Assembly: GCA_965178125.1 (NCBI GenBank)
Contig: OZ237738.1
Location: 992,001 to 1,056,000 of the forward strand
Direction of reading: 5' to 3'
Length of the DNA: 64,000 nucleotides
From: Bilabrum cf. latius
Taxonomy: Eukaryota
The position numbers and the translations under genes were made by a program. This document shows, one piece after another, positions 1 through 64,000 of this stretch. Below the pieces are notes generated by a model. That model was not told where the DNA came from. It did not search any database and saw only the letters and a list, made by a program, of their open reading frames with translations. How positions within the stretch are numbered: position 1 is the stretch's first letter; the number at the start of each line of letters is the position of its first letter.

Positions 1-105
1 GCGTTCGACTTCGCCGCGTGTCGCCGTTCATCCTTTCCCACCATGTTACACACCACTACCTTACTCCCTTCCCCCGCCCCATGCACGCCCCGCTAGGAAT
101 TGCAA

Positions 106-978
106 TCATAGAACGCGCAGAACAGCGATGCCATCATGACCTTTTTTTCCAACCAGCTGAATGCCGACGCTTTCTAGGCCCGGGTGAGACGCTGCGTGCT
201 CGTTGAACCTAGCAGCCCCAATCGCGTTCTGGTCCCCTGGTGAGGGGTCCATGACAGCACCCCCTCGAACGATGTTATCCGCAATTATGAGGCCCCCTTG
301 TCGCATCAGTGGCAGCAACAGATCCAGGTACTCGCAGTAGGATGCCTTGTCGGCATCCAAGAACGCGACGTCGAACGGAGCAGGTGCTTCCTTGGCCCCG
401 CGTCCGCAAGCTGCATTCATCTGGGCGAGCGACTCCGCCGCTTTTCCAACGCGAATTTCGCAAATATTTCCAAGGCATGCCCGATGCAAGTTTTGGCGTG
501 CAATATTGGCATAATTAGCATCAAGCTCCAGAGAAACGAGAGCTCGATCAGCCCGCGGGATCTGCTCTTCTGCTTCGAACGCGGCAGCAAGTTTGCTGTC
601 TTTCACGAGGCTTCGTCCAAGCCACATTGTGCTATATCCTCCAAGTGTACCAATTTCTAGGATTCTTTCGGCTTTCACCAGCCTGCAGAACATCATCAGT
701 AGCTTTCCTTGCGTGGGAGAAACGTCGTACTCCGGCAACCCAGCTTCTCTCGCAGATTTTAGGGTGCATTGCGCAGCATCGCTCCAATAATTGGTCAGTT
801 TATCAGCGGAATCGGATCTATACACGAACGTGGAGTCCAGGTACTCGTCGACCTTGGCAATAATCGGATCCTTCAACACTCTAAACCTTGGCTCAGCGCA
901 AAATCGCGCAATTGTTCCTCGTGACGAGGACATGCAATAGCCTATGTGATTATAGTATTTTATTGACTGCCGCATCAT
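106..978 (-). CDS. SAM-dependent O-methyltransferase (CCoAOMT/Methyltransf_3-like)
   Basis: Motifs VSPTQGKLL, RILEIGTLGGYST, FDVAFLDADK, GGLIIADN, GKKGHDGIA. Ends at TGA. The true start may be the ATG at 933. Confidence 0.9.
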   Translation of the reverse strand: MMRQSIKYYNHIGYCMSSSRGTIARFCAEPRFRVLKDPIIAKVDEYLDSTFVYRSDSADKLTNYWSDAAQCTLKSAREAGLPEYDVSPTQGKLLMMFCRLVKAERILEIGTLGGYSTMWLGRSLVKDSKLAAAFEAEEQIPRADRALVSLELDANYANIARQNLHRACLGNICEIRVGKAAESLAQMNAACGRGAKEAPAPFDVAFLDADKASYCEYLDLLLPLMRQGGLIIADNIVRGGAVMDPSPGDQNAIGAARFNEHAASHPGLESVGIQLVGKKGHDGIAVLRVL

Positions 979-1170
979 CGTGTTCGGCTTTGAGAGTGAA
1001 GGCAGGGCGTTTGAAATGAAGGAGCTGCAGTAAGTGCTCTTGTTCCGGATTCATGCAGGGCACCCGAGCGTATTCAGACAGTCGCTGCAGAGATCACATA
1101 CAGGGTGCTGTCGCTGTTCGGGGTGATGAGAACTATATTTATAGTATCAAGACAACGATGTGGAAGTATC

Positions 1171-4146
1171 ATGGGCAGACGTTACCTCAGTTGCTCTGGG
1201 GCAGCCCTGTTTCGAACTATGTCGACATCGGCTGGCTCAATGTCTCATACGGCGGTCATGCCAGCTGAGGTGGCAGCTGCTGTGCGTATAGGATGCAATC
1301 ATGCCATACAAAGGGCCGGACTTGGGCCGCAGTCGCGTGTAGTGGTCCTGGACGCTACAGTTGGGGGAGGTTCCCACGCGAAGGCAATCCTTGAATCGAA
1401 CCCTAATGCTGTTGTTCTAGGTGTGGACCGTGACCATGAAGTACTGGAGCAGGCATCCAACGCACTGAAAGAATTTCGAGGCCGTGTGCTCCTTGCCCAT
1501 GCCTCGTTCGCAACGATGCCCGAGGTGCTCGCAGCAGCCAAGCCAGCGTTGCAACAGATGGGTGCCTCTGAGATTGCCAGCTGCGAGGGCCTCGCGAGAC
1601 ACGTAGCAGCGAATGGTCCATTCGCCAGCAGCACCGCAACAACACCAGACCAGCCGCAGCAGCTGGCCGATGACCGCCTATCCGTACCGCTGGTCGGTGC
1701 CGTCCTCATGGATCTCGGCATCAACTCCGTGCACGTGGATGACGCATCCAGGGGGTTTTCGTACAGGAGAGACGGGCCGCTGGACATGAGATTTGACAGG
1801 TAGGCCGGCAAGCAGTCCTATTTCGATGCAGACCGCAACGCAGAGGGGGAGCCGCCGCCGAACGCCTTTCCGTACATTTTGGAGACGTTCCAGCACCAGT
1901 CGCGGGGCCAGGGGCCCTCCCAGCCAGAATCCAAAGGGTACCAGCAGCAGAGCATTCGCTTGTTTCAGCCGGGCGAGCCCATACCCGCACCGTTGGAGGG
2001 CTCGCCGTGGGTGTGGCAGCGGCCCATCGTGTTCACTGCCGCAGACCTCGTGTCCCGCCTGCCCGTCAGGATGCTCGCCAGCCTGTTCGATGAAATGGGG
2101 AACGAGCCCAGGGCCGAATTGTGCGCGAGCGCCATCGCGCACTGGAGGGGCGCGGGCCGTCACCGCAGGAAGATTCAGTCCACGCTGGAGCTCAGGTATG
2201 TGATCGACAGGGCGGTCAGCGCGCTGGAGGGCACGCTCCCCGACCACCTGCTGCGCAACAGGGGCAAGAGAAGGAAGCTGAAGATGGCCAAGACCGAGCA
2301 CTGGATCTCGGCCAGGGACAGACAGCGCACTTTGCAGGAGATGGAGAGATCAAAGCCGTGGAACCCAGCGGTGCTCGGCCGCTGCTTCCAGGCGCTCCGA
2401 TGTGCGGTCAACAACGAGATGGCGCACGTGCGAGATGGCATCGCCGTGGCTGGGTCGTTGCTGGCGCCGGGGGGCACTCTCGTGTCCCTTGCGTTCCAGC
2501 CCACCGAGGACCGAGCCCTCCGCAAGTTCGCCAGGGTACGATCCATGCGCGGCAGCGCGCAGCGGCTGGGTCTGGCAGACCTGCAGCAAGAGGCGGAGCG
2601 TCTGAGCACCTCGGTGAGCAATGCAGAGGATGCGCTTTCAGTCCCAATGCAAATTGCGGGCCCCGACAAGCGGGTGTCCGCGAGAGAAGGGGCGGGGGAA
2701 GGGCAGGACGAGGGAGTCGAGGCGACGAGACCTACTATCAAAGAGGTGCGGAAGAACCCCCGCGCCAGGAGCGCAAGGCTGCACGTGGTGCAGATTCACA
2801 GCCCGAGGGTTCCCTCCGCGTGGAAGGAGAGGCAGCAGATGGAGCTAGACTGGCTGCAGGGCCGCATGGAGGAGCTAGACGAAAGCACCGAGGAAAGCAG
2901 CCGCGCTGGCAGCGAGGGCGAATCGGATCGCGCGGGGGAATCGCGCCCACCTCGGGCATTCGCCGGCGCACACGACTGGAGCCAAGACGGGGACAGGGGC
3001 CTCGAGTTGCTGCAGCGCCTAGCAAGCGAATACCCTGAGGCTGCCGGCAGGTTGACCGGCCGCAAGGTCTTCTTCCCGTCCTGGGTGGAGATGGCCATGG
3101 TGAAGAGCGACAAGACCAAGCGCTGGCAGAGACGCATGCACAGGGCAGAGGTTCGGGAGGCCAAGCATGCTGCGGACGAGGCGCAGCGGAGGAAAGAGGT
3201 GGCGCAGGGGGTGGGCTTGGATGACTACGCCAGCGACGGTAGTGAGGTAAGCATTCGCTTCGAAGACAGGAAGAACTAGGGCCGAGACAGCCCAGAGCAG
3301 GAGGGCTGGGGCGACGCAGATGAGGCAGAGATTGCCGACAGGAGCGGCCTCGCGGACTAGACCATGAACGAATAGACTGCAGGAGGCGAAGAGAGTCGGC
3401 AAGAGCAGCGCATTGCCCTGCCCGGTGTCGAGGCAGGCAAGGGCGGCGTGAACATGGAAGCGCTGTCGGACATGCAGGGAATCAGGGCGAGCCGCCTGGC
3501 CTCCATGCAGGCAGACATGGTGCGGCAGGGCGTGCCTGTGCATGTGGATGCAGAAGCGCTGCAGGGCATGCAGGCGCTTCTAGACATGGAGCTGCAGAGC
3601 GGCAGGAGCCCCGTGGATCTGCAGAGGCAGCCCGTGGTGGCCCCCATGGATGCAGAGCAAGACAGCGGCGGCGTGTATACGGTGCAGGAGGAGGAGGAGG
3701 AGGAGGACGATGCGTTTAGCAAGGCGTTTGCTGGGGGTGGTCGTACTGGTTTGGGCGGCGAGGAGGACGACGTGAGTCCCGAGGAGCTGATTGCCATGGC
3801 GGAGCAGAGCAGGATGCGCGATGGAGAGGCCGGTGAGGTGGGTATGGATGGTGCAGTGGGTGAAGGTGAGGGTGATCTCGAGTGGGAGGGGGCCGAGGAA
3901 GGGGGCGTGTCGGACGGCAGCGACGTGGAGGGCAGCACGCTGGGCCACGAGGTGCGGACGGTGGAGCTGGAGCCTGGGCTATTCGAGGAGATGAAGCAGC
4001 GCGCTCTGGAGAGGGGCTTGTCACACGAAGAGGTTGGAGAGCTTTACTCTGGACAGGACGGCGGCCCTGTTGCCTTCGATTTGGACGCGATGGTCGACTC
4101 GAGCGATGACGGAGGGGAGGGGTTCAATCCGAATGGGAGGCAGTGA
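1171..4146 (+). CDS. rsmH: RsmH/MraW (METTL15-like) rRNA m4C methyltransferase with probable organellar transit peptide and long acidic C-terminal extension
   Basis: Motifs [61 protein letters not shown]-track pieces 1105-1803, 1879-3279 and 3448-4146 share one frame, separated only by TAG (1801, 3277, 3358, 3373). Ends at TGA. Start uncertain (1126 or 1171). Confidence 0.85.
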
Positions 4147-4276
4147 TGCCGCGATTTAGTATGCGGTGTGAACAGGTATACACAGAACGAACACCAGTGG
4201 TGGTATACTTCTGTCCATATGCAATGCGCCTGTGCATAACGTCCACGCCGTGATGGGCTATGCCCTAACAGCGACG

Positions 4277-4996
4277 TCAATGGCACGCAGCGTCGGTGAC
4301 GCCAGCTGTTCCCGCAGAGTCCCCGATGGGCGAAAAAAAGAATACGCCTAGCGCCTCTCCGGCACACACGGCAAAGAAAAGACCCACGTTGAAGGCTGCG
4401 AGGAGCACAATGGTTCAGAAACAGCAGGCAAGTCTGCACAACGGAACGCGGAGGGGGGGGAGATGCAATTAGAGTGATGTCTTACTCATGGCAACAAGCA
4501 TGTTAATGAATGCAACTGCTGTAATAACAAAGTAGAGGAGGGCGTCGATCCCTCGCAAAGACCACACGAGGTACGTCGCCGGCCGCGCCATGCCGACCTG
4601 TCTCGCGGATCCACCGGCGGGCTTCACGGCCGACACCTCCCCAGAAGAAGGTGGCATTGAGACGTTCGCCTCAAGATCGTTTGATGCAGATGCATGGCTG
4701 CGCGGGGCTGTTGCTGGATTGCAGTTGCACGAGGAACCGGCACCAATCGAAGGCCCATCAAGCAAAGGCTGCACTCCTAGTTCAGCTGTCCCATCGCACC
4801 CACAGCCGCATGAGCCTGATTTTGTCATCCATGTCATGAAATGCCTCCTAACCCACACGAGAAACTGCCGGGCGACTCCGAACAGCATGATTGCGATTAA
4901 CGCACCGCAATATTGCCCGGGAGTTTTCGTGACCCAAGAATTGAAGAGGATCGTGGCCTCGATAGAATTGTAAAATGTCATCTACATCATCATCAT
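4277..4996 (-). CDS. Ctr/COPT copper transporter, 2 exons
   Basis: N-terminal MMMM(TAG)MTFY. The MLVAM|TFNVG motif is joined across a GT-AG intron at 4396-4485. GEALG (GxxxG) helix. C-terminal ..ACH then TGA. Confidence 0.88.
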
Positions 4997-5091
4997 GGCT
5001 GCAGGGGTGGCGCTGACAGGATCGAGGAGAGCAAATATAAACAAGAAATTCGCAAGCCTGAGTGCATCCCTGTGCCGCTGACGAGTGCACT

Positions 5092-6531
5092 TCAGCTGAC
5101 ATCTTTGCCCTCCATCGCAGCGCCCGAACCTGCCTTTGCAATGGCAGGCGGCAGGAAATCAGCAGGCCGAACGACTTCAGGCACTTTGGCGGCCTCGCAG
5201 ACCGAAGCTCCGAGCCTAGCATCCACCAGCCTCAGGTACATGGCCACTCCCACGGGCAGCGCACGGTCGTTGAAATCAAACGTCGTGGCGTGCAGCATGG
5301 GGTTCTCTCGCCCCTCCTCCTCCGTCCCAACGAACCAGTAGCAGCCAGGAATCTCCTTGGTGTAGAACGCAAAGTCCTCGCCGCCGAGCACGGGCAATCC
5401 ATCCGAAGATACGGAAGCGGCATCAGCACCAGTCAGGTCAACTACCGAACCTTCGCCGAGTACTTCGGCTGCAGCCTTCCTCGCGGCCTCCGCGGGCCCC
5501 TTGGCATTCACCAGGGCAGGGTAGAGGTCGGTGAAGCTGACCTCGGCCTCGCAGCCCCCGGCCAGTGCCGCCCCCTTTGCCACCTCCGTGACCCTCCGCA
5601 TGACCGTCTCCGTCACCTCGTCCCTCAGCGTGCGGATGGTCCCGCTGAGCTTCACCTCGTCCGGAAGAACGTTCCTCGCTTCGCCCCCGTGGACCGTGGC
5701 CACCGATACCACAGCGGAATCGAGGAAATGGACTGACCTGGAGACCACCTGCTGCAGCCCCACCACCACGTGCGCGGCAGCAAGCACCGCGTCGGCTCCG
5801 TCCCCCGCGGAGGGCTGGGAGGCGTGGCACCCCTTGCCCCGGACAACAATGTCAAGGTCGGTGACACGCGCCATGACCGGCCCGCTGGCCACGCGGATGG
5901 TGCCCAGCGGGAACTTGGGCCAGTTGTGGAAGCCGTACACCTCTGAGACGCCTTCGAGGCAGCCTTGCTCTACCATGGGCTTCGCACCGCCTCCGCGAGG
6001 ACCCCCTTCTTCGGCTGGCTGCCAAAGCAGCCGCACGACAGAGTCGCTAGGGATGCGGTCGCGGTGGGCGAGCAGAAGGGTGGTTGCTCCGAGCAACGTG
6101 GCCATGTGTCCGTCGTGCCCGCACATGTGAGCCGCACCGGGGCGACGGGAGCGATGAGGCAAGTGTGGACTGCACTCTGTCATGGGTAGAGCGTCAATAT
6201 CGGACCGGAGAGCGACAACTCGAAGCCCCTCGTCGTTCCGTGCAGCAAAATCGCCGTCGGCGCCGTCACCGGCTGCCGGCCCGCTTCCCCGCACATCAAC
6301 CACCAAGCCAGTCTCCGCCAGCGACCGAATATCTTTTTCGTCTACCCCAAGAGCGACTAGCTGCTCTCGGATCAGCGCGCTCGTATCCTTCTCCAAGAAG
6401 GCCGTCTCGGGCTGGCTGTGCAAGTGGTGTCGCACCTTCACAAGCGATTTGATAAGATCGGCAGTCAAAGCCGACTGCTTGACATCAAATGACGGTGCTG
6501 CGGCATCGCTACTCCCGCCAACGGCTGCCAT
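5092..6531 (-). CDS. M20D-family amidohydrolase (IAA-amino acid hydrolase/hippuricase-like)
   Basis: Motifs RHHLHSQPETAFLE, ALRSDIDALPM, MCGHDGHM, WQPAEEG, GKGCHAS, GGEDFAFY, LHATTFDFND. No introns seen. Ends at TGA. Confidence 0.92.
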   Translation of the reverse strand: MAAVGGSSDAAAPSFDVKQSALTADLIKSLVKVRHHLHSQPETAFLEKDTSALIREQLVALGVDEKDIRSLAETGLVVDVRGSGPAAGDGADGDFAARNDEGLRVVALRSDIDALPMTECSPHLPHRSRRPGAAHMCGHDGHMATLLGATTLLLAHRDRIPSDSVVRLLWQPAEEGGPRGGGAKPMVEQGCLEGVSEVYGFHNWPKFPLGTIRVASGPVMARVTDLDIVVRGKGCHASQPSAGDGADAVLAAAHVVVGLQQVVSRSVHFLDSAVVSVATVHGGEARNVLPDEVKLSGTIRTLRDEVTETVMRRVTEVAKGAALAGGCEAEVSFTDLYPALVNAKGPAEAARKAAAEVLGEGSVVDLTGADAASVSSDGLPVLGGEDFAFYTKEIPGCYWFVGTEEEGRENPMLHATTFDFNDRALPVGVAMYLRLVDARLGASVCEAAKVPEVVRPADFLPPAIAKAGSGAAMEGKDVS

Positions 6532-6666
6532 CGTGCCTAAAAACTGGTTGGAAACATGCAGTTGCACCTGGCGCCCCAAGGATGACGAGCAATTGGAGCT
6601 CCTGCGACAAAAATGCACTCCAGAACTTGCGATATGAAAGGGACGGAGACCTGAAAACACGCTAGA

Positions 6667-7875
6667 ATGGACCATCAGTAGCAGCGAAATGCAAAAAAGC
6701 GCCGGAAGGAACGTGCTCGGCGCCAGCCTACTACTCAAAGTGGCGGAGCACAGGAGGAAATCGACGCCATTGCCGCAAAAACGGTTCGTTAGCTCGTGGT
6801 TGGGGCCATGGTAGGATGTGCAGCTAGAATATCATCTGTAGACGACGCCGTTAAGAAGCTCTCGAGGCCTTTACAGCTTGACAACGCAAGGGCTCCCAGC
6901 AAACGCCCGCACGGAGCAAACCGTTCGAATATCATGGGATGGAGGAAGAAAGCAAAATTGTTGCGAGAGCAAGAGCATACAAGTGCGACACCGGTTTGGA
7001 AGGCTTCCCTGCCGCCTCATCCCACGTGGGGTTGGGTCGCGTCGTGCCATCAGGCCTGGGCGCGGTACGCCATCGGGGTGGTTCGATTTGCAGCCAAAGC
7101 GAGAGCTTCGGAGGAAGTGCTTTGGGAGCTCGACCTCACGTTTGCTGCCGCCTTGGTGACCCGATGCGCGAGCTCGCCGTCGTGGGTGGGAGCCGAGGTT
7201 GTGGTGCTGCGGGAGCTTCGGGACTCGCTCGTGATTGCTAGGTGCTCTGGCCCAAAGGCAAGTGATGCAGGCAAGGAAGGCACACAGGCTGCCAAGGGGG
7301 GTGCGACAGGGAACGATTCACGCCCGGCATCTGATGCCGTTGCAACCAAGCTGATACCAAAGCGAGGCACCGCCATACTGGTTCCGCTCCCAGCGCGCGG
7401 CGCCAAGGAGGTGGCGAAAGCAGCCCCTCTCCAGCTGGCGGGGTCTTTCCTCGCCTTGGGAAACAAGACGAACAAGACCTCTGGCAGATGGTTGGAGGGA
7501 TCGAGTGGCGGTGAGAGGGCGGGTGCGGGTGTGAGCAGCAGCGCGGGTCCGGTCAGCAGCACGTCGTTGGAGCGCGCGCCCGTGCCACCCGAGGCCACGC
7601 CATCTCTAGAGGGAGTGGCGACTGGAGCGAGCAGCAGCAGCAGCAGCTCCTCGTCAGCTGCAGCGGCGGGTGGTAGTTCGGGCACTAAGCCATTGATGCT
7701 GCCCCGTAGCCTGATTCCACCGGAGGGCACGCCCTGTCGTTGGATCGAGTGCCTGTGTGAGGCCATGCGGTGGCGAGGGGGGCCGCGGGGGTGCGGGGAG
7801 GCGGCCTGGGAGCAGCACAGGCAGGACCTGAGGAGGAAGGCTGCGGAGAGGAAGAGGGGTGGATTTGGCTCGTGA
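6667..7875 (+). CDS. POP4: Probable RNase P/MRP subunit p29 (POP4/Rpp29)
   Basis: LDLTFAAALVTRCASSPSWVGAEVVVLRELRDSLVI...KLIPKRGTAIL resembles the Rpp29 core. Extends 5' through TAGs at 6679 and 6790 to ATG 6667, giving a basic NLS-like N-terminus. Confidence 0.6.
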
Positions 7876-8022
7876 TGGGCAAATGACGCAGCGCTGGATT
7901 TGTGGAGCATAGCTCGCAGGGCAGCGTATGGATGGTCATTGTCGAGACTGCATGCCGGTGTGTGATGACAGCCTGAGTGCCTCGTCAGCGACACGCATGC
8001 AAGTGCAAGTTCCATTTGAAGC

Positions 8023-11000
8023 ATGCTGCAGGCTCGCACCCGGGCCTTCTCCAGCAAATCAACCAGGCCGGTACAAAGTTTATTGTATAATATTCTAAAT
8101 GCGGACGACCCCCGCGGTATTGACCTTTCTAAGGGCGAGATTAGCCAGCTCTTGCGATCACGAGGAGCGACTGCGTGGAGCGTGCTCGCGGCAGCCGACT
8201 AGATGAGGCAGCGCACCTCTGGCCCAGGGGTTAGTTACGTGGTAAATCGCAACATAAATTTCACGAACACTTGCGTGAAGAAATGTGGATTTTGTGCCTT
8301 TTCGCGGACTGGATTGAACAAGGAGGCTTATCACTTGCCTATTTCGAAAGTAGTGGCACGCGCAGAAGAAGCTCGTGACCTTGGGGCAACCGAAGTGTGC
8401 ATTCAAGCCGGGTTGCCGCCGGGAATGCCTGCGGATCTCTACTATCGAACTGCAGCCGCAGTGAAGGAGGCTTGTCCTGACATCCAGATCCACGGCTTCA
8501 GCCCTGAAGAGGTCCTCTATGCCTCCAAAATTGGGAAGCTAAGTATTCGGGAAGTTCTTCTCGCGCTGAAGGCAGCAGGTGTAACGTCACTGCCAGGCAC
8601 TAGCGCTGAAGTTCTTGTCCCAGAGGTGCGGGAGCGTCTAGCTGCAGCACGCATCAGTGTGCAGCAGTGGACTGAAGTCGTGCGCACCGCCCATGATGTG
8701 GGCCTCCCGACGACATCCACCGTAATGTACGGGCACTGTGAGCACCCTGAAGACCTGGCAGACCACTTGATTCACCTGCGGGATCTCCAGAGGGCGTCGA
8801 CAGGCTCCATCGGAGGCATCGCCACCGATGGTGCCGTGGGCATCACCGAATTCGTCCCGCTGAGCTTTGTCGCAGCAGACGCCCCCATGGTGAAGCGCAG
8901 GCACGACCACATCATGAATGAGCTCTAGACCGAGCTCGGCGACAGCCCTGTCACGCCGGGCGGTTCTGCACCTGGCAGTGCGGGTGGGACGAATGGGCGC
9001 GTCCCAGTTCCTCTTCGGTCTGGCCCCTCAGGGGAGCAGGTCCTGCTGCTGCACGCGGTGGCTCGGCTGGCGCTCAACAGGGACATTCCCAACATGCAGG
9101 CATCGTGGGTCAAGGAAGGCCCCCGCATGGCCCAGCTGCTGCTGCAAGCCGGCTGCAACGACCTTGGCGGCACGCTCATCAACGAGTCCATCTCGACTGC
9201 AGCGGGGGCCAAGCATGGCCAGCTCATGAAGCCCTCTCAAATCCGCGCCCTAGTGCGTGGGCTAAACCCGACCATGGCGTGGGGCGATGGACAAGCCAGC
9301 ATGGGCGAATCCAGTGGCCAGTTGGAGAGCGAAGCAGAGGAACCACCACCAAGCAGTGGGTACGATGCAGCCACGGATGCTGACGGTGCTGAAGAGCTGA
9401 GGTATCCATGGCAACGAGACACGGGCTACAAGCAGCTGAAGAAGTTCTCTTCCCACGCTACTGACGTGGAGGCAGCTCGCGAAGCCGCAGTAGAGCCACT
9501 GGAGGCTGTCAGCACGGAGCAATCAGCGGTGGAGCAAAGGTTTGGCTCCTTCTTCGCTCTTGCTGCCTCGTCCGAGCACAGGTTTAGAGACAAGATCCCT
9601 GGCAGGGCGACCGGCAGCTCTGCACGGTCGCGGCGGTCATCCGCACAGTCAGTGGCTGCGCAGCAGCGCGGCATCTGGACAAGGGCTGCTGCCGATGCAA
9701 GAGTTGGGCGTGGCTTTGCAACACCGAGGCGAGGCCTGCACTGCACCGATGCTGCCGGGTAGGCCTTTGAGAAAACCGTTACGTTCTCGCCTAGCTATAC
9801 GCTTGTACCAACCTATGAGTGTTTTAACAGGTGCGCTTATTGCAACTTCCGGCAGAATTCGAACGAAGCCAAAGCCAAGCGGGCACAGCCGGCCAGCGGC
9901 GACGACGCTGCCCTGGCTCAGGTTGACACTGCCCAGTGGGGCTGGATGCAGGACGGCGATGCGCGAGTACGCCTGAATGCGCTTCGACGGCCAGAGGTGG
10001 AGCGGGCCTACGGCGGCTCTCGGATCAGAGAGGCCCTTGTGCTGTCCGGAGAGGTGTCCCCTGGGAGCTGGAGGAGGCCACTCTTCCTCCAGAGGGTCGA
10101 AGGCATCTGCCACGCCGCCCTAGAGGCGGGTTTGCTACCGCACACGAATGCAGGGCCACTCTCAGAGGAAGAGATGCGAACTCTGAGGAGGACCAACGTC
10201 AGCATGGGGCTGATGCTGGAGCAGCTCACTACCAAGCTAGCAGCTGGCGTGCACAGGTTCGCTCCTTCCAAGAAAGATCCTGGTCAACGGCTGGAGCAGC
10301 TGCAGCAGGCAGGACGCTTGCGGGTCCCGTTCACAACCGGCATCCTTTGCGGCATTGGTGAGAACGAAGGCGATCGCATAGAGTCGATGGAGGCCATTGC
10401 GCGCACGGATGAGGACTTTGGGGGGCACATCCAGGAAGTGATCGTGCAGCCGCACGCGACCGGTGAGTCCCAGCTGGACGCCAGCCTTGGCACGTTTTCG
10501 CACGATGATTTGGTGGCCACGGTCAGCGCGGCCAAGCGCCTGCTCCCGCCGCACATCGCGGTGTAGGTACCACCCAACCTAGCCCTCGCCAACTAGGCTG
10601 TGGAAGCACGCAGCAGCAGCATCTCCGATGGATTGGACCGTGATAGTGCATAGCACGAGGAGGCAGCACACGACGTTGCTGCCTCTTTGTCTCGATCTGG
10701 CGAGGGCGCCAGGTTGCTTGACTGCATCGGGGCAGGAGCCACTGACCTCGGTGGCATCTCTCCGCTCGACGAGGTGAATCCATCCCACGCCTTCCCGCTC
10801 GTGTCGGGTCTGCAGGCGTTTCTAGCATCGCACGGTGTTGCCCTGCTGCCGCGGCTTCCTGTGCACGACGAGTACATTCGGGACGATGCTGCTTTGGCAA
10901 GGTGGGTCGATGCATCGCTGCACGATGCCGTGCGGCAACACAGGGCGGCAGTGCAGCAAGAGAGGGCTGCCTTGCTGAACAACGCCTCGGAGCAGCGGCA

Positions 11001-11112
11001 GCAGCGCTAGCGCCCGTCTCTATCTTTGGCTGGGACTCAAGATGTCGGTGGATAGCCCTATGGGCTGCCAGTGGATGTGACCGCAGCCTCTGAGTCCGAG
11101 CACCGGCTCTGA
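8023..11112 (+). CDS. Bifunctional FO (8-HDF) synthase: N-terminal CofH radical-SAM domain fused to C-terminal CofG radical-SAM domain
   Basis: CofH: VSYVVNRNINFTNTCVKKCGFCAF, PGTSAEVL, TTSTVMYGH, ITEFVPLSFV, NMQASWVKEG, GCNDLGGTLINESIS. CofG: VTFSPSYTLVPTYECFNRCAYCNFR, PHTNAG, NVSMGLMLE, PFTTGILCGIGE, HIQEVIVQP, (TAG)VPPNL, DLGGISPLDEVNP. One frame with 8 TAGs (8200, 8926, 9760, 10564, 10594, 10651, 11008, 11053). Ends at TGA. Confidence 0.9.
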
Positions 11113-11310
11113 GCAGTAGGCATCAGGGTCTAGGGCCTAGACTAGGCGCTCATTGTGGACCCGGAATCATGAATGCCTCCCGCGGCGTATTGTGCCGGAA
11201 CAATTACACGAAGTAAACATACCGATACGAACCACCAAGACAAATCTCAATCAATCACGCAGACGTACATGGAGAGGCTTGGTCCAGGCAAGTCAGCTGG
11301 CCAAGAGATC

Positions 11311-14300
11311 TCAGTTGCCACGCAGGGCCGTCGCAAAGGTCTGCACGTATGTTGCGTATGCAGGCGCGTTTGTCCTCGCGAGATTCAGCAGCTGCGATCG
11401 AATCATCTGCCCAGTAGCAGGGTCTGCCTCCCCGCCCTCTGCCTGGGCCTGCTGCAGCAGCGCCATGGTGGTGCCCTCCACAAACTGCTGCAGCTGCGCG
11501 TCAGTCAGCGCCGGTGGGACATGCAGGAATGCATGGAGACCCGTCCCGGGGGGTGGGACCGTGTACGAGGTGTTGTAGCCGTAGTGCTTCCTGACTGGCA
11601 TGACAGCGGGCCAGTTCTCCTTGAGCAGCAGCGAGCCAGCAGGGGTGGGCTCCCCGCGGAACAGGGCGTCGATCTGGTCGTCTGTCATGGGCTCGTGCGA
11701 TGCGGGAGGCGTGCCCGGAGAATCTTGCTCCGTGGGCGCAGAGCTAGGCAAGGAGTCGCCATCAGCAGCAGCATACGAAGCAGCAGCCCCGCTCGCAGAC
11801 TCTCCCGCGCCCCCCTTGCCCTGCTTGCTCGCCCCATGTGCCTCCAGGAAGGGCCCCAGAGAGTCCTCAATTCCGAGCAGACCGCTCCTTGCGAGCACTG
11901 CCCTTGCCTGCCTCCTGGCCATCGACATCCACAAGGCTGGATTGCCGGCAAATGTGCCCGGGAGTCCTCCCTTTGTGGATCCATCCGCCCCCTGTGACTG
12001 CAAGTCTTCGGCCTCCTCCTCGTCTTCGTCGTTCGCATCGCTACCACGCTGGGTAGACGCTGCCTTCCCTGCCTGCATGGGCTGCTGACCCCCAGCACTC
12101 TACTTGCTCGGTGCAGCTGACTTCGTGCCCTTGGTCTGCTTTGTAGGTGTTGCAGACGGTGACTTGGAGCCGCTCCTTTTCTTCCCCTTGGCCTTGCCTC
12201 GCTTGCCCCGCCTGCCCCTGCGCGTGCTTCTCACTGCAGACCAGTCGTCATCATCGTCATCGTCTTCATCCTCCTCCTCCTCCTCTTCACTATCACGCAT
12301 TCCGTGGCCAGCCAGCCGAGAGGCACGGCTCTCCGCCTACCCGTCGCCCTCTGCCCCTTCGGCCCCCTCTGGCAGCTTCTCGCCGCCCCCCCCTGTGCCC
12401 TTCCAGCCCCTCATGGCACCCCGTCCAATCTCCTCGTAGGCCTGCTGGATGGCCCAGCCCATTGCCTGGGCCTGCGATGGGTAGATCACGCTGGATGGTG
12501 GGCCCACGATAGAAGCCGCTTGCTTGGCGGCAGGACCCACCATATCGTCCAGGTTGTATCCAAGCATGCCGCCGCACCGGACAGACTCGGCCACCAGCCG
12601 CACCATCTTGCGCTGCAGCATCTGCTTCCTCTGCAGGTGCCTCTTCTTGACCAGCTGCAGCCGCAGAGATTCCGCCCTCACAAAGGCCTTGGCTCGCACC
12701 CTTGCCAGCGGTGTGTCGAGCACCTCGCAGCAGGTGGGGCAGCACCACTCGGCGTCCATGTTCACGTCGTCCTCTGCGAGGCCCAGGCAGCTCAGGTGGT
12801 ACGCCTTGTTGCAGAAATCGCAGCATAGCAGGTCGCCCCCAGCCGCACACACCCCGCATGCCTCGTCGTGGAATTCAAGGTTCGTGAAGATCTCCTCCCT
12901 TCGCCTCTCCTTCCAGTGCGTGTGCTCCGGGTGCGCCTTCCACCAGGCATAAAAGAACCCGATGCACGCGTTCAAGGAGCGCTCTCTTCTGGCAGACACC
13001 AGCTCCTGCGCCTTGGCCTCGACAACGTCGAGGTAGTCTGGCTCGTCTGCCCATCCGCTGCCCGCTCTGCCGCTGAGGCGCCTCCCGTCCTTGGAGACCG
13101 GTCGCCGTGGAGGAAGGCCCAGGACCGCTCTGGCGTCATCCCTGGCCTGCCGCACCGCTGCCTTGCGCACGTCCTCGTAGACCGCCATGAAGTCCTTGCC
13201 GTGCTTCTCCAGAGCCACCCAGAAGCTGGCTGCCTCGGGAACGGTCCAAGTGCGCCACTCGTTCTCAGCCCTCTCGCCCAGCCATGCGCGCCGCCCAGTC
13301 ATGAGTGCCGACGCGCGCTCCTTGTCGTACCCCGATTCGTGGAGCGCTCTGAAGGCCCGCTCGCGGGCGTGTGGACGATACTGCTCCACAAATCCCTCCA
13401 GCCGCTGGCACTCGTCGCTCTCCGAATCCATCCACCCGGCCCGAGCTGCAGCCTCTGGGTCCCAGACCATTTCGCCTCCCCTCGGCCGCCTGTCCCCCTC
13501 GTCCTCATCGTCGCTGACACCGGCCAGCGGGTCTTCCGACAAGTCAGGGGCTAGCTCCTCCGCTGCTATGCGCGTGTCCAACTCTGTTCCAGTGGTAGGC
13601 ACGAACGACAGGCGGCCGAGGGAGGGCGCTGGCTAGGAAACAGATCCAGAAGAGGAGAAGGATGAGGAAGAGGACGACACTGGCCCGCTGCCGCCAGCCC
13701 TCCCGCTCGATGCACCATGGCTGCCGGCATATCCAGGCCCGGGCCTGCCGCCTACATACGCAGGCAAGTCGCTCTGGTACTTGTCCCCCACTGGAGGGTC
13801 CTTCTTCTTGACCACCTCGGAGGACCTGAAGCTGCGGACGATGCCCCGCACCACCTGGGCACGGGGCGCAGACCCAGTCCCGAGGCCTGAGCTCGCAAGC
13901 AGCCCCTGGGCCGCGCCTGCGTCCCTGGCTCGACCCAGCCCGTATCTCCTCCTCATCCTGTCCTGCTGCTTGTTGAAGTGGTGGCTAGCTGCCGCCATGG
14001 CAGCCGAGATGGGTCCGATGGCGGGCATGGGCTCGCCTAGATCGTAGAGGGCGCGGTATGCCATGGGCGTGAGGCCTGGAAGCAGCTTCTCGGGGACCTT
14101 GATGGACCTTCGGTGCAAGGTCGCGGCCCGTGGCTTGTGCGCCCGTGTGGAGCGGCGGGGCCTGTTCTTGCGCTTGGTCAGCGCACTGGCGATGGTAGAT
14201 GCAGCGCTGGCCGCCGCCCGTCTCTCCGTGCGTCTTCGCTTGGACGAGGGCTCATCGGTATCGTCCTCATGATCATCCTCATCCTGCTCTTCCTACCCGT

Positions 14301-15234
14301 CTTTCCCATCTTGCGCATCGTCACCATCGTCCCTCTCAGTTTCATTAGCTTGGCTGCCTGCAGCATCCGACCCCCCGCTGGTGTCAGCCTGGGTCGACCC
14401 AGCCCCAATGGCCGAGCCGCTGCCGGGTCCGACCTGGCGTGATTGAGGCAGCGTCGGCGGTATGGCGGTTGCCTACATGCCCCCCGCATCGTCGGCTGAT
14501 GAATGCGATACACTCCCTGCTGCATCTGTCTCCTTGCCAGCACCACCCATTGGATTGTGGGCACTGGCGCCGGTACTAGATTCACCTTCATCCCCTTCGC
14601 GATTCATTGTCGCACCGTGATCCTCCGTATCCTCGTCTTCGCCCCCGGGCATGCCAACCCTGACAGCCGCCTCGAAGCCTTCCGTTCGCTCCGTCTCCAG
14701 CGCGGAATCGGCTGCGACCATGATGCTATGGACGACACCGACCGAAAGTCGAGTGGAATGGGCTTCGGCTTTGATTGCCCGGAGGGCGGCCCTCTCTGCA
14801 GCCTGCCGCTCTGTTTGCACCCTGCTGTGTTTGATCAACCGCTGCCGCATCTCGTCAGCCGCTTCGCGCTGCGTGAGCGGACGCGCGCTTCGAATCCCTT
14901 CTTTTGTGTGCAAGGGCGGCACAAGCCTAAGCATATGCAGCGTCACGCTCGACGTGGCGCTCCTAAACAGTTGCAAGCGCTCCTTGATGGACAACCCTTC
15001 AAAACTTGTCCCGTTGACCCCGACGATGTAGTCCCCGCGTTGGATATTGCCGCATAGCTCTGCCAGACCAGAGCGCCCCGTCTCTGTGCGTGAGAATGAG
15101 TACACAACGCATTGGCCCTTCCTAATAAGCACATTCAAGTAGAGCGGACCGCGATACTTGGGAAACGCGACGCTGAAATAGATAGGCTGCGGCCGTGGGT
15201 CTGCCGGAGCAAGCGTCTCTCGCTGATAGTACAT
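11311..15234 (-). CDS. Chromatin regulator with PDZ, ELM2-SANT and PHD finger domains
   Basis: PDZ-like GLAELCGNIQRGDYIVGVNG; ELM2-like VGDKYQSDLP...MVWDP; SANT WTVPEAASFWVALEKHGKDF; PHD CGVC..GGDLLCCDFCNKAYHLSCL..WCCPTC. Five same-frame ORF fragments separated by TAG. Ends at TGA. Confidence 0.8.
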
Positions 15235-15406
15235 ACTATTAGGACGGCGTACTACGGTTAGATCCCAGGAGCTGGCACCGTTTGTCACCAGCAGACGGCT
15301 TTGACGCTGGGCACGATTCGCCTGTGGCTTAACGGAACCGAGGGGCGCCGCGCAATTGATGTGACGAGCGAAGGCTGCCAAGACTTGGATCCGTGGAAAC
15401 ACCTTG

Positions 15407-16204
15407 ATGTTTCGATCAACCTTGAGCCGTTGCTACCGTTTTGGCATCTCAAAGTCATCCAGGGAAGTAGCCACTACTAGGTTCCTGAAACAAGGCCAAG
15501 CACATTTTCAAAGCAGCAAACTACAGCAGTTTCTCATGTCCACGTCATCAGCAGCAAAGGCAGAGCCAAGAAGGATTAAAGTGTATACGAAGACAGGAGA
15601 CAAAGGGAAGTCCTCCCTTTATGACGGATCTCGCGCCGAGAAAGACGATAGGTTCTTCATGGCCCTTGGAGACGTTGACGAGCTGAACTCTTCTTTGGGA
15701 CTATGCTACGAGTACTGCAAGGCGGAGGGGAACGGGTTGGACACGGAGCTAACTGAAATACAGTCTAGGTTGTTTGATGTGGGCACGGCAGTGGCGACCC
15801 CATCAAAGCCTGAGGCAGCGCAGGAAAGACTGGATCGTGCCGCATTCGCTGACGATGCGACTACACTGCTCGAATCTCGGATTGATGCAATGGATGAGAG
15901 CCTCCCTCCGCTACGAAATTTCATTCTTCCGTCAGGTGGGCTAGCATCAGCCCATCTTCACGTAGCACGGACCGTGTGTAGGCGTGCAGAGCGCCGAGTG
16001 ACGGGTCTGGTGCGCGATGGCCTCGTGCAGCCGAGCGTGCAAAGGTACCTGAACAGGCTGTCAGACTACCTGTTCACAGCGGCGAGGTTCTCAGCGCAGC
16101 ATGCTAAGATGCCAGAAACTGTGTACAAGAAGGCAGCCGTTCCCTCCAAGGCACCGCCGGCGGAAGAAGCGAGCCCGGCTGCCGGAGGTGCGGACGGCAA
16201 CTGA
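15407..16204 (+). CDS. MMAB: ATP:cob(I)alamin adenosyltransferase (PduO/MMAB type), probably mitochondrial
   Basis: Motifs KVYTKTGDKGKSSL, GDVDELNS, FILPSGG, LHVARTVCRRAER, YLNRLSDYLFTAAR. Arg/Ser-rich N-terminal presequence. Confidence 0.93.
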   Translation: MFRSTLSRCYRFGISKSSREVATTRFLKQGQAHFQSSKLQQFLMSTSSAAKAEPRRIKVYTKTGDKGKSSLYDGSRAEKDDRFFMALGDVDELNSSLGLCYEYCKAEGNGLDTELTEIQSRLFDVGTAVATPSKPEAAQERLDRAAFADDATTLLESRIDAMDESLPPLRNFILPSGGLASAHLHVARTVCRRAERRVTGLVRDGLVQPSVQRYLNRLSDYLFTAARFSAQHAKMPETVYKKAAVPSKAPPAEEASPAAGGADGN

Positions 16205-16462
16205 GCGGCAGCCTGATGAGGAAAGCTACCAAGGCACGCTGTGTGCTGGTATGGCAGACCATGACTAGATTAGGCATCAAGACAAAATGCATTGTTTGGC
16301 TTGACTAGACAGACACCACCAAGGTTTATGCAAAAAACAGATCACATCACGTGGATCATATCCCGAGAACGAACAGTCACTTGGCAACGCACGCATCACA
16401 CGGGGCGGCTTTCGTTCTGCCCGTTCTCGGGCCGCACAGGCCCGCGCACGGCGATCGTTCGT

Positions 16463-18661
16463 ATGGCAGCCTCAGGAGCGGGATCATCACTCGCTATTCC
16501 AGATGTCAGTGCGACATCCCTGCGAGAAGTGCTGAACCAAGGTGAGGCGGCCTCATCCCTGTTTCGCAAGGTTGGCGAGGATGACACCATCAAGGTCGCT
16601 TTGCGGATCCGTCCGCTGAACAAGTTGGAGATCGAAAAAAGCAAAGGTAAACCAGAACCGTTCATGAAGGCAACAAGTAGGAAGCAGGTAGAGGTACAAG
16701 ATCGGCACGGCGGGGAGCGATATTTTGGATTCGACCGCGTGATGGACACAAGCACAAGCCAGGATCACGTGTATGAAGAGGTGGGAAGGCCAATGGTTGA
16801 CGCGCTTTTGCAAGGTGAGTTTGCTAGGTGCATGTATGCGCGGCAGTGAGCAAATGGTTCGTGCACCCTTACCGCAGCGTTCCGCGCTAGTCGCTTGCAT
16901 CGCAGGTATTAACGCATGCATCATGGCATACGGTCAGACAGGGTCTGGCAAAACATTCACGGTCAGCGGTACTGCGGATGCTCCAGGGTTAGCCCCGAGG
17001 TTGACGCGAGATCTGTTCAAGCGGCTGCATGCCTCGACGCGGCCGTTCGATGTGCGCCTGGGCGCCGTGGAGATATTCTAGAACCGAGTCTACGACTTAT
17101 TTGCGGTATCCAAAGAACCACTGGGTGTATCGTACGACGAAGTGAGCGGCGTGTCTGTCGGCGGGGCCCGCATGACCCCCGTTTACTCTGGCGGCAAGGC
17201 CGAGGCCATGCTGGAGGAGGCAGCCACGAATCGGACCGTGTACGCCACGAAGATGAACCACGTGTCATCTCGATCGCATGCAATCTATGTCATGAATGTG
17301 GCCGTAAAGTCAGCTGCGGGCGCAGTCCGTAGAGGTGAGCATGGCCTGTCTAGAGCAGCTGCTTGCTCGAACAGTGTTGCCGCCCCTGTGCTATTGCAGC
17401 CGTCCGCTCAATCGTCCAACCCTAGACTTAGTATGTGCCGCATTTTGCAGGGTAGCTGTACATTGTGGATCTGGCCGGATCGGAGAGCGTCAGCAAGACG
17501 GGAGCCGAGGGGGATCGCCTGGAGGAGGCCAAGTTCATCAACGTGAGCCTCCTGTATCTGAGCAGGGTCATTCGGGCCCTGGTGGAGAAGAGCAAGCACG
17601 TCCCGTACAGGGACTCTTGCCTCACGATGCTCCTCCGTAACTGCATCGGGGGAAACGCCCGCACTGTTCTTCTAGTCAACGCGAGCCCCAGCCCGTGGAA
17701 CTACGCCGAAAGCATGTCTGCCATCCGGTTCGGGCAGAATGCTTCAAAGATCAAGAATACCGCACTGAAGAACGAGTAGCTGGCGGACGAGGAGCTGGAG
17801 GGTGCCCTGGCCAGTTTGACCACCAAGGTGCACTCGAACCAGACGCTCCTGGTCCAGTGTGAGGCCGCCATGCGGAACTTCAAGGCATTGTTCCGGGAGC
17901 TGGGCATGTCGCCGGAGGAGATCGAAATGCTGGCAGACGGGGCGGACGAGGAGGTGGAGGCGGCCAGGCAGAGGGCCGAGTACGCGAGCGAGCTGGCGAG
18001 GCAGAAGACTCTGGATGACGAGGCCATCAGCAGCAGCGGGGCAGTGCCGAGGGCCGGTGGGAGGGGCGACGAGGCTGCAGCATCAGCAGCAGCAGCTAGT
18101 GCTGGAAGCAAAGGGTATGGCGCCGGTGGAGCGGCTGCAAGTGGCTCCGGGGCGGCGTCTGGCGCGGGAGATGCGGGGGGTGCGGTGGGCGCGGATCCCG
18201 GGCACGATGGGGCATGGGGTCTCGAGGCCACGGGGGCGGTGGGGGCTGCCGATGGCCGGGAGCGGGAGCGGTCTGGATCTCAGGGCAGCGAGGGCAGTGT
18301 GGGCCGGACGCTGTCGAGCAGGAACGGGGCCAGGCTGCAGGAGCTCATTGATGACCCCATGGAGGGGGGAAGCCCCCCCAGGCTATCCGGGGGCGGGTCC
18401 GGGGTGCCAGCCGGTGGCATCGTGCCAGGTCGGGGGCGTGCGGGGGCCGCCGTCTCGTCTGCCGCCGGGGCCGGGGCGGGCGGTGGTGCGTCACCAGCAC
18501 GTCCTCCTCGAGTGCACCGCGGTGGTGGGAGGGCGGCACTACCCCAGGTGGGGGGAGGGATGGACGGGGTGGTGGAGGACATGCGGGGGGATGGAGACGG
18601 TGGCGCTGCTGAGGACCTGCCGAGCTTTGCTGCCCCCCTGCTGACGAGACAAACCAGTTGA
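16463..18661 (+). CDS. Kinesin motor protein, 3 exons
   Basis: Motifs KVALRIRP, FGFDRV, AYGQTGSGKTFT, MNHVSSRSHAI, VDLAGSE, HVPYRDSCLT. Introns at 16815-16905 and 17335-17450. TAG at 17079, 17453 and 17777. Confidence 0.9.
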
Positions 18662-18785
18662 CGGCCGTGTGCATGCATTGAATACACATGATTAACGTAG
18701 GAGTGCACGGAAGCGTGGATTAATTGGACTCATTGAACTCATTGTAGCCTGCAGGTAGCCTGCAACACGCCCACCCGACTTCGGC

Positions 18786-19666
18786 TTACACCTCGTTCGA
18801 TACCCTATTAAACTGATTACTGGCCTACCCTCTGGCTTCCCGGGCGCCCGCCTCTACATCGTCTCGCGATTTCTCAAAAGCATTCTATATGCCAAACTCC
18901 GTGAAGCGAGACAGCCTCAGGTTGGCACTCTGCAAGAAGTTGCCGTTGGCGTCTGTCCCCGTCCATCCGACGTACAGCTTCAAATCGCAATTGGCGTTGT
19001 CGGCACCGCACTCATCTTCTGTCGTTTCGCAAGAGCGAAAGCCCTGCTCCTGGTCTAGCGATCCAGCCGTGGCATTGTACTAATTCTGCACGCAGCCCTT
19101 GCCGTCGCAGAGGTCGCACCCCTCGTCAAACGTCACGGATTCAGGCACGCCGTCGATCATCTGAATCAATACAGTGTACACATTGATTCGCTTTGTCACC
19201 GATACCGCACCGGTGCTGCTGTTGGTAAACTCCACAAACACCTTGCTCCGAGACCTTGCGCTGAAGCTCTGGACATCGAACGTGATGGCGTAATCCTAGC
19301 CCGCGCTCCCCTGTGAAACCCATCCTCCACCTACTTCGTAATAGCCTGATGCATCCGGCAAGGCATCCGCACCTGCGGATATGAAAGGAGGCTTGTCTTG
19401 CTTGGAGCCCGCATCAATCACGGAAATATTGCTGCACATGGCGAATCAGGCGCTCTCTCACTATTATCGATTGTAATAAGGCTAAAATCATCCAGCTTTG
19501 GAGTAAAAAGGGCCCGTCTTCTCCCGTTGAACGTGATACAAACGTACGTTGTCTCTCCAATCTCCTGAGCGCCACTGCCTCCGGTGCCGCATACGGCGGC
19601 AGCTGGAGGCTCCACCTAGCCGAGCACAGATGATATCGATGCAATGACGGCGATACGGTACAGCAT
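18786..19666 (-). CDS. Secreted Cys-containing hypothetical protein, 2 exons
   Basis: Signal peptide MLYRIAVIASISSVLG followed by TAG. Intron at 19373-19461. Exon 2 is open for 194 codons if TAG (19296, 19080, 18885, 18825) is sense and contains CDLKLYVGWTGTDANGNFLQSANLRLSRF. Ends at TAA. Confidence 0.75.
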
Positions 19667-19878
19667 GATGGATCAGTGGCCTCTTTTCCCGAACGTTGCC
19701 GGAGACTGCGGTGGTAGGGTGCTGTCGCGGCGCCGCGCATAAAAATCCGACTTCAAGTCGGCGCGATCCAAGAACTGGCGTAGCGGAATCTACCACAAGG
19801 CCCGGAGGAAGACTTGGAGCCTTACTGCTCGAGAAAGTCGCAAAAGCCGATACTTGTGGATGACCTTGTCGTCTTGAG

Positions 19879-21088
19879 ATGGCAAGCAGTGGCGGAGGCG
19901 ATAATCTTGGCAGGTCACGGTCCACCCGCTCGATGGTGCTTAAGAGACGGCTAGCGATGCTAGGCTTCAAGGGCGTCGGTGAGTGTTGGGTGTGCGTGCG
20001 CAGCAAGAGCGATTCGGCGGCAGATACTACCTGTCGATGCGAAACATCGCAGGCCGTGATGTGGGCATGCACCCGCTGCCGCGTCCGTTGTCGACCTCTG
20101 TGTTGCATTCACACTTCTTTACGTTGTGGCGCAGGCAAGTCCTCAATCACAAGACGATTCGTAGAATAGACTTTTGATGATACGTACGAGCCAACCATTC
20201 TTGGTACCTACAGACGGGAGTTCACCGTGCGTGGAGCGAAAGTCGAGGCTGAAATTGTTGATACTGCAGGCATAGATGAGAGCAGCCGCATCCCAAAGGA
20301 TGCCGCAGTCGGCGTTCACGGCTATGTGCTAGTGTACGACGTTACCAACCGGGTCAGCTTTGAGCAGGTGAGCCTTGGTGCGTGCAAATGGAGTGATCAT
20401 GTGATAGCGTTGCTGGAACAGTGGTGGCGACTTGCAGCACAAGCAGTCAGCGTACTGCTAGAAACATGTTTGCAATTGTGCACGTACAGCATACCATGCA
20501 GTGGTTCTTGGCGGTGGAAGGCCTCGCCACAGCTCTCCGCTGGCACTGCCTGCAGCAGCCTTGCCTCCGGTCCCGCCTCCGGCATCGGCCCGGCAGTTCG
20601 ACTGTGCCGGTTTTGCTCCACATTAGGCCCAAGTATCCGCTCGTAGACCACACCATCTCAAGGGAACTACCACAGCATGACAGCCGCGGTTTACTTTCGG
20701 CCTGAGCTCCCCGCCACTTTCTCCACGCGCGCAGGTATCACATATCAACGACATGTTGCTCGACACGGTCGGAGCAGACGCCGTCCCACGGGTGCTCGTA
20801 GCGAATAAAGCAGACCTTGAGGCAGACGTTGCCGTGGGAAAGGCAGAGGGGCAGCGGCTGGCAACTGAGCTGGGCTGCCCCTTCCTGTACATGTCGGCGA
20901 GGACCGATGGCGATGTCAGCCTCGACAGCGTCTTTCAGACCCTGCTGCTTGAAGTTGATGGAGAAAACGGAAGTGGGGTCCTACCGGACGTCTCCAAGGA
21001 GGCGGCGTAGCCCCCTTCGCAAGGTGGCTCTGCCGGTGCTAACAAGGCTAGCTCCGGCTCCGGCGGAGGTATCTGCATGATTCTGTGA
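19879..21088 (+). CDS. RHEB: Rheb-like Ras-family small GTPase, 3 exons
   Basis: Motifs MLGFKGVG|KSS, YEPTI, DTAG, GVHGYVLVY, VANKADL, MSAR. Introns at 19979-20134 and 20368-20734. TAG at 20167 and 21008. C-terminal CaaX CMIL then TGA. Confidence 0.88.
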
Positions 21089-21221
21089 TGAGCCGTTCCT
21101 TATTGAAGGCTCTCAAGTGCTCTGCAGTGGCGTATGTGCGGTCCAGAAGCGTTCGCATGCGATGAACAGGAATATATCCAGATTTTACAACCTTCTGAAG
21201 TACGTCGGATGCAATGATATC

Positions 21222-21476
21222 TTACGCCTGTATTCCACTGATTTGCGTCTAAGTCACGAGAGCACCGATCACTATCTCATTTCTGAGTTCATCCAGCGCA
21301 TCATCTAGCCTGTCAACATCCTTCTCGAGGCGCGAGGTGGCCTTCTCTGTTCTAACGGTTGCACGCGCCGCCGGATCCCCCATTTTGCCTGATGATTGAC
21401 CTACTGCTGCCCTAGCAGCTGCATACGTCCTTGCACTAGGGTACTCTCTTTCAAACCGAAGCCTGGCGGTTGACAT
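21222..21476 (-). CDS. Small hypothetical coiled-coil protein
   Basis: About 84 aa with heptad-like RLEKDVDRLDDALDELRNE. One TAG at 21249. Ends at TAA. No recognisable family. Confidence 0.4.
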
Positions 21477-21633
21477 GCGATGTCGCGTAGAGGATGGTAT
21501 TGGCATGCAAGCCGCCCCAAGTTTTGAACGTTTTGACCTACCCACAGTGGACTGCACCTTCCATCGACGCCCAAATCGAACCTGTATCGCCTTGTGTTCG
21601 CTGTGATATCACTATAGTAACATTAGCACCCAA

Positions 21634-24600
21634 TCACAGTCGCGTTTCAAACGAGTAGAAGCCACTCAGAGTGCGCACTTTCACGAAGTCCCCCTCGGCC
21701 TCCGCACTCAGCACCCCGGGTGAGGCACCCGGCTGGAATGCCCCATGCGACCAGATGATGTTGCCCATGTCTGTGACCACCATATCATCGGGGATGCCCG
21801 ACCCCGCCTCGGGTCGAGGGACGTACACGACTCCCGTGCTTGTGGGCGGGATCGTCACGCGCACGCTCACCGCACCGCTGGCTGCCGCGCCGCTGGTCCC
21901 ATTACCGCGCTCCCAATAGGCCATCACGCTGCCGCGAGACGAGGCCAGCGTGACCCTGGCCCCCAGCACATTCTGCTGCTTCCCAGTCGACAGGGCTGCC
22001 TCGGGCTTCACTTCCACCACGGCCCAGCCAGCCGAGGTGGGGTCGCTGCACGCACCCTCTGCCTCTGCTGACTTCAAGCACCGCGGCATGTCCAGGCCCA
22101 CCACGTGCTTCCGGAGGAAACTGGCGATGTTGGTCTGGTAGTGGTGCGAACGGGATGACTCGGCCACCCACTGGCGGGTCGTGTCACCGTTCCAAGACTC
22201 CCACAGAGAGGTGGAGGGCTCGAACGCGTTGAACACCTGGTACCCATACCCAGGGTACTTGGTGCGGAGCAGCGCCTGTACCGCCGCCCCCGTGCGATTG
22301 GACCACACCAGCGCCTCGAAGATGTAGCTCGCGCCAAGGAAGCCCACCGTCACGCCGTTCTGCAGCAGGTCGGCAGCGAGGGAGTCGGCGACCGAGCCGC
22401 GGGTGGACTCGGGAACGGCGCCCAGCCACAGTGCTATGGCCTGAGCAGTCTGCGAGCCCACGCTGCAGGTACCGTTGGAAGCATGCCAGAACGTGCTCGT
22501 GAACTCAGCCAGAGCATCTCGGGCCGCCAGCTGGAAGGCTTGCTCCTCTGCGGTCTTGCCCAGGGCTGCAGACAGCTCCGCCGCGTACCGCAGGTCTCGA
22601 ATGAAGGATGCAGACGCCGTGACCTCGCACGGAGTGTGTGCGAGGCTCTGATGGTCCCCCCACAGGCAGTAGATGTGTGCCATCCCACTGGCCTTCACGC
22701 TGGCTTGGAGCGTGCCCATGTACTGCAGCAGGAGGTCGTAGTGCTGGGCGACGGCCCCCGTGTCGTTCGTGTACCTCCACGCGTTCCACAGGATGGTGGG
22801 GAACACGGTGTTCCAGGAAGGGTCCATGCTCGCCCCGGAGCAAGTGCTCGGGTCGTTCCAGTCCGACATGCCGTCCCTGTCCGGGTCCGACATGGGTATG
22901 CTATGCGGTATGGTGCCATCGGACCAGCATGCCACGTCGTGGATTTGCTCCAGGTACTGGCTGAACAGAGCACCCGTGTCAAAGTCGAAGAACTCTTGCT
23001 CGGAGGCGATGGCGGCGTCCCCGGTCCACCCGCCCCGCTCCCCGCGCCCTGCGGCCCCGCTGGGAATCCCCATGAGCCCGCTGGCCTCTGTCCACCAGGA
23101 GTTGTTGTAGATGCGCTGCAGGGTCGGGTGGGCGATCCGCACGTCGGACTACTCGGCTGCGTCAGTCCTGACGTTGATCCCGAGGAGGGTGCTGCGGTTG
23201 ATCTGCGCCGCGATCGCAGCCGGCAGCGGTGGGGACGCGCTGAGCTCGACGTACCGGAACCCGTGGAAGGAGAACCTGGTTTCGTACGAGGCAGGCGCGG
23301 ACTCCCCTGCGAGTCCAGTCTGGTACACGTCGATGGGGCGCGCCCAGAAGAGATTCCCAGTATATGCGCTGCCGTCATACTGGGCAACCACGTCTGTGGA
23401 CTTACCGTTGACCACCTGCTTTAGGGGCGGGTGTCCCAGCACCTCTGTGTGACTCAACGTGATGTTGGTGCCCGCCGGGATCCCCGCGGGCAGAGCCAGC
23501 CTCACGTGTCCAGAGAACTCCTAGCCGAAATCGAAGGTCCATCGCGGAGGATTCGCGGGGGCCGAGGCACCTGGCTTGGCAAGCACCCGTCGCACGGTAA
23601 GCGGCTGCATCTCACGCACTGCTCGAATGGGCTGCTGCATCTGCGACTGTAACCACGGCTGGCCCGGTGACCCGGGAACGCCGCCGGGAACTGGCACTGC
23701 CGGGGCCCAGGCCCGCCCGGGCAAAGGCTTGAAGTCCGTGGTGGCCCAGCCCGGCTGTTCCCAGTCCGCGATGTAGTACTCGCCGTTGTAGGCCGACTCA
23801 TACGAGAGCGGGCTCTGCCCATGCTCCCAGCTCCCGTCCGTCACCACCGCCAGAACCGGTACCTAGCTCCCGTTGGACGCGTGTGCTGCCAGACGCAGGA
23901 TGGCCTGTCTCGTGCCCGTGTTGTTGGGGGCTGCGCGCGCTTCCCCGCAGAAGCCCTGTCCCACCCACAGGCCAAGAGCGTGCTTGCCCGGTGTCAGAGT
24001 GGAGGGGTCCAACGAGTACGTGGCGTAGGTTCGATTCCGGTTGAACCGGGTCCAAGTCACATCCAGTTGCCTGTCCCCCACCCTGGCCCCATCCAGGTAC
24101 AGCTCGTAGTACTGGCACGCCCCCACGAATATGGACACTCTGCCGATGTCCAGGCCGGCAGGCACGTCGAACTCCTTGCGAAGGAGACCCCCGCTGCAGT
24201 TCCCGAACCCAAGGGCGGTGTGCTCCACCATGGCAGGCGCCGTGCACGCCCCCGCATGCACCCAGCGGGCCGGCGCCCACTCGCTGTGGGATAGCAGCCC
24301 AGTGGTGAAATGCGCAGGGTCTGATGTGTACGCTGTTGCCGCTGCGAATCCGCCCACTGGATGCTGGTTGGGCTGCAGGGCCGGGGGGGCGGCGCCTCGA
24401 GGAAGAGAACCTGAAGGAGCCACGGGGCTACCCTGCCACACCGTCACTGTCCAGTAGTACGACTGGTCGGAAGACAGCGGGAGGTTGCCGTCGGGCCGAA
24501 ACACCGGATTGCTTGAGCCGTTCACGATGCCCGATGTCCAGACAAGCGATCCGGTCGAGTTGCTCATGACGCGGACCTGAAACGCGGTCTGTGCGTCTTG

Positions 24601-25158
24601 GGGCCGGAACCGGTCCAAGGGGTGCAACAAAGGCACTATCCACGAAAACATGGGCCTGAGGGTGTCTATTCCAAGCGCTGGAGCTGGCAGGTGCTACAAT
24701 TTGAGACCGGAGGGTTTCTGGACGGGCTGCGGAGGGAGCGGATCTTGGCCAAGAGGCTTATCACAAACAACCGATACCGTCAGATTCTTGCGAATTCCAT
24801 TGCACGGGTACACGGGGACCGCACTCGAAAGACCGTCCTTGTTCGAGCAGCTGCATGCCGGATCCCGTATCGCGTCGCATGAGCACTGCACCGAGCACTC
24901 TGCTGATCCCAAGCACAGGAGGCGCACCGGCGCGACCAGATCAACGGGACACTACTGCGTGATTACAGCATCTGGACACTTGGATCCCGGGCTAAATGCC
25001 CCGAACTAGGCATTTAGCACCCTTGATACGACCTGGCCCGATGGGCACTTCAAATCAGTCGTTTGCCCTTCGCTGACAAAGTCACAGAGAGAGGCTCCGG
25101 CAACAGCAGCATACGATACTAGAAGAAATATACACGCGAGACATACTCTAGCATCCAT
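21634..25158 (-). CDS. Secreted GH78 alpha-L-rhamnosidase-like glycosidase with N-terminal SUEL-type lectin-like domain
   Basis: Signal peptide; Cys-rich LKCPSGQVVSRVLNA(TAG)FG; LGIDTLRPMFSW; FDFG(TAG)EFSG; RFSFHGFRYVE; ERGGWTGDA; WGDH; TSLWESW; SRSHH. One frame with 6 TAGs. Ends at TGA. Confidence 0.88.
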
Positions 25159-25430
25159 GCTAGATGACCCTGGAGTTGCTCGGTTGCCGTTGACAGGTCC
25201 TGAATGTTGCGTGCCAATATCAAAACTCAGTCTGGACCCGTCGCGGACACTTCCATCGAGAACCGGTGCATTCTTGTGCATTTATTCGTTCCATTATCGG
25301 TGAGATTTGCAAGTTTGATCACAGATACGAAGAGAACTAGGTCAATATTGTGTTCGGTTACTCTATGTAGGAAAAATCTTTAAGAACGCTAGTGCAACTG
25401 CTTCTACGCAGGGGTTCTACTGCAGCCGAA

Positions 25431-28181
25431 ATGAGCGGGAAGACCAGCTATGTCGACAAACAGCTTGAAGACATCATGAAGAATCCCGCATAGGGTTTGG
25501 TCTACCGTGGCAAGGCCAAGAAGGTTCCGTCCACTCTGGTGAGCCGCAGACGAATTGCCGCTGAGACGCAATCCCGCCGGCATGCCACATGGAAGCCCAT
25601 GAAATCATCGCGAGCCAGCAGGCGAGAAGAGCGCAAGCGCAAAGCTGCCGCTCGGCGGCAGCGATGGATGCTCGAGGGTCTGCCACCTGGCGTGTCGGAG
25701 TCCACGGCGCAGTACATCCAGGGCATGCTCGGGGGTGCAAAGATTGGCTCCGTCGTGCCAGTATCTTCGCACAAAGCCATGGCAAAGCAACCGGCCTCCC
25801 CTGCGATGTCATCTGCAAGTTCAGGGCGGCTGGGAAGCACGGTATCCACCGCCTCCATCCGAGCGTCCAGCGCATCCTCTGCTGATGGCAGCGAAGCAGA
25901 CGCAGGCTCTGCCCTTGCAGACGGACTCGAGTTCATGAGCATCGGACGCTTGTCCATGCGGGACCAGTCCGGCTCGGTGTCTGATTTCAGCGGCCCCAGC
26001 GACACTGAGAGCGCCGGGAGCAGCTCTCCTGTAGCGATGGGGCACTCGCGGGGCCTAGTCGAAAACGAAGTCCCTGCCGGTGGTGTCTCTGCCGCTGCTG
26101 TTGCTTGTGCGACACCAACGAAAGAAGGCATGCGTGACCAAGCCGCTCCAGCGGCACAGCGCGTCCAAGAAGGTGCCCGGGCGCGGCACGCTGCGGCAAT
26201 TGCGAGCCGAGGCAGCCGCGTGCGCAAGAGCCGAGAGAGCGCCGACAAGAGCCGCCTCAGGCAGCAGGCCGAGAAAGAGGCGATGCAGGCCGAGATTGCC
26301 GATCTCCGGACTCAGCTGGCTGCGAGCAAGGCCACTTGTACCCAGCTCGAGATCAGGAACGGAGCCCTCGCGGGACACGTCCACACCCTATCGCAGCTGC
26401 TGCAGCGAGCGATCGGTAGCAGCGCGGCAGGCGGGGTGTACGGGCCTGGAACCACAGCTGCAGCTTTTCACGCGATGCAGGCCGCTGGCAGCAGCATCCA
26501 GTCGGAGTCTTCCTCTTGCGCTGGAGTGCCGGCCGCACCCGCGCCGGGCCAGAAGCGCCGGCGGGACTCGGAAGCCGGCAGAGTCGAGCTTGCGAACGAT
26601 ATTATGCTAGCAGCTGCAGCCCAAGGTAGGCCCACCTACCGTTCCATGGCAGGTTCTTCGAGCCAGCGTGCGATGGAAGATGGGTCAGACTGCGCTTTGT
26701 GCACGGCCCCGCTGCGGATCAGGGCACCCTCGGACAGCTCGCTGGCGAGCTCCCTGCCCCACCCCAGCGATGTCTTCGCAGCCGATGGCCAAGCCAAGCT
26801 AGAAACAGATGCAGCAGGCTGGTCTGTGCCCGGTAGTCCGTCCTCCTCCATCCTTGCTGCGGCCATGGTGTGCGCAGAGAGCAGCACCAGCTCCAGCTCC
26901 AGCCCCAGCAGTCGATTCTGCACGGGCCTGTCCCCGATCTCCGACCTGCCGCTTGCACACGGTGCTGCATCGCCTGCACCGTTCTGTGGCCGCGACGACT
27001 CCGCGAATAGCCCGGCACTGGGACGCACAGGATAGGAGTCGCCGTCCTGGATGCGATTTGGGAGGGACGAGGCATTCGGGCATGGGCACGGGGCAGGCTC
27101 CGAGGCAGGTAGGACGAGCACGATGCATCCATGGGAGCCCGCTTGGCTAGGCTCCAGGGGAGGCGATTGCACGGCGTCTTTTGAGCCGACCGAGGCTGGC
27201 GGGCAGCTGGGCTGCTCAAGTGCCTTTGCTGCTGGGCTCGATGGAACTGGGTCCGTGCCGGCAGGGTCACCGAGTGCAGCCATGTCACCTATTGGATCGG
27301 TTATGCAAGGTGTGGAGCAGGGGGGGCTGAATGAATACGTTAGGGGCGTTGGTGGGGATGAAGAGGACAACACCGTCGCGAAGTGGTCCGAAGTAGCGGG
27401 TGACGACGACGAAGCGCCACGCGCTCCCAAGCGACGCCGCATCGCTGGTGGAGTTGGAGTTGCATCGCACCACTTGGGACTGGTGCTGGCATGTGTGGCG
27501 TGCTGCTTGTCCGTGCTGCACGGCCCGCAGCAGATGGGGCACGTCTCTCTGGCAGTTGGGGCAGGCAGCGCCCCAGCTCAGGCCTTTCGACCCATTGCTC
27601 AAGGGGGCACCAGTGGGGGCCAGGGTCGCCCCGGTGCGGGTGACTTCCGGCTGCTCAGCGTCGAGGTCAATGCGGAGGCCGATGGTGCTGACATTGGGCC
27701 GCAGTTCGTGTCCGAGGCGGGCCTCCACTCCCGGCACCCGAGCCTTGTTGACCCATCGGGTGCCGGCGGGGCTCCCATGGTGGAGTGGCAGTGGCAGGGG
27801 CTCATGCAGGCCCACGGCCTGACTTGGAGCTTTCACCCAGTGGCCGCTGTGGAGCGGATCGTCGGCAATTCCCTCGTTGGGGATGGTGCCGTCGGACAAA
27901 CCTGGGGGCAGCATGCCTCCGGTGGAGAGTCTTCGGCCGAGACGTGGTACGTGGTTCGGTTGGCTGCAGCGGTGATGGCCGTGCTAGTCTGCTTTGGAGA
28001 GGTGTGTGAGGGAGCGTGCAAGGATGCGTGTAGGGGTGCTATAGGTGCGTGGGGCTTGGCGCGTCGTGCGTGCGGGTTCTGCCAAGGAGCCTGCATGGAG
28101 CTGTGCGGCTGCCAGGGCGAGCACAGCTCGGCCGCCAGCCCATCGCGCGGGGCGAGGAGGAGACGCTTGCCGAGCTTTTGA
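25431..28181 (+). CDS. bZIP transcription factor with C-terminal hydrophobic (putative transmembrane) segments
   Basis: Basic region RVRKSRESADKSRLRQ plus a Leu heptad zipper (~26215-26400). Hydrophobic stretches LGLVLACVACCLSVL and WYVVRLAAAVMAVLVCF. TAG at 25491 and 27033. Ends at TGA. Confidence 0.7.
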
Positions 28182-28415
28182 GTATGCACTGGTCACAGAA
28201 ATTAGTTTCAACAGTCACGCAGAACCATATTGCAACGCGACCAAGCAATGATAGCGAAGCCGGAACCGGCGCCGGCGTGATGAGGTGTCCTGTCGGGTGG
28301 GTCTGGTGAGTTGCCCACTTGGCGAACGATGGACCGCAATGATACGCAGGGGCAGGCGATCGCGCGCGAGACAGGTGACTAGCCTCCTCAACGTATTCCA
28401 TTCTCTCCCGAATAC

Positions 28416-30401
28416 ATGTACGATGCAGAGAGTGAGAACTTTGCAGCGTACGTTGGAGTGATGCAGACTGTTTCGCAAAGCGGAACACGCTGGCACCGTC
28501 GACCGTTCGCCCTTCCTTGCTCGCTTGCAGGTATCGTGTATGCGTGGTTGACAATGTTTGCGCTTCGCATGGTGTACGCTAACTCGCGGTCCATGCTGGC
28601 ATACGTTGCCCCGCTCCGAACCGCCCTATTGAAGGAGAGACAGATTCGCGCAATGGGGACCTACATAGCGGAGATTGCGACCACAACGGTATCTTTGATA
28701 TCATGCATGTCTGTAGGAAGTGGAATATACTTCAATTGGGAGCTACAGGTCTTCACAATGACGGAAACGCAGTAAGTAGCGCATAACGCTAACCCGAGGC
28801 TCAAACCTTGCTAATGCATGACGCACAGTACTTCTCCTCTATTCAGAGTAGTGCAGGAGATATACACTTGTACTCAACTATGTGTTCTTGATGTCAATGT
28901 ATGCCAGCGAGATTCTGTATCGACCAACCATGGTAAGTTGCAGCTGATTCGGTCCGGTCCACCTTCGGCTGTTCGCCCTCCCGCAGTGCTTCATGAGACT
29001 ATCGGTCATCCCTTGTCTTCCATGCAGCCCATCCAACTCCAAGTACACCACTATGCATCGATAGCGATCGCCATATTGCACGGGATTGCGTTCCAGAAGA
29101 CGTTGCACGGCATGCACTTCCGATTAATGGCGTACGCCGTCCTGTTTATGATTACCGAGCAGTCTGCATTTGTTGCTCTGATTTACTTTAGAATGCGATG
29201 GACCGGGTCCAGGTTTTGGTTCAGGTTTGCGGCCGTCTAGACTGCCGTCACGAAGGTGGCAATCACGGCTGTCCTGATTGCCCAGTACACAATCCACTTC
29301 AACGATGAGATGCCAGCGGAATCGGTTGGGCGCGCCAGAAGCGACCAGGAAATGGTTGAGGCTGCGTAGGATTGGGCCAGAACGTTCCGAATTATGTACC
29401 CAATCGTGCTGACCTTGCTTGTCGCAGCCCAGGCATCCGGCACCTGGATCATGTGGCAGCTTTCCCTTCGCTCCGACGTGGCCAAGACCGATTAGCAGAT
29501 CGAGTTGCAAGTGCGGCTGCTCGAAAGGATGAAGGAAATAGAAGAGAGGGAGGCAAAGTCACTGGGGGGTGGGCAGGATGCCAGGACCATGATCGCTGCG
29601 CCGGTCACGCCGAGCATCGTGGAGGACGAGCAAGGCGTGGTCGCAGGTCCCAACGGCACTGATGGCCTCCGGTCGCACGACGCGCCGTGGAGGAAATTCG
29701 AGCCGAGCCAGCTGAGCATCATCCCTCACAACAAGAGGCATTTCTCCGTTGCGTCCCCCAGAGCACTCCGCCCCGCGGGCTCCATGGGCCAGATTGAGGT
29801 GGCCACGGGCACGGGAACTTCTTCCTCGTTTGGCGATGCAGCGGCGGGCACTCCGCGTGGCAACGGGAGCAGCAGGAGATGTAGGCAACCGGGCGGCGCC
29901 CCAGTGGGCCCCTCAAGCACCAGAATAGGCAGGGAACACAAGAGCACGGCGAGCATGGACACTGGCCTGAAGCGGTTCCGGTTTCAAGGGGAGAGCATGG
30001 AGCAGGTGCTCGGCGCTCAGGCTGCTGACACTAGCGGCACGGCTGCATCAGGGAGCGCAACGGGGGACAGCGCATATCGGGAGGCTGCCTCGTTTCGTGC
30101 ACCGCGAAAGAAGGGAGCAGAGGGCGGCGGGCGGCCAGCCAAGGGAGGCAGCAGCCGCAATGGAACAGGTGCCTCGCACCGCGGCGGCGGAGCGAGTACT
30201 TCCGGGCGCAAACCGTTCGAAGGATCAACACGGGGTGCGGCTGGCGGGCCAAGCGTGCCAGGTATGTTGCAATTAGGCCCCACGCGGAAGCAGTCAGAGG
30301 CAGGGGTCCCAACGACGGTAGGAGCAGGGGTGATCCCAGCGAACGGCTCGAATTCGAGCACGTGGAGCCATGCAGGGCTGCTGCGGGGGGGCCATCCGTG
30401 A
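28416..30401 (+). CDS. Multi-pass membrane protein (TLC-domain-like) with low-complexity tail
   Basis: Several hydrophobic helices, LQVHHYASIAI and TEQSAFVALIYFR. Intron at 28772-28846 and possibly 28933-28986. TAG at 29238, 29367 and 29493. The 5' structure is uncertain. Confidence 0.6.
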
Positions 30402-30588
30402 GTGTACTGCAGGTCGTGGCATGAACCTGCATAATGCAAATTCAAATCGATCGAATTTGAGCTGTACAGGTGCCTTACCAGATCCAAAGTTTGCACCGAC
30501 GAATCTGTATTTTCGTTCGGGTTGCGAGTACCTTCGTCCGAAAACTGGCAAAGTCATTCTTCACCTAGTTTCGTGTCAACATTGAGCA

Positions 30589-32985
30589 ATGTCATATCTT
30601 CCAGCAACAAGAAAGTCGAGACTACCAGGAGGATCATCTGGAGATGCTTACTTTGACGAGATATCTTCAAGGGTTCAGTCGCGGTTCCGTTCGCAACGGT
30701 CACCTGAAGTTTCCCCAGGAACGCAGCGTGCGTACAAGGCACGTGATGAAGTCGATGCACGGTTGGGACATATTGCATCTAGAGGTACTGTGGGAGGCAG
30801 GCAGTCTCGAACGGGGGAAAGGTACGGTTTGTCAAGGCAAGTCGACCCAGACACATACTTTGGCTTCGCTGCACAGCGTGGGCCCACCAGGTTGCCAGCC
30901 CCGCAAGACCCTAGCTACGGTGCAGGTAGAAGTGCACAGATGGGATCCGCCGGCAGCGGCCGCCGGTTGGGCGGGTTGGCGAGAACCGGGGCGTCAGCCT
31001 CGGGCAGCACCATGTCCCGCTCCACTGTCGGGTCTGCTCGACCGAAATCCCGAGCGTCCGAAGTATCTTCTCAGAAGACTGGCACTGACCACGATTTCTA
31101 TGGATTAGAAACCGGATCTGGCCTGCCTGACTCCGGGCGCCGCGGAAGCGGGCTCCTCCGTGGAGCCGGCGAAAGGCAGCTATTGGGAACTTCCGCCGCG
31201 GCAGTGGCTGCAGCAGCCGCGACAAAGGCAACTAGTGGTGGAGAAGCCACGTACAGGTATGGGAGGAGGGTCCGCGGAGAGCCTTCCTCCGCCTCATCGA
31301 GCGTGGCGGCCGCAGCGGTCCGTGGCGGTGTCGGTATGGGTTAGGGTGCCAGCCACGCGCGGGCCGGGGCGTACGCACACCCCAGCGCATCGTATTCCAA
31401 CTCTAGCTCCACGCTCGACGGATCGTACGGATCCAGCTCCAGGAGACGCACTGCAATGGAGCCCACTGCACCCGGCCACAGCGGGGCCACAGCAGGCGGG
31501 CGAGAGAGGGGCCCCGGGTCTGGGTCTGGGTCTGGGTCTAGGTCTGAGTCTGGCCGTGGTTCTGGCTCCGGGTCGCTCACCGGTGATCCAAGGTTGTAGA
31601 ACTTGTATGGTCGCTCTAGAACGGGCGCGTCTGTCCCGGCCATCGAAGCGGAGCCAGCGGGTGATTCCATGGGTGACGATGCGAGGCCGAGCAGAAGCAG
31701 GGGAGGGGGCGGGCGGGCCGGCCGGGGCACAGGCACGGGCACGGGTAGGGGGTCGGATGCGGGTACAGCTTCCAGGGCATCGAGCGCAGCACCTAGCGGT
31801 CGGGGTGGCGTGGTGGTGCCGATCGGGGCAAGGGTGGGCAGTCCTCGCGGGCTGGTGGGTCTTCAGAACGAGGGCAACACGTGCTTCCTCAACAGCGTGC
31901 TGCAGTGCCTCAGCAACGTCCCCGAGCTGACGGGCATGTTCCTGGCAGGGTCCCCCAAGGTCAACCCGGGGTCTGAAACTCGGGGCAGGCTTGCCATGGC
32001 CTACGGCGACCTGATCCGATCCATGTGGTCAGAGTCGTCTGCGCGGCACCCCATGGCCACATGCCAGCGGCCCTCCGCCGTCAAGAGCGTGGTGGGGCGG
32101 GTGGCTCGCAGGTTTCTAGGGTACGAGCAGCAGGACGCGCACGAGTTTCTGCGGTTCTGCTTGGAGACGCTCAACCAGGACCTGAGGCGAGGCAGGGGCA
32201 AGCCTCCCTTCCGCGAGATGAAGGACCCAGCTGACGCCGCCGACTCCAAGGTGGCCAATGCGTGGTGGGCCTACGACGAGGAGAGGGAGGGCTCCCCTAT
32301 TCGGGACATATTCGCGGGGCAACTCAGGGGCGCGGTGGAGTGCCAGAGGTGCGGGTACCTGTCGCGGTCCTTCGATGCCGTGTGGGACCTGCAGCTGCCC
32401 ATCCCCCGCAAGGCGCAGAAATCGGGGGGCGGGGGCCTGTTCGGGTTCGGGTCTCGGTCCTCGGGGGGCAAGGGCTGTTCCCTGTCGGACTGTCTGGACG
32501 AGTACACTGGAGAGGAGAGGATGCGGGGGGAGGGCACGTGGCGGTGCGCCAAGTGTAAGGCGAGCGACAGCGTCAGGAGGACACAGCTGTGGAGGCTGCC
32601 CACCGTGCTGGTGCTGCAGTTCAAGCGCTTCACGTTCTCCACGTTCCGGAGGTCCAAGGTGAGCACGTCGGTGGCGCTGCCCGGCAAGGCACTAGACCTG
32701 GGGCCGTATTTGGCGAGGGGAGCTCCCGGGGCGGGGCCTGGGCGCAGGCCCGTGTACGAGCTCGTGGGGGCCTCCAACCACTCGGGCAGCATCCACGGGG
32801 GACACTACACCGCGGACTGTAGGAACCACGACGATGGGAGGTGGTATCGCTTCAACGACTCCCACGTGTCGTCCTCCAACGGGGTCAGTGGCAGCGCCGC
32901 CTACATTGCGTTCTATCGGCTCGCTGACGCGGATGGGGCCGCTTCAGGGCGTTCTGGCGGCAAATCGTCGGGGGCGCGACTGTGA
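30589..32985 (+). CDS. Ubiquitin-specific protease (peptidase C19, USP2/USP21-like)
   Basis: Cys box GLQNEGNTCFLNSVLQCL, QQDAHEFL, His box SNHSGSIHGGHYTA, WYRFNDS. The disordered N-terminus is joined through TAGs at 31342 and 31597. Confidence 0.92.
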
Positions 32986-33073
32986 TTGAGTGAACAGGTG
33001 CCCATGAATACTATTTCGGCGTAAGGAATTCCCATCATGCAACGTTGAGCAGTCTTGACGCGGTACACTCCAA

Positions 33074-33415
33074 TCACTTTCGCTGCTCAGCCAATTGCTG
33101 CTCCAGAGCAGATACACGCTTCCTTAGCTCCCTGTTCGAATCTACCACATCGGCATGCAAAGCTTTGAGCACCTTCTGAGTCTGCACGGTTGAATCCCAC
33201 ACTTCTTCCCGCAAGTAGTAGGCTCCAACAGCTCCCCCGAGAGCCATGCCAACCAAAAAGGCCCCCATTCGACCGAACACCGTTGACCCGCCGCGTTGAA
33301 CCACAACTGGAGCTGGCTTGGGAGCAGCAGCAGAAGCCTAGGTTGAACTCGTGGCCGAAGTAACTGAACCACTGCTGGAATCCTTCTGTACAGCCGGAGC
33401 TGTCTCGGTCGCCAT
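33074..33415 (-). CDS. Small single-pass membrane protein with C-terminal coiled coil
   Basis: TM segment RMGAFLVGMALGGAVGAYYL followed by a heptad tail. ATG 33415 is reached through one TAG. Ends at TGA. Confidence 0.65.
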
Positions 33416-33705
33416 AGGCCTGATCGCAAGGCGACGGAACTTCTATGCAGAGCGACCCACCGACGCCACAGATCGACGGATAGATGATCTCATGCTCTGG
33501 TGCAACTGCTATGTACTTTACTGAGTCAAACGCAGCGCAGGATGCCAAAATATCGCCCAAGCACCGAGGTGTGATTATACCACATTATGCACGTTACCAT
33601 CGGATTCAGATCCGGAGCTGGAATCTCGAGAGAAACAATAAAGACATGCTCGCCTCCACAGCAGCACACTGAAGCATTGTAAGTTGTTTAGATAATACAT
33701 TTCGA

Positions 33706-35637
33706 ATGGGTGCTTCGCGCTCGCTGGTTTCGTTTGAAGAGGACTACGCGATACGATCGCTGCAAGCATTGCCGTCTACAACACTGGAGTGGCTGTGCAA
33801 TGCGCCTCTAACTGACGAGGCCGCCAGCCCGTTGCTCTTTCAGCAAAACATACGTATGGTTGCTCGGGGCCAACACTGCGATGCCTTGGTCGGGCAACAC
33901 TTCACTACAAGGCGGTCGTACTTCTTGAGGCGCTACTCCAAACGGCGAATCTACGACAAAAAGCTGCACGGTTGGCTGCAGACGAAAATAAATAGATAGC
34001 AAGACTCCAATTGTCTGTGGGGATGGGCCGAGATGCCGTTTCTGAACATCCTTCAGTCGCAAACTCACGTGTACTTGCTGTCACAGCCGTTGGTTGGCTC
34101 GACCTTGAAGAGCATTTAGTACATGCAACGGCCCCAGCAGCGGATACCCGAGCGTTCTGCCAAATTTTACGCAGCAGAAATGCTGGCATGCCTGTACACC
34201 ATACACAAGGCGTGTGGTCTGCTGGTGCTGGACGTCCGGCCGGGCAACTTCGGCGTCGACAGCAGAGGGCACGTTCGAATCCTGGACCTATCGAACGCTG
34301 TGCAGACATCGTGGGACGAGCCTGCGATGAGACTGGCACCGGTTGAAAGACCATCACTACATCATTCGAGCATCGCTATCGACATTGCCCCTCCCGAGCT
34401 CTTCGTGCAGCCGGATCGAGCATCGGTTGATCTGTCGAGCAGAGCGCTGCCTTCGACGCCTTGGCTCACTGAGGCAGCGGACTGGTGGGCGTTCGGGGCT
34501 GCCCTATTCTGCATGGTCTGCGGGTATCCGCCTTTCTAGTCCACGAAGCATGAGTCCACGGAGACTGTCCTCGCCAATATATTGGAGGGCTGCAGGGTGC
34601 GGATGCCACCAGACGTGTCGCCAGCGTTCAGGAGCCTCATCATCGACTTGCTGCGGCAAGAACCGTCCCGAAGGCTCAATATAAAAGAAATCATGCTGCA
34701 AGAATGGTTTCATGGTGTGCCATGGAGGGAAATTTTTCAGAGGAAAGCGGTGCCGCCATTCGTACCCCAAATAGTTTCACAGTCCCAGGTTGCCAAGTAT
34801 TTCCCCCGGCACGTGGAGCCTCATCCTCCGCCAAAAGCAATGGACGCACATGGTAAAGCAGCCGCGTACTCCGACGCGAAACGCTTGAAGCTGCCTCGGC
34901 CATCGCCCCGGCTACCCTGGGACGGGACCGCCGGCACGGCAATGTCTGAGCCTGAGGGCCGGCCTGCTGGTCGCAAGCCCACGGTGGCTTGGGCCCAGCC
35001 AGGGTTCGGCGGTGGAACGAGCAGCGCGACACAGAGCTCAACAAAAGACTCGCAACCATCAGCAGGCAGCAAGGCGACTGCGTGGTGGCAGCAGGACGAG
35101 CACGAGGGCAAGGGCCCCATGCCCCCATGGCTGGTCAGCGTCGCATCGCGGGCAGGAAGTACGGAGACTTTCGGCAGCACAAAGTGGGCTGCTTCAAGTG
35201 CTACAGAATTAGGATTCAACAAGCAAGCGAAGAAAACAAGGTAGGCGGGCGCAGCATGGTCTGTTCCAGAGCCAGAGCCCGTGGCGGCCGGCCAGCAGAT
35301 TGTACAGAACCGCCGAAGGCGACGACGAGCATCGTTGGAGAGCAGGCGACAGCGAGCAAGCATAGTATCTTCGGGAGCCACCAAACCGAATAGGGTCCCT
35401 GGGATGGTTGGCTCGTCTGTTGATGGGCACCATCGGGACGAGGAGGCCAAGCGAAGGGCAGAGAGCAAGCGGCAGAGGGCGCGGGCCATCGCGATGGGAG
35501 AGGCACTTGGCGAGCTGCAGTCTAGAGGTCCATCCGGAGCTAGTCAATAGACTCCGGATGTTCGCAGCGACCAAGTCCTGTTTGGCAGTTCGGCAGCTCG
35601 CGCGGGGCCCGGCATGGCATAGGGAGGTGGGCAATGA
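33706..35637 (+). CDS. AGC-type protein kinase-like protein, probably a pseudokinase
   Basis: Motifs AKFYAAEML, GHVRILDLS, APPELF, ADWWAFGAALFCMVCGYPPF, LLRQEPSRRL, WFHGVPW, PPFVP. TAG at 33997, 34117, 34537, 35242, 35548 and 35620. Ends at TGA. Confidence 0.8.
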
Positions 35638-35835
35638 TCCAGATGACCTTTCGCAGCGGTGCTAGACTGGGTGCTGCATTGCAGCAAGCTCAGAGGATGG
35701 GTCTACCTACCTAGCATTCGGAAATGCTCAGAATTTGAACCAGAGCGAACCTTTCATGACTTGGTGTGACTCGGCTGTTCAATATCAACTCGTATGGGCC
35801 TGGATACATCCACGGGCAGCTCTGGCCCGAGAGAC

Positions 35836-38316
35836 TTACCCCCTCCTTCGCCGCTTAGACGCAGCCGGCTTGGAGCTCGTCTCGCTCGCCTCTGCCCGGC
35901 TGCGCTTGCGGCCTGCCGTTGCATGTGCCGCTGCGGCTTCATTCTCGTCACCCTCTTCCTCGCTGGCCTGCAGTAGGGCAGCGCCGTCGTACGGCCCCTT
36001 GTCCTTGGCCGGCTTGGCCGAGTCTGACACTAGCGCCACGATGTGCTGCCCGCCGATCGTCACGTGCAGCACGGCCCGACCGCCCCACCTCCCCCCCTGT
36101 GCCTTGCTGGTATCGAATGGTACGGCCTCGTCCCGCATGGCCCCATTGCCCAGCTGCGCGAGGTCGCCAAATCCCCATGCGAACAGCCTCCCGCTCCGGG
36201 TCACCGCTGCAGACACTGTGCTCCCCGCTGCCACCTGCATCACTGCCTCGCCTCCGAATCTATCCCGGGGAATGACCCTCGGTTCTGCCAGCTGCGCGCT
36301 CACGGGCGCCTTCTCCTGGCTGGAGGAGCCCAGGCCCAGCTGCCCCGAGTCGCCCCTCCCGCACACGATCACGTCGCCTGCCCGGGTGAGTGCCAGCAGG
36401 TGGGCCTTGGAGGGTGCCAGCTGCACCACGCCCTTTCCTGACAGCGCCTCGGCCACTTGAAAGCTGTCTAGGTTGGGACCCACTCCCACACCCAGCTGGT
36501 TGTAGTGGTTGTGGCCCGTCGCCATGACCCGCCCGCAACGAGTCAGTACGTAGGTGCTGTACCCCCCCGCAGCCACTCTCGCCGCCAGCACCTTCTTGCG
36601 GCGCCCAGCCTCCCTCCTCCACAGCGGCACCACGACCGCCTCCCAGGCCAGCATGGACTCGCTCCTCCTGCGCATCACCGCCTCAGGCCTCCCCAGCTGC
36701 CCCACGTGACCCAGCCCCCAGGTCAGCACCTTGCCGCTGGCGGTCGCAAACACGGCGTGGTCGTACCCAGCCGCCACCTGCACCACCCGCCCATGCCTCC
36801 TCACGCCCGGTACCTCCACGAGGAACGGCATCATCTGGACTTCAGGAGACACGCCGAATCGCCCCTCGGGCCCCTTGAGCCGACCGCACACGTATACGCG
36901 CCCTCGTGAGTCCAGCACCACCGTGAACGCATCCCCGCAGCCCACGCTCACCACCTTGCCAGACCCGTCCAGGGGAGGCAGCTGGTCGTGCCTGCCTGCC
37001 TCCAGCAAGTACCTATAGACGGGGTCCTGGCTCGCCTCGGCTGAGGAAGAGGAAGAGGAAGAGGCAGAGGATGCGGCCGATCGCCTGCCCTTGCCCCTCC
37101 CCGCGGCAGTCCCGGCAGCGGCAGAAGCATGGCCGCTCAGGTCCCTTGACAGCTGCGCAGCCATGGGATGCGGTACCCCGAATCCCACCATGGGCTGGGG
37201 AAGGACACCACGAGACTTGCGGCCCAGCTGGCCCTCGTCGTTGCAGCCCCAGGACACGGCCGTGCCATCTGCCAGCACCGCCACCGTGTGCATCCCTCCT
37301 GCAGTCGCGAACACTGCGGGCTCCTTGCAGTGCTCGGGCTGCAGGGCAGGCACCAGCTTGGCGTGCTCCAGATACAGGTCGCCGTCCTCGTCCTCGTCCT
37401 CGTCCTCGTCGCCATCCGACTCGAAGCCAGAACCGGAAGCGGCACTGGCGCTAGGCCCGCTCTTTGCCTTCCCCTTGCCCTTCTGGCCCGAGGCGGCAGC
37501 AGCAGGGGGCGGGGCCATGCCCAGCTGGTCGCACTCGCCAGAGCCCCACCCCCACGGCCGACCGGCGGCTCCCAGCTCCGCGGCCCTCCTCAGAGAACGT
37601 TCGCTGTGCAACAGCGAGGCAACAGCGCCGGTTATCTGTGTGTCGGCATCGACCGCGCCTGGCACATTCTGCCCCCGCGCGACAAAGTACGCGAGCAGCT
37701 CCTCCATGGACGGGCCCTCCTGCTCCTCGCCCTGCTGCTCGCTCTCCCCCGCGCCGCTCGCAGGCTGTCCCGCCCACAAGTCATCGCCAGCCCCCTGGCC
37801 CTCATTGCTGGAGCTGGCCTTAGCGCCCAGCCCCCAGGGGTCATCTCCGGCACCTGCTGGTGCTGGGGCCGGGGCTCCCGTTCCCCACGGATCGGACGAA
37901 TTCGAAGCCGACGCGGAACTCGCAGACGACGAGGACGACGACGCAGAGGCACTCTAGGACGACGAACCAAAATCACCCCATCCATCCGCTGAGGCTGCAG
38001 CACTAGATGAGCTCGAGCTTCCACCGCCTGATCCAAAATCGCCCCAACCATCGTTGTTGGCACCGCTCGATTCGGTCGAGGCAGCCTTAGCTCCGGGCTA
38101 GACAGTTTCACAGGAAGGACACATATCGGCCTCTTTGTCAATCATGAGCATACAGCTCGGGCACCTGCGAGGCGTGATGTGGTGACAGCATCATGAAAGC
38201 AGCAATAGTCCATGCGGCCCCTGATGGACTGCTTTGAGCATTCTGCCCCCTTACTCCTTCTAGTCCGGTCTATTTTCTCCATATTTACCAAGCAGTTCAG
38301 CACCCCAGCCACTCAT
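35836..38316 (-). CDS. RCC1-repeat protein with N-terminal RanBP2-type zinc finger and C-terminal basic NLS
   Basis: RCC1 repeats AGGMHTVAV..SWGCNDEGQLGR, GCGDAFTVVL, TWGLGHVGQLGR, GRGDSGQLGLG, IGGQH. N-terminal CPSC-x10-CPSC is formed after splicing intron 38165-38254. TAG at 38260, ~38099 and ~37954. Ends KRRRRG then TAA. Confidence 0.82.
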
Positions 38317-38432
38317 GCTTGATTGGCGCAAAATATGCGGTTTCGCGCTTTTTTGGCAGCACAGACTCGTCACATCAAGAGCACGGCGAGAAAAAGGGTA
38401 CATCCAGCCAATCCAGTCGCTCGTGAAGAATA

Positions 38433-39632
38433 ATGTCGGGCCGAATTGATTTGAGAGTATTCTTAGAGCAGCTTACACGGGGAGAGGCGTTGGATTAGGC
38501 GCAGGCATCCGAAGTTTGCGGCGCCATTGCGGATGGCAAGGCGGATCCAATCCAAGTAGCAGCACTTCTGGCCCTCATATAGAGCGTCAAAGCAAATGCC
38601 GCAACTGTAGCAGGTTTTGCGGAAGCGATGCGAGCTCGATGCAATCACGTTAGCCTGGGTGGTGGCCGACCAGTCGTGGACATTGTAGGCACTGGCGGCG
38701 ATGGACACAACACGGTCAACATCAGCACATCTGCCGCGATCGTTGCAGCCAGCTGTGGTGCCACAGTGGCAAAGCATGGAAGCGTTAGCGTTTCATCGCG
38801 ATCAGGATCAGCCGACGTGTTAAAGGCGCTGGGAATCCGCATGCTCGCTCCGCCTGACATTGCTCCGTGCGTGGAGCGTTGCGGAATGGCCTTTATGTTT
38901 GCCCCAAAGTTTCATCCGGCAATGCGCCACGTGGTGCCGATCCGAAAATCGCTCAAGATCCGAACGATATTCAACATCCTTGGCCCCCTGTTGAACCCGG
39001 CGGGCGCGCAGCGCCTCATGCTCGGCGTGTACCACCCAGACCTGCTGCCGATCTACGGCAAAGCGCTCGAAGCACTGGGCGTAGAGCACGCCGTGGTGGT
39101 GCACTGCGGCTCCTTGGACGAGCTTGCACCCATAGGGACTGCCTCTGTGCTTGAGGTGAAGAGGGGTCAGCCCTCGGTGCAGCGCGAGGTGGACATGCTG
39201 TCCATGGGGGTCCCCGCCTGCACCATCAAGGACCTCGAGGGGGGCGAGCCCGAGGAAAACGCTGCCATCATCCGGAAGGTGCTGGCAGGCAATGCGGAGG
39301 GTAGGGAACAACACATCGCGAACACCATCGCGATCAACGCGGGCGCTGCACTATACGTGGCTGGCCTGTGCCCCGGCATCAAGGAGGGCACTGCCATGGC
39401 CCTAGAATCCATCAAGGCGGGCAAGCCAGCTGGCACCCTGGAGGCGTGGGCCAAAGCAACCTAGGATCTAGAAGATGCCACGCTGGCCAAAGAAGCATCA
39501 GCCAAGGGAGATGGCGTGGCAGCCGCGGGTGCGGCGGCGGGGGGCGCCGGGTCCGGTGAGGCCCCTGCCAAGCGACCCAGGACCGGAGAGGGGGCCGCGA
39601 CTGGGGCAGGGGCAGGAAGCAAACCCTCGTGA
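38433..39632 (+). CDS. trpD: Anthranilate phosphoribosyltransferase
   Basis: Motifs DIVGTGGDGHNTVNIST, VAKHGS..SSRSGSADVL, FAPKFHPAMRHV, RTIFNILGPLLNP, LDE, NAGAAL. The N-terminal helical domain is recovered through two TAGs; a third TAG lies at 39462. Ends at TGA. Confidence 0.93.
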
Positions 39633-39759
39633 CTTGATCTCATGATGATTTGTGATGTTAACAATTGAGAGTAAACTCGAAAAGTCGGAATGGCTGTGAT
39701 TGATGCTCATGCACGGCAATGACCAACAGCAGCAAAGAGGACGCATCCTCCCCACTTGC

Positions 39760-42700
39760 TCACCCACGCTGCCCAGCACCCCTCGTAATCTTGCGGTGCG
39801 GGTTTGCTCTCCTCCTATGCGGAGGAACAACGGCACTGCCACCATTGGCACCAGCCTACCGCCTGCCCGCCGCAGGTGGAGCCGGGTGCCTCGGTGAGCT
39901 GCCCCCCACTCTAGCGCGGCCAGCGGGGGGCTGCGGCCGCCCAGGCAGCCCGCCGCTCCCGCCACCAGCAGCAACACCAGCACCGGCCTTGGGCTGACCG
40001 AACAGCCGCTATCGCATCCTGGGTGACAGCCCCTGGCCTGGCCCGCGCTGCTTGGGCTTGCCGTGCGCAGGTCCGGGGCCAGCTGCAGAGGCCCCTGCCG
40101 CGAGCGCAGAAGCCCTGTCTCCTGCCGCCGACCTCCCTCGCACGCCATTCCGCTCAGCCGCCGCGAGACCCCTGGCTGCCTCTCCGGTGGACACAGGCGC
40201 GCTGACACCCTGGCCCGCAACGCCCATCCTGCCGCCCTGCCTGCTGCCCATCCCTTGCCGCAGCCCGCCGCCTGCTAGCATCATGGTGCCGTGTCCGTAC
40301 GGCATCGGAGGCAGCCGCCAGTGACCATCCGTCCCTCGCACCAGGCCCCCGCTAGCCTGTCTGTAGGCGGATCCACCTCCAGCACCAGGGTAGAAGTGTC
40401 GAGCCCCAGCGCCCCGAGGGGTCTTGCCCCTCACCATAGCAGCGCCTCCGCTGCCGCTGGCCTGTCTGGCCTTGGCAACGCTCATGATGGCTTGATGCGC
40501 GCTGGCTGCATCGTCTGGTGACACGTAAGCATGCGAGCTATCGGTGCGCCCCGCCGGCGCAGCGGCAGATGCCGGCTGCTGCCTTGCGTGACGAGTGCTT
40601 CGGCTGCGCGAATGGCCACGTGTCACACCACGTCCGCCTGCAAATCCCGTACCTACCTCTTCCCGCGCCTTGCGCTGGCCCCAGCCCACGTCTGTCACGG
40701 CTGCAGCTGACGAAGGAATCGCCTCGCCCGCAATTGGGGCCGCTGCTTCCGCGATCACGCGAGGGCGCTGTGCCGACTGCGCTCGCGAGCCGCCCGCTGC
40801 AGTCGACACGCGCCCGTCCCCCGAAGCAACCCGGACCCTGGCGCTGGCACCCACCGCGCCGGGACCTCGCCGACGACCGTCTCCCGATGTTGTGGTGGGT
40901 CGGTGGCGGGGTCCCTGCCGCGACCAGTGCCGCACGCGGCTCCTGTCCCGCTGATGCCTGGAGGACGGTGGCCTGCCGACTTGGCCGCCACCGTACACGG
41001 CGCGCGCCGCAGCAGCCGACGACTGCCTGGCCTTGATTCTGGCGGTGGCGGGACCGTCAAGTCCCGGATGTGGCACACCAGGCACGTGCGACTGAGGGTC
41101 AGCCATGGCTCCTTCTGCTGACTGTCGCTCTGCGGCTGCTAGCAGCCTGCTCCTAGTGCGGCCACCAGACTCCGGCCCAGTGGACCAAGGACCCACCTTA
41201 GAACCCCCGATGGGAGACGTGCGGCTCTTCTGGGGCGTGTACAGCCTGCTGCGGGCCTTGGATCGGCCTGGTCCAGCCTCCCTCGCACTGGCTGGTGGCT
41301 GCGGGCTCTAATCGGCCTCAAGACCCCTTGCCGCCGGAGCGGGGTCGGCCAATCTGGCCGTGGCAGGCGGCTCGGCCTGGCTTGCAGCCTGCGACGCCGT
41401 GGCTCCCCCATCCTAGCTCCCGTCGGCTCCTTGCGACGGGTTTGCTCCCCATGCGGTGCGCTGCTGCTCGCCGTGGCGATGGAGGCGGGCCGGTGTTGAG
41501 GTGACGACCCCCCCATCCTGCGCCGGAGACTCGTGCGTGTGGGTGCTGTCCGGTTCTGGCTTAACCCCAGATTCGGCATTGCCTGCCCCTTGGGCTGCCT
41601 GGGCTCCAGAGGCTGACGCCAGCGCTGGCGGACCTGGAAGCGTTTCTTCTGGTGGGCTGAACGGGGACGGTCCCTTGTTATCGTTCGTCACCGCCCTGCC
41701 CACGGCCAGCTCCCTGGCCTGCTGTGCCACCTGCAGTGCTCGTTTGAGACTCTCACTTTGAGGAGTGTCAGCCTCGAGATCTTGGGGAGAGGAGCTGTCG
41801 GCAGGCACAGTCGAATCAGAAGAGACGGCACTGCTAGCCATGCCTGCACCTGGCTGTGGTGAGCCATCCAGCGGTTCGATTCCACCCGATTCGATGCTGC
41901 TGCTGCTTGCAGCGGCGCTGTTGACAGGTAGTTTCGTGGCAGGGAGCGCGGCCACTGCCTGCCGCGGCTCCTCTGGGGTCCCCGAGGATCCGCTGCTTCC
42001 AACCGCAACCTCAGCTGGCTTGCTAGCAGAAGCTGGGACTTCCTCGGCAGCATCCTACCGCCCGGTGCTTCCACCTTCTCGGTAGCCCTGCCCTTCACCA
42101 GTGGACCCCTGTGGTAGCCCTTGGATCTTGGGTACCACCGGGGGCTTCAGTGGGCGGCTTAGCAGCGGCTTGTCCTTGGCTGGCCCCCTTGGCTGCTGCA
42201 TGGCACCAACGGCAGCAGAGGTGTCGTCAGACTGTTCCGCAGCCGCATGCTGGCCACCCTATTCTCTGGCCTTATCGATGGCATCCTGTTCCTTCTGCAG
42301 CTCCTTCAGCCGCGCTGCCTTCTATTCCACAGCCGCGGCAGCCTCCCTTGCAGCCTACGCAACGATCCCGGCCTGTCGTGCCTCCTCTGTGGCGTGCTCA
42401 CGGGCCTGCGCAGCGGCCTTGTCCGCTTCCATCGAGTCTACATCGCCGCCCTGCGGTGTCTTGCTCTCCTCCATGCCAGAGCCGCCGCTCACACGCGCCC
42501 CAGTCTCGACCTGGCCTTTGCTTGCGGATGATGACGACGATGCAGTCGAAGGCACCAAGCCCCGGGCCGGCATTGCCTCTTGTCCACGGCCGACTCCTGA
42601 TTCAGACCCGCGCTCAACCTGAACAAGTCCAGCGGCAGCGATTCGCCGGGATCTCCCCTTCCCCCTGTCTCTCTCCTGGCCCTGTGACCCGGCCCGGATT

Positions 42701-44032
42701 GGCTGCTAACCATGCAAGGGTGCTCTACCGCCCTGCGAGGCCTGTGGCGGATTTGCGCCTGCTCGTCTTGCTGGGTGTTCCGCTTTTCTTTCCTCGGCGC
42801 CGCGCAGCCAGTGCTATTTGCCCGCCGCACCCCCTGTGGCCGCCTTGGCTTCCCCTTTCGTTTTCTCCCTGGCTTCCCTGGCCGATACGGCTGCCGCCTG
42901 CGCCGCCCGCTCCGCCTCCTTCTTGATGCGGTCCTCGCGCTCCCTCCTCCTGCGAGCGTGCACCTAAGCAAGCAGCCTAGAGACCTGGGCGCACTGCTCG
43001 TCCGTCTACGGAGACCTGACACCCATGGGTTGCCCCCTCAGGTCGTGGCAGAACTGCACGTACTGCATCGCGAGTTTGGCGGTGAGGCCGAACAGAATGC
43101 CGAGCATGATGGAGCCAACCGTGCCCGATCGACCGTGGCCTGCGATGAATTCAGAATAACCTTATCAGGCAAACACATATGGCACGACGAAGACAGATGC
43201 AACCAAAGAAACGCGACAGAGAGGAACCCTGCGATGGTGAGGAAACGACTTGGGAGCGCGTGGCAACTCACCGCCCCAGCAATGCAAGTAGATGGTCTCG
43301 CCAGCTGCCATACGGTCACTCAAGTCATAGGCTAGTCTAAGAACGCGATCATCGGCAGCCGTAGCGCAGTCGACGATGGGCAAGTGCACGAATTGCAGCT
43401 GAGTTGGCCTATCTTTGATCACCCCCCCCTTCGGCCACCGGATGGTGGGAAGAAGCCGAACGGCATCAAAAATATAGGGACGTAGAGCTTCTCCACTTCT
43501 CCAGCTATCTTCATTTGCATGGTGGTCGTATTCTGCCTATAGGCAGACGAACGTGCCCAAACCCAGCTCCAGCAAGCTCGTCAGGATCGCATCGTTCACA
43601 TCGTCTTCCATCGCGCTGGGGTACGCGCCAATCATAAGCCTACCCGGAATAACCCAACTGCGGCGCTAGAACGAGAATGCGGTGTCCAAGAAGCAGTGCA
43701 TTTGTAGCGCGTCGGGTATAAAAAGCGGCTCTCAGGCGAGCTCGCAGACAATCCATCGAGCGACATGCAAGCGCAGCAGCCAACTCGCACGAGTTGCGGC
43801 TCTCAACCGTTTGTTGGAGCGGCCCACGCATCAAGGCTGAAATGTCTGCCCTCAGCAATCAGTGTGCCGCGCTCTGGGCTGTATTCAAGCGGTCGCGACG
43901 CACTCACTTGCATTCATCATTCGGGCCCGCATACCTGCGTCGCTGTGCTGCTGTGAGGCTGCTAATCGCTGGCAACGGAGGCAGTTTTCCTGCATACCCA
44001 TCCACGGCTTTGAAGTTCCGTTTCGACGCCAT
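39760..44032 (-). CDS. Dual-specificity/PTP-like protein phosphatase with very long low-complexity C-terminal tail, 3 exons
   Basis: CN|WVIPGRLMIGAYP, TFVCL(TAG)AE, HLPIVD, catalytic HCWG|GHGRSG, SP(TAG)TDEQ. Introns at 43658-43907 and 43140-43271. The frame stays open (TAG only) to TGA at 39760. Confidence 0.8.
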
Positions 44033-44715
44033 AGCAAGCCTTGCAAAGAGGCCTTTCCGTCTAGATCGCGGGGACTTCAAGCTACAGACCTCGTAAATAC
44101 AATATGAGTTTGTGTCGTCGTATCCCAGCGAATTCACAACAGACTTGAATGCACCCCAAAAATTGCCTGCGCAGGAACCGGCAGCACCCGCTGCCAGTCG
44201 GGCACACCTGGTCGCAAATCGGCTTCAGGCTGGCAATGGGAGGTTGGTGAGGTGCTCTTTGCGCAGCCTGCCGAAATCCCCGTAACGTATGGCGCCTAAA
44301 TATCAAACTATCATGCAGTTTGCAAGTTCGTACCCATGACGTATTGCGGTCTTGTTCGTGCCCGAGCAAGACACAGGACCGTCAAGTTCGCCGATTCCGA
44401 ACGAACATTCGCTGAGCTCGATAAAGAAATCGCGACGCACAGCAATCAATCGCGATCTGCCCATCACCGTTCGCGTTCCCCAGATACTAAAGCAGTTTTG
44501 GGGGATACCGGTGCCACAGCGACCGCTGTGGTTGGGTGCGAGGGCTTGTCCCGCAACAACCCGCCTGTTTGGATTTCTACTTTTACTATGTTAGGTGTTC
44601 TACCGCACAGTACGAGTAGTTTTTCGGATTTTCGAGTTGTGTGTTTGTTACACTATCGTGAATTGCATCTTAAACCAGAATTTCCTTCCTTCCTTCCTTC
44701 ACAGCTGCCGTAGCT

Positions 44716-46833
44716 ATGCCAGTAACACCTATTTTCGAGTTGAGCCAATCATCAACCCATCTTTATATAGATATCAAGGTTCTCCCGTCAGTACCACTAA
44801 GGGATGCATCTGTAGGACTGGAGGGCGGCATGGTCGTGTTCAATGCGAAGCCATACCTTCTACGGCTTCATCTCCCAGGCAAAGTTGTTGACGATGGTGC
44901 TGCCATAAATGCTGAAATTATAAGCGACACTCCTGGTTCGCAGGAGCCGGTTGGAAAACATTCGCAAGCCGATGCTGGGTTTGTTCGTGTGCGAATCGTT
45001 CTCCGAAAGGCAACTGCAGGCGAGGTTTTTGACGGGCTTCACTTGCCAGCGAAATTCCTGGCCGGATCAGGGGATAGAATACCGACGGCTGGCACCCCTG
45101 CACTACCGGATCCCGCATTTGATCATAGCGGTGATGTGCTGGCTCGGCTTGCTGGTTTGCGTAGCGCTGACGAGGCACTCGAGTAGGAATGGAACGAGCA
45201 GCGGGCGCGAGTCGCTGCCCGCACTCCGAGCATAGAAGTGGTCGATAGCAAATCATTCGAAGAGTCATCCTAGAGTGCACCCAAGGCAGCCGTAGAGGAC
45301 AGCCGGGCCCCGCAACCGACAGGCTCTTCTCGGTCGGAGCCGGGGAAGCAAGCAGGATGCGGCAAGCAGGTATCCAGGAGCTCTGCACTCCTGGCTCTAG
45401 AAGCTCCATTGGTGCAGCAGCATGCCAGCCCGTCAGGTCCGTCCAGCGGGGCAGGGTCGTCCGACGACGCCGCCGCTGCTGCTGGCTCTCCTTCTCGCAA
45501 TGCTGTGTCTGCTGCGTCTGCTGGTCCTCTGGCCAGCCTGGCTGCACTTTCTTCGCAGGAAGCGACTGTTTCAGTAAGCACACATCCATATGGATTCAAC
45601 GACGGTCACGACGGCGTCTTGGAGCGGCTGGCCACCCACGAGAGGGCGGTGGCAGCTCTGCTAGACCCTTTGCAGGAGGCCAACAGGGTGCCTCCACAGG
45701 CGAGGTGGGGCTTGCTGGAGCAGGACAGCATGGCCAGGATAACAGCAGCGAGGTTGGTGGAGGATGCAGCCGTTGCGGACGAAGATATGGTGTTTCAGTC
45801 TGCCGTGGCGGCATCTTGCCACTGGGACAAGGCCTTTGCCACCAGGAAAGCTTGGGCAAAGAGGGCGGCTAGGGAGGCAAAAGCCGCGGCAGCTGCTGCA
45901 GTCGCAAGCTCCCCTGCCGAAGGCGACGTCAAAGATTCCCCCGAAGAAGTTAGTGCAAGCAAAAAAGCCGAAAGCGCCTCCTCACCGTCTGACCGTGGCG
46001 CGGCACGATCGGGCACCCATGCAATTGATGCCGACGGCTGGTTCGACGGCTTCACGCAGGAAGAAAAGGGCAGGCTGCTCGCGCTGCCCAACCGAAAGGA
46101 GTTCGTGCTGCCTGCGGGGAGCAGTGCCGAGGCTCGAGCGTTGGCCGACATCGCTGGGCTGCTGTACGCTTATTGTCACGAGCACCGGTGCACGCTGGGT
46201 GCCGAGGGCGAAGGTGCCACGGAGCTGTCTGCGGGCGAGGACGAGGTCTCGGCGGAATCGGCTCGCACAGTGGTCGAACTGTGTCCGCAACTCTCGTTTC
46301 TGGTTCACTTCGACTCGATGGGTGGGGCACAGCGAGAGTGCCTTCGGAGGGCCTTGGGAGTCCCTTACATGCGGTGCTGGCGATTGGCTCGGCTCGTGGT
46401 CAGAGACGTAGGGAGGGTGCTTGCATGCGGCCGGCCCGCAGTGGTACGGTGCTTGCTCGGGCTCAGGGAGATGCTTCGTCGAGACCCGGTTCGGAGCCGG
46501 CACTGCGGCTTGTGGGTGGATGATGCCATTGTGTGGACGCAGAGAACCTCGCCGGCGGTGTGGCAGAGGGCGGCAGCTGACTACCGTGCTGCAGCAGCCA
46601 AGGCCAGTCCGGATGGTTTGGGCCTGCCTGTTTCGATGGACAAGGTAGAAGAAGCGGCTGCCTTACTGCGGGCTGGTGGAGCGGAGGACCCAGCGGCGGC
46701 TTGGGTCGCTGTCGGAGGTGCGGTTGCGGAGGAGCCAATTGGTGAAGATGCGTACGAGGGCGGCTCCAGTGCCAAGGTTGTGGTGGTGGGGGAGGACGAT
46801 GCGGCTGCGAAGCAGGCTGAGCCGTAGGGGTGA
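44716..46833 (+). CDS. SHQ1: H/ACA RNP assembly factor SHQ1
   Basis: N-terminal CS domain MPVTPIFELSQ..., KPYLLRLHLPG, GEVFDGL; YGFND; FTQEEKGRLLALPNRKEF; ESARTV..LCPQLSFL; RRALGVPYMRCWRL. TAG at 45184, 45271 and 46825. Ends at TGA. Confidence 0.85.
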
Positions 46834-47105
46834 CGCGTTCGTATTCGTACGCATCCGGACGCTGCACACACACCAGCAGTTCTTGTTACCACAGGGGGAC
46901 AACAGAAAGAGTTGCCTGAACGCACCATTGCTGCTGATTGCCGTCATCCGGGACAAATTTGGCTCCACCAAATGGCTAGGCGAACGAGCACATGCACAGT
47001 ACTACCGTGAAAGTGGACCAGGGGGGCTACACTGCCCCCTCTTCAGACAAGCCGGTCTCATCATGTGATCCTGATCCTGCGCGACCCAACACGGACTCGC
47101 TGCAG

Positions 47106-47161
47106 CACAGCAGTCGTCGACCTCTCGTTGAAACACAGCAAGCGTCGACCTCTCGTTGGAT
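47106..47161. repeat. Short imperfect tandem repeat (2 x ~28 nt) in an intergenic region
   Basis: CACAGCA..CGTCGACCTCTCGTTG occurs twice in succession. Confidence 0.6.
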
Positions 47162-47370
47162 AAGGCGTTGCGGCATCGAGGAGGATAGCGCCGACTGTGT
47201 GGCAGCTTTTGTGTCCAGCTGACTCGCGGATTCGGACTCCGAATCCAGCAGCAGTGCTGCTGGCGCATGACAACACTACACATCCTTGGCTACACTACGC
47301 ACCTCATATAACACCTCTAAGCAACCACGCATTCAATGTTCGGATGACACCGCGCCTCTTAGCAGCTGCC

Positions 47371-50300
47371 TTACCCCACACCACCTCCGGCTCCACCGAC
47401 AGCCTGGAAGTGTTCCTTGATAGATCCGGGCCTATCGGCATCTCGAACGGGTGGCTTAAGCGGCACCATCGTGAGGAAGCCAGGCGGGCATGCCTGCTGC
47501 ACATCATTACTGATAGGGTGCGGAGTGATGAGGATGAACTGGTGTCCCGACATGTTCGGCGCCCCGCCCACGCTACGCGCAGCCCCCACCAGCCGCTTGA
47601 GGGCTACTTGCCGCGTTGTCTCATCCATGAACACGTCAAACTCATCCAGCACCCTCCACGGCAGCTCCACGTTCTTTGCGATGGCCATCAGCAGGCTGGT
47701 TGACGTGAGCGACTTCTCGCCTCCCGACATCTGGGCGGTGGACGCGCTGTGCCGCTCGACTCTACGGCGCTTCCTCCCCAGGACACTACCGTGGCCCTCC
47801 TCGTCTGCCAGTGGTGACCCAGGTGATGACTTACCCTGCTGGCTGCGATGAATCGCATGCTGCTCTTCCTAGGAGAACATCCTCTCGTTGGGCAGCACAT
47901 CCATCTCCAGCAGGCCTCCAGTGAGCTTGTCCTCGTCGTCATCAGACTCCAACTCATACTTGCTAGCGATCTTGCCCCGTCGGCCGGCAGACTTACGCCC
48001 TTTGCGAGCGAGCTTGCCCTACCTTTCGGCCAGCTCTCTCCCATAGACGAATCTTATTTCCCCGGAGTGGCCAGATTTGCGCATCTCACCCCTGAATTCC
48101 TCCACGATGTTTCTGCTGATGGCCAAAAACTTCGACCGCATGTCTTTGCGTCTGGCTGCGCCGGCCCGGGAGGACTCCGCGGCGGTGCGGCGAATGATCC
48201 TGGCTTGATCTGCGGCCTCTTCGTGCTTGGCATGGGCGCGATCGTAAGCAGCCTTGGCCTCAGCGGCCTCGTTGGGATCGTATCCCCGCCTCCGCAGGTT
48301 GGCGTCTCTCCGGGCCTTCAGCTCCTGCAGGCGGCGCCTGGCTTCAGACTCAGACGTGACGTCGGCCCGCCTCAGATCCATGCCACAGGTTGCCGCCTCT
48401 CGCTTTAGGTCACCAATGGCCTTCTTGATGTCGTCTCGCTCCCTCTGTACGTCTCCCAGCTTGATACCGATGGCGTTGTCTTTCCTATGGATGGCCTGGG
48501 CGCACTTGCGGACTCTTCCCTCGAGAGCCTACTGCTCGCTGGCAAGCCTCGACATGACCTGGTCGATCTCGGCGATCTGCCGCGCGCGGCTGTCGTCTTC
48601 TTGCAACGACTTGACCTGGCCTAGGATGTCCTTCTCGGCCTCTCGCCGGCTCTCCAAGGCCGCTCGTCTGGACCTTTCTTCCACCTGGTGCTTCTCGATC
48701 CTCTCCTGTACCTCAAGCTCACTCTCTTCCAGCTCCAGAATCCTCGACATGGTGTCCTCGTCGACTCCCTTGTCTGCTTCGCGCTTGGCCGATTCCAGCG
48801 CCCGATTCGTCTTGCTCAGTCCGTCCTTAGCCTGCTCGAGGCGTCCACGCGTGGTGGCCAGCTACCGCCTAGCATTCTTGTCATCCAGCGTGAGGGTGGC
48901 TACGTTCTTGCTCAGCACATTCTGCTGCACCCTACAGCTCGCCAGCTCATCACGCGCAGTCTCTAGGCTTTCTTGAGCCGCCCTTGCCTGTTCCTCTACC
49001 GATAGGCTAAATCTAGGCATGTGAGAGTCTGTTGTCCACGTCGGAGCACCCTTAATCCTGAAACCTGACGCGCCAGACCTCATCACAGCGGAGCCGTCGT
49101 CCAAATATGCTGCGAGGATGGACCGTTCCTTGTCCTGCTGCAGAATCACTCTGCCCTCATGAGGTGTATCAACGAGGATGCATCTGTGCAGGTTGCTGCC
49201 TCCCATAAGTGCCTGCTCCGCGATGCATGCAGGGTCCACGCCTGCCAGCCCGTCCGCACCGATGGCTAGTCCGCCCGGAGCATTCAGCTCCACGACATCC
49301 GAGATTCGCAGCAGCCCTTGCCCCTTTACCACACTACTAGCGAATTTCGCTTTCACTTCCCCTGGCCCCATGACCCGCCGCACAGCCACGAGCTTGACGC
49401 CATGTGCCGCCTGCCGTAGCGCTGCATTCTGAAACGTGCCAAGCACCCGATATTCAAACAGCTGGTCCAGCATCGCAGCTGCAATCGCCAGTTGCCATCT
49501 TCGGTTGTCTTGCCCGGCCTTAAGCTGCACGAATGCCCCCAGTGGACCAACGGGCTATGCCCCGCCTTCACCCCCACTGCCAGCGCTAGCTCCAGCGCGC
49601 TGCTTCTCAAAGTGCCTCCGCAGAGCCCTGTATTGCGAGACCTTGCGGCCGCTAGGATCCAGCCCCAGGATCCGCCCCTCGATCCCTTTCATGTCCTGAG
49701 TCTGTATCTACCGTAGCACGTCTTGGTATCGATTCACGTCCTCCGCTTTGGACGTCTACATCCGCTTCGCCTAGCGAAGCTCCTCTGCTGCGTTTCGCAG
49801 CTACAAAGCCACAGCCTCTTGCCTTTCAGAGGCATTCATCACCTCGCCATCTAGCTATACAACAGCGTCTCGCTGCTGCCTCGCCTGCTCTTCCAGCCTT
49901 GCGATCTCCTGCTCAAGTTCCGGCCTCCGCCCCACCTGCTGCCTGTGCTCCTCCAGCTGCTCCTTCAGGCGGTAGAACCGGGCCTGCGACGCCACCTTTC
50001 TCTTGGCCTCCCGCTCCAAGCTGGTTTTTGCTTTTTTTGATGCTGCCTAGGCCCCTTCGAGCTTCGCACCCAGCTCTGCGAGCTGCCGGTTGTGCTCCTC
50101 CTGCGATTCGTTCACTCCCTACATCCTCTCCTCTTGGACCCCTATGCTCGCCTTGATCTACTCGACCTGCTTCAGCAGACGGGGTTGCTCCTCATGCAGC
50201 CCCTTACCGTCCTTCTTCATTGCATCCAGCACGCCTTCAGCGCTCTCCAGCTGATCCTTCCTCTCCACCAACCTGGCACGCTTCAGCTGCACAGCGGCAG

Positions 50301-51608
50301 CTTGGATGGACTGCTCCAAACTCTGCATATCTCGATACCGATCCCAGGACTTTTCGGCCACAGCGAGACGCTGTTTTGCCTTGCGAACAACCCCCTCCAA
50401 GTCACCCTGCTGTCCCCGCGCCTGCCTCATCCTCTCCCTGTGCGCTTTCAGCTGCGCCTCGGCCCGATCCAATCCAAGAGCACGAATCACCATGTCAAAC
50501 CTCTGTCTAGGCGAGCCCGATGCCATCCTCTTCGCCTCATCTTGGGTCAGCACCTGCAGCGGATTAGTGGGATCCACGCCGAAATGCCGTCGAATGGCAG
50601 CGAGCTCCTCTTTCGCCGCCTTGCCCTAGCAGATGGTCTTGAAATGGATTTGCTCCATTTTCGTGCCGCTGATGCCCCGGCTCGCACGACTGCTGCCCCC
50701 CTCAGCTTTGGCGCCTGCTGCAGCCGATCGCAGCGTGCCGCTCTCAAGCTTGAACCGGTGAGTTGCACCAGCGCCAGCACCCGCTCCCTGCCGCCGGATG
50801 GTTCTGGTGACGCGAATGAAGTCGCCGTAGGTGCTGTCTCTGTATGGGAGTGCTGGTGGACCTGCGAGAAAACACACGGGGTGATTGCGAGACGCTTGTG
50901 AAAGGGGGTGGGCGGGGTAATGGGTGGCAACCGGCAACCCGAAGCAAGAGTGGGTGGTCATGTGTGCTCACGCTCTCGACCGATAAAGTGTCGCTTCTCG
51001 TGTTCCTTGTTGAAAAATGTGACAGCAACTTCGCAACGACTACACCCGCTCCTGATCATCTTCGCCAGAGAGGCACCCCGGCCAGTATCCGCCGGGCGAC
51101 AGTCGAAGGCAAGCATTAACGCAGCACAAATCGCGCTCTTGCCGCTGCCGTTCTTCCCAGTTATGACATTGACATTGGGTCCAAGATATGCAATCACATC
51201 TTCGTGGCACATGAAGTCTAGCATCGAAATAGCGAGGATCGAGCCCGGATCCGGGTGTTGGGCTCGAATGGCAAGCACACCCTCGTCGACGGCCTCATAC
51301 CCGCCAAATAAGGGCACTTCTGCTTTTCCTAGGATGCCCAAGCCATCCGAATCACTTTCGTCTGAGTAGTCGTCTGGATCGCTTTCGTCGAGTGACTCGC
51401 TACCTTCTGGATCGGCGACTGCCGAGCTGGCTTGTGTGCGCCGCCTCCGTGACACGTTTGCTGCTTCCTCATCCGAGCTTTCCTGATCTTCTGTCATTTC
51501 AATGGCTTGCGCTGGTCTACGGCTTCCTACACGCCGCCTCTTGGAAGCGCGGCTGGATTGGATCACGTCGCGGTCATCTGGATCCGCGCTGGGGGTTTGG
51601 CTAGACAT
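47371..51608 (-). CDS. SMC6: Structural maintenance of chromosomes protein 6
   Basis: DFMCH, Walker A ITGKNGSGKSAI, Q-loop VLTQDEAK, long coiled coils, signature MSGGEKS, Walker B VLDEFDVFMD (SMC6 type), QFILITP. Intron at 50862-50971. Many in-frame TAGs. Ends at TAA. Confidence 0.9.
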
Positions 51609-51784
51609 GATGAGCTCAACTATCACAGACGTGACGGAGCGAACCAATACTCATTATATTTCTTGAAGCCAAGCTTGACTACGATTCGCTTGGCACTGCA
51701 CTGTACTCGGGTGCAGGATGCGGATTCTTGCAGATTCCGAGTCGTCTTGATGCTGGGTGTTGCTTTGAACCGCATCTTCCTATC

Positions 51785-53939
51785 TCATTTGTTGCTAGAG
51801 CCCCCTTCCTCCTATTTTCGCTGATCCTCCATGGAAGCCCGCATGGCAGCTTGCAGCATCGCATCGAAATCCTCGCCCTCCCCAGGTGCTGCCCTCTCCG
51901 CAGCCCCCGCCTCTACCCCTGCTGTTTCTGCAACTGCTGGACCAGCACGCCCAGGCCGGAGGGCAGCCCGAGCTCCGCCCATTGCGTCCGCGATCGACGG
52001 ACCCTACGCCCGCCCACCCCCAGCACGGCTCGGAGGTCCCATGGAAACAGAAGCAGCAGAAGCAGCACCTCTGGCAGAAGGAGAAGAGGCGGCGGCTGCC
52101 GCAGCTCCCCCGAATCCGCCCTCACCCTCGCCCCCCGCCCCCCCGCTACCAGCCGTTGCCGCCGATGCCGAAGCCAATCCGCCATCCTTGCTAAGGCCCT
52201 CGCCATCGCCTGTTCCCTTGCCATCGCCTGTCCCTTCGCCGGCCCGCTTGGCCCCCGCCGCGCTGGGGGGCCCCGCCGTCTCCATGGACAGCGCAAGCGC
52301 AAGACGAAGCTGCTCGTCCTCATCCGCGAGCACAGAGGCCAGCTGAGCTGCGCCGCTGCCTGCCGCAGCAGAGGCACCCCCCCCAGTTCCCCCCACGAAG
52401 TGCCCCCGCCCACCGGCCCCCCTCCCTGGGGACTCCACCCACCCCCGGGGATGTTCCCTGCCCACCGCACCTGCAGCCATCGCGGCACCGTCAGCGGCGC
52501 CCGTCCTGTGTGCGTGGGCCATGGCCTGCGAGAGCGTCTGCTGTGACACCTGCATGCGCCGGGCCTGGGACAGCCCCCTGGCCCAATCCCCTCTAAAGTC
52601 CCCCACGTCCAGCGCGATGGCCGGAGACACCTGCAGGGCCCGCCTCAGGAAGCTGGAGGCAGCCGCCTGGAACCTGGGGGGCCTCCTGTCGTTGTGGTCC
52701 CCATCCACAAGCATGATCTCCTTGTCGCCGCCGTACCTCTCGCAGATGGCCTTGGCGTGGTGCGGCTGCACGAAGTCGTCCTGCTTTCCCGCGAGGAACA
52801 GGGCGGGGATGAAGGCCTTGTCCACGTCGGCGATGGGTTTCAGCGCGCACATGTCCATGCCAGTGCTCTTTAGGACGGAGCTCTGCACCTGGGTGATCAC
52901 CGCCGAGAACACGAAGCGCGGGGCGTCAAAGCCGAGGAAGTCCTTGTACTTGTCAACCAGCTCGTCGATCAGCTGCTTCAGGTCCGCGAAGGGCGAATCC
53001 AGGATCATGCCCGCGATTGTGGGGTCCCTGTGCGAGTGCAGCAGCGAGGTGGCGGCGCCCATGCTGCGCCCCCACAGACCGATGGAGGAGCACCGCTTGG
53101 ATTCCCGCAGGTGCTACACTACCGCTGCAAGGTCGTCTTTCTCCCACCAGCCCAGAGTCACCCACTCGCCCTCGGAGCGGCCCGAGCCCGCGCAATCGAA
53201 AGCGAGCATGCTGCAGCCGAGCGTGAGAACCGTCTCGAGGTTTTCCAGCGCCGCCACCCGGGAGGACGAGTTCCCATGCAGATTAATGACGCAGGGCAGG
53301 AGCTCCGCGGGCCGGTCGCTGTCGTGAGGCTGCCAGTGACTGCACTGAAGCTTCATGCCTCGGGGGTTACGGAGGACGAAATCCCGGCGAACGATGCGCC
53401 TGCCTCGAAACCGAAAAGCCGGCGGTCCTAGCTCGCTGATTCTGTACTCATCTCGCATGGGTCGAATGATTGCGTGCACTGCCTGCTGGTACCTGCGGTG
53501 GCAAGCCGCGTGTGGACAAATAGCGAGGCAAGTGCAGCAGACCTACGACTGCTCTACCTGGGTCGAACTTCCTCAAAAATGCGGAATATACGATTTAGTT
53601 AATACAAATCTCCCCGTCTCACGCTCCTTGTACCGCACCGTAGACCTCGACTGGGTTCCACCAACGGACTTGAGGGACGCCTTCGGTAGAGGCTGGGCGG
53701 CCGGGCCGGCCCCCTTCCTCAAGCGAAGCTGATCTGCCGCTAGAACCCGATGTTCTAGTTCTGTGCTGCGCATCCGGATCAAGTAGCGATGGCCTTGAGT
53801 CCGTTGTGCCGGATGTGCTTGAAGCGGCTTCCGAGCGGTTCGAGGCGCTGGCTGTGCGTCCAGACATGGGCCGGTCTTCGATAATGCTGCCACTCATGGT
53901 ACTAGCAGGAGGCTCTGCAGACGATCCACTGTTACCCAT
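51785..53939 (-). CDS. Alpha/beta hydrolase with N-terminal myristoylation-like motif and two UIM-like helices
   Basis: MGNSGS start; AIIRP, LHGNSSSR, FDCAGSGRSEG, nucleophile elbow GLWGRSMGA, LDSPF, GDHN. Intron at 53493-53622. TAG at 53114, 52004 and ~51812. Ends at TGA. Confidence 0.85.
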
Positions 53940-54050
53940 ACTACACGAAGGCTAGGGTGTGAGTGAGTTCTACTGCTGCGAACGGACGCCGTCGGCCGCG
54001 TGACGATGACTTTTTTCGACAGTAACAACCTTTGGGCACATTCCATCGAA

Positions 54051-55199
54051 ATGAAGGCGTTACTTGCAGCGACGGCCTTCATCATTTGTCTCACGAATGC
54101 CCAGCAGATTGACGTTATAAGATAGTTCGGCTTCAGCCTGCAGGGGGTCCAGCAGGCAACGTCAGAAGCCTAGCAGATCTTTCTGAAGACTCCTACAGCA
54201 ACTGTGACCCTTTTCTTCCGTGGTGGGACGCACAGGCTCCATGAGGGTAACTCAACGCTTCGGGGGGTATTTGACTTCAGCAGCATCAGCCCGGCAGCCG
54301 GTGGTAGGCTCGTGTTGGCCGGCGAGGGCATGGACGCTACGGTGCTCGGGTTTGACGGCACGCTACCGACTTTATATGCCCGACCAGTGACAAGGGTCAC
54401 AATCAGGGACATTCACTTCACTCGGAACTCGTTTACGGTATCACAGGGCACTGTTGTCTCGGCGAACACAACGCACGTAATGCTAGACATCGACCGTGCC
54501 TACCCCAGCCCGGCAGCCATCTTCGACTCTGATTCGAGCAGCGGGAGGTTCTTAAGGCGATATACCGACAGCCTTGTGGATCCCCACATCGTGGTGGATC
54601 CAGCCAACAACGGCACGGTATGGCCCCCCACTATGAACGTCCAGTGGCCGTGGCACCGCGCCTCGCAGGTCGGCGGTGAGGCATCGCCGCGATGGGCCCT
54701 GCAGGTGAGCCCGATCCGGGGGGCTAGCGAATTTAGTCCCGGGGACAGGGTGGGAATCAAGTCAAAGCACCAGCAGAACTCTTTCTTCTTCGATGGAGGG
54801 CAGGACGTGGCCTTCCTGCGCGTCCGCTGGTCCCTGCACTCGAGGGGAGTTGCCAGGGGCGGCATTCACGGGATTCTCGTGGACTCGTGCGTGGTGGAGC
54901 GGCCCCCCAAGCCAGAAGGGGCTGAGGCGGAGCCCATGCTGGCGACTCCAGGAGGCGGCCCGCAGCTGGGCCAGCCCAACGACCCGGTCACCCGGAACGT
55001 GACGGTCCGGAACCACACGTCGGTTGCGACCGGGGATGATTCTGTGGCACTGTTCCGTGTAGAGGAGGGCCTGGTGGAGGGTTGTCGAATACGGGATAGC
55101 TTTGCGCGTGGTGTGCTTGTGTGCGGCCCCCCGAATGACGTGGTGGTGCGCGACTCGGTGCTAGTGCGGAATCCGGTGTTTAATACTAGCAAATGCTGA
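54051..55199 (+). CDS. Secreted right-handed beta-helix (pectin-lyase-like) protein, possibly carbohydrate-active
   Basis: Signal peptide MKALLAATAFIICLTNA, reached via TAGs at 54123 and 54171. Beta-helix-like segments LVLAGEG, VTIRDIHF, TGDDSVALF, VEGCRIRDSFARGVLV. Confidence 0.65.
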
Positions 55200-55418
55200 C
55201 GGATGGCCGTATTGATATAGGGCGCTTAAATCGGTGTATCTAATCAGACAGCTGCTGTCAGCAGTGCCACCCCCAGCTGCCAGTGCCAGCCTGCAGCTGG
55301 GATGGTCCTCCCGGATGGTCCTCCATTTGGGTTCAACGAAGTTCCGGTTTTTGTCATTGTTCGTGCGTGGTGCAACTCCAGCATTCCCGCACACGCACAA
55401 CGAGAGAGCCGCAGCACG

Positions 55419-56633
55419 ATGGGTTCTTCGTGGTCTTTCTTGAGTATTCCATAGTGGTATTCTTATGGTGGCAAACACTTTGGGAAAGCAGGCTTCCGAG
55501 CGGCGCAGGCTCGCTGGGAAGCAAAGGCAATGGCCGCCACGTCGACAAAACGAAAGGCTGCTTCTGGGGCCGGTAGTGGCGGAGATGATGCATTAGGATG
55601 CAGCTGGGCCAAGGGAAAGACTGTTTTAGTGACTGGGGCAAACTCTGGGTTGGGTTATGAAACGGCTTTGAGCCTTGCTTAGCGCGAAGCTAATGTGATA
55701 ATGATTTGTCGGAATAGCAAGAGAGCCGAGGCTGCGGCAGCAGCAATTGAGAAGGAGACTGGTCGAAAGCCAGCGATTGAAATCTGCGACATGTCTTCTA
55801 TGAAAAGCATCCGCGAGTTTTCGCAACGTTGGGCAGCATGGCCTGAAGCAGCGCCGGAAGCTTCTGCCGAGAGCGGCGAGCCCGAACCTGCTGCCGCCGG
55901 CGGCGGTCCAAGGGGGAGACGCGTTGACGCTATCGTGAATAATGCCGGCCTGATGCTGAAGGACTATACCGCCACTGATGAGGGCCTAGAGACTGTCTTT
56001 GCGACCATGGCTGGCGGCACGTACTACCTCACTCTGCTCATGTTGCCCCATTTGCAGGCGGTTCGAGACGGATCGGTGGGTAGAGTAATCAATGTGACGT
56101 CCGCAGGCGGGTACATGGTCCGGGCAAAGGCCAGCCTTCTCAATATGCCACCGTCCTCATACTCGGATCTGTTCGCATACTCGCATTCCAAGAGAGCTCA
56201 GATCGAGATCAACGACTTGATGGCTGAGAAAGTGGCAGCTGGATCCCGGTCTTTGGGACCAGGCTCGAAAGGTAAAGTTGTGCCAAGACCGATCTCTTTC
56301 GTGTCCATGCATCCTGGATGGTCGGCAACACCTGGACTAGCACGCTCCATGCCATCCTTCTCTGAATCGAGCGATCTTCGAAGTGCCGCAGAAGGAGCTG
56401 ATACTATCGTTTGGATGCTTGACATAGATGACAAACACGCCGCCAGGTTGAACGGAGAACTAGTCTTCGATAGGGAGGCTACATTTAAGCATTTCACAAT
56501 GGCTGGGACTCAGCTTTCAGAGAGCGAGCGTGATGCAGTGTGGAGCACATTAGGGAAGATCTATGATGTCGACGCCGATGAATTGATTGCCACCTGCGTT
56601 GAAGGTGTCACGAAAGAAAGTGGTGGACACTGA
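55419..56633 (+). CDS. Short-chain dehydrogenase/reductase, DHRS12-like
   Basis: The Rossmann motif VLVTGANSGLG lies upstream of TAG 55680 and in frame with VNNAG, VINVTSAG, YSHSK and SMHPGWSATPG. A further TAG lies at 55452. Confidence 0.88.
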
Positions 56634-57902
56634 AGGGGTATTGAATGATTTGTTCGCGAGATTTATAAGGTTTCATTATTCTGAGCGAAAAACTCTTAAT
56701 ACAATTAGGTCCGACACGAGCACTTATATTAATACTAAACTGTGATTACAGGAATGATGGGTGTGGCCAAGCTTGGTTGCAAATTCTGTGGATGTGGATT
56801 GTAGCGAAAGATGTGGGAAGGTGTCTGATCTGTGGAAAATAGCGAAGGAAGCTCTTGAGCTCAAGCTGAAGCCAGGAAGCAACACACTTTGAAGTCTTAT
56901 GACTATTGCACTCGTTGCACCCATATCAACTAGGATATTGCCTGTGCACGAATTTACGTTTTGAATCTCAAAGCCAAAGGTTCAATATCATACATGTTTT
57001 GCTACGGAGGTAGATGCTTATCCTATGTCAGTGGTTTAACCATGTTCATGCTCATCATTTATTTGATAAGCTTGAAAGAAAATGAGCAAAGACACAATGC
57101 AACTGTGTTGCAAGATGGTGATGCGAAAAATGTCGGAGGGTGTGAACGGAGCAAAACACGGGCAAAGATCTTCGGCAGGGCAGAGCAAATGCAAACAGTG
57201 CATTTGAATTGTTTACAATGGTGCAGCCATCTGGTAGGTAGGGTTGCTAAAAGAATGGGAAGTATACTGCCTCGCTGTAGTACGATTCGTTTTTATTATA
57301 TTAAGCTATCGCAGTAAGCAGCCCTTTCTGCTTTGGGTAATTGGCGTCTGAAATTTTAATTTGAAGAATTACATTAACAATGTGAAAGAAATCAAGCACT
57401 GTATAAAACCAACCTAGGTACTATCAATGTAGATTCAGATGTGACAATCTTAACGGTGTGACATATGAAATGTTTCTGCCTCTGTTTCATCGATATATTT
57501 GCCGAGTCTACCGCCACAAATCAGCTATCAAGAGATGATCCAGCTACGGAGGACGAGGTTGAAGTTTGCCCTCGTTGAGGCACTTCTTGCGTTTCCGTCC
57601 AATATTATCTTTGCTTGCAGTGATACGGCTGCAACTCATAAATGAACGAAGGTAAGCTTTTTGTGTACATTGTTTTTACGAGCCACTTTTACTCTAATAA
57701 AGGTCTTGCAAAACCAGGGCCGGCAAGATACGCATTTCGTGTATAGGCTGACTCAATTCATGCATTCGTTGTGATATCAAAAAGTGTGCAAAAGTTTTTC
57801 CTATCTCTTTGTGTGCTGTTAAAGATGACACGACTAAAACAAAATCTGTCACAGATGCCCGACTCTAGTCACATAACTGTTAGGGATTGCTTGATTCCAA
57901 TA

Positions 57903-58068
57903 GAAATCATGTAGCGCAACATCCTGCCTCGTCTTTGTCATAAGACGTTGATGGTAACGCCTTCAATAGCCTGCTCCAGGTTGAGGAAATCATGTAGCGC
58001 AACATCCTGCCTCGTCTTTGTCATGAGATGTTGATGGTAACGCCTTCAATAGCCTGCTCCAGGTTGAG
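57903..58068. repeat. Tandem duplication, 2 x 83 nt
   Basis: 57903-57985 and 57986-58068 are identical except for two transitions (cataagacgtt vs catgagatgtt). Confidence 0.92.
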
Positions 58069-58865
58069 GTATCCTCAAGACATCTCTCTATGAATATAAC
58101 GTCCTAATCAGTCCCTTCTGCCATTCGCGCAGTATCAAAACACTCCATCGATATTTCATCAGGTCCTACGGTTGGTGACGCAGGATCGAGATATTCCAAT
58201 TGATCTTTTGCATTCTTTCCTAGCAATAGAATGTAGTGACCTGCGTAGGATGGAATCATCCGCTTCACAGTAGATTTGCCGTACGAATCTGTGCTAGAGT
58301 GCAGGAAGCGGAGATCAACCAAAACGATTGCAGCTACACATGAGTTGCCTTCCAGAACGTCGAGGAGGTCCTCTAAAGACAACTTCTACTCGTGAATTGC
58401 TCCTCGATTTGTCAGGACAGGTGACCTTGCCGGCCCCGATTCAGCAACATGGTTGGTCTCTGTGATTGCAGATTCCGAGCTAGAGCCTTCGCCCCCCCGA
58501 AAGCGCCTAAATCGATCTAGCACTCTTTGCTTATCTTCATTGAGCCCAGAGTAGAAAGGCAAAGATCCATGCGAAGGGGCAACACCAGCAAGAGTCGTAT
58601 AAAATGCCCACTAAAACCCGAGCTCGTTCAAAACGACGCACAAATCGATTGTCCAAACGCTGTCGGTCCCCGCGACGTCCAGCAAATGTGAAAGCGCCAG
58701 CTTCGAGTGCTCTGGTGTCCACCCCACGCCTGGATCGCACAGCTGCAATCTCCCAGCAAGTACCATGGCAATGCACGCAAGCCCACAATCCCAGGACTCT
58801 AGCTATCGAACTTTTACAGGTTCTAGGCACACGGGCTCTTTTAATCTTGCAGCAGCAGCAGCCAT
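57990..58865 (-). CDS. GUCD1: GUCD1-like protein (guanylyl-cyclase-domain-containing 1, peptidase C39-like fold)
   Basis: VR(TAG)LESWDCGLACIAMVL, DSVWTIDL, IVLVD, YAGHYILL, YLDP, ARMAEGTD(TAG)DVIFI. TAG at 58803, 58611, 58386 and 58104. Ends at TGA. Confidence 0.85.
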
Positions 58866-59361
58866 CGAAACTGAATATCAGGTAACGAAGTGTGTTTCTC
58901 AGGTCAGTAAGCTTGCCCAACTACAGATGCGACACGCACAGTCAATGACTGATGTCATTTTGAAGAGGATTTACGCTTGAGGCTCCAGAAAAACTATTTG
59001 TGCTTGGGCAGAGTTCTAGCTTCAGGTACGTTGCCGGTCTGTGTGGCGAGTGCATTGCCAGAAAGGTGCAAGTGTTGCCGCTTGCTGCGATTGTCCGAGA
59101 CTATAGAAATAGAAAGTGAGGGCTATGACGCGTATGTCAATGAAAAATGCCACCGAGGTCGCCACGGCACGACTTCGCACTTCAGGGCAGGTTTGGAGGA
59201 TGGCTCATGGCGATGCGCAATCTGCCAGCAGAACAGGCATTGATCGACCTTTCGAGCTCATCCACCACCCACGTTCCAGTCAATGCTGTCCGCTTCGGGC
59301 CTTGCATCCCCAACCCTGACCCCCCAAGCCCGCGCCCAAGCACCAACCAGCTTGCTCAGCG

Positions 59362-62083
59362 TCACCAGCAGGCAGCAGTCGCCGCCCAGTACCACAGCAG
59401 CATCGCCTCGATCGTGTCTGTGCTCACCCAAAACCGCCGCCCTATGCTAGTATCGATCGCGAGCGCAAACGGCGTGGGGGCATCGTGGTCCTTGGGGCAA
59501 GTGCTCACCCTGGCCCCTTGCCCCAGGGGAATGGCCCCTTTGAGAGGGGAGCCCTCCCCGTCATCCGCAGAGTACACCAGGCACGGAAACCCGTCTCCTA
59601 CTCCTAGCACTCGCGCCGCCCCCGCCTTGGTTGCAGTCTATTGCAGCGCTCGGTCCACAGACACGGGGGATACGCCAAGCGCTGCCGCCGCCTCCCCGGT
59701 GGGGCAGTACCGGAACCACCTCTTCTTCCAGCGACCTCCGTGCGGGTCCGATTTGTGCAGGAACCCAGCCAGCGGAAGGGTTTTCCTCGCCGCCATGGGG
59801 CCCCGCTGCAGCCCCGCATGCCCCCAGACGCCTTCCGCCAGCATGCCAACTATGGCGACCCCAGCCGAGCCAGAAGCAGTCGTGCTGGCAGTGCTGGAGC
59901 GAGCCAGCCTGCTCTTGCTCTTTCCCCGCCGTGTCCCCCCTGCCGCTTTGGGCCCGTTCTCCCCATTACCGCCCCTTTCCTCCCCATCCTCCTCCCCCTC
60001 TCCCGCACCACCCTCCTCCTCTTCCTCCTCGTCCCCGCCCAACCCAGCCCCAAGCCGATGCGCACCCCCTCTCGCACCTCCCTGCGACACGGCCAGCACA
60101 GGCCTCCCTACCTTGGGCATCAGCTTCCTCGTCTGCAGCATGGCGGCATACACCGTGTCCATCCAGGGAATGGCCTCATCCGCCGGCACGCACCGAAACA
60201 CGGCCGACAAGTCCCCGTGCCCGGACATGTCCGCGGCATGGTGGGCCCTGCCCCTCACGTGCGGCTTGCTGCTGGGCATGGGCACGACTCCCGGCCCCGG
60301 CCCCGGTCCCGGGCTGCCGATGGACGGGGCGGTGCTGGCTCCCGCCCCGGCGGAGGGGGGCGCCTCTCCTAAAGCGCCATCGGGGTGCTGCCCCGGCGCC
60401 TGGGGAACAGGCGCGGTTGCAACCGGGTCATCTGCCAGCAGAAAGGACCCCTGGCTCTTGGTCTCTTGGTCTTGCGCGTGCGACAGCGCGGCCCCCAGCT
60501 TGGCCCGCCGCAGGTCGAAGAGAGCCACGAGGCCCTCGAAGGCCTGGGAGGCAAAGGAGGTCTCCCGCAGGAGGACTGACTGCAGGTAGGGATCCAAGGA
60601 ACACAGCCTGCGACGCATGGCCGACGCTCCGGAGCCCCCCGAGGACGGTGAGGTCCGGATTCCCCACGCGGCCGGTGGGGGTGGGGGCGGGGGCGGGTCT
60701 GGCAAACTGGGGTCTTCCACGGCGTCTGAGTCGCCCAGGGTGGAAGCCAGGCTGCCGGATGCTTGCGTGTCGCTGTCTGTGCCTGCATCCTCGGTGCTGC
60801 CAGTCGGTGTGGCGCTCCTGCTGCTGCTGCTGCTGCTGCTGCCAGCCCCCGCAGCCCCGGGCCCCTTCTCATTGTCATCTTCATCGTCCGACTCTCCCTC
60901 GAGAACCACCGGCGTGTGCTCTAAGCCGTCCAGCAGGCCGTCCCCTCCCGCACCAGTCCCTGCACCAGACGCACCGACACCGACACCGCTGCTGCTACCG
61001 TCAGGCCCGGGGTCTGCGCCAGACCCGCTCCCACTGCTCCCCTCCACAGGCTCCTACGAAGCCCCCCCTTGCTCGAATCTGTCATAGGCCCTCTGCGCGG
61101 CGTCACACCTGTCCACCCATTTCTCCCTCAGCCTCCTCAGCCCCTCCAGCCCGTCGCTGAGCGCCGCCTGCTGCATCTCCTCCATCGCCTGCTGGCCAGC
61201 GATCACCTGGGCCGCGGTAATGGCTGCCTGCCGGCCCCCCATCCGCAATGTGTTCCTCAGGTGCTCCTGCGATGAGGGCGGCAGCTGCTGCGCGAACCGC
61301 GCCAGCAGCTCCACCGGCACCGAGGGCTTGCCCTTGAGCACAAGCATCAGGGCCGTGGACGGCTGCACGGCCGCGAACACGCGCCGCCAGCGGGACCGGC
61401 CTAGGCTGGCAGCAGCACTGGACGTTTCGTTCTGCAGGTACATGGCGCCCACGTGCGGCCGCAGGGACCAGCCCAGCGGGATGAGGACCGGCCCTGCAGT
61501 CAGCGGGGAGGGGCCGCTCTCCTCGTCGGGCTCGATGCCGGCTGCTCGCGCGGCTTCGGCGTCCCGTTTTCGGCGAGATTCTTCTGCTTCTAACAATTGC
61601 TAGGCTTCGAGTCGCTCCGCCCAGCGAGCAGCTGTCGCGTGGATTGACGGCTGGTGCACCACAACGGGCCACGGCTGACACAGGACGCGGCATTCTGCTT
61701 CATGCGATACGTTGAAGCGAGACGGCCGGCTCGTAGAATCATCAGCTTCGAACGATGAAACTAAGCTGAGAGCAGATTCCCCTTGCCTTGCCTCTGCTTC
61801 GGCTTTCATGAGCGAATCGTCCACGCCCTTGTACGGATCGGATGTTGGGGGCGGTGGCTTCGGCGGCGAACCTTGCCCAGGACCAGATCCTTTGGGTGAC
61901 GATGATCCTCCACTCCCTGGAGGTGGAGGTGGGGGTGGTGGTGACGCCTCCCCCTGCCTGCGGTGGTAAATGAATGGTAATACCTTGCTGACTCTTGGAT
62001 TGCACTCGATCCATGCGACTGAAGGGCGATCTTATCCCATCAACCGGGTCTAAGGCTTACCCATTATGTTCAGGACTACTCAT
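59362..62083 (-). CDS. PH-domain protein with Pro-rich segments
   Basis: C-terminal PH-like LAGFLHK..GRWKKRWF..CLVY..KGAIPL..RRFWV..W; a second partial PH-like stretch GAMYL..RWRRVFA. Probable intron at 61958-62060. TAG at 61600, 61054 and 59638. Ends at TGA. Confidence 0.7.
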
Positions 62084-62278
62084 GTGCGGAGTTTCTCCGC
62101 AGACTCTCCTGAATTTCGTCCACGAACAACGATACACGCGCAGGGTTGCTACCATTAAATATCTTCATCTTCTTCGGTGTGCACAACCAAAGGAAACCCT
62201 TTGACGCTCACAATTACGCATACACGGCTTCGTTTGTACTAAAAGGGGGAGTCAATCCAGTTTGTGTGTTGAATTAAT

Positions 62279-64000
62279 ATGCCCTGGGCCCCGATTCGTT
62301 CGCTACAGTGGCTTGCCCTGTCCGGCTTGCTCCTTGGCATAACCAGCGACAATCTTGCCCAAGGAATAGAGTGGCCTTCTTCGCTGTCTGACGTTACGCA
62401 ACGTAAGATCGACAGCAATAGATTGCTTGGATCAGGTGTGATGCGTTCTTCATGCTGCCAAACGGCCGTGTGTCTCGTATTCTTGAGTATACCCGCAGTG
62501 TTTCAACCAACGGACGCGAAAACCTGCCAAGCGCCAGGCTCTGGTCATTGGGATGGGCTGCCCCGAACAAGCATAGCTGCCAATATTGCGCCATAGCTGC
62601 AGTGCGCGGCCCAATCTGCATGGTGAGCAGTTGATGGTGTGGACCAACGTGTAGATTCAACATCGCACCGCCGAAGCCCGTCGCGCCCTTTTACAGTCCA
62701 TAAAGCCGCAGGGACATGAAGAGCCCGTTCACCGCTGTTGTGTTGCATAGCGTGTGGCCAGAGGCCGGAATCATGCTTACCAGGTCTATTGCAACTGCCG
62801 CACTCGCCAAAGCTGGCGATGATCGCGAGCGCAGCTCGTTCGGCCAATCAGCGCCGGACCACATGGCCTTTGCAGCATTTGAGTGAGCCTGTTTAGATAA
62901 ATGGTATGCTTGCCTATGATTCGTATTGTCTGTCTGGCCCTGTAGGACTCATTTTCTCCAGCTTCCATTTCGGGGAATGTCCACCCCTGTCTGCAACCAA
63001 AATCGCGCGGATGACCCATTAGTACCCCCAAACGAGCGCACCACATCCAATTCCCGTCCGCAGTGTGCTTCCTGGATCCACTGGAAGGCAGCAATCTCAG
63101 ACGCTGCTCAGGTTAGAGAGCCACCTGGCAACCGCGACCGCAGCGTGCGGCGGGAGCGCGGTGGTGGCGCTGCACGGAGCCGACAACTTGGGGCCGCGGG
63201 CGGCTGGCAGACTGGCTGAAATCGTGCTGATGTACTCGAGTGCATCGCATGATGGTGCATCCAGTGAGAGTCAAAGGGTCAGCAGCTGGCAGCAAGGAGC
63301 TGGAGATGCTTGCCGCGTCGCGGCCGCTGGTGGCAGCACTAGGCTTGGTGATGGTGACGAGGACCCGTACGACGAGCAAGATTTGGAAGATGCTGATGCT
63401 GATGCTGATGCTGCATCGAGCTCTGGGTCGAGGCGCGCAGGAGCCCGACCACAGAACCGGGTCCTGCTGCTTCTCACTGCCGCTGCAGGCGCCGGCCAGA
63501 TTCGGCAGCACTACCATGCGATGCACCGCGCCGTTTTGCTCCAGGCTGAGATCAACAGCACAGTTACAGCGGCACGGGCCTCTTCTTCTTCTTCATCGAC
63601 CTCTGGCCTGGCCCCGGAGGCACAGCAGGCGCTGGCCAAGGCTCGGGATGATGCAGCGGCCCACCTGTCGGCACTGCGGGATTCGCTCCCGCGAGACCTG
63701 CACAGGGCATTCTGGGCCCAGCACCAGGCGATGCGGGAGGGTGGAAGCGCGGGGGCGGTCGCCTGGCGGCAGCTGGCAGGCCGGTCCCTGTCTGTCCCTG
63801 TCCTGACCCATCTGCCCTGGGCCCCCGCTGCTGTGGCGCTGGGACTGCTGCGGCACGTCGCGGACTCGGAGTCAGAATGGAGCCGGGGCATGACGAGTGA
63901 CAAGCGCGAGCTCAGGCGCTGGGACCAGCTGGACCTCGGCCCGCTGCCGATGGCTGCCTCGGCGCTGGGAGGGTACCCGTGGCAGCAGCTGGAGCGGGTC
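62279..64000 (+). CDS. Hypothetical multi-exon protein with probable signal peptide, 3' truncated by the window
   Basis: Hydrophobic N-terminus and several GT-AG-like signals. One frame is open from ~63065 to the window end. Exon structure not resolved. Confidence 0.45.

Follow-up and report, generated by a model that had tools for sequence, protein, structure and literature searches.

Iotanema spirale, a fornicate, reads UAG as glutamine and still terminates at UAA and UGA (Panek et al. 2017, PMC5304391). Its eRF1 carries the change T32G. The same source gives the N-domain motifs of eRF1 as GTS, NIKS and YxCxxxF, names the residues E55, L69 and S70 in human numbering, and explains that a CUA anticodon pairs with UAG and not with UAA. 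UAG as glutamine with UAA kept as a stop is also described for Protocruzia tuzeti and, twice, for phyllopharyngean ciliates (PMC11687900). The first-pass annotation of the DNA studied here, which named Iotanema as the reported case, was therefore correct but incomplete. Glutamine is assigned to both UAA and UAG (NCBI table 6) in Ulvophyceae, Hexamita, Streblomastix and Amoeboaphelidium protococcarum (PMC8271138, PMC6299283, PMC11687900). In the green alga Scotinosphaera UAG means serine and UAA is still a stop (Li et al. 2021, PMC8271138), and UAG is reported to mean leucine in a rhizarian (PMC5304391) and glutamate in a ciliate (PMC11687900). Outside eukaryotes, crAss-like and other gut phages use code 15, with TAG read as glutamine through a suppressor tRNA (PMC9523058). 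Cases in which UAG and UAA are uncoupled that are named in PMC5304391 and PMC11687900 are Iotanema, a rhizarian, Scotinosphaera, Protocruzia, some phyllopharyngeans and one oligohymenophorean. UAG as glutamine with UAA and UGA as stops is thus a rare variant, known so far in few unrelated protists.

The window, by which we mean the whole 64-kb stretch of DNA analysed here, has a GC content of 60.6%, a density of about one gene per 2-3 kb and GT..AG introns of 89-156 nt, with one alternative intron of 367 nt. Under the standard code it contained a single stop-to-stop ORF of at least 600 aa, the longest ORF being 705 aa. Reading TAG as sense gave 13 such ORFs with a longest one of 1398 aa; reading TAA as sense gave one, and reading TGA as sense seven (longest 817 aa). 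Pfam domains and multi-domain architectures ran continuously across the in-frame TAGs, and frames containing TAG stayed open for more than 1000 codons with complete sets of domains. The genes needed first are the following.

8023..11112, plus strand: FO synthase, a fused CofH-CofG; 8 TAG, stop TGA; from Pfam, homologs and codon counts
11311..15447, minus strand: PHD/PDZ protein; 6 TAG, stop TGA; Pfam
15407..16204, plus strand: MMAB cob(I)alamin adenosyltransferase; TAG-free, stop TGA; Pfam and homologs
16445..18661, plus strand: kinesin gene, open at its 5' end; exon pieces 16445-16812, 16904-17332 and 17449-18661; stop TGA; Pfam kinesin
21634..25281, minus strand: GH78 alpha-L-rhamnosidase with a SUEL-lectin domain; 6 TAG, stop TGA; five Pfam domains in one ORF
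57990-58865, minus strand: GUCD1-like gene; homologs

Codons were counted in 23 coding segments representing the 21 genes that are backed by homology or RNA, 14,586 codons in all. In frame we found 87 TAG, 0 TAA and 0 TGA; the ORFs had been delimited by TAA and TGA, so the absence of internal TAA and TGA is partly by construction and rests on the homology-backed lengths. In the two other frames of the same segments the counts were 110 and 109 for TAG, 39 and 47 for TAA, and 226 and 266 for TGA. In-frame TAG is real and far above chance, and its frequency in frame is close to that off frame (87 against about 110), which is about that of an unconstrained triplet. TAG occurred in 18 of the 21 genes, all 18 of which the standard code would truncate or split. 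The first-pass annotation had seen TAG in 25 of 28 gene models and no internal TGA or TAA: TAG is indeed common and the second statement agrees with our counts, but fewer gene models could be supported. A CAG-TAG-CAG run that it placed at 6676-6684 is present in the sequence, in an ORF that lacks homology support. Q-X-Q contexts around TAG were near background (about 11 of 113, counted by eye). Codes without any dedicated stop, of the Condylostoma/Blastocrithidia type, were rejected, in-frame TAA and TGA both being zero.

An ambiguous code, in which a codon is both sense and stop, is used by Condylostoma and karyorelict ciliates. Here, too, UAG might have both meanings according to context, or near-cognate read-through might occur without full loss of termination. 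Some observations lean that way. In SHQ1, at 46825, TAG is the second-last codon, one codon before the TGA, and in the kinase, at 35620, it stands four codons before the TGA; the last two TAGs of the FO synthase lie beyond the part covered by homologs; and, with ORFs set by TAA and TGA, gene ends at TAG would go unseen. However, to meet two TAGs so near a gene end, within five codons, among 21 genes is no clear excess (Poisson estimate, p about 0.17). TAGs were spread evenly along the genes (15, 6, 17, 10, 5, 6, 1, 5, 11 and 9 per decile, 85 in total) and neither accumulated nor thinned out toward the 3' end. Long tails past the last TAG were coding-like, as in TrpD (55 codons, +0.32) and MraW (256 codons, +0.47), which shows genuine read-through, and the in-frame frequency near the off-frame one also speaks against a retained stop function. 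We therefore hold a dual use of UAG to be improbable.

As for the residue that TAG encodes, the codon was masked as X and the residues of homologs were tallied at 16 columns. The TAG sites discussed are these.

10564..10566, plus strand: TAG in the CofG half of the FO synthase; near-invariant Gln column, 117 of 119 (35 of 35 in a MAFFT alignment)
17079..17081, plus strand: kinesin TAG in exon 2, within EIF-X-NRVYDLF; common to the metagenome contig L001; in RNA of X5, X6 and X7 (sequencing runs described below); aligns with N of KIF13B
17453..17455, plus strand: kinesin TAG in exon 3, within G-X-LYIVDLAGSE; common to L001; in RNA of both studies
20167..20169, plus strand: TAG of a Rheb exon (20134-20363, bounded by RNA joints); aligns with G of human Rheb, a non-Gln column
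23521..23523, minus strand: GH78 TAG in the motif FDFG-X-EFSG; Gln in 109 of 133 homolog residues
24694..24696, minus strand: GH78 TAG; Q in the relative P0127; wider column E 48, N 8 and Q 4 of 65
58803..58805, minus strand: TAG of the GUCD1-like gene before the motif WDCGLAC; Gln in 5 of 5 homologs, the search having returned five matches in all

Summed over the 16 columns, the log-odds were +5.4 bits for Q, -14.1 for S, -14.2 for A and -14.8 for E, so that some 19 bits separated Gln from the runner-up; K was outside the best eight. The three strongly conserved columns, in the FO synthase, GH78 and GUCD1, were all Gln. Most TAG columns were variable or favoured other residues: E in 63 of 183 at 8200, S in 15 of 25 at 25006 (the sole column with a Ser plurality) and an aligned E at 17777. 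In PDB look-ups the kinase TAG aligned with Y of AKT1, the TrpD TAGs fell in variable columns, those of the USP gene lay outside the domain, and that of MraW was at the edge of a conserved block. Genuine Gln codons looked alike when masked in the same way: CAG gave Q at 0.58 bits per column with a Q plurality in 14 of 76 columns, CAA -0.24 bits and 2 of 21, and TAG 0.34 bits and 3 of 16. The masking procedure itself decoded seven of seven codon types to their true residue.

These values agree with the first-pass annotation, which had read UAG as sense and most likely as Gln; Q topped the column log-odds and TAG behaved like masked CAG and CAA. Columns favouring another residue had been named there as grounds for doubt, and over the 16 columns taken together Q stayed ahead. 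Its list of seven Gln-typical sites fared less well, as only those at 10564, 23521 and 58803 could be verified. At 17453 a Neurospora kinesin chain has Q and the four human kinesin-1 chains shown have K. The Ctr TAG at 4982 is one residue before the Pfam-aligned part, in a gene on the minus strand, so this part does not establish it as a typical Gln position of the family; Ctr had no PDB match. For the phosphatase sites at 43537 and 43006 we obtained no PDB match and a weak Pfam match only.

Two relatives also carry in-frame TAG. One is 90-98% identical at the protein level; the other is a syntenic environmental metagenome contig, L001, at 59-78% identity. The L001 ORF at 3-4595 is the ortholog of the PHD/PDZ gene and contains 10 in-frame TAGs, and the L001 kinesin motor has two TAG positions (17079 and 17453) in common with the window. 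P0127, which matches the window's protein along 430 residues at 90% identity, has Q at the window TAG 24694. Its stored GH78 sequence contains no internal stop and ends exactly ahead of the window TAG 23521. Ten well-aligned TAGs of L001 face K (twice), Q (twice), R, S, G, A, M and E in the window, ordinary Q being 69% conserved between the two; BLOSUM sums over these ten sites were about equal for K (11) and Q (12).

UAG could, in principle, stand for another amino acid such as Lys, Glu or Ser, or for several residues. Precedents exist for Ser, Leu and Glu (PMC8271138, PMC5304391 and PMC11687900), several TAG columns point to E, S, G or N, K stands at 17453 in human kinesin-1, and K fits the ten L001 sites about equally well as Q. 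Set against this are the conserved columns with Gln in 117 of 119, 109 of 133 and 5 of 5, the distance of at least 19 bits between Q and every other residue, with K outside the best eight, the equally un-Gln-like appearance of genuine masked Gln codons at most columns, and the Q of P0127. A UAG=Ser code in particular was rejected (S -14.1 against Q +5.4 bits; a Ser plurality at 25006 only). All in all, a residue other than glutamine is highly improbable.

Genes ended with TGA in 17 of 21 cases and with TAA in four, namely:

4469..5158, minus strand: Ctr copper transporter; 1 TAG (4982-4984); TAA stop 4469-4471; PF04145, E 1.4e-16
18786..19369, minus strand: last exon of a gene of unknown family; 4 TAG; TAA stop 18786-18788; highest RNA contig depth
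35836..38151, minus strand: RCC1-repeat protein; 2 TAG; TAA stop 35836-35838; Pfam
47371..50961, minus strand: main exon of SMC6; 14 TAG; TAA stop 47371-47373; Pfam

Past TAA, the first 40 codons had non-coding scores (-0.13 to -0.61); in this they resembled the codons that follow TGA. In the RCC1-repeat gene the value was -0.61 past the TAA versus +0.18 for the last 40 codons. SMC6 has no in-frame TGA in the 200 codons past its TAA. In the case of the gene at 18786, RNA contigs reach as far as 18729 in X6 and 18713 in X7, and the next in-frame TGA, 146 codons downstream, lies beyond both ends. Because TAA ends genes and is followed by non-coding sequence, the code is of the table-15 type rather than one in which both UAA and UAG are glutamine. 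The latter, with TAA made rare by the high GC content, is the commoner variant among known codes (PMC5304391 and PMC11687900); TGA is the main stop, and TAA is a rare triplet (193 on the plus strand of the window). Yet with UAA as Gln the CAA/CAG ratio of 124/448 would predict about 24 sense TAAs, and none was observed, against 39-47 off frame; together with the four gene ends this makes such a code extremely unlikely.

Sequencing runs provided further evidence. In contigs of X5, X6 and X7, three RNA-like runs from two studies, we found seven intron joints with GT..AG ends, which were lacking in the DNA-like run X1. These runs are taken as RNA solely because their contigs are spliced; none is recorded as RNA, and X5 is flagged as 'RNA? 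(probably DNA)' despite its spliced contigs. The kinesin introns 16813-16903 and 17333-17448 were spliced out in contigs of all three, and their joints were absent from X1. The TAGs at 17351, 17423 and 17429, counted earlier as in-frame sense codons, lie in the second of these introns and are intronic. TAGs were unchanged in the contigs of X5, X6 and X7, with zero other letters anywhere; being contigs, these drop rare variants, and partial editing would stay hidden. Of the 28 exonic TAGs within 8001-26000, 23 lay inside the listed RNA contig pieces, eight of them in both studies. An X5 contig covers the TAG at 10564 with no other letter, another contig spans 12419-15291 of the PHD/PDZ gene, and an unspliced X5 contig (21625-25165) is colinear through the GH78 gene and its six TAGs. 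Retention of TAG in transcripts, which had been proposed as a check, was thus seen at the covered sites, and the unchanged TAGs in spliced RNA contigs argue against assembly error and complete editing. Despite the three intronic TAGs, and although the window may itself have been built from X1, which would then not be independent, an artefact (assembly or sequencing error, pseudogenes, hidden introns or C-to-U differences between DNA and RNA) has a negligible chance of explaining the data, given three further runs of two studies with identical letters and colinear passage through TAG exons, frames open beyond 1000 codons with complete domain sets, and TAG places kept in relatives.

We conclude that the window very probably derives from a eukaryote with a high GC content, few introns and organelle-type genes, whose nuclear code reads UAG as glutamine and terminates mostly at UGA, and also at UAA, as in table 15. 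Mechanistically, a tRNA-Gln with the anticodon CUA, one base away from tRNA-Gln(CUG), would read UAG, and an eRF1 altered in its N-domain would have lost release at this codon. Scanned for tRNA genes, both the window and L001 gave 0, and an Rfam scan of the window gave 0 matches; eRF1 is not encoded in the window. As the trait is common to at least two relatives, it probably predates the split of a small clade, and an independent origin is plausible. Taken jointly, this would describe an unrecognised GC-rich clade with organelle-type genes and at least three sampled members (the window organism, the relative at 90-98% and the one at 59-78% identity), in which UAG came to mean glutamine in an event separate from those in fornicates and ciliates, and UAA and UGA stayed stops. 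The change would be old and complete, because TAG is about as frequent in frame as off frame and two TAG positions are conserved. We consider the chances of this joint reading evenly balanced.

The placement of the organism was approached through MMAB, which served as the query for finding relatives. In the MMAB tree, which was poorly resolved, the window sequence formed a long branch that fell neither among the named green algae nor in the clade of named fungi and animals; named matches were mostly green algae, and a protein-atlas look-up returned mixed taxa only (Chordata, Zoopagomycota, Oomycota). The nearest named relatives of the FO synthase were dinoflagellates (40-44% identity), and the named members of its cluster were Biecheleria and Paulinella. 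TGTAA, the chlorophyte poly(A) signal, occurred no more than 110 nt from the stop in only 2 of 21 genes, with no enrichment after stops; on this ground and that of the MMAB tree a green alga was rejected. The host is probably not Iotanema, given TGA as the main stop and the MMAB and METTL15/RsmH-like genes, and probably not a ciliate, given 61% GC, introns of 89-156 nt and a 64-kb multi-gene stretch. Amoeboaphelidium, a genus of algal parasites, was rejected as well: its genomes have GC contents of 40.5% and 39.9% (Table 1 of PMC10608142) against 60.6% here, TAA is a stop in the window, and MMAB does not group with fungi.

Nuclear code changes are few outside ciliates, and those that give UAG and UAA separate meanings fewer still. 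A further lineage would be one more independent case from which to learn how UAG can be separated from UAA by eRF1 and a tRNA with a CUA anticodon. The present lineage is rich in GC, its DNA and RNA-like runs are public under several organism labels and studies, and material for tests of eRF1 may be obtainable. Protein collections are already affected, since the GH78 fragment of the relative stops at a TAG; the window's own full-length proteins were absent from the homolog matches of the FO synthase and GH78. In the literature searched, which was that outside subscription journals, we found no description of UAG=Gln for any GC-rich organism outside the ciliates.

Compared with the table-6 organisms, the window shares the reassignment of a stop to glutamine and TGA as main stop, and differs in that TAA is not sense and ends four genes. 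Scotinosphaera, likewise a non-ciliate with UAG alone reassigned, differs in the residue, Ser being 19 bits below Gln at the TAG columns of the window. Phage code 15 is a phage-borne switch late in infection of bacteria and not a constitutive nuclear code of a eukaryote. Protocruzia tuzeti and the two phyllopharyngean lineages have a codon table identical to that of the window. As a rule, the macronuclear DNA of ciliates has a high AT content and either very small introns or chromosomes the size of a gene, in contrast to the 61% GC, the 64-kb stretch, the longer introns and the one gene per 2-3 kb seen here. Fornicates are not known to have an organelle with its own ribosome. The window encodes MMAB and a METTL15/RsmH-like rRNA methyltransferase, and these genes suggest an organelle of that kind. 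Iotanema is nevertheless like the window in that a non-ciliate has reassigned UAG alone, to glutamine, with tRNA-Gln(CUA) and an eRF1 change as the predicted mechanism; UAA is the predominant stop there (PMC5304391), whereas TGA ends 17 of the 21 genes here.

The window, with a GC content of 60.6%, is eukaryotic nuclear DNA. It codes for kinesin, SMC6, SHQ1, Rheb, a USP deubiquitinase, an RCC1-repeat protein, an AGC-type kinase, a PHD/PDZ protein and a GUCD1-like protein. On the metabolic side there are TrpD, MMAB, a fused CofH-CofG FO synthase, a GH78 rhamnosidase, an M20 peptidase, an SDR, a Ctr copper transporter and two methyltransferases, one RsmH/METTL15-like and the other an O-methyltransferase. 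Neither tRNA genes nor Rfam families were found across the 64 kb. Three genes were delimited as follows:

8023-11112, plus strand: fused CofH-CofG FO synthase with an N-terminal stretch rich in Arg/Ser/Thr
18786-19667, minus strand: Cys-rich gene without Pfam family, four TAGs, one intron
38433-39632, plus strand: TrpD, starting at the first Met of its ORF, N-terminal extension absent

FO synthase makes the deazaflavin chromophore. TrpD was closer to bacterial enzymes (Thermus, E 2e-69) than to PDB chains of 382-383 residues (about 2e-36), and a low-complexity tail of 55 codons sits downstream of one of its TAGs. A low-GC island (56500-58000; 39-43% GC vs 61% overall) lies between the SDR and GUCD1 genes. 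In the latter, GC3 (0.48) and codon score are both low, and an 83-bp tandem duplication (57903-58069; two copies, 97% alike) covers the stop and last codons of this gene.

Read with the standard code, the window has a single stop-to-stop ORF of at least 600 codons, its longest at 705. Taking TAG as sense raised the number of such ORFs to 13, the longest having 1398 codons, as compared to one with TAA as sense and seven, of up to 817 codons, with TGA as sense, although TGA outnumbers the other stop triplets in the window DNA. Multi-domain architectures were complete across TAGs in the long ORFs: five GH78 domains share a 1215-codon frame, and FO synthase keeps its two radical-SAM halves in frame. 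A conservative coding set based on Pfam, homologs or RNA (23 segments, 21 genes, 14,586 codons) held 87 in-frame TAG, 0 TAA and 0 TGA, an absence that is partly built in, as the frames are bounded by TAA or TGA, and that carries weight through frames of up to 1378 codons homologous over their full length. The two off-frames of the same segments, in contrast, contained 110 and 109 TAG, 39 and 47 TAA, and 226 and 266 TGA. TAG is thus not avoided in frame, while TAA and TGA are wholly excluded. Among the 21 genes, only those for MMAB, M20 and the O-methyltransferase lack TAG, which leaves 18 that carry it. UAG is almost certainly a sense codon. Reading TAG as sense also inflates spurious ORFs (101 of at least 200 aa vs 63 under the standard code); one 234-codon plus-strand frame at 4269-4973, lacking a family match, runs antisense to the Ctr gene (4469-5158, minus strand).

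Twelve public sequencing runs cover parts of 8001-18000, and four of them (X1, X5, X6, X7) were compared over 8001-26000. A single X1 contig spans this whole interval with 0 differences and may represent the window's own source. Contigs of X5 and X7, from one study, and of X6, from another, jump seven intervals bounded by GT..AG, or by CT..AC where the gene lies on the minus strand:

16813-16903: skipped interval
17333-17448: skipped interval, second kinesin intron (116 nt)
19370-19458: skipped interval
19978-20133: skipped interval
20364-20497 or 20364-20730: alternative skipped intervals
25299-25410: skipped interval

None of these joints was found in X1. We therefore read X5-X7 as RNA-derived, although none is recorded as RNA and X5 is flagged 'probably DNA'. 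No 'other letters' or indels were listed in the four runs over 8001-26000, where at least 23 of the 28 exonic TAGs lie inside listed RNA contig pieces and at least 8 of 28 are covered by both studies; all six GH78 TAGs fall within one colinear X5 contig (21625-25165). Since contigs lose rare variants, partial editing might still occur. Three TAGs that the first-pass annotation had counted as coding (17351, 17423, 17429) sit in an intron instead. The Rheb donor at 20363 has two alternative joints, to 20498 (X5 only) and to 20731 (X5, X6, X7), and the Cys-rich gene at 18786-19667 exceeded everything else in 8001-26000 in RNA contig depth by a wide margin (X5 254.6 vs 3-118 elsewhere).

For the assignment of the amino acid, TAG was translated as X so that the alignment favoured no residue, and 120 FO-synthase homologs, 5 GUCD1 homologs and 150 GH78 representatives were projected onto the query by phmmer. 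Three strongly conserved columns carried a TAG, and Gln was found in every one: in 117 of 119 aligned homologs at 10564 (FO synthase), in 109 of 133 at 23521 (GH78) and in 5 of 5 at 58803 (GUCD1-like). The remaining 13 usable columns were variable or preferred another residue (8200: E 63, A 42, R 41 of 183; 24694: E 48/65; 25006: S 15/25). Codetta-like log-odds summed over the 16 columns gave +5.4 bits for Q, -14.1 for S, -14.2 for A and -14.8 for E, and, for the 9 columns with at least 20 residues, +8.2 for Q and -8.8 for A. Because the per-column Q value was low, an unbiased control was run in which genuine codons of seven types (CAG, CAA, GAG, AAG, TCG, TTG, TAC) were masked as X like TAG. 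The true residue was recovered for all seven. Q scored 0.58 bits per column for masked CAG (Q plurality in 14 of 76 columns), -0.24 for masked CAA (2 of 21) and 0.34 for TAG (3 of 16), so that TAG resembles an ordinary glutamine codon. In pair alignments with PDB chains, kinesin TAG 17453 stood opposite Q in a Neurospora chain and K in four human chains, 17777 opposite E, 17079 opposite N of KIF13B, and Rheb TAG 20167 opposite G of human Rheb; sites in TrpD, the kinase and MraW were variable or at block edges. The first-pass proposal that UAG is sense and most likely Gln was strengthened by the conserved columns, the log-odds and the masking control, and we are confident that UAG means Gln. 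Among its seven sites described as typical for Gln, those at 10564, 23521 and 58803 were verified; kinesin 17453 was mixed, the Ctr site fell outside the family model and the two phosphatase sites drew no PDB match.

UAG may retain residual or context-dependent termination, as hinted by TAGs standing one codon (SHQ1) and four codons (kinase) before TGA. However, TAG is spread over the genes (decile counts 15, 6, 17, 10, 5, 6, 1, 5, 11, 9; 85 TAGs), and the tails past the last TAG were coding-like in TrpD (55 codons, +0.32) and MraW (256 codons, +0.47). Of 659 Gln codons, 87 (13%) are TAG, and the ratio of TAG to CAG (0.19) is near that of TTA/CTA (20/95) and under that of TTG/CTG (0.36). An old and settled reassignment fits these ratios.

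In the 21-gene set, 17 genes end with TGA and four with TAA (Ctr, the gene at 18786, RCC1, SMC6). On a score comparing in-frame with off-frame codon usage, all four were positive over their final 40 codons (+0.13 to +0.32), and the 40 codons past their TAAs were negative (-0.13 to -0.61), the same as past TGA. No in-frame TGA follows the SMC6 TAA within 200 codons; the TAA at 18786 is followed by an in-frame TGA only after 146 codons, past the RNA contig ends of two studies (18713 and 18729). A code with UAR=Gln, the commoner stop-to-Gln variant according to PMC5304391 and PMC11687900, was contradicted: CAA:CAG of 124:448 would predict about 24 sense TAA, 0 were seen, and TAA ends four genes. 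These data define a code with UAG=Gln and UAA and UGA as stops, in which the stop function of UAA is highly probable.

The GH78 search brought up a close-relative protein (P0127) with 90% identity across 430 residues. No internal stop occurs in its stored sequence, which reads Q at window TAG 24694 and A at 23863, and breaks off immediately before TAG 23521, as a standard-code gene call would if the relative has TAG there. The MMAB search gave a 98% identical protein (P0278). Scanning metagenome contigs with MMAB yielded L001, a contig of a more distant relative (6815 bp, 56% GC) syntenic with window 12.4-17.7 kb. Once TAG is read as sense, 10 TAGs lie within the single 1531-codon open frame of its PHD ortholog. 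TAGs, two of them adjacent, also occur in its MMAB, which is 68% identical across the aligned ORF and 78% in the best tblastn segment. The second kinesin intron is missing in L001, where the frame is continuous (6521-6542), and kinesin motor TAGs 17079 and 17453 are common to the window and L001. TAG in these relatives hence marks the reassignment as a trait of a small clade and not of one assembly. Ten more L001 TAGs in well-aligned contexts stood opposite the window residues K (two), Q (two), R, S, G, A, M and E. For these sites alone, K was nearly on a par with Q (BLOSUM sums 11 vs 12); ordinary Q in the same contexts was 69% conserved, far above the TAG sites. Four L001 TAG columns of the MMAB family were non-Gln (G 52/118, S 71/114, E 37/117, K 39/120). 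This low conservation does not fit neatly with UAG=Gln and is tentatively read as the result of TAG having arisen mainly where constraint is weak.

As to lineage, the best FO-synthase and GH78 homologs were 45-55% identical. Named FO-synthase matches (40-53%) came from dinoflagellates (Effrenium, Symbiodinium, Biecheleria), Phaeothamnion and Paulinella, and named MMAB matches mostly from green algae. The long branch of the query and P0278 in an ML tree of MMAB, however, lay apart from the named clades of green algae and of fungi/animals. TGTAA, the chlorophyte poly(A) signal, occurred within 110 nt after the stop in only 2 of 21 genes. A ciliate is unlikely, judged from genome features. Amoeboaphelidium was rejected, since its genome has about 40% GC (PMC10608142) and its stop-to-Gln code includes TAA, according to portions of PMC8271138, PMC6299283 and PMC11687900.

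As the most likely mechanism, a duplicated tRNA-Gln(CUG) gene would have mutated to anticodon CUA, which pairs with UAG and not with UAA, and an eRF1 N-domain change would have abolished UAG recognition. A full-text literature search, with most subscription journals and supplements outside its scope, returned no report of UAG=Gln in a GC-rich non-ciliate, and the chances of a separate, undescribed origin appear evenly balanced. The codon table itself is already known, sections of PMC11687900 naming Iotanema, Protocruzia tuzeti and two phyllopharyngean lineages. For Iotanema, whose eRF1 bears T32G, an analogous mechanism is argued in part of PMC5304391. The same text gives UAA as the main stop of Iotanema, which makes this identity unlikely, whereas TGA ends 17 of 21 window genes.

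Follow-up and report, generated by a model that had tools for sequence, protein, structure and literature searches.

Passages of PMC8498797 describe the chemistry of CofH, CofG and FbiC, present FO as the precursor of F420 and report no evidence for F420 synthesis in eukaryotes. FbiC (NF006687), from Actinobacteria and other bacteria, carries two radical-SAM domains in one chain in the order CofG then CofH, while cyanobacteria and archaea keep CofG and CofH as separate genes. The known eukaryotic role of FO (7,8-didemethyl-8-hydroxy-5-deazariboflavin), or 8-HDF, is as an antenna of photolyases and cryptochromes (PMC6125616 and PMC9178010, in the passages available). In both papers S. coelicolor FbiC was co-expressed with a photolyase that binds 8-HDF. 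Passages of PMC6125616 add that the bifunctional FO synthase of Chlamydomonas, Phr1, is needed for photoreactivation and that the cryptochrome CraCRY uses 8-HDF as its antenna. Phr1 (Petersen & Ronan 2010, as cited in passages of PMC6125616 and PMC10949242) is the experimental model for 8-HDF supply in photoreactivation. Eukaryotic FO synthases are labelled “FbiC” in the review passages available, and the passages available from PMC8859854, PMC9178010, PMC8498797, PMC6125616, PMC10949242 and PMC13769073 contain no statement on their domain order.

The gene described here lies on the forward strand at 8023-11112 of the window, meaning the whole 64-kb stretch of DNA that was analysed. Its frame opens with ATG, closes with TGA at 11110-11112 and is translated into 1029 residues, so that the single frame of about 1029 aa proposed in the initial annotation is correct in both coordinates and frame. 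With a probability of roughly 0.85, this locus is an intact gene, native to the nuclear genome, that encodes an FO (8-HDF) synthase with both activities, of the eukaryotic CofH-CofG type, in which UAG is read as glutamine and whose product is most likely the 8-HDF supplier. No intron is required, because the conserved blocks all share one frame; short in-frame introns are possible inside the loops peculiar to this protein.

Profile searches against NCBIfam identify the N-terminal half as CofH and the C-terminal half as CofG. The CofH family TIGR03551 (5-amino-6-(D-ribitylamino)uracil--L-tyrosine 4-hydroxyphenyl transferase) is matched at 393.9 bits (cut-off 374.1), with the best stretch at aa 36-292 and the C84/C88/C91 cluster motif in place. 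The C-terminal half scores 329.6 bits against the CofG family NF004884 (cut-off 209) and 251.5 bits against TIGR03550 (cut-off 213.35), and it contains both C600/C604/C607 and the Q848-V-P-P-N-L block. These domain matches are far beyond chance (E values of 4.9e-118 and 1.8e-98), and the sister families fall under their cut-offs (MqnC, 291.8 versus 428.1; MqnE, 255.8 versus 434.55). The initial annotation had recognized two CxxxCxxC radical-SAM domains, CofH first and CofG second, and the scores and both motifs bear this out. Two narrower models stay below threshold: the CofH equivalog NF005609 (376.1 bits, cut-off 426) and the FbiC equivalog NF006687 (551.7 bits, cut-off 1018). The CofG-first order of the latter is absent, the BLAST order being CofH then CofG, and aa 21-290 align to NF006687 positions 478-735 of 849, which is the C-terminal half of FbiC. 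Together with passages of PMC8498797, this alignment agrees with the statement of the initial annotation that FbiC has the opposite order. NF005609 was considered as a marker of cyanobacterial CofH and set aside, as its cut-off of 426 is also exceeded by the CofH of Nitrosopumilus (449.8 bits) and of Chloroflexota.

An AF2 model built with a 30-sequence alignment shows a pair of confidently predicted radical-SAM barrels (mean pLDDT 80.2), and its best PDB folds are MqnE (TM 0.83-0.88, normalized to the target), HydE, BioB, HydG and ThiH. The chain begins with a basic, Ser/Thr-rich extension (aa 1-33; 8023-8121; five R+K, three D+E) that starts identically in the close relative P0242. Its top 11-residue Kyte-Doolittle mean is 0.85, without a signal-peptide-like hydrophobic stretch, and we infer no more than a putative targeting role for it; the subcellular location of the enzyme is likewise a prediction. 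The CofH radical-SAM domain follows (aa 34-414; 8122-9264; TIGR03551, PF04055 and PF19288), with pLDDT mostly above 85 and values below 50 at aa 308-324; aa 296-326 form a disordered loop specific to this protein. The first [4Fe-4S]/SAM motif, C84-x3-C88-x2-C91 (8272-8295), is the same in 90% or more of 35 homologues. Next comes an acidic, low-complexity insert (aa 415-458; 9265-9396), occupied in fewer than 30% of the 35 homologues, with pLDDT below 50 at aa 417-454; in the relative P0397 the insert is open, gap-free and more diverged.

Behind the insert, a conserved tail completes the CofH half (aa 459-525; 9397-9597). It is marked by R460, R465, Y469 and F507-G-S-F...R520, has pLDDT 82-95 over aa 461-520 (AF2, 10-residue block means), and its motif recurs in 35 of 38 CofH-then-CofG (H-G) proteins and in some stand-alone CofH. 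A disordered Arg/Ser/Ala-rich linker (aa 526-582; 9598-9768; pLDDT below 50 at aa 528-580), which holds the TAG at codon 580 and differs in length and sequence between homologues, leads to the CofG radical-SAM domain (aa 583-995; 9769-11007). This domain is assigned by NF004884 and TIGR03550, is folded in the AF2 model, groups with cyanobacterial CofG and has protein-specific loops at aa 618-638 and 859-890. The CofG start cited in the initial annotation corresponds to aa 586-610, and the second cluster motif, C600-x3-C604-x2-C607 (9820-9843), is invariant in the homologue alignment. The predicted, unconserved C-terminal tail (aa 996-1029; 11008-11112, including the TGA) has pLDDT below 50, carries TAG codons 996 and 1011 and lacks a counterpart in 31-34 of the 35 homologues.

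By homology with described CofH, CofG and FbiC chemistry, the [4Fe-4S]/SAM site of the N-terminal CofH half would couple 5-amino-6-ribitylaminouracil with a 4-hydroxybenzyl unit derived from tyrosine. At the second radical-SAM site, the C-terminal CofG half would then cyclize and oxidize the CofH intermediate to FO; the conserved CofH tail and then the disordered linker connect the two halves. Enzyme activity is thus predicted rather than observed.

The frame is interrupted by eight internal stop codons, all of them TAG, with no in-frame TAA or TGA within 8023-11112 ahead of the terminal codon. They occupy codons 60, 302, 580, 848, 858, 877, 996 and 1011 (window positions 8200, 8926, 9760, 10564, 10594, 10651, 11008 and 11053). 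Because there are eight, the standard code yields nine pieces, not the four fragments first reported; four of the nine are ORFs of at least 60 aa in that frame, probably the source of the earlier count. One could read these codons as terminators, leaving a pseudogene or adjacent CofH and CofG genes that are translated separately. Their number in a single frame, the position of codon 580 just ahead of the CofG core, and the genes predicted with the standard code in a close relative, which break off at window codons 302 and 858, all lean that way. However, the first Met after codon 580 is M642, already past the CofG cluster motif, and 205 positions that are the same in 90% or more of 35 homologues, both Cys triads included, are intact on either side of every TAG. 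Codon 848 (10564-10566) falls in the invariant Q-x-P-P-N-L motif of CofG at a residue that is Q in 35 of 35 homologues, and the relative P0122 (94% identical) has Q there. Likewise, codon 60 (8200-8202) is matched by an ordinary Q in P0242 (98% identical). Across the window, 16 conserved, Pfam-supported ORFs contain 66 in-frame TAG codons and end in TGA (14) or TAA (2). Termination at TAG is scarcely credible in the face of these observations, and to judge from sequence conservation TAG is read as glutamine in this genome. The eight codons, the invariant Q848 and the relatives' Q at codons 60 and 848 uphold the initial call for a non-standard reading of stops. No suppressor tRNA was seen in the window by tRNA and Rfam scans (zero matches). 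TAG codons 22, 50 and 344 of TrpD were also considered as code evidence but proved uninformative against PDB homologues, because codons 22 and 50 are at variable positions and codon 344 is at the alignment end.

The order CofH then CofG is found in 37 of the 120 best full-length matches, these 37 being the closest; among cluster representatives at 50% identity, 12 of the best 150 have it too. Of the 37, 12 can be traced to eukaryotes by name or source (Symbiodiniaceae, Phaeothamnion, MMETSP and EukProt), and none bears a prokaryote name; the other 25 are nameless, and a eukaryotic origin is assumed for them. At 80-94% query coverage, 31 of the 120 best matches align collinearly with the protein, which has the collinear CofH-tail-linker-CofG architecture of the H-G group, as defined here from the best matches. 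The domain junction (FGSF...RF, then VT[FY]SPS.T.VPT.EC) is conserved across that group. Among 45 prokaryotic loci, none has the H-to-G order, and in 44 cofG is upstream of cofH or fused in front of it. CofH-then-CofG is, as far as these homologues indicate, the usual layout among eukaryotic relatives and not novel to this gene.

Trees of the separate domains place the protein within the H-G group in both cases. In the CofH trees, all 41 H-G rows are on one side of a branch with SH-aLRT values of 93 and 90, a support for H-G monophyly that comes from quick trees and is not decisive, and the protein joins P0002 and P0003 at 99/98. In the CofG tree, a split with SH-aLRT 99 sets H-G proteins and cyanobacteria apart from FbiC-type CofG. 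When the 36 H-G rows of the CofG tree are constrained together, the likelihood is 38.3 units above that of the free tree (p-AU 0.892), and a single H-G clade for CofG is not rejected by the AU test. The branches leading to this protein are long (0.57 for CofH and 0.81 for CofG), and it has long disordered inserts as well.

These results bear directly on the proposal, made in the initial annotation, that the domain order arose by an independent, new fusion in this protist's own lineage. In keeping with such an event, the order is opposite to that of FbiC and missing from the 45 prokaryotic loci, and the linker and inserts are lineage-specific. On the other hand, the 37 matches with the same order are the closest relatives, the protein is nested among them for both domains, the AU test leaves a single CofG clade standing, and the tail and domain junction are conserved group-wide. 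A separate fusion in this lineage is therefore very unlikely; because its domain order is the protist family norm, the gene is no evidence for one. The same annotation had allowed that CofH-CofG might turn out to be the common eukaryotic order, which is what the closest homologues display. On the main reading, the fusion is not specific to one lineage but common to this protein and its homologues in dinoflagellates, ochrophytes and other protists.

Both domains are of prokaryotic ancestry. For stand-alone CofG, the 120 best matches include 21 rows with an organism name, 20 of them cyanobacterial; with the SH-aLRT 99 split, this count vindicates the cyanobacterial-type CofG that had been proposed from its start. 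The long-tailed CofH has its nearest labelled relatives in Nitrososphaerota, Chloroflexota and Myxococcota and not in cyanobacteria, and an exact-peptide-pattern scan of genome contigs returned cyanobacterial CofH at 0 of 45 loci. In the fusion, a “long-tailed” CofH is paired with CofG of the cyanobacterial type. A tentative extension, which we regard as possible but doubtful, is that the eukaryotic CofH-CofG family is a chimeric fusion independent of bacterial FbiC, with a cyanobacterial CofG behind a long-tailed CofH, and that it persists here in a possibly non-photosynthetic protist with UAG=Gln.

Prokaryotic ancestry could also reflect bacterial contamination or very recent transfer, as opposed to a resident nuclear gene. 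Against this, the gene has in-frame TAG codons as its neighbours do, its GC content (0.60-0.62) agrees with that of the window, it is flanked by eukaryotic genes, the upstream one about 150 bp away, and its closest relatives are eukaryotic fusions. The chance that the sequence is foreign is negligible by these measures.

The FO made by this native enzyme would most likely be an antenna chromophore of photolyases or cryptochromes and not an F420 precursor. Use in F420 biosynthesis, to yield a redox cofactor, would be compatible with the place of FO in that pathway and with the presence of PF01983, which we take to be the CofC family, in some bacterial matches with the FbiC order (P0114 and P0119). 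Yet the scanned portions of the 64-kb window yielded no cofC, cofD or cofE, and neither the published view of F420 in eukaryotes nor the antenna role established for eukaryotic FO favors it, which leaves an F420 role improbable. No photolyase or cryptochrome was detected among the 100 window ORFs scanned against Pfam. Nor did the scanned portions contain any plastid or photosynthesis gene, a single window being weak on trophic mode.

For this locus the analysis chiefly corrects the earlier reading: the gene holds up as real and intact, and its domain order is the norm of a protist family. It also provides clean internal evidence for TAG as glutamine, through an invariant Q in a catalytic domain and Q codons in a close relative. 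The architecture of the eukaryotic FO synthases, with a cyanobacterial-type CofG and the opposite order, is distinct from what the “FbiC” label implies, a point relevant to annotation and to heterologous expression. Should the host prove heterotrophic, the gene predicts that it has photolyases or cryptochromes that use 8-HDF, and the chimeric-fusion reading in a non-photosynthetic host, if true, would extend deazaflavin-dependent photobiology beyond algae.

Among known proteins, the closest are P0002 and P0003, at 45-47% overall identity; P0003 reaches 62% over the 348 columns retained from the CofH alignment. The H-G order is shared with the Effrenium voratum “FO synthase” (P0018), the “cofH” proteins of Symbiodinium sp. 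CCMP2592 (P0029) and S. natans (P0043), and unnamed proteins of Durusdinium trenchii (P0049) and Phaeothamnion confervicola (P0025). All five share the cluster motifs, the CofH tail motif, the CofG start and the clade in both trees. P0018, P0029, P0043 and P0049 are collinear over 66-93% of the protein at 40-44% identity, whereas the collinear stretch of P0025 covers only 36% of it, with 50% identity. With 1029 aa, the protein is longer than these homologues (592-988 aa) and differs from them by extra disordered inserts and eight TAG=Gln codons. Separately encoded proteins resemble its individual halves: stand-alone CofH with the tail motif is 52-56% identical to the CofH half, and cyanobacterial CofG, which groups with the CofG half, shares 39-47% identity with it, although in cyanobacteria and archaea the two are not fused. 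FbiC carries out the same overall reaction, but the CofG halves of matches with its order are only 28-38% identical to the CofG half here, across the 99-supported split. Phr1 of Chlamydomonas reinhardtii, likened by its description in the passages available, is likewise a eukaryotic, nuclear-encoded FO synthase in a single polypeptide.

The FO (8-HDF) synthase gene occupies window positions 8023-11112 (+) as one frame with 1029 sense codons and a terminal TGA; apart from eight TAG codons (residues 60, 302, 580, 848, 858, 877, 996, and 1011), it contains no internal stop. This bears out the single frame of about 1029 amino acids read in the initial annotation. The four fragments expected there under the standard code are part of a larger number, because table 11 yields nine pieces in all, of which just four were listed as ORFs of at least 60 aa. 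In the product read with TAG as Q, P0001, Pfam places CofH_C and, in two stretches, Radical_SAM. The proposed order of CofH first and CofG second is real, given the NCBIfam matches of the separate halves: the N-terminal half scores 393.9 bits with the CofH model TIGR03551 (cut-off 374.1), and the C-terminal half scores 329.6 bits with NF004884 and 251.5 bits with TIGR03550, both CofG models (cut-offs 209 and 213.35). Moreover, residues 21-290 align with the C-terminal half of FbiC, at positions 478-735 of its model. With the NCBIfam MqnC and MqnE models, P0001 scores under both cut-offs. Both CxxxCxxC radical-SAM motifs are present as cysteine triads, C84/C88/C91 and C600/C604/C607.

UAG appears to be decoded as glutamine in this genome, with UGA as stop. 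Across 16 Pfam-supported ORFs of the window, including 1126-4146(+), 21634-25281(-), and 47371-50961(-), 66 of 12,038 codons are in-frame TAG. TGA closes fourteen of these ORFs and TAA the other two (RCC1 and SMC), and UAA is probably kept as a rare stop. TAG in the FO synthase is read here as glutamine because codon 848 aligns to a Q that is invariant in 35/35 homologues, within a Q-x-P-P-N-L block, because a close relative has plain Q opposite codons 60 and 848, and because in-frame TAG occurs window-wide. Two protein fragments of that relative derive from one 34,339-bp contig: P0242 (98% identity; aa 1-301, window 8023-8925) and P0122 (94%; aa 595-857, window 9805-10593). The relative seems to use the same code, since these fragments stop precisely at TAG 302 and TAG 858 of the window and supply the Q at positions 60 and 848. 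Scans of the window for tRNA and Rfam families gave no match.

The CofH-CofG (H-G) order, called reversed in the initial annotation, is not unusual among the homologues. A search of ∼5.8 billion proteins was summarized by its best 120 matches of 565-1801 aa, with order called by BLAST using the two halves of the query. Thirty-seven are H-G, among them all of the closest matches, and 83 are CofG-CofH (G-H), the order of FbiC; 31 of the 120 align collinearly with 80-94% of the query (33-47% identity). Among the 37, twelve are eukaryotic by name (Effrenium voratum, Symbiodinium sp. CCMP2592, S. natans, Durusdinium trenchii, and Phaeothamnion confervicola) or come from eukaryote-only collections (five EukProt and two MMETSP entries), so that the survey places the order in Symbiodiniaceae, Phaeothamnion, and EukProt/MMETSP homologues. 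No prokaryote name occurs among these 37, and the four G-H matches with an organism name in the best 120 are all bacterial. A second survey drew on 1.84 billion proteins clustered at 50% identity and covered the best 150 cluster representatives: 12 are H-G, 40 G-H, 76 CofH-like only, and 13 CofG-like only, and the remainder are eight double CofH-like proteins and one short fragment. Double CofH-like radical-SAM proteins among the distant matches include P0378, P0382, P0385, P0387, P0392, P0394, and P0491; the one scanned, P0378, is an MqnC/MqnE-type futalosine-pathway fusion rather than an FO synthase. The H-to-G order was seen in none of the 45 prokaryotic loci (L001-L045) retrieved using the CofH half. 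A CofG-like sequence immediately precedes cofH in 44 of them, either as a neighbour or fused to its front, and in 39 of those it best matches the CofG half of a G-H protein, P0033; in the 45th, L038, the upstream sequence is too short to judge order.

An independent fusion had also been proposed, and separate trees of the two halves argue against it. All trees are quick and midpoint-rooted, and their sampling is biased to relatives of the query because the rows are its own best matches. Two CofH trees were built, of 116 and 134 rows, the second taking all stand-alone 50%-cluster representatives that are no longer than 480 aa and have an HSP of 300 aa or more. Both place all 41 H-G rows on one side of a branch (SH-aLRT 93 and 90) and pair the query with its nearest relatives, P0002 and P0003 (99 and 98). 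The H-G sister group comprises 33 rows (96; union with H-G, 100): stand-alone CofH of Nitrososphaerota, Chloroflexota, and Myxococcota, unnamed proteins, and two G-H proteins. In the CofG tree (103 rows), H-G and stand-alone CofG are split with support 99 from FbiC-type CofG, which is joined by one Nitrososphaera CofG; the stand-alone sequences group in a single clade (98) that contains all 19 named cyanobacterial rows included. H-G rows form an unresolved grade in the free quick CofG tree; constraining all 36 together, including the Amorphochlora protein, gives a log-likelihood 38.3 higher than the free tree (p-AU 0.892). Taken together, these topologies are compatible, for both halves, with one ancestral fusion common to the H-G group; within that group the query is unremarkable apart from its rather long branch.

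The two halves differ in their stand-alone relatives. The best 120 stand-alone CofG matches are 39-47% identical, and their 21 named rows are 20 cyanobacteria and the chlorarachniophyte Amorphochlora, in agreement with the cyanobacterial-type CofG suggested earlier. The best 120 stand-alone CofH matches are 50-56% identical, with the near-identical fragment P0242 set aside; the four named rows are 'Deltaproteobacteria bacterium' and three names cut at 'Candida...', and none is cyanobacterial. In H-G proteins the CofH core is followed by a conserved tail of ∼60 residues (aa 459-525, window 9397-9597(+)) with FG[ST][FYW] and then R[FA]. Counted within 130 residues of the core, this motif is present in 35/38 H-G proteins, 140/186 stand-alone CofH, and 12/116 G-H proteins. 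Only 5/74 stand-alone 50%-cluster representatives carry it; the larger CofH tree took four of the five, and all four fall in the H-G sister group. The tail also occurs in a stand-alone subset from Nitrososphaerota, Chloroflexota, and Myxococcota (for example P0244, P0262, P0313, and L001-L005). The short CofH examples that were inspected lack it, and NCBIfam NF005609 does not extend over it. The motif and its distribution hint that the CofH half may be non-cyanobacterial, within a compared set that held no CofH with a cyanobacterial name.

An AF2 model from a 30-sequence alignment (mean pLDDT 80.2, pTM 0.57) is confident for the CofH domain (∼aa 20-415, barring low-confidence loops around aa 96-98 and aa 296-324), the CofH tail (10-residue block means of 82-95 across aa 461-520), and the CofG domain (∼aa 583-995). 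Disorder is predicted at aa 308-324, 417-454, 528-580 (the linker), 857-871, and 999-1029, and the query-specific segments in the alignment (aa 296-326, 415-458, 859-890, and 990-1029) match disordered stretches. By its sequence, the insert at aa 415-458 behaves as relaxed coding sequence rather than an intron, because a third fragment of the close relative, P0397, spans aa 331-473 (window 9013-9441) gap-free at 91% identity. The top solved folds are MqnE (target-normalised TM 0.83-0.88), HydE, BioB, HydG, PylB, and ThiH, and MqnE is the only PDB sequence match. The first 33 residues, basic and hydroxylated in character and with no hydrophobic signal-like stretch, may have a targeting role.

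The window is eukaryotic nuclear DNA (GC ∼0.6) with kinesin, Ras-like GTPase, RCC1, UCH, SHQ1, SMC, and PHD-finger genes, some intron-bearing. Introns exist in this genome, because the kinesin motor (16328-18661(+)) is spread across three ORFs and the Ras-like GTPase (19879-21085(+)) across two, with a gap at roughly 20375-20759; most window genes are single ORFs. The Pfam scan also assigned an O-methyltransferase (109-1050(-)), a Ctr copper transporter (4472-5158(-)), a dual-specificity phosphatase-like piece (43168-43731(-)), and an N-terminal SMC exon (50961-51650(-)). A family-78-type alpha-L-rhamnosidase (21637-25281(-)), whose domain types are bacterial, has a SUEL/rhamnose-binding lectin domain at its N terminus, and its reading frame includes six TAG codons. 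Three long ORFs rich in Ala/Ser/Gly/Arg (25365-28178(+), 28818-30398(+), and 39763-43107(-)) also contain in-frame TAG and match no Pfam family. An AT-rich island at 56001-58000 (GC 0.448, compared with ∼0.6 in the rest of the window) lies between an SDR gene and a PF09778 gene, and the two ORFs scanned there gave no Pfam match. Just two pointers hint at possible host heterotrophy: no plastid-type gene occurs among those assigned by Pfam, and the TrpD lacks an N-terminal extension.

The two-step FO chemistry is predicted for the query from its homology to CofH/CofG and FbiC (PMC8498797). In eukaryotes, FO (8-HDF) is known to serve class II CPD photolyases, (6-4) photolyases, and animal-like cryptochromes as their antenna (PMC9178010, PMC6125616), photoreactivation in Chlamydomonas requires the bifunctional FO synthase Phr1 (PMC6125616), and 8-HDF synthesis is described in algae and mosses (PMC13769073); according to PMC8498797, evidence for F420 in eukaryotes is lacking. 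Neither a photolyase nor cofC/D/E was found by Pfam among 100 scanned ORFs of the 64-kb window (33 ORFs plus 67 of 113 further ones; the 46 left out, at 25361-30553 and 39501-43150, lie beneath long low-complexity ORFs already scanned). The eukaryotic enzyme is called 'FbiC' or 'bifunctional FO synthase', with its order unstated in the legend of Fig. 11 of PMC8498797 and the available parts of PMC10949242 and PMC8859854. The query is predicted to work like FbiC, yet it is not FbiC, from which both its domain order and its equivalog score exclude it. It belongs instead to a eukaryotic CofH-CofG group already represented in public protein sets, where part of the group is annotated as 'FO synthase' or 'cofH'.

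Follow-up and report, generated by a model that had tools for sequence, protein, structure and literature searches.

The window, the whole stretch of 64,000 nucleotides analysed here, is eukaryotic nuclear DNA of 61% GC with many genes and few introns, and in its nuclear code UAG probably stands for an amino acid, most likely Gln, with UGA as the main and UAA as a minor codon that still terminate. The code type is like NCBI table 15, and this rare split between UAG and UAA has already been published for a few other protists. UAG occurs in frame 97 times and falls on Gln positions of homologues in three invariant or near-invariant columns, UAA is absent from coding frames of the 64-kb window and terminates at homologous C-termini (three supported TAA ends), and UGA terminates 21 of 24 ORFs, a Ras-family gene, and the genes of a related metagenomic contig (L001), with no UGA in frame. 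In-frame UAA at conserved Gln positions, which would indicate table 6, is not found (0 TAA). The initial annotation had read TAG as sense and TAA as a terminator; TAG as sense, TAA as nonsense, and TAA as the end of SMC6 and of the gene ending at 18786, at homologous C-termini, are all upheld here, and the mechanism that it proposed is kept conditional below.

In the 24 ORF models (16,314 codons), whose products have conserved domains, TAG is found in frame 97 times, and neither TAA nor TGA is found. This agrees with the earlier remark that internal TAGs number in the dozens and internal TAAs are absent although CAA is common. CAA makes up 144 of the 655 CAR codons, and TAG, if counted as Gln, makes up 97 of the 752 Gln codons (13%). 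A comparison of in-frame TAA and TAG, which had been proposed for the whole genome, was carried out across the window after the exon borders were reset to the RNA-supported introns, giving a refined set of 15,753 codons with 91 TAGs and no TAA, while the two other frames of the same DNA contain 91 TAAs (about 45 each). With the share of CAA (0.207) applied to TAA, about 24 TAAs would be expected, and the probability of finding none is 6.5e-10. Since the initial ORFs are bounded by TAA by construction, the window was rescanned with TGA as the sole stop. No real gene fuses with further coding sequence in this rescan, and no Pfam domain lies across a TAA in the 15 TAA-containing, TGA-bounded ORFs translated by table 6.

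The models end at TGA (21/24) or TAA (3/24; 18786, 35836, and 47371). The initial annotation had listed 24 TGA ends and four TAA ends, of which three TAA ends are supported and the fourth, at 21222, is unsupported. The GC content is 0.51-0.54 downstream of the TAA stops, and a similar fall follows most TGA stops. The TAA ends and the features discussed with them are as follows.

18786..18788, minus strand: TAA stop of a gene with high coverage that encodes a secreted Cys-rich protein, supported by RNA-derived contigs and homologues.
18789..19372, minus strand: last exon of the same gene, with in-frame TAGs at 19296, 19080, 18885, and 18825.
47371..47373, minus strand: TAA stop of SMC6, supported by homologous C-termini.
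47359..47361, minus strand: second in-frame TAA, four codons past the SMC6 stop, seen in the sequence.
35836..35838, minus strand: TAA stop of an RCC1-repeat gene (35836-38151), supported by an RNA-derived contig.
21222..21224, minus strand: TAA closing a small ORF, the fourth model in the initial annotation, with no support.
21086..21091, plus strand: TGA TGA immediately after the CaaX box (CMIL) of a Ras-family gene, a clean TGA stop.

The secreted-protein gene contains an intron at 19373-19461 (GTGAGA...GCAG), whose joint is present in all three RNA-type runs and absent from the DNA run. The three runs (X5-X7) are not on record as RNA and are taken as RNA-type by their spliced contigs. The ATG at 19439, taken earlier as the start of this gene, is located within the intron, and the true start lies upstream. 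Contigs of X6 (18729-19369) and X7 (18713-19369) are unspliced across the TAA at 18786 and stop 57-73 nt past it. A further in-frame TAA is present at 18720-18722. The protein has 494 homologues with E<=0.001, and its C-terminus falls within 6 residues of the ends of 19 of the 29 aligned homologues. A pattern-based metagenome scan with this protein gave 252 matches, none of which was confirmed, and an alignment-based scan yielded the metagenomic orthologue on contig L001 (78% protein identity). The orthologue stops at TGA 6 codons before the TAA at 18786 and also carries in-frame TAG; both genes on L001 end in TGA.

SMC6 is the best TAA end by homology. Its last exon spans 47371-50961, and the exon with the Walker A motif is located upstream, near 51000-51600. 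In a PDB sequence search, the protein continues for 44 residues past the last aligned motif, compared with 36 in the human and 29 in the yeast protein, so that the end agrees with the human and yeast C-termini within about 8-15 residues. For SMC6, a word-indexed search of proteins went through 8000 candidates, and none scored. The mapping of RNA contigs covered one 20-kb stretch, and SMC6 lies outside it. Of the ends at TAA, those of SMC6 and the 18786 gene coincide with where homologues end, as an earlier suggestion to compare C-termini would have it, and the second TAA at 47359 that had been pointed out for SMC6 is present.

In the RCC1-repeat gene, the next in-frame TGA is at 35785, 17 codons on. 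A contig of X5 (record 14) spans 35752-37199 and has no joint at the GTAAGT of this gene. The C-terminus cannot be placed by homology because the tail is of low complexity, and both homology and transcript extent are compatible with a stop at the TAA or with read-through as far as that TGA. The ORF closed at 21222 is no longer than 128 codons (84 aa if read from the second Met) and has no Pfam match at E<=0.1, and the region that holds it (21202-21624) is almost without cover in X5-X7. This TAA is not the end of the Ras gene, which stops at 21086-21091; the Ras introns at 19979-20134 and 20368-20734 are present in the RNA-type runs.

The amino acid at TAG was examined in alignments with homologues. 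The following TAGs occupy conserved Gln columns.

10564..10566, plus strand: in-frame TAG at residue 848 of a fused CofH-CofG FO synthase, Gln in 31 of the 31 top homologues.
23521..23523, minus strand: in-frame TAG at residue 587 of a GH78 alpha-L-rhamnosidase, the Gln of 'FGQN' in three of three solved rhamnosidases.
58803..58805, minus strand: in-frame TAG at residue 21 of a GUCD1-like (PF09778) protein, Gln in 23 of 23 homologues.

Among 45 aligned homologues, the FO synthase column contains 36 Gln and 6 Glu. The TAG in the GUCD1-like protein is six residues ahead of the Cys of 'WDCG', which we take to be the distance between the oxyanion-hole Gln and the catalytic Cys in proteins of the papain/C39 type. 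A frequency likelihood over nine columns places Ala first. We judged this measure uninformative, since variable columns account for eight of the nine and an occupancy filter had removed the near-invariant CofG column, in which 45 of 120 rows are occupied, and therefore replaced it with a BLOSUM-weighted score. The weighted sum over 11 aligned columns places Q first (6.71) and E second (4.07). Judging from these alignments, Gln is most likely the amino acid at TAG, with Glu as the runner-up, and Leu and Ser are at odds with the TAG-bearing invariant Gln columns.

The sequence context of the TAAs should be noted, since all of them lie in a look-alike of a splice donor, GTAAG, and unspliced RNA-derived contigs are important for this reason. 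The four TAAs of the initial annotation are all within G-TAA-G, for which about 0.14 per site is expected from the contexts of TGA stops. No TAA context is more frequent in the window than GTAAG (35/402), and GTAAGT is the donor in two of the nine RNA-supported introns. The TAA 'stops' could on these grounds be 5' splice sites of 3'-terminal introns, with last exons ending in TGA and UAA unused, its meaning unknown. However, the contigs are unspliced through 18786 (two runs) and 35836 (one run), where neighbouring introns, including the 18786 gene's own upstream intron, are spliced, though a spliced form of low abundance can be absent from Logan contigs. At 18786 and 35836 the TAA is not a splice donor: the contigs are unspliced there, though nine introns are seen elsewhere. 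The C-termini at 18786 and 47371, moreover, already match those of homologues, and terminal introns are a very improbable explanation. Another explanation is that UAA and UAG both encode Gln, as in Amoeboaphelidium and hexamitins (a table 6-like code), with TAA rare through GC bias, TGA closing every gene, and read-through at each of the three TAA ends. TAA is indeed the rarest of the three triplets on both strands of this GC-rich window (402, compared with 922 TAG and 1558 TGA), and read-through of the RCC1 gene adds just 16 residues until TGA. This explanation is difficult to reconcile with the codon counts, with the lack of any Pfam domain across TAA, and with the consequences for the two other genes. 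Read-through of SMC6 gives about 460 extra codons over an intergenic spacer and the antisense strand of SHQ1, and the coding-type GC1/2/3 pattern is gone downstream of its TAA. The 18786 gene has no in-frame TGA before 18345, far beyond the ends of the X6 and X7 contigs, whereas its orthologue ends before the TAA. We hence give hardly any weight to UAA as a Gln codon.

Codes with a codon that is both stop and sense are known from Condylostoma and, for UAA, from Blastocrithidia, and UAG might likewise have two meanings here, sense within genes and termination close to the 3' end of some of them. The TAG at residue 344 of TrpD, for which solved homologues end at about 345-350, and the TAG one codon ahead of TGA in SHQ1 are in line with such a code, as is a hand count that puts five TAGs within 20 codons of the model ends, compared with an expected number of about 2.7. 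This excess is not significant, and TAGs are spread along the ORFs. The TrpD tail past the TAG has a GC content of 0.715 and looks coding; not until past the TGA does the GC content drop to about 0.45-0.5, the pattern of other true ends. A double meaning of UAG is thus scarcely probable. The identity of the amino acid leaves somewhat more room, with UAG as Glu and UAA and UGA as stops, a combination of which we know no report. Codon pairs between the window and L001 are TAG/CAG three times and TAG/GAG three times. TAG is aligned to Glu in kinesin-1 and in TrpD (2/2 among the matches listed), Glu is frequent in column 60 of FO synthase (61/116) and column 254 of GUCD1 (9/22), and E takes second place in the weighted score. 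The columns rich in Glu vary, however, and exchange between Q and E is common, whereas TAG falls on Gln columns that are invariant or nearly so (23/23, 31/31 among the top homologues, and 3/3). Glu is therefore improbable, and Gln is retained as the reading of UAG.

Plausibly, a tRNA-Gln with the anticodon CUA would decode UAG and would be unable to pair with UAA, while eRF1 would recognise UAG poorly or no longer at all and still recognise UAA and UGA. CUA is described as the sole anticodon able to read UAG without also reading UAA, and changes in eRF1 have been proposed for Iotanema and exLh (PMC5304391). The same source gives GTS, NIKS, and YxCxxxF as the codon-recognition motifs of eRF1 (PMC5304391). 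A search for tRNA genes in the 64-kb window found none, and the eRF1 gene is likewise outside the window.

UAG and UAA are almost always reassigned as a pair, and every independent decoupling therefore tests the idea of a joint eRF1 constraint. Tentatively, the organism may belong to a lineage new to variant codes, namely a GC-rich protist, neither ciliate nor metamonad, that occurs with algal and protist samples, has a clade-wide reassignment with UGA as the main stop, and places every UAA stop in a strong G-UAA-G context. In-frame TAG in the relative with 78% protein identity would make the reassignment characteristic of a clade and not of a single strain. A full-text literature search found no GC-rich non-ciliate with UAG alone read as Gln beyond Iotanema, Protocruzia, and phyllopharyngean ciliates. 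If such a lineage exists, UAG/UAA decoupling would be more accessible to study in it than in any other system, its genome and RNA data being public; the predicted tRNA-Gln(CUA) and eRF1 changes could be read directly from the genomic and RNA data of a UGA-dominant, GC-rich host, and comparison with Iotanema and ciliates would become possible. For gene prediction, the standard code fragments genes and table 6 over-extends three of them, so that table 15 is advisable.

Several lineages in which UAG alone is reassigned and UAA is still a stop have been published since 2017 (PMC5304391, PMC11687900). In Iotanema spirale (Fornicata), UAG is reported as Gln, and UAA and UGA as stops (Panek et al. 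2017, PMC5304391). The window resembles this code in that UAG alone is reassigned, to Gln, with UAA kept as a stop, in the proposed mechanism (tRNA-Gln(CUA) and an altered eRF1), and in UAG being a minority Gln codon, at about 8% in Iotanema and 13% (97/752) here (PMC5304391). The main stop differs, being UAA in Iotanema and TGA here (21/24), and so does the material, a transcriptome of an anaerobic endobiont as opposed to GC-rich genomic DNA with spliced RNA evidence (PMC5304391). No sign of relatedness to Iotanema was seen; the named homologues of the window proteins are chytrid, animal, algal, and dinoflagellate. Among 20 homologues traced through their sequence clusters, names were scarce, the exceptions being Paulinella and one Symbiodinium record.

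The phyllopharyngean ciliates Hartmannula sinica and Trochilia petrani, and Protocruzia tuzeti, are assigned table 15 with UAG as Gln (McGowan et al. 2024, PMC11687900). The code table is identical to that proposed here, and the tests are alike (C-termini of homologues and the spread of UAG along genes), but 93.5-100% of the aligned C-termini reported for these ciliates are on UAA, unlike those of the window (PMC11687900). In our judgement, the window genes are not ciliate-like, given the GC content of 61% and spliceosomal introns of the form GTGAG...GCAG. The rhizarian exLh (UAG as Leu) and Scotinosphaera (UAG as Ser), both described with UAA as a stop, share with the window a decoupling of UAG and UAA in a non-ciliate nuclear genome and differ in the amino acid (PMC5304391, PMC11687900). 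UAR as Gln (table 6) is reported for many ciliates, hexamitins, ulvophytes, and Amoeboaphelidium; UAG is Gln in these organisms as here, but so is UAA, whereas in the window UAA is absent in frame and ends genes (PMC6299283, PMC5304391). By its composition the window does not come from Amoeboaphelidium, since the GC content is 61% in the window compared with about 40% in Amoeboaphelidium (PMC10608142).

The window has a G+C content of 61%, and its open reading frames are long only when TAG is read through. Pfam searches place typical eukaryotic genes on both strands, coding for a kinesin, a Ras-family GTPase, SMC6, a USP-type ubiquitin hydrolase, an RCC1-repeat protein, SHQ1, a protein kinase, a PHD/PDZ protein, TrpD, a cobalamin adenosyltransferase, a fused CofH-CofG FO synthase, a GH78 rhamnosidase and others. 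The homologues bearing names come from chytrids, animals, green algae, dinoflagellates and Paulinella.

Several regions should be noted apart from the code. The fused CofH-CofG FO synthase (8023-11112, forward strand; 1029 aa), whose product is a chromophore or F420 precursor, is found here in a eukaryote. Its best homologues are just 45-46% identical and unnamed, and the named ones come from dinoflagellates, Phaeothamnion and Paulinella. The GH78 α-L-rhamnosidase (21634-25281, reverse strand) carries an N-terminal SUEL/rhamnose-binding lectin domain and, near the N-terminus, a hydrophobic stretch that may be a signal peptide; algal cell-wall sugars might be its substrate. At 31207-31873 (forward strand), word depth in the DNA run is 153 versus 13.9 elsewhere, and contig breaks are numerous at 31513-31549; a Gly/Ser/Arg-coding simple repeat within the USP gene seems to be present many times in the genome. 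The G+C content falls to 0.50 in the 4-kb bin 56001-60000, versus approximately 0.60 elsewhere; this bin contains the spacer after an SDR gene (3′ flank GC 0.34) and a GUCD1-like gene. A small unannotated gene at 33077-33500 (reverse strand), ending with TGA, is covered by an RNA-derived contig (X7, 33032-33535). It has no match in the Pfam search, and one hydrophobic helix and a coiled-coil tail are predicted.

The 24 ORF models (16,314 codons) contain 97 in-frame TAG codons and neither TAA nor TGA; 21 of them end with TGA and three with TAA. When exon borders were reset to the introns with RNA support, the refined set of 15,753 codons contained 91 in-frame TAG and no TAA, while the remaining two frames over that DNA have 91 TAA. 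CAA accounts for 21% of CAR codons, GAA for 28% of GAR and AAA for 25% of AAR. Because of such shares, approximately 24 TAA codons are expected if TAA is a synonym of TAG, and the probability of finding none is 6.5e-10. Since the ORF models were TAA-bounded by construction, the window was rescanned with TGA as the sole stop, and the real genes were extended merely by short 5′ leaders or 3′ tails. In the 15 TGA-bounded ORFs containing TAA, no TAA-spanning Pfam domain was found under table 6 (both UAA and UAG as Gln). The statement in the initial annotation that TAG is internal and TAA never is thus borne out within the window. Its broader interpretation is partly supported, in that the codon counts and gene ends show UAG and UAA to be decoupled here.

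A metagenomic contig from a relative (L001:1-2031, GC 0.54) has an orthologue, with 78% protein identity, of the secreted Cys-rich protein gene that ends at the 18786 TAA. As in the window, this gene stands convergent to the kinesin tail. The contig has TAG in frame five times and TAA never, and each of the two genes terminates with TGA.

We say that TAA is a stop codon from three lines of evidence: the end of SMC6, the end of the 18786 gene and the fall in GC. SMC6, with its Walker-A exon upstream, has 44 residues after the last aligned motif, compared with 36 and 29 in its human and yeast counterparts. Reading through its TAA would add approximately 460 codons, running over a spacer of 537 nt and then antisense to SHQ1, with the coding GC1/2/3 pattern lost. 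The second in-frame TAA described four codons past this stop is present. For the 18786 gene, 494 homologues were obtained at E ≤ 0.001; of 29 that were aligned, 19 stop no more than 6 residues from the end set by the TAA and the rest have longer tails, and the TGA of the L001 orthologue lies 6 codons earlier. Homologue C-termini thus agree with the TAA ends of both genes. In the 100 nt past each of three TAAs, GC drops to 0.51-0.54, as after most TGA stops. Of the four TAA ends initially proposed, those at 18786, 35836 and 47371 are supported, but the one at 21222 closes a small ORF without a Pfam match. It is not the end of the neighboring Ras gene, which ends with CMIL followed by TGA TGA.

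The context of these four TAAs, all on the minus strand, should be noted. Those at 18786, 21222, 35836 and 47371 are all embedded in G-TAA-G (as GTAAGC, GTAAGA, GTAAGT and GTAAGG), where approximately 0.14 per site is expected from TGA-stop contexts, and GTAAG resembles a 5′ splice site. Contigs of four public sequencing runs (X1 and X5-X7) were placed on 17200-37199, a span that takes in the first three of these TAAs but ends short of SMC6. X1 covers the whole span with no joint, as DNA would, and GT..AG joints mark X5-X7 as RNA-like. X5-X7 together give nine introns of 85-367 nt, with GTGAG (seven) or GTAAGT (two) as donors and GCAG as acceptor in all nine.

RNA-supported introns in 17200-37199
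17335-17450, intron
19373-19461, intron
19979-20134, intron
20368-20734, intron (alternative 20368-20501)
25300-25411, intron
28432-28530, intron
28772-28856, intron
28933-29027, intron

The ATG at 19439, a candidate start of the 18786 gene, is intronic. The TAA at 18786 is crossed without a joint by X6 (18729-19369) and X7 (18713-19369), which stop 57-73 nt past it, the next in-frame TGA being far off at 18345. The TAA at 35836 is crossed likewise by X5 (35752-37199). Because these RNA-type contigs, which may miss rare isoforms, cross both TAAs unspliced, the splice-donor reading is rejected at these two sites. Since a TGA lies within the same contig 17 codons past 35836, the RCC1 stop is argued solely from the general absence of sense TAA. 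The GTAAG sequence may be a favored termination context or chance.

We read TAG as Gln from three invariant or near-invariant Gln columns. TAG at residue 848 of the FO synthase corresponds to Gln in 31/31 top homologues (Gln in 36 and Glu in 6 of the 45 aligned at the column), and that at residue 587 of the rhamnosidase matches the Gln of FGQN in 3/3 solved enzymes. At residue 21 of the GUCD1-like protein, 23/23 homologues have Gln, and the Cys of WDCG follows six residues later, spaced as for the papain/C39-type oxyanion-hole Gln, whose role this residue may share. Glu is a minor alternative: it aligns with TAG in kinesin-1 and TrpD, in column 60 of the FO synthase (61/116) and in column 254 of GUCD1 (9/22), and the L001 orthologue places GAG opposite TAG three times, as often as CAG. 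Glu (4.07) is second to Gln (6.71) in the BLOSUM-weighted score over 11 columns, with Ser at 2.31; a crude frequency likelihood over nine mostly variable columns puts Ala at the top. TAG might also, though less probably, act as a stop in some genes. In TrpD (38433-39632, forward strand), TAG at residue 344 lies right where solved homologues end, followed by a 55-residue Ala/Gly-rich tail (GC 0.715) up to TGA, and the second-last codon of SHQ1 is TAG.

For the reading of TAG as Gln with TAA as stop, the initial annotation infers that a tRNA with anticodon CUA would decode UAG and not UAA, and that eRF1 would no longer recognize UAG. No tRNA genes were found in the 64-kb window. The same mechanism is proposed in print for this kind of code (PMC5304391). 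The eRF1 residues of interest are T32G in Iotanema and L69A in exLh (human numbering), and the codon-recognition motifs are GTS, NIKS and YxCxxxF. UAG-only reassignment with UAA as stop was first described in 2017, with Gln as the new meaning in Iotanema and Leu in the rhizarian exLh. Later UAG-only cases described in PMC11687900 include Scotinosphaera (Ser), and Protocruzia and phyllopharyngean ciliates (Gln, Leu). For Amoeboaphelidium the literature gives UAR = Gln (PMC5304391, PMC6299283), but its genomes have approximately 40% GC (PMC10608142, Table 1) in contrast to 61% in the window, which rules it out as the source. Apart from the cases above, a literature search found no GC-rich non-ciliate fitting this code.
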